Of a DNA stretch of 64,000 nucleotides, positions 1 to 64,000 are shown in pieces. Position 1 is the first letter of the stretch. Each line of letters begins with the position of its first letter. The position numbers were made by a program, and so were the translations under genes. Under the pieces are notes generated by a model, which saw only the letters and a program-made list of their open reading frames with translations, made no database searches and was not told the DNA's origin. The stretch lies in assembly GCA_903813345.2 (NCBI GenBank), contig CAIIXF020000001.1, forward strand, positions 6,820,001 to 6,884,000, read 5' to 3'. The stretch is from Owenia fusiformis (taxonomy: Eukaryota).

Positions 1-1594
1 TGATCCCGTCTAATGGTTATCTTGAAAATGGGTAAACAAGACTTAATTTGAGGATGGAAAATCCAAAATGGCGACCTTAAAATTTACCCAGAATGCCATG
101 AAAATTTGAAATTGATCCATCACACAGTTAACCAGAAAACATGTAAACAAGACTTTACAGACAAGATTTTAGGATGGAAAATCCAAAATGGCTGCCTTGA
201 CATTTACCCAAAATGTAAAAAAACTAATCAGTTTGTAAATTTTCATACTAAAATTCATCCCTGAAAATATGAAATTGATCTTCCGAATGGTTCACCTGAA
301 AACGCATAGACAAGACTTTACAAACAAGATTTTAGGACAGAAGATCCAAAATTGCTGCCTTGACATTTACGAAGAATGCCAAAAAACTAAACAGATGTAG
401 ATTTTCATACTAAGAATCATCCCTGAAAATTTGAAATTGATCTACCAAACGGTTCACCTTAAAACGCGTAGACAAGACTTTACAGGCAAGATTTTTAGAC
501 GGAAAATCCAAAATGGCTGCATTGACATTTATCTATACTGCCAAAAAACTAATCAGATCTCGATTTTCATACTAAGAATCATCCCTGAAAATTTGAAATT
601 GATCTACAGAATGGTTCACCTTGAAATGCATAGACAAGACTTTACAGACAAGATTTTAGGACGGAAAATCCAAAATGGCTGCCTTGACATTTACCCAGAA
701 TGCCAAAAAACTGATCAATTCTAGATTTTCATACTAAGAATCACCCCTGAAAATTTGAAATTGATCTAAAAAACGGTTCACCTGAAAACGTGTAGACAAG
801 ACTTTACAGACAAGATTTTAGGACAGAAAATCCAAAATGGCTGCCTTGGCATTTACCCAGAATGCCAAAAAACTAATCAGATCTAGATTTTTATACTAAG
901 AATCATCCCTGAAAATTTGAAATTGATCCACCAAACGGTTCACCTGAAAACGCGCAGACAAGACTTCACAGACAAGATTTTAGGACGGAAAAATCCAAAA
1001 TGGCCGACAATAAAAAAGTGATTATGAGTTTTTGCTAATTTCCTTTTACAAAATTATCACATATAACTACTGTTAACAATAACATAGGCTTTTACAAGAA
1101 AGTACATCTGAAATTATTTATAAAGCTACTAAATAGTTAAAGTATGAAAACTCAAAAACACCATTCAATATGATACAAAGTATTATCGCGCGCTAACTTT
1201 TCTTAAGACATTCAAAATGGCTGCCATGACTGAGCTAACAGGTTCAAAACCTAATCAGATCTAGAATGAAGTGAGCTGAACAAGATATTAAAGTTTTAAA
1301 AGCAACTGTGAAGCCGTTTTTCTTAAAGTTTGCAGACAAGGATTTTAGCATTTGACTTCAAAATGGCCGACAGGAAGTAGGTTTCGAGTTAATTTTTTTT
1401 CATCCACATCTGTATGCGCTCATAAGTTATCCCTGAAAATTTGAAGGTGATATCTGTAGCGGTTTTGGAGAAAACTCCCGGACGTACGGACGGACAGACG
1501 GACGGACGGACGGACAGACGGACAGACGGACGGACGGACGCGCCTAGGCCGACAATATGGCCCCACACTTTGTGGTGGGGACATAATAAAAAAG
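1..1594 (+). mobile_element. Satellite-carrying Helentron-associated (HINE/pearl-like) non-autonomous element, 5' part outside the window
   Basis: About six ~162-bp tandem units (AATCCAAAATGG near 180, 343, 506, 667, 829, 992), a (GACG/GACA)n microsatellite at ~1481-1540, and a terminal hairpin CCCCACACTTTGTGGTGGGGACAT followed by an A-rich end. Closely similar to 8493-9777. Confidence 0.75.
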
Positions 1595-1689
1595 TACCCC
1601 ATGTGCGCCGAGGATCCCCGTCAAGGTTTATACACAGTCAACCCCCGGGAATTTTCCCCATATTGGGTTGACCTTTTTACATTCACAAA

Positions 1690-2330
1690 GCAAATGTTTT
1701 GAAGTACAAAGGGAGCGAGAACTTTGAATATTACCGTTCCACTTAGAAATCATATATCCACAAGCAAGTAAATTGTTTAAAATCTTATAATTAAATTCTG
1801 CAAAGTGTCTATAGTTAAGGTTTATAGATTTTTGAAGGTAAATATTGTTCCAGATTTTGTTATCTTGAATATTAAATTCTTTGTTCCATTTAAACTCTAT
1901 TTTGTTATGTTTATTTTCAAATTTGAAGTTAATTAATTCATTGTAAAAGAATTTTGCCTTCTTTCATTTTCATTTAAATCAACATATCTGTTTCCTATTA
2001 AGAATGTCTTTCTGTTTTTAAAAGTATTTAGGTATTTGCCTTTTGTTTTGTCGAAATCTTTATACAAAGACATTATTACTTTTTTAATTACACTCAACTC
2101 AGTACTCAGCGATCCAATTTCTCTTATTTTGAAGTGATTAAAGAAAAATATCTGAACTTTTAAAATTGCCATCATTCTCAATAAAATCTTTGACTAAGAT
2201 TAAACTCGATTCAGTCCAATTTTTGAAGTATAAGATATCATTTTTTATTAGATATCTTTTATTTAACCATAATATTTCATTAAAAACATCAGATTGTTTA
2301 TTTTCTTAATATTTGCGAAGGTTTTGTATT
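1690..2330 (-). mobile_element. Degraded L1/Tx1-type LINE ORF2 3' fragment
   Basis: Minus-strand pieces ILYFKNWTESSLILVKDF and KIWNNIYLQK...FAEFNYKILNNLLACG, with stops and frameshifts, resemble the region around the zf-RVT domain. Confidence 0.6.
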
Positions 2331-4343
2331 CATTGAAGCTGCAAAACACATCTTCATAAAATGTGCATTTTTCAACCTCTATTACCATGTCGTAGTGTAA
2401 CAGTTAGTTGATTTTGTGGTAGTTTGGTTGGCTACGTTATTTTGTGGATTACTAGGTGTACATAAAATGCACTTGTGTTTTACAGTATTACAACACAATT
2501 CAATTAATAAAAGTTTTATATACATATATTGTGCTTAACCAGCCTAATTTATTACATAAAATTTCACAAATGTCTATATCTTGACTTGCTCTTGTTATTG
2601 TTATTGTTGTTGTTGTTCTTGTAAAAATTATTTCATCCATTATTTATAATGTTTTGATAAAGTGTATAAAAAACAAGAAAATTCAGTGAAAAAATTCAGA
2701 AAGTTTTCAGAAATTTTTTCAATTGAATTTTCTCGTTTTTTATAATTTTACAAAACAAATCTTCTCACAATTCTTTTCCAGGCACGTAAGTGCATTCTTT
2801 GTGCAAAACTGGAAGATATAGACAATGTGTGGAAGGAGTGATTCTTGTTTGAAAAATAACATGTGACTCAATTGAGGAATGCGGAAAATTCCCCATCATG
2901 CACCCTAACCTTAACAGTAATATTTGATTTCAAATTGAAGGTGAATTAAATTTCAAAATCCAATTCTGCTCGATTATGTTGGCAACTTCCGGTCTATGTT
3001 TCGGTGAATTTTTCAATCAGTTTTTATTTTCCTAAGTTGAACTGAGAAAAATTTATATTTTAAAATTTATACACTAAAGTGCATAATGATGAACTCTCAA
3101 AAATAAAACCCACCGTAAATCATAGTTTTTTCAATTCACAATTTCATGTCATTGTTTCTTACAAGTCTCTTTCTTTCTTTTCATATTTTTTGTCAAGTCA
3201 AAATCAGAGTTCAAAACCTGTTTCTTTACAATCTATGCTTATGTTAGTTTTTAAACAACATGAAAAATGTGAAACCATACGTGCTACATTGATTTGATGT
3301 GAAATAATGATCATTGACCCGATTCCTGTGCTGTTAGGCTATGTTTGGATCTTTAATATAATTTTATTTTACCAGTCTTCTCTTTTTCTCATAATCAAAC
3401 TTGATCCCCGATCTCTGTCGATGTGACATCACTCATTAATTATGCATGCATGCGCAGTACAATGAAGAAGGCAATATGGCGACTTACACAATTCTGAGCC
3501 TGAGTGGATATCTCCAAATTGAAATGAATATGTTTGTTTATGCATCTATCGACGACATATGTAACCAAACCAATCTTTTCAAGTTAACACCGAAATTAAA
3601 GGAGTGGTATCGATATGGAGAATTGAATTCAACAATGTTTTTCTCTTAAACCAATCATTGAAAACATTCTGTAAAAAACACGGTATTTTATGTAATGTTG
3701 ACTGATTGACAACAATTTAATGCGAAAATTATTTAGAAAAATTTTATATAACTGTTTTTGTTAAATATATAAGCACTAATGCCAAAGGGAAAGGACCAAA
3801 AGTTGTAATGGAACTTAGCAAGAAAAAGCAAACTCTAAGTGCATACCAGTCAAGAAAAACAAACCCGTATAGCCCAAAACCATGATCTAACGTGTAAGGA
3901 CACAATGTCTAATACCCCTTTCCCCCCACCATTCAAGAATCAATATCACAATCCAAGACCAGAAGACCAAGGGACATTTCATTTGATACTGAAGTCATTA
4001 CAATATATGTTGAAGAAAAAATTAGAAATTGATAGCCAATTGATAGCCAATACTCATAACCTCAAAAATTGTTGTAGATATAAGTACTCATACAAGATAG
4101 AGCATTCAGTCTCAAATGATGTGGGATAGATAAAATCCAGTCTCCAAGTCCATAGGCATTTCAAAGGGTCAACATCTATTCACAAAAGCCGTTGCCATAA
4201 TCCATAAAACACAATAATTCACAATGGTCATCAGGAGAAAACTATGGCTGGTTTCGATCCCTATTTCTCAACCATTAATGCCATAGCCGGGATCCACCTC
4301 AAAAGGTGCCAAGTGAAAATATTGTGAGTTCATTGCCAATGTC

Positions 4344-4880
4344 TTAAACAATTCCCACATCCTTCAGCATCTCAAGTGGTAAAACTTGAAACTTCGAAAT
4401 TAATGATTTGTATTTTTCAGCAAAGCCCAGAAAGAATTTCTTAAGCTTTATAGAATTATAACCTTGACCTAACAGTTTGATCACTAAAGTATTGTGTCTT
4501 GACCTAAAATCTAAATATTTAGAGCATGCCCTGCCATATCTAATAAGCTGGGATACATAGACCCCATACGCTGGATTTAATGGAATATTACTATCTAAAT
4601 GGGGAAAATTCACAATATCAAAGTTGAAATCATCTCGTTTATCATCCAACTTACAATATATACTGTTGTCTTGTTCAATGTTAATGAGAAGGTCAGGATA
4701 AGGCGCATTCATGTTCGATTCATTGGTCTTTTTTAACTCTAACTCGGAAGGGTATATCTCATTTACAAAATTTTCAAATCCAGGGTTGTCCAAACTCAAC
4801 AGGTCATCTATATACCTATCTGTTTTATTAAAAAGTTTAGCTATGTGGAATTTTGTCTTATCTTTCTTCATCTTTTGCAA
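4344..4880 (-). mobile_element. Penelope-like element reverse transcriptase 3' fragment
   Basis: RYIDDLL catalytic motif followed by DKRDDFNFDIVNFPHLDSNIP..PAYGVYVSQLIRY. 5'-truncated. The stop follows the thumb region with no C-terminal GIY-YIG. Confidence 0.85.
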
Positions 4881-5123
4881 AAACTTATATTCATACGAGA
4901 ATTTTTTATTTTATGTCTAACAACAAAACAATCAATTAGAAACAAGAAAATATGAATATATTTAATTCTGCATACAAATATATACAATCAACTATTAATT
5001 GGCTTTATTCCCTATGGCTCAAAAGAATGTTCATTGAAAACTGATAGCGAAGTCACCGTTGTGACGCAATTGCGTATATGCATAAGTCATTAAGTGGTAT
5101 TAACTTAGGAGACAATCGGTGCT

Positions 5124-5207
5124 AGAGTTGAGACCATGGGCGGGGTCCTCCAGCCAGCTCTGCGGAACTGTGGCCCTGCGGGACCGTGATTGTCGGGAAA
5201 CAGCCCA
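5124..5207 (+). ncRNA. Possible degenerate HDV-like ribozyme
   Basis: Nested pairings P1 AGAGTT/AGCTCT and P2 TGGGC/GCCCA, an L3-like TCCTCC, a P4 hairpin and GAAAC before P2-3'. Several consensus positions are wrong. Confidence 0.35.
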
Positions 5208-6647
5208 AGTAAACCTAATTCACTTTCAAACAATCAAGACGGTAAACCGTAGAGTGTACCTGTCTTATCAGCTAGATAAGTCGCGTTGCGAACATGATTG
5301 TTTGAAATTGGAGACAATTATGTACAGAGAAAGCGATGTATATTTACATAATTGAATACTATGAACTGGTTTATCTTGGAGCAGCTGCACTATCATTAAA
5401 ATGTAATGAATTGCAGTTGGGGAAGAATGAGTTGAAACGAATAATTGCCAAACCATGTGCGAAGCAGATATTTCACTGGGAAAAGTGAAATGAGTGAAGC
5501 ATATATATAAATAACATTTTTTATTTTTTAGTGCAATTGTTTTTGCTCCTTTCTACCAATTATTGATAATGAAATAAAATGTCTTTCCGAACCTTGGTTG
5601 AACAAAATAGCATATACAACATGTTTTTAGACCTCTCAATATTATAGTTATACAAAGGAATTTTTGGTTGAATTTAAAAAAGTATTCAAAAAATTAAAAC
5701 AAAAAAAAAGATTTTGATAAAAATCAAGGTAAACCTTTTATTTCATTAACAAGATACTTTTTTAAAATCAACCAAAATTTCCTTTGTACAATTACAATAT
5801 TGAGAGACCTAAACATGTTGTGTTTAAGTCGTTTTGTTCCAATGAGGTTCGGAAAGATGTTTATTTCACCCTGCGTGGAAGCATGATATGAAGAACAAAA
5901 CAAGTGTTTGATGAGTTTTCTAAAACAATATAGATGAAAGTATACATATATTTTTCAAATAATATTGTTACCATTCAAAAGATGACCATTAAATTGACGA
6001 TGTGTTAAATTTTTAGATTTTTTTTATGACTGGTTTAAGAGAAACATGTGTTCAAACATATGTCAAAAGGTTCTCCATATCGATACCACTCCTTTGTCTA
6101 GAGTTTTGAACATGTGCTGCAAATGTTGACGGACGGACCAACGGACATCATTTGTTGTTGCTGCATTAGTTTCTTCATTCATCGTCTTCTTTCTTTGTCT
6201 TGATTGTGATGTTAGTTATCTTTCTTCAGGGTCCACAGACTTGAGACTGCGCGTAGGTGGGTTTAACGTTTTGATCAGATGGATGCCTGGTCGATCCCAT
6301 AGGCTCACTGTGTGAGCCAAAAATGCAGTTTTCATTTATTACCACACTGTTTAATAAAGTTGTTACTTTGAAGTATCTTAATGAAGTAACCTTTACACAA
6401 CTTTCAAAAACTTACTTTTTTGTATCAAATGTACAGCTTTCAGTTTTATATTTCTTGCAATTCTAAAGGGTACTTCAAAGTTGAAGCAGTAGAGATAATT
6501 TTTGAAAAACAACAATTCAATGATTCAAAATGTGTTCACGTTTGATAGATTTCACTGTAGTACTATGCACAAATATATATGTAGGTCAAGGATCCCTAGA
6601 CAGTATACTTTCAACGGTTAAAGCATTTGGATTGAGTTTTCAAAATC

Positions 6648-8246
6648 ATGGGACATTTAAAAGTGTTCATGCTTTGTAGCATGATGATGGTTGTTTTTCC
6701 GATGACTTGTCATGGAAGTAAAATATTAATGTTTCCTATTGATACAGGTTACAATAGCAGGATTATGAGCATGTTTAAACTCGGCAGAATGCTCATTAAA
6801 GCCAACCACCAGATCACATTTGTTGTTTCCGACAGAATGAAAGAGGATGCTTTGTTCAAATTGGCAGAGAGAGGAAGTTTGAATTCAAACCTTAATGTAA
6901 TCAGCTATAGAACTCCACCGGTGGATCCAGCAGTAATGCACATGAGTACTGAAAACCAGGACTTTGTTGATGTAATGATCGTTAAGGACTTTCCCCAAGC
7001 TTTGAATCATTTTGGTAAAGTATTTATTATTGCACTGAATAGCACACTTTGGGATAAAACTGTCATTGACCAATTGAATGCACAAGAGTTTGACCTTATT
7101 ATTGCGGATGAATTTTCACTGTACCCAAGAATCATTGCTGCAGAAAGACACATTCCGATCATTTTATATTCCAATTGGGGCCCCATGTCTACTGATTCTG
7201 ATATCATTCCGAGGTACAGCCTGGCATATGTAAATGCAAATTTCAATAGATTCAGTGATGTTATGACATTTCTACAAAGGCTGGAAAATGTATGGGACTA
7301 TCTAAGAGTCCAATGGGAAATGTCTGGTATCTACACATTAGCAGAAACTGTTTGCCAAGAACATGGTTACGGGAAATCATGTGACAATATCAGGGGGATC
7401 CACAAGACTGTTAACCTTGTGCTCATGAACAGAAATGATGTTACTTATTACCCTGCACCCTATATGCCACATATTATTTCCTCAGAAGGGTTCTTCCTTG
7501 ATAAACCAAAACCTTTAGATAAATATTACACAGATGTTATAAAAAGGTCAGGAAGAGATGGTATAATCGTGGCAAGCTTTGGGTCATTGTTCCGGAGATT
7601 AGGACTGAAATATCGCACCATTTTTGCTGAAGCATTTTCTAAAATGCCGCAAACGGTAATATGGAGCTACGAAGGTGAAACACCAGAAGGTCTTGGAGAT
7701 AACACAATTGTTTCAAAATGGATTCCTCAAACTGATCTACTGGCAAATCCTGCAGTTAAACTGCTCATAACACACTGCGGGGCTTCTTCATTATTTGAGG
7801 CATTAAACAGTGGTCTTCCTGTTGTTGGGATTCCCTTTATTGTGGACCAGGAGTACAATTGTCTTAAACTTGCGGACAGAGTCAAATCAGCCAAGTTTGT
7901 CAAGTTGAAAACTATTACGAGTGAACAACTACAAAGTGTAATGGAAGAGGCTATAAATGATAAAACATACAGAGCAAATGCAATGAAAGCCACATCAATA
8001 TATCATGACCAACCCATTGATCCAAGAAATAAAACATTGTTTTGGATTGAGTATGTCATTCGCCATAAAGGAGCAGCACACTTGAGATCAGCTGGGGAAA
8101 ATCAGCTGAACTTTTTTCAATATTATCTTCTCGACATAGCTGGATTAGTTGCAGTCATTTTGTTTACTGCTTTGATAAGTTTGACTGTGATCCTGAAAGC
8201 AGTAATTAATTGCTTGCTAAAAATTTTAAAACATAAAAAGGACTAA
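6648..8246 (+). CDS. UGT: UDP-glycosyltransferase (UGT, GT1 family), single coding exon, 532 aa
   Basis: Signal peptide; FDLIIADEF; signature WIPQTDLLANPAVKLLITHCGASSLFEALNSGLPVVGIPFIVDQ; FWIEYVIRHKGAAHLRS; C-terminal TM helix and KHKKD dilysine tail. Confidence 0.97.
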   Translation: MGHLKVFMLCSMMMVVFPMTCHGSKILMFPIDTGYNSRIMSMFKLGRMLIKANHQITFVVSDRMKEDALFKLAERGSLNSNLNVISYRTPPVDPAVMHMSTENQDFVDVMIVKDFPQALNHFGKVFIIALNSTLWDKTVIDQLNAQEFDLIIADEFSLYPRIIAAERHIPIILYSNWGPMSTDSDIIPRYSLAYVNANFNRFSDVMTFLQRLENVWDYLRVQWEMSGIYTLAETVCQEHGYGKSCDNIRGIHKTVNLVLMNRNDVTYYPAPYMPHIISSEGFFLDKPKPLDKYYTDVIKRSGRDGIIVASFGSLFRRLGLKYRTIFAEAFSKMPQTVIWSYEGETPEGLGDNTIVSKWIPQTDLLANPAVKLLITHCGASSLFEALNSGLPVVGIPFIVDQEYNCLKLADRVKSAKFVKLKTITSEQLQSVMEEAINDKTYRANAMKATSIYHDQPIDPRNKTLFWIEYVIRHKGAAHLRSAGENQLNFFQYYLLDIAGLVAVILFTALISLTVILKAVINCLLKILKHKKD

Positions 8247-8492
8247 TTCACATTTTAAAGACAATATGTAATACTTCACATCATGATGTCATTATTACTT
8301 TTAGAGGTACTGTACTCCAACTGATATCCGATGGCATTATATTTCCTGTTTCAAAGCTATTATATTTAACTAATTTTCAGTTTTTAATTTACAACTATTG
8401 GAATTTTGTGGCTATTATATTTTGCTTATCCAAACCTTGAAAACAGTGCAATATATAGTTGTACGCAAAAATTACTATAAGTACAAAATATT

Positions 8493-9777
8493 CAAGAACA
8501 CAAATGTGTACAAAATGTCCCCACCAAGTGGTGATCCCGTCAAATGGTTATCCTGAAAATGAGTAGACAAGACTTTACCAACACAATTTGAGGACGGAAA
8601 ATCCAAAGTGGCCACCTTAAAATTTACCCAGAATGCCAAAAATTTAGTCAGTTCTAGATTTTCATACTAAGAACCACCCCTGAAAATTTGAAATTGATCC
8701 GTCACACAGTTAACCAGAAAACCACCTTAAAATTTACCCAGAATGCCAAAAATTTAGTCAGTTCTAGATTTTCATACTAGGAACCACCCTGAAAATTTGA
8801 AATTGATCCGTCACACAGTTAACCAGAAAACATGTAAACAAGACTTTACGATTTCAGGATGGAAAATCCAAAATGGCTGCCTTGACATTTACCCAGAATG
8901 TCAAAGAACTAATCTGTTTGTAGATTTTCATACTAAGAATCATCCCTGAAAATATGAAATTGATCTACCAAACGGTACGGGAAGACAAGACTTTACAGAC
9001 AAGATTTTAGGACGGAAAATCCAAAATGGCTGCCTTGACATTTACCCAGAATGCCAAAAAACTAATGAGATCTAGATTTTAATACTAAGAATCGTCCCTG
9101 AAAATTTGAAATTGATCCACCAAACGGTTCACCTGAAAACGCGCAGACAAGACTTCACAGACAAGATTTTAGGACCGAAAAATCCAAAATGGCCGACAAT
9201 AAAAAAGTCCTTATGAGTTTTTGCTGATTTCTTTTTACAAAATTATCACATATAACTACTGTTAACAATAAAGTAGGCTTTAACAACAAAGTACATCTGA
9301 AATTATTTATAAAGCTACTAAATAGTTAAAGTATGAAAACTCAAAAACACCATTCAATATGATATAAAGTATTATCGCGCCCTAACTTTTCTTAAGACAT
9401 TCAAAATGGCTGACATGACTGAGCTAGCAGGTCCAAAACCTAATCAGATCTAGAATGAAGTGAGCTGAACAAGATGTTAAAGTTTTAAAAGTAACTGTGA
9501 AGCAGTTTTTCTTAAAGTTTGCAGACAAGGATTTTAGCATTTGACTTCAAAATGGCCGACAGGAAGTAGGTTTCGAGTTAAATTTTTTTCATCCACATCT
9601 ATAGGCACTCTTAAGTTATCCCTGAAAATTTGAAGGTGATATCTGTAGCAGTTTTGGAGAAATCTTCCGGACGTACGGACGGACAGACGGACCGACAGAC
9701 GGACGGACGGACGGACAGAAAGTCGGACGCGCCTAGGCCGACAATATGGCCCCACACTATGTGGGGACATAATAATA
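8493..9777 (+). mobile_element. Satellite-carrying HINE/pearl-like element (same family as 1-1594)
   Basis: Subterminal inverted repeat ATGTCCCCAC...GTGGGGACAT, ~160-bp internal tandem units and a GACG microsatellite. Absent from the paralogous flank of the second UGT (~17480). Confidence 0.8.
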
Positions 9778-12461
9778 AAATGATAAAATAACCATCACTT
9801 ATCAAAATGGTTGCCCTATTTTTCAAAATATGATCTTAGACTAATCAGCATAATTATAAGATAATTAATAAAACCATTTAGTCAATACTAAAATGGTCTA
9901 GAAATGATATATTGGACATTTACAAAAGTACAGAAATTGATAACTTGAGGTCCATCCTTGTACCGTCCATAGTAATGAATGTTCTCAATTCACATATTTA
10001 CAGGGTGTCCCAAAAAATTGTACAAAGACAAACATGGTGATAGGCTAGAGGGAACTTGGACAAAAGGCCCTTAAATCAAAAGTTTATTGTACACTCTCCA
10101 CAACGCCATGTGTTTGATACCAAATGAAAGCTAAGGACCCATGCTTTCATGATTCACTTGTCCTAATATCAAATTGTGGTATAGATTTTGTCTAAAACGC
10201 CTGTTTCCATAGTAACCACAAAAATATGATTTTAATAAGCAGAAAATGTGTTTTACACATAACTCTAAAAGTATAACTTCGATTTTCACGAAATTGGTAT
10301 CATATTGAAGCAAATAAAAAGCTTTATTTCTATAAATTATATTTATGCAAATTAGATCATTTGCATATTGATTGTGACATCATAACTGTATAATTTTGTG
10401 TATTTTTAGATAAATGAGTATATTCAGTTTCCGTACAGTAATATACAGTCAGGACATATGAATTAATTTGGTATCGTTGGAATGCTTATCGTGCCTACTT
10501 TTGAGATCCACTTGTTATCAATTACGAAACATAGGCAGAGTATGTCTAAAATATCCGTTTCCATCATAGTAACTGAAAAATATTGTCGTAAAATATGCAC
10601 AATTGAATAAACACACGGAGCTCATGTGTCACAGAAGATGTTTTTACCCATAACTCTACATACTGTATATCACTTCAATTTTGACAAAATTGCTATCGTA
10701 TTGAAGATAATGATGAAAGACTATATTTGAAATTTTTGCTTTAGCACATTTTGTTTTAGCACCATTACTCTTCTTCCATTTTCTACAATAGCAAATATAC
10801 AATTACTCCGTGAGTGGTGAAGGGGAGTTCTTGAGATCTAGTCATGAGATAGACAACTTAGACAACAAGTTTTACATGGTAATTTTATTTAGTGTCAGAG
10901 AAAAATTTGTTTCAGCACCATCAGCCATTTTCCATGTTTGGATTTGCATTCAGCTCTGCATCAATCATAATGGAAGTCATTTAGAAATTGTTATCTACAA
11001 TGTCAAATTTCTATGAATTTTAACTGCTAATTAGAAAAGGATATTTCCACACTTAGCAGGAGTAACCACTTGGACATGCGACATCAACCTTGGGGAAGAT
11101 TTCTGTGGCTCCAAGTGTTTTCTTTATTCAATGTGTTATGCTGTGTACTATACATGATATTTCTCAGATCTTAAACAGATTGAACACTGTGTGTGATCAA
11201 CAGAATGTCAATTAACTGAAAAACCTCAAATAGTGAAGACAGGTTTGTTGTCAAAATGACAATTTCTTCCTTGTTAAAGCTTGTACATACCGTAACGTTT
11301 TTGCATAAAATATTTTCACACTTAGGTTTAACTGGAGATTTTTACACCTATTTTTCAATGGATATATTCGTTCATATTCCTGTATGAGAGTACACAAATG
11401 ATCAGAAATGATTGATCTCCTATTCCTCTTAACATAACAGATATTTGTATCATTGTTTTGATTCATAGCATTGGGAAAACGATGAATGAAAAGTGAGAAA
11501 ATATTCTAAAAGAAAAGGTCACATGATCAGTTGACTAGTCGCCATATAGGAAAAAATAATTTAATTAGACTTTCAAGACTTTCACTCCAATCTTACCACA
11601 CTACAAACTGTAAATTGCATTATAGAGTTACATTGAAAACGCACAAACAACTGACCAAAGAAGATGCGTCGCTATTATCTAGGTCAATCTATCGTACTCG
11701 TTTCTGAATTTTATTATTCATCATACAAGCTTTTCTTGATTATACTCTGTATACAGATCATTAAAGCAATAACAAAGAACAATACTTCTGATGGTGTCAT
11801 TGTTTTATTTTACGTGCGAGTGTAAAAACAAAATTGTATAATTGGTTTGATTTAGAACTTTCAGGTCACTCAAATAGCTACGCGAAATGTATCATTGGAA
11901 AATATTGACCAATCAATTTTTGCGTTTTTGAGGGCTTCTTAAGAACATATTTTCGTACCATCTAGATTAAAGAGCGAGCCATAAAAGGCTTAATTCTGTA
12001 GTTTTTGAACCACCCTAATATGAGCTCATTTTCATATCACTTAATTTACCCAACAAGATGGGGCTTAAAGCCATATAATGTGCCTAGATCCATCCCACTG
12101 ATCAGAGCCTCCTCCCCCAGATCACCCAATGCCAACTTCAGCAATGACCACATATGGGGAGAACAAACAGAATTGATGTAACACGAGCCTTTTACAACAC
12201 TTGATGAAAATGCATATGGTGGACATATTAAAATTCTGTTTATGTAAATTGAGTTGACAAAAAAATTAGTTTTGTGAGTTTTGGAAAACCTATTTTGAAA
12301 TGAAAATGATGTTATTCGTATTATGGTCGCTGGTTGACAGACATTATGATAAATTTGAATTTATGATATACCAAATTGAAGATAATCAAATTTCCTTTCA
12401 ATAAGTATATTATATGACATGTTTTCATAAATAAAATCAATATTTATATTTGAAATATGAG

Positions 12462-13307
12462 CAGTGTTCTCCCTAATTTTTCAAAAGTGAGTGGTGAAAA
12501 AGTTTGAATAAAAATTGATGGGTGGTGGCAAAATTATTAGGGCGGTGATAAGTTTACAAAAACATGCTTAAAAAATCGGCGCCGCTTCGCTGCGTTACTT
12601 AATCACAATCATTTGCATCAACAGCCAATTGTTATAAATATGCTAAACATTTGTTTTGATGTTATGTAATTACATAACATCAAAACAAATGAAATTTAGC
12701 ACTGTATGATCATCTACTTTAATGACAATAGGCCATGTTGCAATATAAATGCTCAGAGGTTTGTTTTAATTCAATGTTCAATTTAATATTTATTTCCATA
12801 ATATAATATAAAGTTCAATATACAAAATAATTCAGTATGTGGCCACATATTTCAACTATATTTCAATATATAATTCAACTATAATTATTGAGTCTGAAAT
12901 TCCCGGGAAAATGTGCACACTTGTTCATTTTCGTTCAGTGTACTCTTCAAAATCGGAGGCTGTGAGTCCTGACCCAGAAAAAACATGTTTCATTTCTGTG
13001 CAAATCAAACTGTTTTTTATCAAAATAGAAGGTAAATTGAAGATTCTTTAGTGCAAGAAAGGTAAGTACAGACATTTCTTTATCTACATAGAGCATTTTG
13101 TATCGTTTTCAAGCAAAACGGGCTGAGATTTTGATGTGATTAAAACTTTGATTTTTTTCAATTTCTATTTTCACTTTGGGAAATTTTTCTGTCAAAGTCT
13201 AATGCGTGGCGCTGTTAATAAATGTGTGGCGCGCAATAAATCAGCGTGGCGCAGCCACAATGTGCGTGGCGCAAGCGCCACGCATTTTTCAGTCAGGGAG
13301 AACACAG
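12462..13307. mobile_element. hAT-like MITE with apparent 5-bp TSD
   Basis: TIR CAGTGTTCTCCCT / AGGGAGAACACAG, ATGAG on both flanks, and GCGTGGCGC subterminal repeats at ~13200-13285. Confidence 0.65.
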
Positions 13308-14641
13308 ATGAGTTATATCCAGCAATCGTAATGTTAAATCGGACATCACCTTATCTCCTAACTGGTACTATTACTGAGATTTCATATCAACACTTTAGTC
13401 TACTAAATTAATGTTTAAAACTCATATATGTGAGCGTTAATGCAGGGGCATTTCATACAGCCTATAAACACTGCCCTTTCATCAAATGTCTTTTCTGGTT
13501 TCCTTAATTTCGCCAATTTCTTAAGAAATTGATGGATAATTTCAAGATTATATGATCAGACACATAAACATGGCATATACCACATACGTTTCTCATATTT
13601 AGTTGTTGTTTTTTAGTTGTTGTTTTTTTGTTGAACCATATATTACGTACATGGATAATTGTATTTTATTTACAAGTAGGCTGCATCTTGTATTAGACCA
13701 ACATAGCATCAAGTTTCACTAGAGCTGCTTAGAACACTTCTTATCAGATGTGTTGACAGCTCTCCTGATAAAGAAAGTGTCTGGTAATTTCTGGATTTGG
13801 TCCCATTTTTTGAACCACCCTGTATTTACATATAAAACAAGGCATGACATGACAAAATGTCACCACCTAGTTGCTCACAATATTATGAGTTCAATCTTAA
13901 CCTGATGAAATTTGAGCAAACTGATGTTTCCATATTTTCAGAAAGATCTGGTCTAGTTTCTAGTTTTTTTTATATGTAAATTATTTAACAACATCTTAAA
14001 CAGTGAACTTGATAGTGAATTTCATATTTAAACCTACACAAACTCCCAATGTACTATACACTATAGCGTGGTAACCGTAAGGTACAACACAAGGATCTGA
14101 ATTTGCGTTTTACCGTATCTCAGGTAAATGTACCAAAGCGTTATATATAAGTTTCATTCAACTGTCACACTTAATTTGGTACACACTCAGTGGTGAAGTT
14201 CAATAGATTAGAAAGAAAATTGTAATTGAACTGTGTGTGAATATGAAACTAATATACAATTCTATTTTGGTTCAGCCTTCGTAGTAGTTTACAACAAAGA
14301 ACTTTTAGATTTGGCGCCAAAATAACTTAGCATTTACATGGTAACATGGTACACCATGGTCAGATGACTTCAAAAATGCTGCGAAAATAACAACATTCCA
14401 GAAATCAACATTTTCGTCTTAATAAATCATTAATTGTGGGGCAATAGCACTAACTTTGTAAGTCAAAATAACAAAAAGTTGTTATTTGTGCTAAGTAAAT
14501 AAGATTTCAATGACTCAAGTGTGTTCATATTAGATGAATATCACTGTACCTCCATCCCGATTAAACTATAACTAGTAAGGGACCTCTTAACTGTGCACTC
14601 TGAAAAACTTATCTTAAATGTGAGACCGAGTTTTCAAAATC

Positions 14642-16881
14642 ATGGGACATTCAAAAGTGCTCATGCTTTGTTGCATGATGATGGTTGTTTTTCCAGTGAC
14701 TTGTCATGGAAGTAAAATATTAATGTATCCTGTTGATGCAGGCTACAATAGCAGACTTATGAACATGTTTAAACTCGGCAGAATGCTCATTAAGGCCAAC
14801 CACCAGATCACATTTGTTGTTTCCGAGAGAATGAAAGAAGATGCTTTGTTTAAATTGGCAGAGGGAGGAAAAGTGGATTCAAACCTCAATGTAATCAGCT
14901 ATATTACTCCACCAGTGGATCCGACACTAATGCACTTGAGTACTGAGAACCAGGACTTTCTTGATGCATTGATCGTTAAGGACTTTGCACAGTCTCTCAA
15001 TTTATATGCTCCAGCATCAAGAATGGCTTTAAAGAGCAACCTTGAGGATGAAACTGTCATTGGCCATTTATATGCAAAACAGTTTGACCTTATTATCGCG
15101 GATGAATTTGTGCTTTGCCCAAGAATCATTGCTGCAGATAGAAACATTCCGATCATTTTGTATTCCAACTGGGGCCCAATGTCTATTGATTCTGATATCA
15201 TTCCAAGGTACAGCCTAGCATATGTTAATGCAAATTTCAATAGATTCAGTGATGTTATGACATTTCTACAAAGACTTGAAAATAGTGCTTGCAACGGTAA
15301 TGGATCTCACTGCCGGTAAATTTCACCTCCATTACCTTACCGTTACCGATAATCGTTGATACTGATAATGTTCCTAAAATCCCGGGGAAAAATCTGAAAG
15401 TGAAACTAAAATATTTGGAAAAATCCTTAACGAAGCCGATTTCTCAGCTTGATTTCCCGCTCACATCAACTACAGTGGATATATTGTATCATCGTGTATC
15501 TCGTGTGTGATTGTGTATTGTTAGGAAGTCTTTGAATGATAATATAGAGTGAATTCGATCAAAATTGATCAAATTATTTGTGTTTGTTTTTACTTCACCG
15601 AAATATCACGTCACGTGATTTGTTAATCTCGCGGCATGGGAGATGATTGACAGAAGTGGGCGGGGTTTTGCTTATCCTCCCGCCTTTTACGAATGATTTG
15701 CAGTTGATTGACAGATTAGCTCTTCAAATGTGGAGATTGAAATATACATGATTGATAAAATATTCTTAAACGAACATTGTTTCGTAAATTTGACAATGGA
15801 TCGCAATGCCAATCATGTTGCAGCAGCATGGCGATTATCGGCAATGGATTTTATTACCGGCAATTGAGAGTATCTACTGCCGCTGCCGACAATCCGGCAT
15901 TACCGTAAGGCACTACTTGAAAATGTATGGGATTATCTAAGAATCCGATGGGAAATCTCTGGTATCTACACATTAGCAGAAGCTGTTTGCCAAGAACATG
16001 GTTACGGGAAGTCTTGTGACAATATCAGGGGGATCCACAAGACTGTTAACCTTGTGCTCATGAACAGAAATGATGTTACTTATTACCCTGCACCCTATAT
16101 GCCACATATTATTTCCTCAGAAGGGTTCTTCCTTGATAAACCAAAACCTTTAGATAAATATTACACAGATGTCATAAAAAGGTCAGGAAGAGATGGTATC
16201 ATCGTGGCTAGCTTTGGGTCATTGTTCCGGAGATTAGCGCCGAGATATAGTACCATTTTTGCTGAAGCATTTTCTAAAATGCCGCAAACTGTAATATGGA
16301 GCTACGAAGGTGAAACACCAGAAGGTCTTGGAGATAACACAATTGTTTCAAAATGGATTCCTCAAACTGATCTACTGGCAAATCCTGCAGTTAAACTGTT
16401 CATAACACAGTGCGGTGTTTCTTCATTATTTGAGGCATTAAACTATGGTCTCCCTGTTGTTGGGATTCCCTTTATTGGGGACCAGGAGTACAATTGTCTT
16501 AAACTTGCGGACAGAGTCAAATCAGCCAAGTTTGTCAAGTTGAAAACTATTACGAGTGGACAACTACAAAGTGTAATGGAAGAGGCTATAAATGATAAAA
16601 CATACAGAGCAAATGCAATGAAAGCCACATCAATATATCATGACCAACCCATTGATCCAAGATATAAAACATTGTTTTGGATTGAGTATGTCATTCGCCA
16701 TAAAGGAGCAGCACACTTGAGATCAGCTGGGGAAAATCAGCTGAACTTTTTTCAATATTATCTTCTCGACATAGCTGGATTAGTTGCAGTCATTTTGTTT
16801 ACTGCTTTGATAAGTTTGACTGTGATCCTGAAAGCAGTGATTAATTGCTTGCTAAAAACTTTAAAACATAAAAAGGACTAA
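14642..16881 (+). pseudogene. UGT: UGT paralog disrupted by a MITE insertion
   Basis: Colinear with 6648-8246. Removing 15283-15915 and one TSD copy restores ...FLQRLENVWDYLRIRWEISG... through to KHKKD-stop. With the insert, there is a stop at 15317-15319. Confidence 0.9.
15283..15915. mobile_element. hAT-type MITE, 633 bp
   Basis: Exact 8-bp TSD CTTGAAAA (15275-15282 and 15916-15923). Imperfect TIR TAGTGC...ACGGTAATG. Confidence 0.9.
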
Positions 16882-16899
16882 TTCACATTTTAAAGACAA

Positions 16900-17380
16900 C
16901 TCCAGTTATTATCGATGATAAACTAAAATGGAATGAACATATTGCTCATGTATCTTCCAAAATATCACAAGTAGTTGGAATTTGTAACAAGGTCAAAAAT
17001 AAGATAAATCATACTGCAATGATATCTATTTATTACTCTCTCATATATAGCCATATAAATTATTGTATTCTTATCTGGCAAACAGCAACTAAAGCTTTAT
17101 TGTTTCAAATTCTGAATGTACAAAAAAGATTCTTTAGACTGATTACAAACAGTGCTAGAACAGACGATTCCTCTCAACAATTTAAGAAAATAAAGATACT
17201 TTGATTAGAAGATATTCACAAGCTAAATGTTGGTATTTTTGTATTTAATTGTTACAAACGACCAAAAGAATTTCCTCACTACTTCATATCAAATGCCCAA
17301 ACTCAGGGACAAGGGACACGTTACAGATTCAATCTTAGATCTAATCAATTTACATCCACATTTGAAAAAAGTTCGCAGCT
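16900..17380 (+). mobile_element. CR1/L2-group LINE 3' fragment
   Basis: VIIDDKLKWNEHIAHVSSKISQVVGICNKVK...IYYSLIYSHINYCILIW...QKRFFRLIT, with an internal stop. Absent after the first UGT. Confidence 0.8.
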
Positions 17381-17523
17381 TTGAGCGCAGCTAATATATA
17401 TTTTGCTTATCCAAACTTTGGAAACAGAGCAAAATATAGTTGCATGCAAAAACTACCAGGAGTACAGTATATCATAAAATGATACATATAAAAAATAATA
17501 AAAATAACCATCACTTATGAAAG

Positions 17524-18947
17524 CCCAAGTTAAAAAATAAATCAAATATACCACTTATACATCACCAATAGATCACCAAAAAGTGATTTAGTCAAGTGGT
17601 TTGTAAGTTATATATTAAAACTGGCAATACTCACCTAATACACCACTGTAAGGGATTTTTAGGTTGAGTGGTTTGTAAGTTGAGTATGAACTTGATTTTT
17701 TCTGGAATGGTCTATTACAGTGCTGGTATATATTAATTGATCAGTCGTTTAATTGGCATATTTTCTTGAATTTTAACATTTAATGTCCCAAACTCCCACA
17801 AACTGCAGAAAAGTATACCCCATAAATCATATTTACCAAAATGAGTGTCTCCAAGGCTTCACACCAGCGTATGCATAATGCATTTTTCACGAGTTTGAGC
17901 TGAAATTTCGCCAAAATGAAGTAGGCTAAGGGTAGTCTCTGCCAGGTTTGTTTATTGTGGTAAGCTTGTAAGTGCTCGGAAGCAAATAATTCACGTGCGC
18001 AAAATAATCAAATAATCTAATTGGTCTAAACTTTGCTGCACATGCGCACAATGTGTGCCATGTTTTTTCTAGTGATTTCGTTTCGTTTCATGGAGTTTGC
18101 GTTTCAGTGTAACTTCCGCAAAAATGGCCGACCATGGACAGAATTAACAGGTAAAATCACTTCGAAATTTCAAGAGAACTTTTTACCTATAATTGCAAAA
18201 CTTTTGTTTTATTTGTGCATTCTATCTATCAGATAAGAGTTTCAGGGGTATGTATAGGCAAATTCATTTTGGTAGGAACACTTTTTTTAGTTTGAAAACG
18301 CACCCTATATTATTATATATCAGCACTGTAGTAGTGTATTAAAACTGATCCTTGATTTAGAATGAGAAACCACTTTTTTAAATGGCGTAAATAGTAAAAC
18401 TGAGAGGGAATTAATTCTACATTTGAAATGTAGCATTACAACCAGATGGGTGACAGGACTTTATTGAATCTTGCTCAACATAATCATAAAGGTATATAGA
18501 AGATGTGCATTTTGAATTTTATTCATATCTCTCACTGAATTTAGCACCATAGAGATTTTCAACATTATGTATAAAATTCTGAGATTTCAGGAGTGATTTT
18601 ATAGTAGTCTATTAGATTAGTAGTGGTGTATTAGCGGTATATAAGATTTCAGGGAGTGATGTATCAATGGTCTATTAGTAATATTTGAGACTTCAGGAGT
18701 GATTTATAGGTGGTGTATTAGTGATGTATTAGTAGTGTATTACATGCTCTCTGATTGGTCAATAAGTTTTATCTTATTTGCATGGTAATTTTTTCAACTA
18801 ACAAACCACCTAAGTCAATGGCAAAAAGTGGTCTGTTAACGAAAATCACCACTAACAAAGCATTATAGAACATATTCTACTAGTTGAGTATTAGTAGTCT
18901 ATTAGTGGTCTATAAGAGTGGTATGGCGAGCTGTTTTTTCACTTGAG
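17524..18947. mobile_element. CACTA/EnSpm-like non-autonomous element
   Basis: Ends CCCAAGTTAAAAAA / TTTTTTCACTTGAG, 2-bp AG TSD, many TATTAGTGGT-like subterminal repeats. The empty site is visible at ~9795-9815. Confidence 0.65.
17718..18328. mobile_element. Tc1/mariner-type MITE nested in the CACTA-like element
   Basis: TA-CAGTGCTGGTATATA ... TATATATCAGCACTG-TA. Confidence 0.75.
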
Positions 18948-19273
18948 AGTGGTTGCCATATTTTTCAAAACATGATCTAAGACTTATTGACATCATAAAA
19001 AAGATTATTTATAAAACCACTTTAGTCAATACCAAAATGGTCTAGAAAGGATATACTAGATATAGTATATTAAAAACTGTTGAGATAACAAAACTTGTAT
19101 TTGTAATCATATTCATATGGGACATTTACAAAAGTACAGAAGTTGATAACCTGAGGTCCATTCACATATACAGGGCGTTTCATAATGTATGCACCCCCCT
19201 CTAAACTTCTTCATGTAGTATTGCCAACCTATCACGTTATATATCATTTTGTTCCTAATGGAAATTTACATAG

Positions 19274-19699
19274 CACTGGTGATCCACTCGATTACACTGG
19301 TTACCAAAACGGTTCATTTTGGTAATAAAATGTCGGAACATCGAAGGTACGATTTTTCTTTTTTCCTTATTTCACGTGTTGTAGGTAGAATCCCCATGAC
19401 ATTTTTGACGGTTTAGATTAGAAGTGCAGATCTTAGCTGTTTTTCGAAAAAACGTTTATGTAACTTAAGTGAGGAATTAAATCAACGATTCTGTTGTCTT
19501 CTGAACTATTTGTTCACACATATGTACATTTTCTTAAACATATGATACTGATATACGTTTGTGTTAAAAAATTTCGTGGAAATTCTGCCTACAACGTGTG
19601 AAATAAGGAAAAGCGAAAAATCGTACCTTCGACGTTCCGACATTTTGTTACCAAAACGAACCATTTCGGTAACCAGCGTAATCGAGTGGATCACCAGTG
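19274..19699. mobile_element. Transib-like MITE
   Basis: TIRs >100 bp starting CACTGGTGATCCACTCGATTAC. 5-bp TSD CATAG (19269-19273 and 19700-19704). Confidence 0.8.
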
Positions 19700-20184
19700 C
19701 ATAGGATGGTTTCAGAATCAAGAGGTGTCCCTGGAACATACAATCCATCAAAATATGTGGGTAGGGGGTCATTTATAAGCAGTTATGAAAGGATTTTTAA
19801 GCCAGTCCGGTGATCTGTTCACTCTGTCTGCTACCCATTTTTAGTAATAAAGGTGGTACCATGGGCCTGGACCTTCCTTCAAGCCACTGGATGAATCCTG
19901 TCTATATATCTTTGTACATAACTGCCACAGACATGTGAACTGAGCTCTGTAATGGTGACAATAGCTAGATATGTGCAATACGGAAACTAAATTTGTCCTC
20001 AAAATCACCAGAAATTGCCATCTAAAAGACCTGTACCCACAATATTTGTTACATTGTATCTTTTATTAGTGACACCCCTTGATTCTGAAACTTTGAAATT
20101 TTATGACACTTTCCATAAGGAACAAAATGATGTATAACATGACAGATTGGCAATGCTACATGTATGAGTTAAGAGGGTGTGCAT

Positions 20185-20627
20185 TAGTGGTGCAACTCGC
20201 AAGAAAAATGCTACTCGAGTGGAAAGTGTGAAAATGCCACTGTAATCGAGTACCACTCGCAAAAATGAGGGAAAAATTTAAAAAAATAAAAAACTCACCT
20301 AGTTGACTGTTTGAAGACCAAATAGATACAATTTCTTTGTTTCTTTTATATTTTATTGATGTTATATATAGTTTTTATCAATTTAGTGAGAATAAATGTA
20401 GTTATTCATGCCATAATTGTGTTTGTTTGTTTTTAAATATTTTCATTTTGTTTCCGGAATCGATACTTTGTTTCGTTCAGTGCATCCAAAAATGATCAGT
20501 CCCGGGGTATGAGATCGTTGTTTGGGAATTCAATGCCTACTCGAGTTTGAAAAAACGTACTCGAGTAACTATCTTGGACAGGTTCAACGAGTGAGTGGCG
20601 AGTACTGGCATTCGAGTTGCACCACTA
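20185..20627. mobile_element. hAT-type MITE
   Basis: Perfect 15-bp TIR TAGTGGTGCAACTCG. 8-bp TSD GTGTGCAT. Confidence 0.9.
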
Positions 20628-20903
20628 GTGTGCATACATATAAAACATCCTGTTTAGGGTCACTGTTGAAAGACAATATTTGTTTTATTTGTTTTAGCAC
20701 CATTTGTTTTAGTACTCTTCTTCCATTTTCTACTATGACAAACATGGAATGATTTTATAATGCAAAATAATTTGTCCGCTGTGATGGAGCAGTTTCAAAG
20801 TTCACATTTGCAATTTTTACAGATGTCAACTGCTGGATGCCAACAGCCAACCAGCAATGGCCGTCACAAAAAATTGGAAACCATAACAATATGTTAATAA
20901 TAA

Positions 20904-21010
20904 TTACTGCTTTGATCCTGAAAGCAGTAATTAATTGCTTGCTAAAAATTTTAATTCATAAAAAAGTCTCATTCACATTTTGAAGACTATGTTAAGCTTC
21001 ATGTCATGCT
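20904..21010 (+). pseudogene. Relic of a third UGT 3' end
   Basis: TTACTGCTTTGATCCTGAAAGCAGTAATTAATTGCTTGCTAAAAATTTTAA matches 8164-8230, apart from a 15-bp deletion between TGAT repeats. Confidence 0.75.
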
Positions 21011-22142
21011 ATCATTCTTACAGCAAAACACATGTATTAAGATAGCACCGAAGATAAATACCAAATCAAACATGTGGGCACTTGATTTCAAATTGAACTT
21101 TTACACTTTTGACTTTATTTAGTTGATAACAAGGTTCATATATGTAAGCTGTCAGGACAAATAGTACCATGGGTACTGGGCTCACATGGTGTTGCTTAAA
21201 AGTGAATGATGGCAGAGTGTAGTTTAACTAGAATCTGCATGCAGGGTAATAGGTTTTACTCAAATATGACCTTATCGGTTTCATTAGTTTCAATAGAATC
21301 TAGAATGAGTGACCTGACAATGGGTGAATTGTTGGTTATGTAATTACATGCAGTTATTTGAAATAGGTTGTTCAAATTTGGCTGGACTCAGACACACCTT
21401 ACCTAACTATGTGTGAATAATCTATCACATATATTTAATAAAATTGGATGTGTCATGCTTGTATGTATTTACATTTGAAATAAGGATAGGATGTGCCATA
21501 GGGATGGGATGTAGCATGCATCACAGAACAGAATGAAGCAGTTAACTGGCCTTTGGTTTTGGATATTTTCCAAATGGAATGGAATAATTATTATGTCTAC
21601 ATATACAAATCATAAATTTTACTATTATAAGCATGCAAACAATAACTTATAAAATATACCAAAGATATACAGCTTATACAGCTTCAGCTTATTTATTGTT
21701 TATGATCTTGTTTATTAGTCATATAAATCCGACCGTTGTATGCTGTTATTCGATGTTCCTTGTTCTTATTTGGATATTTATTTTTTATCATTTTCTCGGC
21801 ATATACGGTCGTAGATATAGTATGGAACAAATTGCGGGAAACGCTTTCCTGGCCTGTATGGGTATCCATACAAGAAGCATGCTTATATTTCTTCAATTAC
21901 CAAGCGTTTTACGTGCATAAGGTTAGATTAAATACTTTATACTTGAAGCAAAGAAATGAATTAAATGCTTTTCTATATCTCGGCAAACTTTGGTGTAATT
22001 ATAACGGCAGAATTGTCAAGGTGTCTCGAATAGTTTCTTAAAAACCATGAGATAATGACACTTTTATCATATACATTTTTAAATACATGTAGCACTTAAA
22101 CATGAGTATGATGTTGATTATTAAACTGGTTCATCTAATATA

Positions 22143-24204
22143 CAGGGTGAGCAAAAAAAGGTAACTCGATCAAATATTGGGATTATGCTCATATTTGGAG
22201 CAATTAAACCTTGTTCAATCTTCTTTCATTTTACTATGTTTCATTTGTCTATGGCCATTGAAAATTTTATGTCCATTTTACAAAATGCGCTGTAAAATGC
22301 TGGTGTCATGTCTGGGGGCAAACTTAAAGAGAGATGTTGCAATAGGAAAGTACAATCAAGACCCCCCTAGAGTTTTTTACATGTTGAGCCACACCACATT
22401 TTCACCTATCTACTTACCAACGATGAAGCCCCAAATATGATGCTCTGTGTGCTAATTTTCATGTTTGCGGAAAAATTATTTGTTGTAATTTATTATTTGA
22501 AACAAACCAAGGAAATTCATAAGTCACGTGGCCAAAGGAATTCCATAAATGGCACTTCTGGAAATTCTTAAAGAAATTAACAAGGCACAGGGTGAACAAT
22601 ATCGTACCTAAAACATAGCAGTGTGGAATCACAATGACAAGATTTAACTAAAAACTTCCAAGATGGCCGCAGGATTCCAAAATGGCCACCAAAAAGTTAA
22701 TCAGCTCTAGAACTTCTTACCATGTTACAATTGTGAACATTTGAAGTAAATCCATCAAGTGGTTTTCCTTGAATTGTGATGACAAGATTTACCTAAAAAC
22801 TTCCAAGATGGCCACCAGAATGCATCATGGCCACAGAAAAGTTAATCAGCTTTAGAACTTTTTACCATGTAACATGTGTGAAAATTCAGAGTAAATCTGT
22901 CAAGTGGTTTTCCTGGAATCACAATGACAAGATTTATCTAAAAACTTCCAAGATGGCCACCAGAATACAAGATGGCTGCCAAAAAGTAATCAGCTTTAGA
23001 ACTTTTTACCATGTAACATGTGTAAAAATTTGAAGTAAATCCACTATGTGGTTTTCCAGGAATCGTGATGACAAGATTTATCTAAACACTTTCAAGATGG
23101 CCACCAGAATGCAAGATGTCTACTGAAAAGTTAATCAGCTCTAGAACTTCTAACCATGTAACATGTGTAAAAATTTGGAGTACATCCGTTAAGTGGTTTT
23201 CCTGGAATCGCCATGACAAGAAAGTGAGATGTTCCCGCCACCTACCACCCACCCGCCGCCTACCGCCTATCAAGCTGACGACAATAAGAAACCGGCGTTG
23301 AATCTGATTGGTTACCTCACTCATCCAGTTTTCAGAGGCTTGTGTGTTCATGTCATTTTACAGGGTTTTCCCTTGATTGGCACAATCAAACTCAATTGTG
23401 TTAAATTCTGACAGTTGATTTTCTCAATATGTCAGCAATACTTTATATTACCCACAAGTTGGTCTCAATATATATCTAATATATGTAAGATATTAAGCAA
23501 TTATAATGGGACATCACTGATTGACATCTCCAGCTTCAATGTTTCAAGGGTTTTCAGTTTCGACATTAGCCTCACAGATAAAGGTTTGGGGGATTTATCG
23601 GCGTATGGAGTATGTTTTGTAAATGTGGCCATTTTGTGAACATTAGATCTAATAGAATGAAAGAACATTGAACAAAGTTTATTTGTGCCAAATATGATTT
23701 TAAACCCATGCTGAATGGCTGAGTCATTAAAGGCACATTGTAACATACAGCCGACAAAATGGTTCAAAAAATCTTTTTCAGGCTTTAGAGTGGTTTAAAA
23801 CCTTGAGGAAATGGTGATAATGTTGTTTTTATGAAGCGGGGAAGTCAAAAGATTACAAATAGAAATCATAGTAAGCATTTGAAGATCATTAAGAAGCATT
23901 TAAAATCGAATCCACAGTAAAATCTGAAATAATTAAAATATTCCACACAGACCTCAGAGAAAACATTTCCGGTTTTATAATCCATGATTTTATCGATCAA
24001 AAAATATTTTTATGAATTTTTTCGATATCTGCTGAAATATGGTATGTATACTTATGTCGGTTGTAAAAATACAAAATAGGTAGGGTATAGAATATGTGAA
24101 AATTGTTTGATCTTGTCCCAGAACCAATATTTTGTTATTTTTATTGCCTAGAATTCCTTTAACCTACCATTGCAATGCTTGGATTAACTTTTTGGCTCAC
24201 CCTG
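22143..24204. mobile_element. Tc1/mariner-like non-autonomous element
   Basis: TA-CAGGGTGAGCAAAAAAAG ... CTTTTTGGCTCACCCTG-TA. Confidence 0.7.
22579..23320 (+). mobile_element. Satellite-carrying HINE-like element (~143-bp units) nested in the above
   Basis: Repeated ACAAGATTTAnCTAAAAACTTCCAAGATGGCC units followed by a CCGCC/CCACC microsatellite. Confidence 0.6.
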
Positions 24205-24863
24205 TAATAATTAGGATAATTAGGACTAGAAAAAAGAGTAGAAAATCCCTATGACCAAAACATTTTTTATGAATACTTTCCCGCTTATATTCTAATAACT
24301 TTGGGATATTGATATAAATACAAGTGTTTTTTGATAAATGAAATACCAGTTGTTGAATTGTATTAAAATACACACTGATGCATTTTTAGGATCATTGCTT
24401 GTGAAGGAATTTTCATGACAACTCTATTTAATTTAAATTGGTTGCTTAGAACCAAATCAACTCCTTACAAACTAGGATCATATTTGAAATACTTATTTTA
24501 TTCAGAATTCAATCTCTGTTCAAGAAGGACTTTTCAAAATGCCTGAAAACTCGTAGACAAGACTTACAGACATGATTTTACGATGGAAAACACCAAGATG
24601 GCTGACAAAAAAAAGTAGACATAGAACACCTGAATTTATTTTTAAAGCTACTAAATAGTTTAATTACTCAAAAACACCTTTTAATATGATGAAAGACCCC
24701 CATGAGCATCATTTTCAAGGCCAAACTGTAAAATTTTCTATTGTAGTTAGACTGTAGCAATACTTTACTTCTACTTAATTTGGCGCTACTTATTTTGACA
24801 GACTTACTGTTTTGAACATTTGATGGCTTAATTTGGTGGATTTACAATATTACTATGTACTAA

Positions 24864-25272
24864 GGGGAGGCATCAAAAGTTCAATGTCGGATTGGAAACT
24901 AAATAAATATAGTTTTGACTCTGACCCCCCCCCCCCTCCCCCCAAAAACTAAATACCACGAAAGTTGATCGCTGACTTCCGGTTTGAGAATTTGAAAAAT
25001 TATTGCAGGATCTAGTTTTTGTTAATTCCTATCGTAATTTGTGACCCTTGACAACTATTGATAGAATAGAATCCTTTGGAATGATCTTGAAGAAGAAAGC
25101 ATCAGGTAAAATCTTTATTTTTAAACCATTTCAAGGCATTCTGAGTCAAAATTGCCAGAAATTTGAAATGTTGAAATTTGTCGGATAGCAAACTGAAATG
25201 GGTTTGAATCCCCTCCCCCCTAACTAGATTTATTTAGTTTTTTATCCGACAACGAATGTTTGATGCCTCCCC
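24864..25272. mobile_element. PIF/Harbinger-type MITE
   Basis: TIR GGGGAGGCATCAAA. TAA TSD on both sides. Confidence 0.8.
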
Positions 25273-25464
25273 TAATGGTACTTATTTACATGGTACTAAA
25301 ATTACCTGGGAATTTGGTGGCTACCTAATTTGGCAGACTTTGACAATTCAGTGGATCCATCAAATTAAAATGGCCACAAAACTCAGTAGAAGGACAGTGG
25401 CTACTATCCTCTGAATGTCAGGATATATGCAAGTCTGGTATCCAACGAAAATTGTTGTACTTAC

Positions 25465-28400
25465 TGTTCCTTTGACGGAGCTGACGAAATGGAACCCAAC
25501 AATCTGTGGGTAACGCTTCTTCAGTTTATCCATGGGGATCTCTGCTTTAGCCACCTAGGAGTAAACAATTACATCAGTCATTTGATCAATTAAATTCCCA
25601 AGACTGAGTAAAACAAGTAATCTTTTATTAATTTTAGAGATGTATGCACCACTGTATAATGATCTCTGAAATTCTGATATAGTGTTCTACAAGATGTAGC
25701 CCTTTTTTGCTTAAATATTTACACAAGAGAAGCTTTACTCTAGTATATCATGAGTATTCAATTGATTTTGTGAAATGATCCCATGAATTTTTGTTCCTTA
25801 TTTCTTTTTTTCAATTAATATCTCCTCAATACAAAGGTGAATATAAACTACATGTTACATTACTGAACAGCCCCTACTATCTTCAATAAAAGTAAATAAT
25901 AGGTAAATAAACAACAATTCATTGAAACAAGTGTTCAGTGCATATACCTGATCAATATGGGTTCCAACTATGAAGATTGGGGTGTCTGGGGCATGACTGG
26001 TGATGGAACTTAGCCAGAAATCTAGCCCAGCATGTTCATGGCCCAATCGTGTTGTCCACAGCAGCAAATATACAGCACGCTGTGACAAGAAAAACTGTAA
26101 CAAAATATTTATCAATTCATGAATGAATTAAAAACAATAAGCATCCAATCATTTGGCTGACATTTGTTAATAAAAATGTGATATTCATAAGGAATCAAAT
26201 TTAAAGATCAATGAATAAATCAATTTGGAACAAATGGGACTTTCATTTATATGCCATTTTTGTATAATGTTGTCTATATTGGGAAAAGACAAGTAATTTG
26301 TAGCCAACACAGTGATAGAACTGACACAAGCTATGATATTCTACCATATTGACATGAATTCATGATATTATATGGAAAAAATCAAATAATTCAAGACTTT
26401 TTGGAAAAGCCTCGTACAAAATAAATCCTGAAGGCATAAAGCTCAAAGACAATGTATGAAATGAAAGTCTATACCAACCTGATGTGTATTATAATAGATG
26501 GTTTGGCCCGCAAAGTCCCACACACTAAATGTCACTCCAAGACCATCATCATACATGACAGTCCAATTTTGAATATCTATCCCATCTGTGATTTCTTCAC
26601 CCTTTGTCTCCACTGTCTTGTTCTGGCTGCTCATTAAAGCTTTTAGCAAACTGCAAATATCACAATTTTATGTTAATACTGAAGAGTTCCTTAATTGTTG
26701 AAAGGGCTCATTTTATAAAAATACCCCAAAAAATTGTACTCGCCTGCAATCGCCTCCAAGGAATCTAGAAAACAAGAAACTTAACAATGCGTATTTCAGA
26801 GAACAAGGCTGAAAATATGGGAACATGGATCAAAGCAATAATGAGAGCATGGACCAAGGTATTAATGGCCCTAATGTGTACTTGGAATGTACAGATGAGG
26901 CAATTGATCAAGACACTAATGAGAACTTGGATCAAAGCAATAATGAGAGCATGGACCAAGGTATTAATGGCCCTAATGTGTACTTGGAATGTACAGATGA
27001 GGCAATTGATCAAGACACTAATGAGACCATGGATCAAAGCAATAATGAGAGCATGGACCAAGGTATTAATGCCGCTAATGTGTACTTGGAATGTACAGAT
27101 GAGGCAATTGATCAAGACACTAATGAGAACTTGGATGAAAGCAATAATGAGAGCATGGACCAAGGTATTAATGGCGCTAATGTGTACTTGGAATGTACAG
27201 ATGAGGCAATTGATCAAGACACTAATGAGAACTTGGATCAAAGCAATAATGAGAGCATGGACCAAGGTATTAATGGCGCTAATGTGTACTTGGAATGTAC
27301 AGATGAGGCAATAACGCAGATGCGAGTAGGTAGTTACCAGATTCACCACCAGGTGGCTCGTTCGGGTCAGATAGCATGGCGGGTATAGGAGAAAGTTCCC
27401 TTAAACTTAAATCACATCTGTTTTAATGATTCAATTTTCATATAACCCTTATGTATCTAATAGTTATGCTAACTGAAATATGTCCAGTAAAAGAAAATGT
27501 TATCTTTCCAATACAAGAAAAGATATTTCACTTTTTTTGATTTTGTATCATGGGGTCTAAGGGGAATCAACCCGAACAAGAAGTCACATTTTCAAAAAAA
27601 ATTAAATTTTCAAAGTTGATAAACAATTTTCGAAACCATATTTCTAGATGTACTTTTACATGCAGATTTCAAATATGACATCACTTTGACTGAATTTTGA
27701 ATATTTAATGACGTAAATCAAGATTATTTCTACTCGCACCTAGTCTATTGATCAAGACACTAATGAGAACTTGGATGAAAGCAATAATGAGAGCATGGAC
27801 CAAGGTATTAATGGCCCTAATGTGTACTTGGAATGTACAGATGAGGCAATTGATCAAGACACTAATGAGAACTTGGATCAAAGCAATAATGAGAGCATGG
27901 ACCAAGGTATTAATGGCCCTAATGTGTACTTGGAATGTACAGATGAGGCAATCGATCAAGACACTAATGAGAACTTGGATGAAAGCAATAATGAGAGCAT
28001 GAACCAAGGTATTAATGGCCCTAATGTGTACTTGGAATGTACAGATGAGGCAATCGATCAAGACACTAATGAGAACTTGGGTCAAAGCAATAATGAGAGC
28101 ATGGACCAAGGTATTAATGGCCCTAATGTGTACTTGGAATGTACAGATGAGGCAATTGATCAAGACACTAATGAGAACTTGGATCAAAGCAATAATGAGA
28201 GCATGGACCAAGGTATTAATGGCCCTAATGTGTACTTGGAATGTACAGATGAGGCAATTGATCAAGACACTAATGAGAACTTGGATCAAAGCAATAATGA
28301 GAGCATGGACCAAGGTATTAATGGCCTAATGTGTACTTGGAATGTACAGATGAGGCAATTGATCAAGACACTAATGAGACCATGGATCAAAGCAATAATG

Positions 28401-30910
28401 AGAGCATGGACCAAGGTATTAATGCCGCTAATGTGTACTTGGAATGTACAGATGAGGCAATTGATCAAGACACTAATGAGAACTTGGATGAAAGCAATAA
28501 TGAGAGCATGGACCAAGGTATTAATGGCGCTAATGTGTACTTGGAATGTACAGATGAGGCAATTGATCAAGACACTAATGAGAACTTGGATCAAAGCAAT
28601 AATGAGAGCATGGACCAAGGTATTAATGGCGCTAATGTGTACTTGGAATGTTCAGATGAGGCAATAACGCAGATGCGAGTAGGTAGTTACCAGATTCACC
28701 ACCAGGTGGCTCGTTCGGGTCAGATAGCATGGCGGGTATAGGAGAAAGTTCCCTTAAACTTAAATCACATCTGTTTTAATGATTCAATTTTCATATAACC
28801 CTTATGTATCTAATAGTTATGCTAACTGAAATATGTCCAGTAAAAGAAAATGTTATCTTTCCAATACAAGAAAAGATATTTCACTTTTTTTGATTTTGTA
28901 TCATGGGGTCTATGGGGAATCAACCCGAACAAGAAGTCACATTTTCAAAAAAAATTAAATTTTCAAAGTTGATAAACAATTTTCGAAACCATATTTCTAG
29001 ATGTACTTTTACATGCAGATTTCAAATATGACATCACTTTGACTGAATTTTGAATATTTAATGACGTAAATCAAGATTATTTCTACTCGCACCTAGTCTA
29101 TTGATCAAGACACTAATGAGAACTTGGATGAAAGCAATAATGAGAGCATGGACCAAGGTATTAATGGCCCTAATGTGTACTTGGAATGTACAGATGAGGC
29201 AATTGATCAAGACACTAATGAGAACTTGGATCAAAGCAATAATGAGAGCATGGACCAAGGTATTAATGGCCCTAATGTGTACTTGGAATGTACAGATGAG
29301 GCAATTGATCAAGACACTAATGAGAACTTGGATGAAAGCAATAATGAGAGCATGGACCAAGGTATTAATGGCACTAATGTGTACTTGGAATGTACAGATG
29401 AGGCAATTGATCAAGACACTAATGAGAACTTGGATCAAAGCAATAATGAGAGCATGGACCAAGGTATTAATGGCCCTAATGTGTACTTGGAATGTACAGA
29501 TGAAGCAATCGATCAAGACACTAATGAGAACTTGGATCAAAGCAATAATGAGAGCATGGACCAAGGTATTAATGGCCCTAATGTGTACTTGGAATGTACA
29601 GATGAGGCAATTGATCAAGACACTAATGAGAACTTGGATGAAAGCAATAATGAGAGCATGGACCAAGGTATTAATGGCCCTAATGTGTACTTGGAATGTA
29701 CAGATGAGGCAATTGATCAAGACACTAATGAGAACTTGGATGAAAGCAATAATGAGAGCATGGACCAAGGTATTAATGGCGCTAATGTGTACTTGGAATG
29801 TACAGATGAGGCAATTGATCAAGACACTAATGAGAACTTGGATCAAAGCAATAATGAGAGCATGGACCAAGGTATTAATGGCCCTAATGTGTACTTGGAA
29901 TGTACAGATGAGGCAATTGATCAAGACACTAATGAGAACTTGGATCAAAGCAATAATGAGAGCATGGATCAAGGTATTAATGGCCCTAATGTGTACTTGG
30001 AATGTACAGATGAGGCAATTGATCAAGACACTAATGAGAACTTGGATCAAAGCAATAATGAGAGCATGGACCAAGGTATTAATGGCACTAATGTGTACTT
30101 GGAATGTACAGACGAGGCAATTGATCAAGACACTAATGAGAACTTGGATCAGGGAAAATATGAGAACATTGATTAAGGCATTAATGAGATCTTGGATTTT
30201 TTATGAACAATGGCCACCATTGCAAAATTCAGCATCAGCAATTGAACAAAATCCATCCACTGATATTTGAGTTATCAAAGATTACCTCTACTTGAGAGAA
30301 ATGTTCAAAATAGCCTCTCAATTCAAAATGGCCCCATTTAAAAAAATTTAATCTTTGATAACTCAAATACTAGTTGACGGATTTGATTCAAATTCTATAC
30401 AGTCGATATGTAATTAGACATGCGCAGAGCTCTATTTAGTGATATTTTCATTTCAAATATGGCGGCCAATCCGATGTCTGGCGACCCTTACAAAGAATCT
30501 AGGCAGTGTGCATTTTTACCTCCTGTGAAATAACAAGTGGAATTAAGTAGTTGTTTTGTGTTTTACTATCATTCTGCATCGTAATTCTATGTGATGTGGT
30601 GTTAAAATGTCAGCAGAAATAAATATCCATACGATAATCCTGGCTCAAATTTTCATCTACTCTAGTTTGCACCACAAATGTGAACTTTGAGACACAAATG
30701 AGAGTAAAAGCAAGGGTATCGCACTCACATCGCAAAGGATGGCAAAGAGACAGTTTCGAAAAACTAGATGCACTGATACTTTAAAAGCTCAACCATCACT
30801 GGATACACAAGTGTTCATAATGAAATAACAATATGAACAGATATGAAAAGTTCTCACCTTGTTTTCCCAGCTCCCCCAAGGCCCACGAGCATGAGCTTAG
30901 TACGTCTGCA
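25465..30910 (-). other. Roc (Ras of complex proteins) GTPase domain exons
   Basis: [19 protein letters not shown] (G1), TDGIDI (G2), [28 protein letters not shown] (G3), IVGTHID (G4), FVSS (G5). Confidence 0.93.
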
Positions 30911-33900
30911 CTCAGTGGATCCTTTAATGAGGCGTTTCATGTATGCATTAGTTGGTCCAGTCCCATGGCTGATCACTTCATGAGGAGGTGTTTTCAGTGA
31001 AGGACAGTGTGACAGAAAGCAGGCATCTGACAATTAAATACACCAAAATTCAAATACTCTGTAAATTATTGGAACAGAAAAATCCAAAACTGCTGGGAAC
31101 TGTATATAAGTCTTTTGCTCCAGTTACACAAAACAATAACTACATGTAAAAATCAAATATAGAATAAATTACCCAATATTACAAGTACAAATAACCCAAG
31201 CAGATTCATTCTAAATGCCTTTATTACTACAGTGTATATGTTATGCATAAGTTGTGCACAATGTACTTACCCAGACTGAGGTTTCCGAGCTCAGGGGGTA
31301 GGCTCTCAAACAATGGGTTATTTTGTAGTAACAGCTTCTTAAGGTTTGTCAGTCTCTCCACACTTGCAGGCAAATGTCGTATAGTAGTGTGTGTCAACTC
31401 TAGAAACTCCAGTTTCTTCAAAGAACATATCACCTCTGGGAATCCTCCAGATGCTGCATCTATAAAATATATCAATGGTGTAATACTTGAGTTTCAATTA
31501 TTTCTTATTTAGAACTGGATCATCAACACTGCAGTATTGACATGGCTTTTAAAAGTATTTGTAGAAATACTAGAGTACTTCAATATTTCTGTCAAACTAA
31601 AGATCTTCTCATCTAGTGGTGTAACTAAATCTATGCTTTATACCTAAAAGGTGCATTAGCAAGCCACAAGTAGAAAAAATATAACCTTTTTTAGTTTCAT
31701 ACAGTAAACAATAATTGACCTGATAATCAAAAATGATTTATTCTAGGGCAGGTTAATCCGAAATTCAAACACATCAACCCCCCCCCCCCTGGCTACTGGC
31801 CTGTTTGATTATTAAAATGAACAGACCCTTCATACTGCAACCCAGACGGGGAATGGTCCAAAATAGATCAGCATTCAGATTCGCTAATTCTCTCCTGTCC
31901 AGCATTTTGTTGCTATCGATGTCATATTTATCAAACAGTTCATCAATTGTTGACTGTGGTAGCAATCTCTGTATGAACTGGATACCACTCATGTTAGGAT
32001 CTTCGAGGAACTTCTCTTTGGGGATTTTGACGTCTTCATACAGACCCTTTGTCTCATACCACGGTATACCTTCAAGTGTAAATACTCTCAAATTAAATAA
32101 GGTATTTTGAGAAGTCAAAATACTGACCACTTTATAAAAATCCAATTCACTATGAGAAAAGTGTGCAAATGGCCATTGTTCCTACTCAAATTAATCATGC
32201 CCAAAGCAAGAACCTTGTTATATTAACTGTACTGTCATCCTCCATCAGCATGGTCACCATGTGTGTGGTTGAGGAGTAAAAAATAGTGCTTCCAAAAGAG
32301 TATTTTATTCCTATCAATACACAAATTACTTTTGCAGTTTCTTCAGTCTTAGGTTTGGAAACAATATCAACGATATTTTTGAATCTTTTTGAAGTTTATA
32401 TAGTGTTTTCAATTTGAAAAAAAACTACACAAACCTCCAATCTTCAACATGATTAGATTCTGAGCCAAAGCTAGCTCTGGGGGTAGAGAAGACACCATAG
32501 TACCCTCAAGTCTGAGCTTTGTAAGGTTTACAACACAAAGTGACTGGGGTACACATCTTAATGGACTTTGAGCCACTTTCACTTGCTGTATTGCAGGACT
32601 AAATAAATGATCTGGTAGTGTCTCTATGTACGTTTTTGCAATCTCCAGTATCTTGATTCCAAGCTTCCTTGTATGTTCCTCAGAAAAACATGTACCATTA
32701 AACCTCACTGAAAGGTCTGAGAGTTTTGGACATCTTGAGAAATCAGGAATTGTCCATTCTCCATCAATGCGACGATCTTCTGCCAAGTCAAGCCGCAATG
32801 ACACCAAATTGGTAAACAGGCTCAGATCAAGTAGTGTTGAAGGATCTGGTATTTTGATAGTGAGATTATGTGGCATTGATTTATCAGGGATTGCTTCTAA
32901 GTCAATCACACTGATGCCAACATGGCCACCCTTCTCATTTTCATATTTCTCAGAGACATGAATCTTAGTTTGACACATGGGTACATCCACTTTACTAAGT
33001 ATTGGTTTCCACTTGTGTTTCTTGCCTCTGTTGGTGGAGTCATAGAAGTAACTTGACTTAAGGTAGAAGAGCAGGAAACGTGTCATTAGGGTTTCCACAA
33101 CAGCCTGATCAACTCCACAACCATCCTGTAACCCTAGTATACCTTCAAAATTCGGTAACCTCAGCTAAAACGTAAAAGAAACATGGAGTCAATGCATTGA
33201 GGTAAATAAAGATCAATGTTTACTTCAAACATTATTTTCGTTTCGATGTACTAGAAACCTTGCAAAATGACTGGGATGTAAGCAAAATGGGTAATGGCAT
33301 TGTAGGATCCACCGCCTTTTTTGGATAAACAGAAAAGCATGAGATACATGTAAAGAGAGGCTCAGATAAATCAAAATGGATGATGGGTTGGTTAAAATAA
33401 GTTGAATGTTAAAGACAAAAATGACAGAAACAGTTGATATGATTGAAACATACAGTATGGTACACATATGGCATAATTTGACATTATATTCAGGAAAAAT
33501 CAATACACAGTTTCTTTCAAGACAGATGAATTACTTACCTTTGTCATTAGAGCAATGTCAAGCCTTATCAAACGGTTGTATTCATGATACACCAGGGTCT
33601 TGTCTGGTAGGCCACCTTCTATTGGAGTCCCCTTTTGGTAGAGTATATGAGCTGAAAAAGGACTACAATTTATTTTCATGTTTTTTTGTGCCACAATGTC
33701 ACCAAGCTTAATTGAAGGTAAACTGAGAATTCAACAATAGGATTGTTTATTTCCTGTTGGTGTCTACTCGGCCATTTTGGATCTATCACAATGAGATAAT
33801 GCATATATTATAGCATTATTAAAATGAATGGTTAACGAGAACAAACAATCAGTTATAAGAACGAGAAAGTGATTTTGTACTTACACTGCCTGTAGAGTAC

Positions 33901-36900
33901 TCCTTCAGGGGTCCTATTCTTAAAGATCGCATCTGAAGACTCTTCCAGTGAACATATTCTGTGTAACAAGATGTTTCCTGCATCGTAGATCTTGTCAATA
34001 GATGGCAGTGTCATATCAGATATATGTATTGAGCTTGGCAGAGGAAAATACATCTTAAAGTTGGACTTTGTTGTGGCTTCTTTGTAATGTTCTGAGGGGG
34101 CCCCAATGTAACGTGAGTGCACTGAAATCATAATATATTATATTAAATATGGTAGTCCTTTTGATTTAATAAATAACACATTTTATTTTGGTCTGAAGCC
34201 AAGGGGTGTCGGGGGTTTGAACTGCCAAGGATTCTTTCAAAACCATGCAGTTTTTCACCATTTTGAGCACTTTTCATGTTATTAATAATGGGCCAGATTT
34301 TCTAAAAGTGAACCCTCTTGGCAAAAGATGGCTATAGGCCTGTACTCTTAAGGTGGTAGTCAAAATAAATATCTAAAATAAATGTCTTAGCCCAGGCAGG
34401 AGATTCTTGAGAATGAAAAATGTAAGAAAATCTTGAAATAATACCAAACATCGATCCAGATGTACCTTTTACAGTGCATACCTTAGACAAACAAACGTAT
34501 ACAGTACATGGATTAAAAGCTAAGTATGCATTTTATTTTATGAATAAAGCAATGTATGCATTCGAGATTGTGCCAAAATATTGCCTTTACTTATATGTAT
34601 TTTGTGTTAAAAACCGGTGATCACCTGTTACAGAGTAAGGCCAATGAACACATGTAGAGTAATTCTGGGCATAGCTTCGACTTGTGATCAATGCATCCAG
34701 CAGTTTCTTGTAGGCATCCAGGAAGAGATGGCCTGTTTGTGTAGCATGCGACAGATTTTCCCTTGTTCTTTCCTGCAAACATGAGATAGGTTAATCTGAA
34801 AATACTGCATTATACGCTGTATATTTATATCATTTTATGATCAAGATCCTAAGCTACAGTGAAGAGAAAGAGCATGGTGTAGAGAAAGAGCATGGTGTTT
34901 GATCTGAATATGGGCAAGCATAAAACATTGACAAGTAGGCCTATATTGGAATGAGTTTATACAAAATTGGTGAATTTGGTGCTGAACTTGTATAAAAATC
35001 TATATTCTTTTTGAAAACCTGGAAAATTTGAAAAATCTGAAGCTCAGTTACTAAAGTTGATAATGGAGATATTTTCTTGCACCACCTAAATAAAGTGCTT
35101 CACCTTTATATGTATTCAATAATTCTAGCATCATTTTCTCCACAATAATTCGGAATAATTTGCCATCATACTTACAATCATACTTTGTGGAGCTTTAATT
35201 GCTTTCAGGGCATCTAAAATAGCTGCAATGCTACTCGTCTCATTTTGTGAATTATTGGATAATTTACTTGGAGCCTTGCTCTTGGTTTTTGCAACCTTTT
35301 TTGTAGCCAAACGAGGGTTTGAAGACTGCACAGATATGGCATCATTGATATCCTTTGCAAGCTCTCTTGCTTCAGCAGGGTTGGATGTTAACAAGACTTG
35401 ACAGGTTCTTTCCACCCACAGGGCTAGCAAGTCTATTTTCTGCGCTGTCCATGACTTGAAATTAAATTAATAAAACCATCAGTTGATTTGAAAATGCATT
35501 TTTAAATTCCACTTTGTAAAAGCCATTACTTGTAGTTAATCCATAAAAATGTTTGGAAAAAGTGTAATGCTATAATTGTGCATTAATTGGTTTTATACTC
35601 CATATATTTTGTATATATTTTTGTTGCTTGTGTAGTTTCGTTGTATTTTAGTTTTTTATATTGTAATTGTACACTACAGCTTAAAGTGCATCTCTAATGA
35701 GCAATATGGTATTGTTATGTGTATATAGAGTACTACATATACATATATGGTTTTTATTGTACCAAGGTTTATAACCTGTCACAAAACACCTCATAATTAT
35801 TTTTCACATTTTTACCTTTACTTGATTTTCGCAAGTCAAATGTATTTGTTTTTCAATAAGTTTCTTCTCCAGTGCTAAATCAGGACATAATTCAGACACA
35901 TCTGGAAAAGATTAACATTTAAATTCAATGCATACATGAAGCACATGTACTAGTCTCTATTGCAAACTACCCTAAACTATAATTTTCTAAAACATTATGT
36001 GCTAGGCCCCTATAGGTTATACCATGGGCTTTCAAGAGATATCAGAATTTTGAAAAAATGACCAAAAAAAATTTTAAAAGGATAAGAAAATGTAACAAAC
36101 AACAATGTTTGGGATGACAAGGTGGGGACCAGAAAACATTAAAATAAGGACATTAGTAGTCCATGGTTTGGTTTGACATTTTCTAGTATTTCCCTTTATC
36201 AAATCTCAACAACCAAGACTAATGCAGTATATTATAGTGTTATTACTGATTGAAGCCCATATTCACAATCAAGTTCAGTTATAAAAATAAATTACTTCTC
36301 TCTCGAATTTTTGCAAGTCTCTTCTCAGTTGCTGAGGGTGTCATGCAAGCTATGGCAAGTTCATGCCACCCTGGGGTCAAGACATTCTCCTGGGACAGCT
36401 TCTGCTTAAAGCTAACGACATTCATGTCTTTGCCAACATCTTCAAAACTTCCCTGTCTATTTTCTATGTTTAATATAGGAAGCATCAACCACTCATCCTC
36501 CCTGCAAAACAAACCAGTAGTTGATTATTCTAATTGTAATGAATTGGATATTTACATTTTCAATTGTGTTAGTATATATATATGATAACCTCTACAAACT
36601 GAACTTGAGATTTGGGATGGAGGACACATAAGTACATGTACTACTTGCTTAATTATAAAAGTTTTCATTATCCTTTGCTACAACTTCAAGTCAAACAAGA
36701 GACACAGTGCTAATTAACACTTTACCCAGCATACCCATACTCTGATCATATGTTGGTATTAATCTGCTCTTGCATCTTTCAAATTAAATGAATATGTGTT
36801 TTCCTGAAATTTTTATGACATTTAAGATACTTACCTCAAACAAACTGTTCAAATGCTCCACATTCATAGAATACTGAATTTATTGTATTTATAAAATATT

Positions 36901-39900
36901 ATTAAAAAGATTGACTTACGAATCTGTAAATCGTGTTTCAACTTCTTGTTCCTGTTCCGGTTCAATCTCGAGGTCAAGATGTACTTTTTCTACGAATTCA
37001 TCAAAGCGTTCCTTCGCCAATCCCTTCCTTTGTTTAGATTCTTTGAAATTTTTGTTTTGAAATAGCCTGCTCACAGCACCTTGTTCTACCTTGTTGATTC
37101 CAACATAACTCCCTCTCGCTGGTGTATAAGGCCTTGGACTAGCTGTCTGTAAAAGACAAATTTCAAATTGTGTTTCAACTTTCAAGTCAAACAAAGAGTT
37201 ATTCAAGACATTATGTTATATGGTATAAAAATACACAAAATTGTTCTAAGAAGAACTGTAAACTATGGTAAAATGTGTATGTTACATGAATTGCAAAGTA
37301 GAATGTACTTACTGGTAGCAATGGACACTGAAAGAATTTGCTATCTGGTAGAAAATCCAGAACACTGCTTGTATTGGTTTCTAGTACAAGCTTATAGCTC
37401 AGCCTGGGTATATAGAAGATATGGTGGACCAATTGATCGTTCTCTTGTGAGTAGGTGCACATATCAAGGAGGTAACAATCCTGCAAAAATTGCATCATAT
37501 AAGTACAATATGGACCACAGGCAATGATATATTATTCATTCAATCATTTATATATTGTTTTTAACTATGTGTGAACATTGAAGGTTCAAATCACACATCA
37601 ATATTCTGAAAGATTAATAGTACATGTAAGTTAATTAACAGTAAGTTCATCTATTTCATACCACCCTATGCGGACAGAGCCTGTGGGAAATATTGGGTGC
37701 GGCGCAAATGAGCGGAGGGTGCGGAGCTAACGGTCATTTTTTTATTTAAAATTGGGATATTTCTGAAACTAAGCCGTTTTGGGACTTCAAATATACCAAG
37801 ATATGTGTATTTGACACCAAATATCAATAAAATTGTGAAAATAGTAGTGCAATTCATTTAATAGCGACGCAGTATGCCTTAAACATTTCCCAGACCTATA
37901 TATTTTGAGACTATTCTTTTTAATACTGCGTCCCCAGCATTCATAAAAAATGGTGTTCAAGATATCTATCTACGTTTATGGAGCTCCTCCGCACCCAATA
38001 TTTAGAGGGGGCTCATATCTGAAAAACATTCCGAATTTTTATAAAATCACACAGATACTGCCTGGCTTCCAAGATGCAAAAATAATTTGTATAGATAGTG
38101 TACCTTGAACACCATTTTTTTAAGAATGCTGGGGACTCAGTATTAAAAGGATAATTTCAAAATATATAGGTCTGGGAAAGGTTTAAGGCACACTGCGTCG
38201 CTATAGAATGAATTGCGCTACTATTTTCACAATTGTATTGATATTTGGTGTCAAATACACATATCTTGGTATATTTGAAGTCTCAAAACGGCTTAGTTTC
38301 AGAAATATCCCAAATTTAAATTCAAAAATGACCGTTAGCTCCGCACCCTCCGCTCATTTGCTCCGCACCCAATATTTCCCACAGGCTCTGTCTGCATAGG
38401 GTGCATACCTGGAATATGTGTCTAGGCCAGTAAGTTTGATTAGGTTTTAGATTCTTCATATTGAAGAGATAAAATGTTTCATTTCCCTTTTCTGATTTGA
38501 GGTCCAACTGTCGAATCATCCTTTTATGCTGGTTGTTCTCCAAGAGACCTTTGAATCTATAAGATTAACCACACATAGGTTCAATTAAAGGAACTAAACT
38601 TTTGTTATTCAACTTTGTTTGATAATTTTTGTCTAATTACAGAATAATAGACAACAAATTACTTCATGAAAAAATCTGATTTCTGATATATACAAAACAA
38701 TAAACAACACTTGTCATGTATGATACAAAATATGCATTTTCAAAATACAACTCTGTTACTCTAAGTAACAAAAATCCATTAAAATGAAACACCTCTGTAA
38801 ATTGAACACACCTAAAGCTGAAATTTTTTAGGTACCACTAACACAGATTTTACAGTACTTCAAATGTGATCCAGATTTATGCCAATTCACCCCATAGCTA
38901 CACTTACTTGACTTGATGTAGATCATTTTTTTCCTTGGCCGTATCTAATTTCGCATCAAATGCCTTTACAGATTTGATTTGCTTCAGGTCCGTTTCGCAC
39001 CAAGCTACTTCAATGTCAATGGGTTCATCTGAATCATCTATGTGCATTAGTCCCACCGATTCATAGCCATCAGGTAAGACAATCAGTTGAGTGATGTAAG
39101 TCTCATCACTAAAGTTGGAGCACTGAAAATATTGTTAGAAATCTTTAATGTACAATTATGTATGAATGCATCTTTCTTTTAAAGATAGAATGCCGATAAC
39201 TCAGTGCTAATTCCTTAGAAAAACTTCAAAATAAATCGTTGGTGTCTAAAACCTACGCTGAGGAATGGCTATAACCTGAACTTTTTTTTCTTTTTTTTTG
39301 TAAAATCTATTTATTTCTTAACATATGTACAACATGTATGCATAATATTACATAATTACAGTTACAATACAGAGTTAAAAACTATTTACATTTAATTAAA
39401 ATTTTTCAATAAATGTACCACTCTCTTAAGAATTAGGTTTTCATAATATATCTCGTTTTCTGTTGGTTTTACACCTAGACGTTCCAAAATGTTACATTCA
39501 TTTCCAATCCAAATAGGTTCAATTTTTTTACAACTAACAAAAAAATGGGCCATATTGTCATTTTCATCACAGAATTTACATTTGTCACTATCCATTATGT
39601 TATATCTTTTAAGTATGCCCCCATGAGGGTAGATTTTATGGAGTATCTTCCATTGTAATTCTAAGAGAACTGTTTCTCTAGTACATTTATAAAGTGTTTC
39701 CCATACATCTTTGAGGATATGCTCACCATCATAATACAATTCAACCTTTCTGTCTTGTACCAATTTTTTCCTAATAAATTTAGCAGTTATTTTATTAACT
39801 TCAATATTTCTGAAGTAAAGTTTGTCATTTACATGATCATCTTCACAATTATACCATCTAAAAATGTGTTCTGGTTTTAAAGCATTTCTTAATGCCTGAT

Positions 39901-42900
39901 ACTGTAAAAAATACTTGGCCATTTCTACCTACTATGTTGGCAATATCATCATATGGTACCAATGCTTTGTTTCTAATGACATCCTTAATGTATATCAGTT
40001 TTTTCTCAATCCAATTAGAAAAAAACAGAGTTTTATTAGCTCTTACAACATTGTCATTATTCCATAATATATACTCATCTTTATAATTACAATATTCTAT
40101 CCACATTTTTGATATATCAGCATAAAATTCAGAGCAGTTCTCTAGACCACTTATTTTTTCAGCTGAAGTGTTACTTCTAAAAACAGAGAGGTTTACTCCC
40201 AGCTTATCATACATACTAAAGGGAATAGATTTCCAATGCCCTTTGGAGCTATCCTTAAGTTTTTTGACCCACTGTAATGCATATGCAATTTGCATGTCTT
40301 TAACATTGATCATTTGTAGACCACCTTCAGAATAGTCTTGTACAATAACATCTCTTTTAACTTTCTCAGGCACATTCTTTAAGTCACATTCCTTAAATTT
40401 TCCCTTGGCCCAAATAAATTTGAAAACCATTGTATTTATTCTGTTTAAAATATTCTCTGGTAAAATAAAGCCTTGCATTATATAGGAAAATTGTGATACT
40501 TACTTTAGTCAAAATACCAGAGCCTGGAAAAATCACTCACTCAATATCCATGAAAGAAGTTTCAGTTTTGATTGACTGCGAGAGCAAAATTTAAGCTGAG
40601 CTAAACGGCTTTCGTGCATCGTAAAATTGACTTCCTTTTAACTATGCCATCTGGTGAATAAATAATTGTTTTTGTGTCACATGACCTATCTTTAGACACT
40701 TCAACACCTCCCTCGTAAGTTTATCAAATTAAAATTACATTTTTTCAGTCCAAGAAGCTGCACAAAAATTATAAACACCGCTGGACATATTCCTTTTCAC
40801 TTTATCTTCTTGATGAGACACATCGGAACTTGGTATTATTCATAGCCATTCAACCAAGCCACAAAAAGTATGTAAATTAGTTGTTCAACATGTTCAATTG
40901 TGTCAATATTATCGGGATTCAACCTTTAACAGTTATGATTATTCCTTTTCAAGATAAAAGAAGGTTCAATTCTGAACTAGACCGCAGCAACGCCAAAGCG
41001 TAGCAAATCCCATCGAACAGCCATGGCTGGCATATTTACAAACAAAGTATATAGCAAAAATGGCAGCCATTTTTCAAAATGGCCACCTTCTACCAAAAGT
41101 GTCATTAGACAGTGTGCCATGCTTATAGTATTCACATACCAAATATGAACAAAATCGCTCCACTGCTTTTCAAGTTATAGTAAAATACGTTAAAATGGCG
41201 GCCATTTTTCAAAATGGCCGCCTTCTACCAAAAGTGTCATTAGACAGTGTACCATGCTTATAGTATTCAGATACCAAATATGAACAAAATCACTCCACTA
41301 CTTTTCGAGTTATGGTAAAATACATTAAAATGGCGGCCAAAATGGTGGCCATTTTGAAAAATGGCCGCTTTCTACCAAAAGTGTCATTAGACAGTGTGCC
41401 ATGCTTGTAGTATTCACATACCAAATATGAACAAATACGCTCCACTACTTTTCGAGTTACAGCAAAAATCGTAAAATAACAAGTAAAGGCCGCCATTTTT
41501 CAAGATGGCTGCCATGTGCTTCTTTAATATCTACATTTCTAGCTTTATTAATGTCCTATATAATTTTTTTACATTTAAAACATATTGCTATTACAGTTTT
41601 ACATATTACACCTAAATCACTGTAAAATCGGCACTAAAATGGCCGCCATTTTTAAATGAGCGGCCATTTTGAAAATCGGCTTTCAAGCAGAACTTCTACC
41701 TCCATAGGGTATATGTGTACAAAACATGAACAAAATCAGGCCAACGGTATTTGAGTTATTGCCCGGACGGACGGACGGACGGACGGACGGAGGCGTTCCC
41801 TATATCCCTCCGAACTTTGTTCGATGGGATAAAAATGTGCTTTTCGCTCAATATACAGTATTTTGCACCTGTAAATTATGTACATGATATGTACATGCAT
41901 GTAATGGATGAAAATGCACCAAGTTTACATGTACATGTCTGTATAAAACAATAGCAAAAAGACACGTAATTTACAATTTTTTGGGAAATTGACTTTAACA
42001 ATTTTTGCATTTATTTATACTGTTTATGTTATACTAAATGAATATGATAATAAATAAATAAAAAAGATTAAAAAAAATTCCAATAATCACATTTTGTCCA
42101 AGCAATGCTAAAAAAGTATTTATTTATTTTATTAAAGTGTCACTTGTATCATATCATACAACCAGCCCTATCTGGGCTTATGAGACACATTTGAACATTT
42201 TAAAATAACTAGTTATTGTTTAAAAATAAAGTCTTTCCTGATCTGCATTATGTCAATTAAATACTGACCAAACATCTTAGTGTATCTTTTACTTTTAAAA
42301 ATGTCACTTAAAGTCAGACTCTCTATTTCCAATTTTTCAAAGAACTCATTTCTTTTTTTCTATATGCACTACAATCAAAAATAAAATGCTTTTCATCTTC
42401 GATTTCACCGGACTTACAAATGTTACAAAAAAAGTAAGACGGAAATATGTAATGTGATAATGTTACCTTAACATGGATGAGCTGTGGGGATTCAGATACA
42501 TTGTGGAACAGAAGCTTCCTCTGTACTTCAAGATCAATGTTGTTGTTGTCCATTCCACTAGAGTAAAGAATAAAGCAAAATGTAGATTGTCTTACTTAAA
42601 AAGCCTCATCTCCAGCCAGTATTTATTTCAACAAACATATGTTGGAGAGAATGGGAGGGGGGGGGGCAGATAGCTTGATCCAGTATTATCTGCAAGCTGG
42701 GATACTTGTATAACAAACAAGTATCAAAAAGCTCTATTAGAATCATATTTTCTCTCAGATTGTACTTTATGTTGATCAGATTTCCAATCAAAGCATGGAC
42801 AGTTACCAGGCAGGCCATTAACAGAAACTTAGTACAGTTACGAATTCATGAAATCCATTGTTCTCTAACTGTGACGTCATAATATCCATGGTAACAACAA

Positions 42901-45900
42901 TTGATTTACGAATTTGTAACTTTACGAGGTTTCTGTTCATGATCCCCAGGTAGATATCATTTTTAATAACTTTGAATGTGACTAACAAAGATGCAGGAAT
43001 TACCTTATATGAAGTCCATTTGCCTTGTAGCTGGTGTCTGTAAAAGTGGCCTGGAAATATTCATCAAACATTGATAGGTTTTTTGGTTTAGAAAGGTGTT
43101 TATAGTATGTTAAGTATTAAGTTTAGTTTTAAGTTTATTGGCCCAACAAAATATGTCTTACCAAGTACAAGCTAACATTTGTATGCATATAATGCAGCTG
43201 AATGTACATTATCAATAACATGTTATGCTCGTATGTTAACATGGTTTGTGTTCTTTGTATACATTCAAGAATAGAGAATGTTCCATAGTTAAAGGAGATT
43301 GTCAAATATTTACATGTCTCATTTTAAGACAAGCAGAAAACATCTGTTAAACATTGTATCTCATGGTTTAAAAGCAATATTCAATGGTTATGCCAAAATT
43401 TAATACAATTAAATTACAAAAATACTGTGACATGATATCCTCTGTGTACCATAGTGTCAAGGAACTCTAGGAAATATTTTCTTGTAAAAAGAGCTACCGG
43501 TATGTAGTATATAGTTTGTATGACTAAATATATATATATATATCTTTTATTGACTCTCTGATGTCATTACAATGACATATTAGTCACTAAAAAAAAAGAA
43601 TAAATACTAGATTAGTATTTTTGCGATTTTTGATTTTTAAACTTTATTTTTACAAAATTTTGATTCTAGTTTTAAAGTATGATATATCTCCCCATAACCC
43701 CCAGGTATAGAGCAATGTCTTGTCCACTGTTGAAGAACATTGTACATGTCCTAAAATGGGATAAATTGTATTACCTCAGTTTTTCCCCACCAAACAGAGT
43801 CGCTGCCAAGTTTTACAATGTTATCTGCCCCAAGAGAGACTGCTGCAAATAATTCCAATTCACTGGGGACATCACAGAATGTTTTCTCATTATTCTGAAA
43901 GAATCAATGATCATTGCTTATACCGTATGCATACAGTCTAAAAGTGGAAACTGGAACAAAATTGAGTCATAATGTTGTTATCACACGTGTAGAATTTGCT
44001 TTAATTTAAAGCAATTATTACTGTTATATAATATGACAAGACACCAACATAAGAGCTCACAAGTGTTCTCATGATAGTTATATGAAGTTATGAACTGTTA
44101 TTTGGCCTACCTGTTTATCAAGAACACCATTTACGTACATCTGGATGGTTATTTTGTCCTCGTCTTTTCCTTTACCCCTTGTTACAACTACTCTGATAGA
44201 ATCTTTCACACCCCTAGGCTTTATCTTTTTCTCCTTGGCACTTTTAACCTTTAAACCAGCCTTAACATCTGGATCAAACACGGGAACATTCTTTTTGAGT
44301 TCTTCCAAGAAATTTGCCTGATTATTTTGTGCATCTTCTTTGCTTGTATTAGCATCTGGAAACAATGCACTTCTGAGGAGGTTATCATTTGCATTGGCAT
44401 TGGTATTGGTTGTCAAAGTGCGCGCCTGTAAGTTTGTAGATAATACGTTCACATTGGACAGTGCAGGATCATTATTCAGCTGAAGATCAGGTAAATCATC
44501 AAGCCTGTTGGACTCTTCCAAGAGACCTACAGATATGGCTCCATCACGGGGCACCGGAGGTCTAGCAGCTCGTGTTGCCAGTTGCTGTCTAGGAGCAGCA
44601 TGCATGTAACCTCGAGTTCTCTGCGGTTGTACATTTGGTACCGCTTGTGTAGAGCTTTGCAGATTATCCTCTTCATCCTCTGCTTGTATATCATTCAGAA
44701 TCTCCTGCAAATCTTCATCTTCACCATAGTCTTCATCTTCATTGTCTTCGTCACCCTCAAAGTCATCTTCATCATCCGAATCATAGACATCTGTTTCTCT
44801 TTTGACTTCAGGGTGGTTATTTTCGCTAAATACAGATATCAGCATGATAATTAGAAACACTTTCATAGAAAAAGATATTGGTGGCTTCATTAATAAGAAA
44901 ATAGTATTCTATTTAAATAGGTGCCTTGTTTGGAAATTCTATATAATTGTCCTTTATAACTCAAACTTACTTTCCGGCTATTGGATTCCACATATAAACA
45001 TGTCGTCGTTTATCATGATTTATATCCCAGAATGCAACATCAGCAGGAGCCAGACCAATGAGGACACTGTTTCTCTCATCAACTAAAATCTCTACAACAA
45101 AATACATGCTCGATCAAGAAATGATTTATTAGACTTATTGACATACAATCACATGGTCCTATGTCTTTTTGTCTCGTGTTATTCATGTATTTCTTTCCAT
45201 GCCTCTGTTTGATGTGGATGTTTGTACAAATAGGTTAATCAAAGAATCAAACCAATCAATTCATGTTTTAACACTGTAATACAGTGACATACTTAGTAAC
45301 ATACCCAAGCTGAATTCCTTTATTTTACCATCTTTCTGTGAATTCTTGCCTTCATTCACAGAAAATAATGGAGTCTTGGCCATGTATAGTCCCGGATTCT
45401 TGCTTCCATTTTTGTATTCATCTTCTGTATAAACTTCTGGGCTGTGGCTATTTAAAGGAAATATTAATAACTTAATTGAAATGAAATGAATTGAGATTTA
45501 AAAATGAGCCTGACGATAGGAAATGAATAGCAATGTCTGACATTTAGAAATAGAGAAAACAGATAAAAATTGGGTTGGATGACTGATGATTTTGTTTTTT
45601 AGGTAATGTGTCACATGTATTGCATAAAGAGAAAAATAATCAAAACTTGCATTGCTTAATTTGAAATTTTGCATGCATGTACAGAAATGTCAAACTTTAT
45701 ACTAATTCCTCATATATGTGTGTGTCCAACTTTTTGCCCACTATGTATGAAAGCCTGTATATTCAATCTAGAGTGAATAATCTTACCATAGAACAGCCTT
45801 CTCTGGCCAGATCTCTGTTGCCCAACAATAGCGGTATTCATATACACCAAATGGCCCCATTATTGGGGCTGGCATATGTTCCTGAAACACATAACATTTA

Positions 45901-48900
45901 GCAGTGAAAAAAAAAGTTCATTGAGTTACTAACATATTTCATATTGATATTACAGGGTGTCCAAAAAAACAAATAAAGTAGACCCCACACATTTAGTTAT
46001 GAAATGTGCAAAATGTGTACCTTTGGTGAATGGGCAGCTGGATCTGAAAGTTTGATGTTGAGCATTCCATTTAGATTGTCCAACTCTGAATTAGCATCAT
46101 GATCATCTAAATTATCACTAGAGCCAATCAATTGATAGACAACATCACTGCCAGTAAATGCAGTTCCATCCAGATAAATAGAAATGTTGTGATTCTCACT
46201 GAAATAAAAGGTTTCAATATTAATATCGGGACTATTTATTGGGTACAGTATCAACAAGAGTTTCATTTTTCATCAATATTAACAAGAGGAATGATCCGGA
46301 TAGGAAACGTTTTGGGTACCTTCTTAGAAATGTTTTGTGAATTAGAAAACACTGCATTTCTACTCTGTTTGTTTCTATTAAAAAATCTAATCATATAATA
46401 ATAGGTTACCTTGTCAAGAAAGGTACACTCAGTTGAGCTCTCTGTATTAAAATGCTGGCTTTATTGTTGAGGTAAGGGTCAAGTGGTACATCTAGCATCA
46501 TAGAGTGAATATTAAATTCATCTTCATCTTCTGAATCAGTGGACCCAAAATCAGAAATGGGAAATTCCCTTGTACTTTCTGTGATTATGTCACTGCTGCA
46601 GTATCCAGGTCTCAAGTAAGATTTGATTTTCTGCAACGAATAATGTAAAACATTATTTGAGTTTCAGTATATATATTATCTAAGAAAAAATTAACTTAAA
46701 GTAATTTTGTATAAATAATTGTCAACTATAACCAGACTACTTCACTTATTATCCTAAAGATTTTGCCTAGCTTTTATCAAGATGAAAAAAGCAACTGCGT
46801 AATCTCAAGTAAATTATACTATCGCATAACACAAATTCAAGTTTATAAGTTTGAAGGATAACTATGCATACCCAAAAATATGATGCACAGCTGGTACAAA
46901 TACCACAATCAAGGCAACCTATGATCTCCCCAGTGCAGCCACAACGTTGGGTATACTCTTGTAATATGCCATCATATGGACAATCCATTCCTGCTATCAT
47001 ACAATGACCACACAATGTACAGATGGACCTGAAGCTAGGATTTCCATTGAAAACCTGCCAGTTGTGGTTGTAACATATAGAGTGATTATCTGAAAAACAT
47101 TTAATACTCATAGCAACCATTTGTCTAAAATGTCAACAAATCAAAATCATGCATGGAATGTGAGTACCTGCATATTTTAGCTTTTACAAGTAATTAATTA
47201 AATACAATGTTCATGTTACTGACATCAGTCTTCCAGTTAAAAGAGGCGTTTACTAGGAACTTTCGGTCATAAGGAGATAAACATATTTCCCTGAGGATAA
47301 ACCCTGTACACTGTATGTAACCTACCATATATTTTCAATTGCATTTTTCTCTTCTCACATTTTGAAAGTGTATACATAAACAAATTAGTTCACTTAGGGA
47401 GGAGTGAGAATGGCATATTTCTGTGGGTTTCAGCCCCTATAGATAGCTGAACAGATACAAAAAATTCATGGCACTCCCTCAATACAATAAATAGTCCTGC
47501 ATGTTATCTAATGCTAGAATCTGAATAGTTATTTGAACACTCTGTTATATACTATTCAGGTACTCCCCATATCAGAAATGGGGTAGAGACATGAATCCAT
47601 AATGAGGTATATAAAGAATTAGTATATCATATAAATCAGAATTATACTGTATAAAAACCTCTTTTTAATATATATATCTTTTATTGACTCTTAGAATGTC
47701 ATGGTATGACATATTAGTCAGTACAAAAATAAAACCTCACTACACTACACTACATTATACTACACTACACTAGACTACACTACTATTATACAAATATAGT
47801 ACAGTATATACAAAAACATGTTATTAACATGTATTGAACATATGAGATATACAGTAAAACCTACATATAATGAACACCTATGGAGCCACAAAAAGTATTC
47901 ACTGTAGAAGGTGTTCACTACAGAAAGGGGATTTAATACAGGAGTCAATGTAAAAAGTGCCTTAAAGTGGTGTTCACTAAACAAAGGTGTTCACAGGAGG
48001 GAAGTGTTCAGTAAGACAGGTTTTACTGTATTGAAATAAAACATCTATTTTCTCATGACTTACGAGGCAATGTAGACGGCTGAGTGATCATAGCGACAAA
48101 TGGACCATAGTGTGTTTGGATCACATGATCTATGACATCAGCATAGAGGTAGAATACACTGCAGACAAACTTGTAAACTTTCTCTGAGCCTGATACAAGG
48201 GCACTTTCCCTGTTGTAACTCACTGTGCTACTCTGTAGTGTCATTTTACTGCAGCCTGAGTAAGAAAAAACAATACTTGTACAATATGATAAAATACAAA
48301 AATTCACTTAAATACAATAAACTAAAACATGATAACTTATAAAGTAAAGTATTGAAATAAAAGGTAACAGCTCATTTATATAAAATAGCTGCTTTATTGC
48401 AATTTAAGTGACCATACAATATCCTTCTGTTCACCACTCCATAAGGGCCCCCATGAGGATAAATATCACTACAGTTAAACGAATAATCAAGAGCTTGATA
48501 AATGGCTTATTCGAAAATTAGTTTTTATGACTCAATCCATAAGGCTGTATTTTGATTAGTTGAAAGCTGAAACTACCAATTTAACAGGGATGAAATATTC
48601 AGAAGCAAAGCAATCATACCATCATTTGTGACAGTCTTTATCAGAACCTCAGCACCACCCTGGTGTATCAACATTCCCTCCTTGGCCAGGACAACAAACT
48701 TGGCAAACCTTGAGCAAACAGCAGCGATTTGTTGTATGAGACCTTGTGATATGTCACAATTGAAGTTATACACCTTGGTCACAATCTCCCTTGGGACCTC
48801 AGCATCCGGAGTTGCAGGCATCTAAAAGTAAAGAATTTTTTCTTAAAAGTTATGAGAGTTTTTTTAGGTTGTACCTGGTATTTACATTTAGGTGTCAGTT

Positions 48901-51900
48901 CAATGGTGACCATTGATGTGATCCCTTGCTGGGAGGAATATGTCCATTGGTTAGATAAAGTGATATTATGATTGCTTGATAACATTGGCCTGATTGAAGG
49001 TCCCTGCATGAAAGGAGTTCAAGATTAACATAAGATCAAACTTCCTGCCATCCCATTTATGAGAAAAATACATTTTGTCAACATGTAATGGCCCGAGAAG
49101 TGAAAACAAAAGTGTTGCTCTTACCAAAGGTGCTTCAGGTTTTTCAATACTGGGTACATGTACAAAGACATATTTCTCTTCATCAAGTTGTGTCCTCAGA
49201 CATGGCAGACGAACCAGCAAACCTTGATGTTCCAGTAATGGTATCAATTTCTCTGACACCAACTGTACCTGAAATGAGAGGAATATGTTGAACATGCAGA
49301 AGTTAGCTACTTTTTCATGATCAAAAAGGGTTTGTCTCCCAGTGACTGAGGTGTCATTGTAGGACAAAGACTGAATAGATAACTTGCTTCAAATAAATGA
49401 ACAGACTGTGAAAAAGGAGGACTTCTCAAGTAAGATTGAAGCATTCAAACCTCCCATAAAACGCTTATGAATCAATAATCTCTTAAAGTGCCCGATAAAC
49501 TATAAAATGCGCATGCGTCCAGGTGTTGATAAACTATAAATAGCGAAAATCCAGGGTTTGTCACCACAAGGTAAGCCAGGACGTGTTGAGAGAACAGCTA
49601 GTGTTGATATTGAATTTACATGTAGCCAGATAAGTTTCCTTATTGAAATTACATATGGTTATTAGCAATACTTTGTAGGTGCTAAATAATAAAATATTTA
49701 GAGTATATATGAGAGAAATTGGTCATTTCGAACCTGTTGAAAAGTTTGTGGCTCTCGGCTACACCGGGGAATTTACTTCCATGAGTACACACATAAATGT
49801 GGGGTTCCCCAAGAAGTACGCGACAAGGTGACCTGGCATCAAATGTGCGACTAAATGCTACTATCGAGAAGATAAAATAACGAATACGACAATAAGTTAT
49901 TGCATGTGACAATTCCGAGCCTTCATCTCACTGAAGTATTTTGAAGTGAAAATAGGATTTTTGTTTTGATACATGTACATGGATTCAGATGAACGTAACT
50001 TTATTCTGACAACTAATCAAAACTGAACAAAATTAATTGTACGTAACAGACAATTTAATGTTTTACAATGTTTTGATTGGCTAAACGAATGAAACCAACA
50101 AATTATGACATGTAAAATGACAATTTTGAAATGTAAAATTTAAAAGTGACAAACACAACCTCCCTATCCACTCTTTGGGAGCCCTAGTAAATTAGTAATA
50201 TGTACATGCAGCAGTGGTAGTGTACAGCTTATTATCACACTACGCTTTGTATTCTAAAGCCTGTTGTTTGTAATAACACTGTTCACTCAACGTATGTTTT
50301 GTGTGTGGGCAGTCAACGATAATCATTGTTTTATCCCGGTTATATGACCTCGGCAATTATAACAGAACCGTACTAAACGAAAAAACGCAAATAAGAGAAA
50401 GCTTTCACACACATATAAAAAATGAACTAGTCTAATACGCCAGTATAAACTCTGTGCTATACGTAGCCGGGTCAGGCGCACACTTTAAGGTAATGGCATT
50501 TAATCAAATTGAAGTACAGTAAATGATTTTAAATGTAAAGTATTAAGACTCACAAACTCTTCTACTCCTTGATCCTTTGGATCATTTAATGTATCAATAG
50601 CCTTGACTAACTGCTCCACACTCCATACAGGAGTCCCAGGAGGTAAACAAGGAGTTTGCAGTCTCTTACTGGGGGTAGTACAACTATTTTCTGATGTGAT
50701 CAATTTCAAGATCTTGCTGTACCAAGTGAAGTCTCTCAGAACCACAGGTTGTTCTAGGTTTCGAAAATACAAAACATCACCCTGAAATAGACAAACAAAA
50801 GGCCTGTAGAGAGAAGATTTGAAAAATTTTACTTTTTCTGAGCTGTCAGGGCACCATTTGGCTTAAAATCTTCTTTGACATACCTATTTTCTTAAAATGT
50901 ATGGATAAACTATCAATTTCAGCATTAAGAAGTGTAAATTCAGTTCAAAGCTTCTATAAAGTGAGTCCCACTTATAGATTTTTAAGATCCACCATGGTTC
51001 AAGGGAAATATTAGCTGAAATAATGTTCATTCAGGGGGTTTCTTTGGAAATAATAAAAATATTTGATAGTCTTGATGAAATATCCAAAATTAAATATATT
51101 TTGACACTGGTCCATGATCGTTGAAATGTAAATCATCCTTTCAAAAACAAGTGTTTCATCTACACTCTGGGTTTATCTTTTGACCTAGGCTTCACAGAAT
51201 ATTAAGAACACGGTCAATCAAAATCCAGGTACCGTATCAAAATTTATTTACTTTTATGTTTCAAAAGTACCGGGCAGCTACTTTTGGGGTCTTTGAGATC
51301 TTACCAGCATCAAAACTGTATTTAAATTTCGATATAGAGCCCCTATGCAGCATTGCATTGTATTATACTATACATCTGTATTGTATTGTATTGCATTGCA
51401 TTGTAAATTGTATTATATTATATACAACTGTATTGTTTTTCATTTAATTGTATTGTATTTCATCACTTACTTCATCATGTAACACTTGCAAAGTGTTGTC
51501 TAAAATGGGATACTTCTGCATACAGAAACTGGTAGCATCTTCTATTTCAATAGATAGTAGATTTGCAATATCCAAAAATTTTGCATTGCTTTCATCATCA
51601 ATATCATCCATCATGTCTGAAGAATCCTCACCAGAGTAGAGGTGTCGAACTCCTGGAGATATGGCTTTTAACTGTGAGCCTAATGCAGCCAAGAGTAAAT
51701 CTTGGTCCTGGAACAGATTGTGTGTAACGAGGCTGTCAGTTACATGCAAGGCTAGAACAAGATCAAAATGTCACCACGTGTCATTTGTTACAGATGTCAT
51801 GTTACAGGCAAAGTACAACGACCACTGTACACCAAGAACCATCCACAAAAAAGTCCAAAAAGAGACCAATTACAATATTGTATTATAATACAATCAAGTG

Positions 51901-54900
51901 GTGACATAATAATAATCGGGAAGAATCCTAGAAAGTATTTTGATCATTTGTTGCTTATTAAAATTCTTTCACAAAAATCTCTCACCTTATACAAATGTGT
52001 ATATATTGGCCTATCAACTGGGTTTTCCATCTTCATGCTGTTACACAGTTGCTTAGCAACTGCCTCAAGTAGATACAGCATACCCAGCTGTTTCTCATCT
52101 TGTAAAGTCATGTGCATTTTGGATTTTAACCTTAAAATGAAATAAAACCTCGAGATAAAGGCCAATCATTTTATAATATACTATAATTGAAGCATGGGCA
52201 AAAATCCATTGCATTATCACTGCGCTAGAATCAACTGGTGATGAATATTTGTAACAACTCCGAGTCAGAATCGTATTACTGTTTGTGTTTGTCTAAATAG
52301 ATGGGTCTGCAGGATATGTGCACCCTGAACAGTACAATAGTTGGGAAAAGGGGCCAACAATTACTTTTGAAAAAATAATTCAACAATACCCTTCAGCTCC
52401 AAATGTTGCTTGTTCCTGTAGTTCCCCTACACAGTCCTGTACTATTGTGTCTAGTTGGTCAATACTGGCTGTTGCACTTGTGCCAATGACAAGGAACCTA
52501 CATCCAGTGTAGTGGGAACCATCTGATTTGGAATACCCATGCTAAAATACAGTAAAATGTACATGTATATACTACCCATCCTCTCAAAAATGTTCGTTAT
52601 TAGATCATTTTAAAATATTTTAAAAATAAAATACCATATTTTTTTCCTAATGAACAGTATCAGTTAGTTTACATTTGTGAAAAATACCTTGCTTATGAAA
52701 AAGAGCACAGTTTGCATGATGTGTCTTTTTGAGATCATGGAGTCCTGGGTTAAGTCGACAGGAATCACTACGAGACTCACAATCCTTGGTAACACATTGT
52801 CAAATCCATCCTGCAATAGATTAATAAAACATAAATTCTTTATGTTGTAAAATGAGTGGCATATGTAGATGTACACTACATGCAGTTTTGTAATTCTCAT
52901 TGTTAAATCAGTGCTGTCATATGGAGAGAGAATCTTATTTTGCCTCTCCTAAGGTCAAAGGTTATTACAATTTTTAGTTACCATAGTAAAATTAAGAATA
53001 GAAAAATTAACAAGTTATCAACTTTGGTGCAAGAAAATCTTCATCTTATACGTATGCATGTGCTACTCTGCAACACGCTGTTGTTTCAATTACTTTTGAT
53101 TTAAATCAAATGACATAAAATAACATTTGTGTATTTGATGTAGTACTTCACGATACCTTAAATGGGTTGAAGATCATAAACTTCCATTGCTTATCGTTAA
53201 TCTCTCTTTTACCAGTTTGAAAGAGGTGAGACCTTTCCCCAACCTCATCTGGTACGTTAGTATTATCACACAAAGCTTTCATCACTTCTGTCACTTGTGC
53301 ACTTTCTGTCTCATTCTTAGGTACAACCACAATTGGAAACGTAAATTCCTCGTCTGAAAAAAATATCATGATAAACACACATGTACCTACTGCATTTTAA
53401 AATCAAAACTTTATCAAACTTTATCAAACCAGGGTACAAGCATGGTGAATGAAAAGGTTAAACATTAAATGAACCCAAATGCTCAAAATACAGTTTTTAA
53501 AATCTTTATAGAGCTTCTTTGAAAAAAATTTAATGCCTTGTTTGGGTCAAAAATAAGGCTTATTATTTGTATTATTATAATTATATTTTTAGGCCAAAAT
53601 CTTTTCTTAAATCTTTTCCTTAAAAAGTTCACTGATATCATATTTGAATCAAAGTACTTTGTACCTGAGTCTATTTGCTGAACTTTAATTTTCTCATTAA
53701 TCGTAGCCCTCCCTTTAGGTTTAAATCTCTTTTCTCGTTCTGTTGCCGTATTAGCATATGTGATAGTTGTGAAGTTAAAGACGGACATTGTGGTTTCATC
53801 ATGAGAGAACAATGCTGCGCTTTTCCCTGTGATGTTTGGGCAGGCATCAAGTCTGACCTGGAAAAAAACAAGTATACCATACATATACTTTGAAATATAA
53901 AAAATCGAAGTGGTATAATGAGGTTATATAATGGTTGATTCCATATATCGTGTTCATACTCAAGTGAGTAAATGATATTTTCATGAGTGACTGAAGGGAA
54001 TGAGTGAATGTATCATATACTCACAAGAGTATAACGATATACAGAATCAACCACTATATGATCTTATTATATCACCCTAATCTTTAATCAATAAAAGGTT
54101 AATCTAAATTCAGCAGTTGCATATTAAGTCGAAGAGTTGTATACACTGCCCAGGAGTTGTATACGCTGCCCAGGAGTTGTATATCGTTCTCAAGAGTTTG
54201 TATACGATGAGTGTTGGTTTTATATTGCAGTTACACAATGCTATTATATAATCATATAAAGCACTTAGGTCGGGATAAGTATATTTATATCTAAATGATT
54301 AAACATACTGATATCTAAAGAAAAAACAATTATAATATAGACTTTATTTCAATGTATCACTTGATTTACATAGTATGTTTTACACAGTAAGTGAATAAAA
54401 GACTAAAATAAAATACTGTTATGAGAAACAAATGTTTGTTGTGTTGTCATATGGTCAAAAATAATTCATAACATTTTATTTACACTTAATGTCATTGAAG
54501 TGTCTATACATTTTATTTAAACATTCTTTCAGGAAAAAGAACACATTTCGATCAGGCCCTTTTAAATGCAAACTTTCATAGGCACATCTTGCTAAAAATG
54601 AGTAAAAGGGTCATCTCAACCTTCATTAGGTAAATGTGCTGGATACCATGTTATCTTACTTTAATAATGTCATCTTTGTCCCTCCCCTCCTGCATTAGCC
54701 TATGTAGCCAATATATACCATCATCTGTGATGTTTGGGCAGTTCATTATTAACACAGTCTCTAGCTTGAATCGCTCCTAGAAGATACGAGGAAGAAAAAG
54801 AACAATATTAGCCAATAATTAAACAAGTTTGAATCAATCAAAAGTGATAAGGTATATGATAACAGCCATGTAAGTCTACATCAAAATCATGATTTTTTAT

Positions 54901-57900
54901 ATTATTTTTGATATGTTTGTTGATTTTTCTGGGCCCACCATGTACATGTATATCTTAATTCTCTGTAATTAAAATTCGTAAATATTTGATGAAACAAAAG
55001 AATAAACAAAGAAACAAACCTTCATTTGGTAGAACTTGTAGAGACAAAGGTCTGTGAGATAGGGGTTTGTCACAAAATGAAGGTGAGAGACAATGTCTGG
55101 ATTAGCAACTTTCTTCTTAACTCCTTCATCATCATATTCCTCTTCCTCGTCATCATCACCTTCATATTCGCTATCCAGCTCTCTCTTACGCTCATCGAAC
55201 TCTTTCTTCGCTTCTTTTTTCTAAGGTGGCACAAGAATTCAAAAATAATAGAGGCAATGATTTTCTTAATATGGTCAAATGAAGGCTCTAGGTGACATTG
55301 CGTTTAAGAGTTCCATTTCTTTGTCAGGAAAAAGGGAAAATGAATATACAGTATTTATAAGCTTGCATTTGGATATTGATTTGCTTTGAACATGCAGCAT
55401 ACAAGTAGTTGTCTGAAACTGTTCAGATGTTTTAACTGTTATACGGACATTGTCCTACAAGGTACAGACTTTCTGGAAGTGCAAATGGGGAAACAGTACA
55501 TAAAAGAGCGATTCACTCTTACTGAATAAAAGAGAGATTACATGGAGTGGTGAATTAAGCTACAGTACATGTACCTGTGTGTTATTGGGAGCAACCTCTC
55601 CGAGACCTATTCTTTGTATAACATCCTAAAATGTACAAAAAGAAAAAGGGGTGTTCTAAAGGAAAATACTTATTACTTTAAATTGGACATATAAAGGAGC
55701 TAAAGCATACAAAATGTGGCTTTTTGGATTTTGGATGTTAAAATTGCCAATTTCTTAAAAAATCCCAAGAATTTAGATAGACAGATGCTCACAAAATCCC
55801 ATAGCCTCAGCACCTAGCCTCACAAATAAATATACAATTTTCTTTATTCAAATTTCTTTAAATCTCATAGTTTGTACATCTACTTCACATACAGGCTGGC
55901 TAAAGTGAACATGAAATGGTGGGTCGGGGAATTTACAAAAATGTACTGAATTATCAGTCACCAATACTTAAGAATGTATATAAAAGTGTCTATTTTATTT
56001 GAAACATTTATAAAAACCGAATCCAAAGAAAAAAACAAGTGAGTGATAGCTATAGCTCACCATGTGAGCTGACAATACAGCAACTTTGACACTTATCGAG
56101 ATTACTGAGCAATGTAGAAATAATAGACAGCAGTGCAACATAAGAAAAAGTTCAAAGCTTCAAGCTACAGGGGTCAGATGAATTTTTAGCCATAGGATTT
56201 GGAAATGAACATTGTAATTGATCCAGATTCTTCATTCAATTTTGAAAGCTATGTTATTAAATATTTTGTTTGAAAGCTTGTTTGAAAGTTTATTCACTAA
56301 TGGTCTATATCCAAAAGAAAATAAATAGAACCAGCTTATATTTTTATTCTGAAACCATAGAGATGGTGTGATTTTCAAGAAATTTCGGAAAAAAAATCGC
56401 AAGTTCCCACCATCCTAACTCAGCCACTTTACCCCGATCACCTCGATTTTGGCACCAATAATGATCTATTATCTGTAGCTAATAGGTACAGTTATAAAAA
56501 AATAGTTTTTTTTGGTAGAGAAGTACCGGAAAAAATCCAGAGGGGGGTCATCCGATCCCCCCCTGTAGACATTAGGGTTAAACTATGAAAAAATTTTAGG
56601 AGCATATTTTAACATGTTCTATTACAACTTGTTTAGGGATATACTCACCTCCCAGCCATCTAAGGCGTAACATCCATTCTCTCTGAGTCGTATTCTTGAT
56701 GCAAAGTCATTGGGATACAATGAGTCATCCAGGATGATACCATCTAAAACAGGTACACGTAATTAAACAAGGCATTAACATGTCACCACTTAGTTGAAGC
56801 AAGATAAAAAAGACCTTTTTGACCTTGAGGAGGTCATTAAAGGTCAAATCTATTTTGACCTTCAGAATGTCATTGAAGGCCAAATCTATAGTGAGATTTG
56901 AAATGTTGAGAACTTGTAGATGATTTTGAAAAAAAATTGGTCAATTTGCATGTGCTAAATACGTGCCCATTAACTATGCGGTGATGTCAGAGAAAATGAC
57001 CACATAGAAAGTCATCCGTATTTTGACAACGAATTCTGACTGGCTCAGTGAGATAAACTGAAAGAGTGAAGATCTCTTCTAAGAAGTGAAGTTGAATGAA
57101 TGCAAAGGGTGTCTTTTTTCTAAAAAGCAATAACAAAATTTCAAAGTTGTTTTCTTGAAATTAACTAAGGTTACTAATCTATCCAGTGAGCAAAAATGAA
57201 AAAGATTCTGCTGATCATGGGAATCAAAATATTATCTAATGAAATAATTATGTAATATACTGTTACATTTAAGCATAAAATTACAATATTGAATACACTA
57301 TCATTAATTAATTCTTCGGCTTTCCAGGGAGGCCAGGGAGTATAACGTATTCTCTCTAATAAATTCACAGTGGGTCTCCCAAATTCTCCTGTAGGAACAG
57401 TAAGAGCTGTCTCAAATGACAAAATTCCCAGGGATTTTTCTTAAGGTAAATATATGGACTTAGATTTCATAATTACAATAGTATTATTTTGTAACTACAT
57501 GTACCTCTCTTGTAGAGTAGCCAGTCTGCTTCATAACTCTTGACATCAACAGAGTCCAACAATTCCCTGTCTTTTTCTAACTCTGTTTCTGAAATTAACA
57601 TAGTACATGTATATGCCAAATTAAGGTGTACCTTACTTAAGTGGACATATTCAATGGTATTGATAGTCAAGTTAAAAGGGATATGTCCCCAATATTTGGA
57701 GATATCTAACAAAATGAACAATGCTCCCAATTTTAGGGTATTGGAGCATTGCTGTGGACCCCATTTCTCAAACATGAAAATCAAGGTTTTCTCAAGTTTC
57801 AGTTTTACCTAAAAATCCGAATTGATCATTTACATGCATACAAGGCCAGGTGACATTATGGACCAGCTACGATTGCTAGATGAAAAGATTCCTTCAAACA

Positions 57901-58789
57901 TAACATAGTACTATGCATGACTGACGAAACAGCCCTTAGCTAGTCCTGCATGAAGAAAATTTGAACATACCTGCTTCATTTGACGCAGTTGGGGCATTTG
58001 GTGCAAAGGGAAGCTTAAGAGCAGCCCTTATGGCTTGATTGAATACATCACTAACATTGTGACCTGTTAAAGCTGAGCATTCCATGTAGCCATAAGCACC
58101 AGTCAGATTTACACACAATTCAAAGTCCTTTTTTGAAATAAATGGTTTGGGAGATTCACCATCTTCTACTTTTTTGTCCCTCGCGTCACAACATGTTCCA
58201 ACAATTAGAATCGGGACACCATGGCAATGGTGTCGTAGTTCAGGAATCCATTTATCTTTGATGCTATTCAACCCTTCCAAACTCTGCACAGATGTGGTTA
58301 CTACGAAGACATCTGTATTAGGATAGGATAGGGGGCGCAACCTGTCATAGTCCTCTTGTCCAGCGGTGTCCCATAATCCTAAGCTGATCTAAGCAAACAA
58401 AATATTTCTTATATCATTATATTATTATATCAGATATTATATCAGATAAAACTTGCTGTTATGCATAGTCCAGGTTAAAACATGGGCTTTCAATTACAGT
58501 TGAAAGCCCATGGTTAAAATAACAATTCATGTGGATCTATTACATTGACTTGGCTGCTTATAACATTTTAGACTTCAAATCAAGAACTTACATTGTTACC
58601 AGCAACTATTACATTAGCACTGTAGTTGTCAAATACTGTAGGAATATAATCAGTGGGGAATGCATTGGTCGTGTAGGTTATTAACAGCGCTGTTTTCCCA
58701 GATGAATGATCTCCAACCACCACTAGTTTTATATTCTTTTGTGGCATTTTACCCTTTGATGCCCTGGCAGTTTGTTTTGTCCTTGCCAT
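25465..58789 (-). CDS. Giant Roco-like multidomain protein (>=~2830 aa): H3-tail-like peptide, Rac-like GTPase, LRR_CC, degenerate Roc-COR, Cys-rich motif, SPRY-like, LRR/EF-hand, Roc; 3' end unresolved
   Basis: 44 hand-assembled GT-AG exons with compatible phases and no internal stop: 58789-58592, 58388-57971, 57588-57505, 56743-56649, 55625-55575, 55220-55020, 54776-54660, 53857-53665, 53353-53157, 52810-52688, 52541-52390, 52130-51986, 51707-51471, 50781-50554, 49268-49125, 48821-48620, 48255-48064, 47089-46872, 46630-46410, 46198-46021, 45881-45787, 45447-45305, 45091-44971, 44825-44111, 43894-43775, 43050-43004, 42557-42467, 39122-38908, 38556-38409, 37480-37313, 37146-36920, 36501-36296, 35901-35816, 35454-35176, 34772-34625, 34121-33885, 33651-33539, 33164-32435, 32069-31827, 31459-31271, 31026-30858, 26650-26479, 26094-25948, 25554-25465. 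Individual boundaries may be off. Confidence 0.85.
26825..30150. repeat. Intronic 102-bp tandem repeat (~24 units) in three blocks, with a duplicated ~437-bp spacer
   Basis: Unit GATCAAAGCAATAATGAGAGCATGGACCAAGG...GAGAACTTG with period 102. Spacers at ~27312-27747 and ~28665-29100 are 1353 bp apart. Confidence 0.97.
30950..32860 (-). other. LRR region with embedded EF-hand, preceding Roc
   Basis: [81 protein letters not shown]. Confidence 0.85.
37662..38403. mobile_element. Transib-like MITE, 742 bp, with ~300-bp TIRs
   Basis: CACCCTATGC...GCATAGGGTG with 5-bp TSD CATAC (37657-37661 and 38404-38408). Confidence 0.85.
39282..40495 (-). mobile_element. 5'-truncated L1/Tx1-type LINE in an intron
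   Basis: FKFIW..G...[20 protein letters not shown] and [17 protein letters not shown] (zf-RVT-like), a frameshift near 39910, and a poly(A)-like tail at 39282-39299. Confidence 0.85.
40975..41834 (+). mobile_element. Satellite-carrying HINE-like element
   Basis: Subterminal IR ATCCCATCGAAC / GTTCGATGGGAT, ~136-150-bp tandem units and (GACG)n at 41765-41790. Confidence 0.75.
42200..42430 (-). mobile_element. Non-LTR retrotransposon C-terminal CCHC fragment
   Basis: [23 protein letters not shown], just downstream of an exon donor site. Confidence 0.65.
47852..48028. mobile_element. pogo/Tigger-like MITE
   Basis: TA-CAGTAAAACCT ... AGGTTTTACTG-TA. Confidence 0.75.
53924..54059. repeat. Imperfect palindromic repeat element
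   Basis: ATATAATGGTTGATTCCATATATCGT pairs with ACGATATACAGAATCAACCACTATAT, with inner ACTCA/TGAGT stems. Confidence 0.55.
57971..58735 (-). other. Rac/Rho-family GTPase domain (exons 1-2 of the giant gene)
   Basis: [85 protein letters not shown]. No CAAX. Confidence 0.95.
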
Positions 58790-59631
58790 GTTTAGATCAG
58801 AATTCCTCCTTCGCTGAAATCAATGGTACGAAAGAGATGACATATGGCTCTTTTGAAACATTTGTAATTTGTTGATTTTGGGTATTTAGATCTACATGTA
58901 CTGAAATATGCTTGGAGATTAATAAATTCCATATAATTTCATTTCATCCTAGTGATATATCTTCATAGTTCTGCAAAAGTTGCAATAATGCAGTCCTGAA
59001 ATTCCATGTTTAATGTTCTTTCATGTTCAGAAGATTTTATGGTAGATTACTTAAGTAGACTGTTTATAAATATTATAGATCTATTTTCTAAAAAGTAGGT
59101 CACTGGATCTTCTTAATTAGCATACATTGCAGAAAATGATTAATACATGTAGTCAACTGTTACTCAAATTAATACTCAAATGCAGGAACATTTATGTACT
59201 TTTTGCAAAACGGAAAGATGTAGACAATGTATGAAATCAGGTTTGTGTGCCTGCAATTAAGATTGAAACCTGGGCATAGAAGCCAATAAGATTTCTGAAC
59301 ACTGTTATGAAACATTTTGATTTACTCCTGATATGAAAGAAAAACATCAAATTTTCATTGAATAAGGATTCCATTTCCAGGGGTTATATGATGTGGATTT
59401 ACATGTACTTCTTGCAAAGGCTGTCTGCTGGTTTATTTACTGTACATATTCATGTACATCTAGCAGGTCAATCAACCTTTAAAAGAGGTAAATGTGGATC
59501 ACAAGTCAAATCAGGGGTAAAACAAAAGGTTCCTTCAGAATAAGTCTACCTAAATTGTGATGAAGATAATAATGTAAAGTTACGCACAAAGCCACTTTCA
59601 GAGAGATGGCTTTGGATATCTTGATATTCCC

Positions 59632-59791
59632 CACAGGAAGTTGTATTAAGTCCTTTTTGGGCTCGACGGAGCCTTTTGCCCTTTCCCACTCTCAGAACAG
59701 ATGTAATACAGATGTTATACATCTGTCCTGAGAGTGGGGAAGGGCAAAAAGCTCTGTTAGGCCCAAAAAGGACTTGATACAACTTCCTGTG
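59632..59791. mobile_element. 160-bp fold-back MITE, P-element-like ends
   Basis: CACAGGAAGTTGTA...TACAACTTCCTGTG with 8-bp TSD ATATTCCC. Nearly fully self-complementary. Confidence 0.8.
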
Positions 59792-60239
59792 ATATTCCCA
59801 GTGCTTACTCACTTCGAGAGCCATGTTATTTAGACCTTTAAAGGTCTTCGACACAAATTACAGTTACACTTACATGTACATGTTAGCCTAAAGAAGGCCC
59901 TTTATCATGTATATTACTCTACCGAGCTGTTTGAAAGCCCGTGGTAGGCCTAAGCCCTAGGGCTAGACTATATCCTATTTAGTCTTCTAGTCAGTCTGTT
60001 GGATACATACTAGCCTAAGCCTTACAATGATGGCTATGTGCAAATATACTAACCTAAGCTCTATGAATTCTGAAAACAAACTTGCATTTGCTGAATTCTG
60101 GACAAAAATATTTGATTTTACACAATCTATAGACGACTGCATGTTTTATAAATCTCCATTGCTCAATTGGATTGTAACCGACGCATGTTTTTGGTGCTGG
60201 GCAGTCTAAATGATCTATTTATTCCTGTGTAAACTTTTC

Positions 60240-60720
60240 ATGTGTTTACTGGAGCGACGGTGTCCCAAAACTTTTGCTTATCAGTAACTCTTGACCTTGA
60301 GCTAAGCCTACATTTACCGAGATTTATTAACGTTTGGTCATTTTATCTATTATCAAATTTTATTTGTTTATTAAACGATGTACAACTAGTCTTTATTACA
60401 CGGTGAATCCAAAAACAATCAAATATTCACTCATGTTTTAACCCGGGCGTTTTAAAAGATCAAAGGATAGATTTGATACACCAACACGGAAGTTGTAAGA
60501 CGTATTTATTCCCGGTTATTTATTTGGACATATTTCTCCCTTTTATCAACATGATTTAGCCCTTGGAAATGGATCAGTAATTCAGTGAAAGTTTGGTATC
60601 TTTCTTGATATATTTTGATATGAATACATAAGTTCATATATCATGGGAAAGTTGCATGAAATATGAACGTTGGCCAGAAGTCAGAAACACCGGAAGTAAA
60701 CAAAATGAGAATGGCAAGTC
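60240..60720. promoter_or_regulatory. Candidate bidirectional promoter
   Basis: Lies between the divergent genes. Local CpG retention, ETS-like ACGGAAGT (60486) and CCGGAAGT (60690), and a candidate minus-strand donor at 60053. Confidence 0.4.
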
Positions 60721-60890
60721 ATGTTTCATATACTCTAGTCTATTTGATTGCTATTTTAGATATTCTGTATACGTATATTTTACTTAACATTTGACACACA
60801 ACGTTTGGTGGTTAGAGTCAAGCCAGCATTTTCGAGTTTCAAACTGGCCTGAACTGTAAAATTTCTAGATTCCCTCAATTCCTGTTCATA

Positions 60891-61127
60891 CAGTTCGGGA
60901 CATAAATAAATGACAGGTGGATTTGCTGAAGTGAGAATTTCCCATGTTAAAAATAAGAGAATTTTCAAGAGGCCATACATCAGTGGATGAGATTATACAG
61001 AATGTGAAATATACAAATTTTAAGGGATATGTATCTAGACAATATTGGAAATTATGGACTTTCAGACGACCATAATTAGGAAATGGTGATCGAAAATCCA
61101 CCTGTCATTTATTTTTGTCCCCAACTG
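60891..61127. mobile_element. Tc1/mariner-type MITE
   Basis: TA-CAGTTCGGGACATAAATAAATGACAGGTGGATTT ... AAATCCACCTGTCATTTATTTTTGTCCCCAACTG-TA. Confidence 0.8.
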
Positions 61128-61870
61128 TACATGATAATATCATATTATATGTACATGTATATATTCATGACCATTGCCACACCTTCTATAAACTGTGAAC
61201 AAAGTAATATTTCACCAGATATGTATCCGCCACTGCACCTGGTATTTATTCGCAGACACTGGACCTGGTATTACGTGTAATCTGAGACTAACAGAAATAG
61301 ATAATAATATTAATTTATATTATAAATATATATTATAATATTATAGATATTCATGTTAGTCTCAGGTGTAATGTATGATGTCATAATGGCAAGCCCAAGT
61401 AATGGCGGGCCATCATGATAATTCGAAAAATGTGATAAAGCGATCATGATGGACCTGAAATACCTCTGGTACATGTATCTTCCAGTAAAATTGCGAAGCT
61501 GCATCCCCTTTTTTGAATGTCTAACCAGCCTGCTGCATACCAAGGCATATATATCTATACTTGTACATTTTAACCTTATCGTACTGAAGTAGCGGAGAAT
61601 GTGCAGCAACTTCAGATAGTGATATAATATATAAAAGTACATTTACATGTTCAAGGGGATTGATTGTTGTTTCTTTAGAGAGGAAATGGAAGACAACAAC
61701 GTGTTAATGATTCATGTAGTGTGTGGGTAGTGTGAGGGTAAAAGGTCAATGTTTCTCATACAAAAGCTTTGAATGAGGGTCTCACCACAAACATGGCTGA
61801 CACTCCTGAAATTACAAGAGGCCACAGCTGCACATAAACTAATTATCTTTATTTGTATATGAATTTGCAG

Positions 61871-63853
61871 ATGGATGCCAAGAATTTGTTAAAGAAATTT
61901 CATGAACTTCAGGAGGAGAGGGTGGAAGCCTACAGACTATTTGAAGAGTATGTATGATTAGTTCAACAAACTCGAACTCTGTTTCTAATATTGTTATGTC
62001 TAACCTGCCAACAAGACAGTACAATAATAGGTCCATCACATTAAGATTTACATTTAGATTACACTTCTTGGTTTAAGCACCTTGGTAAAGGTAGATCCGT
62101 AGAAATGTAGATATGTAGCTAGAAATTATAATCATGAATATTAGTCAAATATTTGAGTAAATTGTCCAAAATATTATCACAACTCACCTCTGGTCCTTAA
62201 AGATTACTTCATTTAATACACTTATTATCTATCTTATGGAAGTACTATGTTTTTCTAACAAATTGAAAATTTAATTTGATTACACTTGTTCTTTTACAGG
62301 GGTTTCCAAGCCTACATAAAATGTGCTCCAAATTATAATTTTCCAATGTACAGACAGTTGGTTCATGAAATCACTCAAGGATTCAAAAAGATATCTGAGG
62401 AGATTGTCAAAATACAGCAAGATTTTGTGGAACTACAGTCAATGCCAAATGTGGCTACATTCATTGAAAAAATACAAGAGGATGAAAAACAAAAACTAGA
62501 GTTGGTGAGTTCACTCAGTAAAATTGGCATGTCAAATCAATCCTTACCTTGCTTGCTTTTATAAAGATGAATAGTTATATGCTAAGAGTGATATGCTTAC
62601 AGAAGGAACATTATTGGTAAGATGCTAAGAAATCAATCATTGATCAGTAAGATGCTATAAGATCAATTATTGATCAGTAAGATGCTGTAAGATCAATTAT
62701 TAATCAGTAAGATGCTAAAAAGATCAATCATTGATCAGTAAGATGCAAGAAGATCACTTAATGATCAGTAAGATGCTTAAAGATCACTCTTTGATCAGTA
62801 AGATGCTAAAGGATCAAACACTGATCAGTTAGATTCTAAAAGATCAGTCATTGATCAGTTAGATGCTAAAAGATCAAACACATGAGAAAAATAAATACAT
62901 TTAAATATTCCAGACAGTGAAGCTTCAATTAGCAACACAGAACAGCATAGACCACTCAGATACTCAGTCATACAAAGAGGAATGTGAAGATCTCAAGCAA
63001 AGGTAAATAATAATATATCTGGAATAATACATATTGGTTTTATTTTGACATTCCCAATAATGCTATTTAACCAGGCTTTATTTTCCCAGGTTACCCTGTA
63101 TTTCTGTTTCTTAGGAGATGATGAAATGACAATATAGAGCACATGTGCTTCATTAAAGTTTTAAAATATTAAAAAAATTACAAAAACGATCTTTGTTTGC
63201 TTTCATTAAAAATTGTTGTTTGTAAGATAAGTTTACATGTGACAATGACCAATCTATTTGTTTTTTTGTCCATCCATCAATACTCTCCAGCCATGAATGA
63301 TTGCTAGTATACCTGGCATCCATCTGAACTCAATGCTCATATCCATATATGGGTCCATAATGGTAATTTACACCATTGATCCCAGTTTGAAATTTTGCCT
63401 CGTTTTGGGTAAATAATTTTTTTTCAGAATATCACAGTTTTGACAATACACGAGTCTGTATCATTTAAAGTGTTCCAAAATCAGATAATATAATGTTACA
63501 ACTTACAATTGATATTGAGAAGCGTGTGTCAGTGTGTCAGATTTCTCTTGACATTCCATACATTTTGCAAAAAGACGTTTTCTTAAAGTTTGCTATCCTT
63601 CATGTATACCAAATTGTTAGTCCATTTGTGAATAAAAGAATCATAAGTAATTTTTACACTTTTGCTGAGAATAATCTTGAACTTAAAAGCAAAGATCTAC
63701 AGTTTATTATACTCATTCACACCTGTTTAGAGGTCTTTAATTTTCCCTGTGATCTTTCTTTGTTTCAGTATGAAGGAAACAATAGAACAAATAAACGAGC
63801 ACATAGAAGAACTGAAGTATGAAACTGAAGATCTGTTTTCTCAAGACACATAG
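61871..63853 (+). CDS. REX1BD: REX1BD / C19orf60-like protein
   Basis: Phase-compatible exons 61871-61947, 62300-62504, 62914-63002 and 63769-63853: MDAKNLLKKFHELQEERVEAYRLFEEGFQAYI...YRQLVHEITQGFKKISEEI...IQEDEKQKLELTVKLQLA...IEQINEHIEELKYETEDL. A short upstream exon may exist. Confidence 0.8.
62615..62880. repeat. ~30-bp intronic minisatellite
   Basis: About 9 copies of GATCAGTAAGATGCTAAAAGATCAATCATT. Confidence 0.9.
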
Positions 63854-64000
63854 GAAAATGAAAGAATATTCAGAGACATATAAAATATCTCTGGAATATT
63901 TGCCTACAGTATACAGGGACAAAAATAATAGAATTTATTTTTAAATAATATTTTGGTTTTATTACACTCTATGCAATGAAATTGAACTTTTTTCAATTGA

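Follow-up and report, generated by a model that had tools for sequence, protein, structure and literature searches.

In a 64,000-nt stretch of the Owenia fusiformis genome (the window), two GTPase domains, one of the Rho family and one a canonical LRR-Roc, are found on the same strand, 31 kb apart, and a continuous, phase-compatible chain of predicted exons links them. We tentatively favour the reading, with a confidence that falls somewhat short of even, that the whole chain belongs to a single large animal gene, restricted to its lineage and made up of many exons, which runs on the minus strand from the ATG at 58789 to at least 25465, and as a protein the chain would be a plausible variant of the Roco-like type. 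The original prediction described 44 exons spliced into one open frame of ~2830 aa, and an independent splice-aware prediction again gave 44 exons from the ATG at 58789 to 25465. Their 8454 nt encode 2818 aa uninterrupted by an in-frame stop, all junctions are GT-AG, and the phases are compatible. The run from a Rac-like to an LRR-Roc domain was recovered with both end domains in place, but position 25465 is a donor and not a stop, and the 3' end of the model is left open.

The exons were chained by dynamic programming with codon log-odds from 24 long ORFs of the same strand and generic donor and acceptor matrices, and the 44-exon model was reached after 13 low-scoring exons borne by repeats or transposons had been dropped. 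A chainer of this kind always returns some open path; the path on the minus strand scored 646, compared with 351 on the opposite strand and 25-50 in three mononucleotide shuffles, and the score on the opposite strand arises because tandem-repeat ORFs lie there. Splice sites above the 90th percentile of all GT or AG sites made up 36 of the 44 donors and 33 of the 43 acceptors, which is partly by construction because the chainer selects such sites.

Three exons are individually uncertain. Exon 57388-57299 has a poor donor, exon 47303-47224 can be substituted by the Cys-rich exon 47089-46872, and exon 38556-38347 overlaps a 259-nt inverted repeat.

Table 1. Features of the predicted exon chain and its introns (positions in the window)
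Feature	Positions	Strand	Remarks
Coding exon 1	58592..58789	-	start codon (aacATGG), H3-tail-like leader, Rac-like beta1, P-loop, switch I; Pfam Ras E 4.7e-11
Coding exon 2	57971..58388	-	Rac-like switch II, T-C-C-D, shortened Rho insert, G5; Pfam Ras E 2.3e-23
Read-through of exon 2	57936..57970	-	11 codons ending C-R-T-S, then stop; ORF 57936-58388
Five linker exons (57588-57505, 57388-57299, 56743-56649, 55625-55575, 55220-55020)	55020..57588	-	no family match, no Pfam hit
Two exons with C-P-N-I-T repeats	53665..54776	-	no Pfam hit; F-box-type LRR likeness by eye alone
Four exons where the "degenerate Roc" had been placed	51986..53353	-	no P-loop, no Pfam hit
COR-like stretch	48620..51707	-	COR-A signature L-H-D-x-G ... 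Y-F ... V-V-L-x-x-x-x-W; COR-B-like stretch in exon 48821-48620
Alternative Cys-rich exon	46872..47089	-	~73 aa, 14 Cys/His; phase-compatible in place of 47303-47224; no family found
Five exons, including a 238-aa exon with acidic low-complexity insert	43775..45881	-	SPRY-like by eye; no Pfam hit
Retroelement remnant	39392..40499	-	Pfam zf-RVT E 1.1e-5; within the 4.65-kb intron that separates exon 43894-43775 from exon 39122-38908
Exon carrying a second COR-A-like motif (residues 1857-1880 of the model)	36296..36501	-	4/1000 shuffles as high, tested post hoc after the hit was seen
LRR region, four exons	31271..33164	-	Pfam LRR_14/LRR_8
Roc P-loop exon	30858..31026	-	G-x-G-G-A-G-K-T; in-frame splice over 4.2-kb intron to 26650
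Three tandem-repeat arrays, unit 102 bp	26817..30186	.	4.9, 9.0 and 10.7 copies, 97% matches; in Roc intron, non-coding in the model
Roc exons (26650-26479, 26079-25948, 25554-25465)	25465..26650	-	switch I, D-F-A-G-Q, T-H-I-D, S-S-V-K-G G5
Read-through after last donor	25360..25464	-	34 codons, hydrophobic end, stop; AATAAA ~125 and ~240 nt beyond

The Rac-like domain and its predicted junction with the downstream exons

The N-terminal domain is, by its sequence, a member of the Rho family (Rac/Cdc42-like) that is atypical in the P-loop and T-K-x-D motifs. Its reading frame is stopped 11 codons upstream of the ATG. The top PDB match was Rac1 3su8 (E 3e-34), the identity to seven natural Rho proteins was 46-56%, and the Rho insert was present, 3 residues shorter than theirs. 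Switch I and switch II are unchanged with respect to natural Rac. However, the P-loop reads G-D-H-S-S-G-K-T, with a His at the first glycine after G-D in the canonical G-D-G-A-V-G-K-T, and in the guanine-specificity motif, T-C-C-D, a Cys replaces the lysine of N/T-K-x-D. These two replacements would argue against an ordinary cycling Rac switch. Searches with the Rac exon among near-length and longer proteins (up to 2000 aa in the longer set) returned generic Rho proteins alone, with at most 56% identity.

The predicted protein starts with M-A-R-T-K, and after removal of the Met an A-R-T-K N-terminus would show. Residues 1-20 align to residues 1-21 of histone H3; with residues 1-22 as the query, each of the top 60 PDB matches was a histone H3. 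A report on H3 N-terminal mimicry proteins, or H3TMs (PMC8166343), describes an A-R-T-K N-terminus with PHD fingers as its readers. The Rac-like protein is similar to the H3TMs of that report in having A-R-T-K behind the initiator Met, whereas the likeness here extends over ~20 residues and would be carried by a predicted GTPase. If true, a GTPase of cytoplasmic type would here carry a copy of the H3 tail that is unusually long for a histone mimic.

One alternative interpretation, which we consider somewhat unlikely, is that two genes were merged, namely an atypical Rac-like GTPase (two exons, 216 aa, C-terminal C-R-T-S, maybe prenylated) and a large downstream gene that starts around the ATG at 57601. 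When exon 2 is read through its donor, a C-x-x-S box and a stop follow in frame within 11 codons (a Cys by chance is estimated at ~0.03), and the distance of this Cys from the last G-domain helix is similar to that in natural Rac proteins, all of which end in C-a-a-L. This short read-through may represent the CAAX-type terminus of a Rac-like protein that stands alone, or a remnant of such a protein, although R-T suits the a-a positions of a CAAX box poorly, which counts against a prenylated stand-alone Rac. The absence of a CAAX box from the Rac-like domain, as originally described, therefore holds for the spliced model but not for the unspliced frame, which runs into C-R-T-S and a stop.

The downstream gene could use an in-frame ATG 13 nt upstream of the acceptor at 57588, but the open frame 5' of this acceptor does not look coding. 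The 120 longer proteins (up to 2000 aa) listed as closest in the Rho domain included none with LRR or COR families, as expected for a separate Rac gene. The donor at 57971, on the other hand, has one of the highest scores among 2385 GT sites (6.1 bits, 100th percentile), and the next coding-looking exon is reached after 383 nt, which contain no AATAAA or ATTAAA and would leave just ~330 nt to fit a 3'UTR, a spacer, a promoter and a 5'UTR. When the start penalty was lowered to -6 and -3, the Rac exons remained linked to the downstream exons, and we keep the single gene as our preferred reading.

The middle of the predicted chain

Pfam detected no family above noise on 40 exon ORFs of the middle region. 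A degenerate Roc-COR had been predicted there, and its Roc and COR parts fared differently. Similarity to Roc or Rac was not detectable in the four exons where this Roc had been placed (Smith-Waterman z <2 in all six comparisons), the Roc profile on the middle was equalled by 543 of 1000 shuffles, and hhalign of residues 470-1030 with an alignment of 18 Roc-COR segments gave a local score of 20.5, which is not above the 17.3±3.0 of shuffles. The COR part was kept weakly, as the COR-A profile was matched by 5 of 1000 shuffles (p≈0.005) and the COR-B profile by 33 of 1000, both below any curated threshold. The summed Smith-Waterman score with 18 natural COR segments was equalled by 0 of 100 shuffles.

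The COR-A-like signature is formed solely across the predicted junction 51471/50781. With E values of up to 10 accepted, Pfam matched nothing on ten exons of the middle, and the ESM Atlas returned no usable match with the COR-A-like exon and the Cys-rich exon. For the second COR-A-like motif, four control windows gave p values of 0.17-0.65. A COR-like stretch in the middle of the predicted chain is thus weakly supported by sequence comparison. A SPRY domain at 43.8-45.9 kb was also considered and rejected, being a motif reading by eye that no tool backed.

The weakest link of the chain is the 4.65-kb intron 43774-39123. A break at this position would yield a ~1580-aa gene (Rac-like, COR-like, Cys-rich, acidic/SPRY-like) that ends near 43.6-44.1 kb, and a ~1240-aa gene that runs from 39.1 kb into the LRR-Roc; we regard this as fairly unlikely. 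The intron is the sole long gap of the chain and contains the retroelement remnant, but the phases agree across it. The chainer splits first here once starts are made cheaper, and the split models then start or end in 7-nt exons or in transposon sequence. On the upstream side, the frame of exon 44825-44111 stays open to a stop at 44078, as a gene end would require, whereas on the downstream side the acceptor of exon 39122-38908 (tttcag) is good, and the first 26 codons of this exon, coding in appearance from the very first, include no ATG.

The LRR-Roc end and its 3' border

The Roc domain at the end of the chain is intact, as had been predicted, and its G1-G5 motifs are all present. The splice from 30858 to 26650 restores the canonical G-K-T-S-L-L P-loop/helix. 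Pfam Roc matched two of the exons (E 1.4e-5 and 1.2e-5; 25.8 and 26.0 bits, where the cut-off of 27 applies to the whole domain), and our own Roc-COR profile gave 121-127 bits over residues 2670-2817. The blastp comparison of the LRR-Roc end with natural LRR-Roc-COR proteins gave E values down to 5e-39, and residues 2325-2818 were 27-30% identical to such proteins over 430-490 residues. In the LRR exon 32149-31827 there is an EF-hand-like loop, with EF-hand_6 below cut-off (E 0.014). The plus-strand frames of the 102-bp repeat were considered as a nested gene and rejected, as all six frames are open there.

The large exon 33164-32409 gave two weak bacterial Roco matches alone among longer proteins (up to 2000 aa). 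Among 1.84 billion representatives it gave 115 matches, all of them to the LRR part; the best stretches began no earlier than query residue 85, and the first ~85 residues drew no match.

No COR-like ORF was found behind the intact Roc, or elsewhere, among the 2035 six-frame ORFs of the window, and within the window the LRR-Roc module thus lacks the Roc-COR tandem that defines the Roco family, though COR exons may lie beyond its limits. The model ends within the Roc G5 region, after the G5 motif. Its last donor is a perfect gtaagt, suggesting that further exons follow, possibly beyond two opposite-strand UGT genes. Between 17100 and 25464 no credible downstream exon was found, and the best candidate scored 10, compared with 17-31 inside the gene. 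It is also possible that the stop at 25360 is the 3' end of the gene.

An end with neither a stop nor a COR in the window, followed by so low-scoring an exon candidate, is what a decaying or chimeric locus could look like. The LRR-Roc would then be a truncated, COR-less Roco duplicate and the chain perhaps not expressed as modelled, or the locus would be misassembled, or the 3' exons would lie outside the window. The introns do hold a 3.4-kb minisatellite and transposon remnants, and the non-LRR part of the largest exon is without relatives among the representatives searched. However, 8.4 kb of exons are open, including exons of 715 and 730 nt, neither the G-motifs of Roc nor the switch regions of Rac are disrupted, and the perfect last donor hints at more exons. 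In any of these forms the alternative seems quite unlikely to us.

Relation to known GTPases and possible meaning

The defining feature of Roco proteins such as LRRK2, LRRK1, DAPK1 and MFHAS1 is the Roc-COR tandem, which functions by dimerising, and group-1 members have the order LRR-Roc-COR, for example vertebrate MFHAS1 and bacterial CtRoco, as stated in a Roco review (PMC6337361). The C-terminus of the predicted chain is similar to the group described there in having a Roc G-domain (G1-G5 motifs) behind an LRR, but in the window no COR follows the Roc. In addition, the LRR region here has the sub-threshold EF-hand-like loop, and the N-terminus of the predicted chain is extended by ~2300 residues, a Rho-family domain among them. 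A Rho-domain-bearing Roco protein is not described in the passages covered of PMC6337361 and of other literature. Consistent with the earlier statement that no characterised protein of this architecture was known to its author, neither a protein of the same architecture nor an ortholog was found in large protein searches, two of them limited to proteins of up to 2000 aa, or in the literature excerpts searched.

In atypical Rho proteins of the RhoBTB type, the Rho domain heads a larger chain and there is no CAAX box. The predicted chain shares with them an N-terminal Rho G-domain in a multidomain chain, an altered P-loop and, once spliced, the lack of a prenylation box, and Rho-plus-BTB proteins (P0292, P0327 and P0336, with PF00651) were among the longer matches of the Rac exon. 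However, BTB gave no hit on the exons scanned with Pfam, the partners here are LRR-Roc and COR-like, and the predicted chain is ~4x longer. Miro is a mitochondrial, tail-anchored Rho GTPase whose two G-domains flank EF-hands. The chain resembles it in having more than one G-domain, the first being Rho-like, in the EF-hand-like loop and, if the last donor is read through, in a hydrophobic tail. By description the two are set apart, as size, order and families differ and the second G-domain here is a Roc with LRR; a Miro-like reading (Rho, EF-hand, second GTPase, tail anchor) was ruled out by size and families.

If the chain is one large gene, as we prefer, its product would have at least 2818 aa. 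An H3-tail-like leader would be fused to the atypical Rac/Cdc42-like G-domain; the long, fast-evolving middle that follows would contribute a Cys-rich module, an acidic insert and one or two segments resembling COR; and the C-terminus would consist of an LRR with the EF-hand-like loop and a Roc with intact nucleotide-binding motifs. Such a product may act as a Roco-type scaffold for signalling in the cytosol, in which the LRR-Roc end would act as a real GTP-controlled switch and the COR-like segments would supply intra- or inter-chain contacts. Because Rac-like switches I and II are combined with the P-loop His, the specificity-motif Cys and a CAAX box that is spliced out, the Rac-like end may serve as a tethered docking surface for Rac partners, slow- or non-cycling and with no membrane anchoring. 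The gene would likely have originated when a large gene captured an upstream Rac-like gene and a COR-less LRR-Roc fragment.

A more far-reaching version, which we consider quite unlikely, combines in a single chain a 20-residue copy of the H3 tail, a Rac-like domain that does not cycle, two degenerate modules derived from Roc-COR, a ligand binder resembling SPRY and a live LRR-Roc that has lost its own COR. The live Roc would pair with orphan COR-like modules within its own chain, an intramolecular pseudo-dimer replacing the Roco homodimer, and the H3-like tip would link the protein to chromatin readers or nuclear import. The original prediction had likewise proposed that such a chain could form an intramolecular pseudo-dimer, and with it a self-contained GTPase cascade.

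What the chain means for Roc and COR, for Rac signalling and for histone mimicry is conditional on the existence of the transcript. If it is true, an intact Roc without its own COR beside orphan COR-like segments would be a test of the role of COR for Roc, and the predicted chain would test whether a pseudo-dimer forms within one polypeptide. A Rac-like domain that keeps its effector switches intact, with a changed P-loop and without a lipid anchor, would represent a new tethered Rho module, and a Rho module hard-wired to a Roco-type scaffold would be new as well.

Exon chain and its controls

The window is AT-rich (GC 0.30-0.38) with the look of an animal genome, its coding pieces are short open frames with introns between them, and the feature studied here lies on the minus strand. 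We rebuilt it with a splice-aware exon-chaining program written for this analysis (the chainer), which combines codon log-odds from 24 long ORFs of the minus strand with generic donor/acceptor matrices and dynamic programming over phases. The raw output was a single chain of 57 exons, from which 13 were taken out: three exons at the 5' end and four at the 3' end with coding scores near zero, two in a tandem repeat, two in a retroelement and two tiny ones beside the retroelement. The curated model has 44 exons and 8454 nt (2818 aa), and runs from an ATG at 58789 to a donor at 25465 with no stop and with GT-AG at all junctions, in agreement with the 44 exons and ~2830 aa of the original prediction. 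The chain scored 646 on the minus strand, against 351 on the opposite strand, where four exons of a tandem-repeat ORF make up the score; three shuffled sequences reached 25-50.

Two junctions can be regarded as self-validating because the joins restore protein motifs: 30858/26650, which spans 4.2 kb, gives a canonical G-K-T-S-L-L P-loop/helix, and 51471/50781 puts together a COR-A-type signature. Three exons are doubtful, namely 38556-38347, which overlaps one arm of an inverted repeat and is removable with the frame unchanged, 47303-47224, which has a rival Cys-rich exon (47089-46872), and 57388-57299, whose donor is weak.

Features in and around the gene model (window positions)
Feature	Position	Strand	Remarks
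Rho-type GTPase	58819-58580, 58388-57936	minus	two stop-to-stop ORFs
H3-tail-like leader	58730-58789	minus	20-residue N-terminal copy of the histone H3 tail
Cys-rich open frame	46872-47089	minus	C/H pattern like a zinc-binding module; phases fit exons; between two COR-A-like motifs
Retroelement remnant	39392-40499	minus, as gene	in longest intron; Pfam zf-RVT E 1.1e-5
Inverted repeat	37662-37920, 38145-38403		259-nt arms with 94% complementarity and a 224-nt spacer; of foldback or MITE-like type
Leucine-rich repeats	33.2-31.2 kb	minus	Pfam LRR_14 E 7.9e-8
EF-hand-like calcium loop (D-x-D-x-N...E)	31827-32149	minus	within LRR region; Pfam EF-hand_6 E 0.014, under cut-off
Roc-type GTPase, split ORFs	31033-30854, 26667-26443, 26127-25855, 25554-25360	minus	Pfam Roc E 1.4e-5 and 1.2e-5
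102-bp tandem repeat	26817-30186		three arrays (4.9, 9.0, 10.7 copies; 97% matches) in a higher-order repeat of ~1.35 kb, inside the intron separating Roc P-loop from switch I; six frames all open, + strand a D/E/N/Q-rich 34-aa repeat
UDP-glucuronosyl/glucosyltransferase (UGT) genes, tandem pair	6636-8246, 14624-16881	+	first, single 536-aa open frame, UDPGT E 6.5e-90; second, open frames 14624-15319 and 15868-16881
Repeated element	1389-1702, 9534-9835, 41708-41954	both	open frames with R-T-D-G / S-V-R-P runs; at least 3 copies in window

The Rac-like end and the number of genes

When single exons were searched, Pfam matched Ras in the two Rac-like exons (E 4.7e-11 and 2.3e-23), and the best solved relative of exon 2 was Rac1 (3su8, E 3e-34), with Cdc42 and RhoA close behind. 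The domain shares 46-56% identity with seven natural Rho proteins, keeps both switch regions (I and II) unchanged and has a Rho insert 3 residues shorter than theirs. In the P-loop, G-D-H-S-S-G-K-T stands in place of the relatives' G-D-G-A-V-G-K-T, and in the guanine motif T-C-C-D stands in place of T-K-x-D. RhoBTB-type atypical Rho proteins are the nearest known kind for this part of the model. Because a change at the P-loop glycine that is His here accompanies poor GTP hydrolysis in atypical Rho proteins, we expect, by analogy, that the domain would serve for docking and would not cycle as a switch.

The H3-like leader is fused to the domain, in the same exon as its beta1 strand. M-A-R-T-K-Q-T-A-R is identical to H3, K9 of the tail is replaced by A, the S10, K14, P16 and K18 positions are retained, and the best 60 PDB matches are all H3. 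PMC8166343 describes proteins starting M-A-R-T-K as H3 N-terminal mimics recognised by PHD fingers.

Our tentative reading is that the full fusion is a single gene. Donor 57971 ranks with the strongest GT sites, and the exon after it lies only 383 nt off, a gap that holds no poly(A) signal. Exon spacing is tight and phases agree throughout, and the chainer did not detach the Rac exons even when new starts were made cheap. The donor and the short gap also speak against a separate Rac-like gene, which we consider somewhat unlikely; it is favored by read-through of donor 57971, which adds 11 codons ending in C-R-T-S and a stop, with a cysteine at the CAAX position, and by an in-frame ATG at 57601, 13 nt ahead of the next acceptor. 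The absence of a CAAX box, as originally proposed, holds only if the donor is used. A break in the middle of the chain, to which a 4.65-kb intron carrying the retroelement points, is improbable, and a decayed or mis-assembled locus still more so. Against the single-gene reading stand the open 3' end of the model and protein database searches with the Rac exon and the LRR exon, some of them covering proteins of up to 2000 aa, which found no relative with this architecture.

Roc and COR signals in the middle of the chain

Between the Rac-like and LRR-Roc exons, no exon matched a Pfam family, even with the E limit raised to 10. A degenerate Roc-COR had been placed here. Its Roc part (~residues 485-640) gave no signal, as the Roc profile was equalled by 543 of 1000 shuffles and Smith-Waterman z was <2 in six of six comparisons. 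The COR part was weakly upheld: shuffles scored as well in 5/1000 cases for the COR-A profile (residues 700-900) and 33/1000 for COR-B (residues 860-1030), and against 18 natural COR segments in 0/100 for summed local scores and 1/100 for the maximum score. These alignments, which hinge on the signature L-H-D-x-G...Y-F...V-V-L...W, give a weak, collinear COR signal. For the middle, hhalign did not rise above shuffles. A second COR-A-like motif at residues 1857-1880 (exon 36501-36296) was matched by 4/1000 shuffles in a window picked post hoc; four control windows gave p 0.17-0.65. One stretch between the two motifs, which carries a 238-aa acidic insert, looks SPRY-like to us, a reading with no tool support. 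The Cys-rich frame was assigned to no family by Pfam or Atlas.

An intact Roc and the 3' end

Model residues 2325-2818 align with natural LRR-Roc-COR proteins in the database (P0131, E 5e-39; P0211, E 3e-37; P0196, E 3e-35), and group-1 Roco proteins are the nearest known kind for this part. Every one of these alignments halts at the final model residue, and the natural proteins continue into COR-A and COR-B (Pfam). A Roc-COR profile made from 8, later 18, natural LRR-Roc-COR proteins gave 121-127 bits on residues 2670-2817 and found no COR-like ORF among all 2035 ORFs in the six frames of the window, so the intact Roc is not followed by a COR in the next 25 kb. The Roc-COR tandem, the defining feature of the Roco family according to PMC6337361, is thus absent from this module within the window.

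Position 25465 had been taken as the end of the reading frame; it is instead a gtaagt donor directly past the Roc G5 motif, with no stop there. Read-through adds 34 codons with a hydrophobic end and a stop at 25360, and the AATAAA ~125 and ~240 nt beyond are not significant because the DNA is AT-rich. In 17100-25464 downstream, the top candidate exon scored 10, versus 17-31 within the gene. The UGT pair lies further downstream; its second gene is either intron-split or disrupted, since it is in two open frames.

P0218, another database protein of this type (2234 aa, ctenophore by source name), has a duplicated LRR and partial Roc followed by LRR-Roc-COR. Nothing else hinted at tandem Roc modules within a single predicted chain, and the gene model of P0218 may be a merged one too.

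In the literature searched, including the available part of PMC6337361, no Roco protein had an added Rho-family domain or two Roc-COR-derived modules per chain, and we likewise met no characterised protein of this architecture, in agreement with the original prediction. An intramolecular pseudo-dimer and GTPase cascade within one chain are speculation. If the transcript is real, it would encode a Roco-type protein with a previously undescribed make-up.
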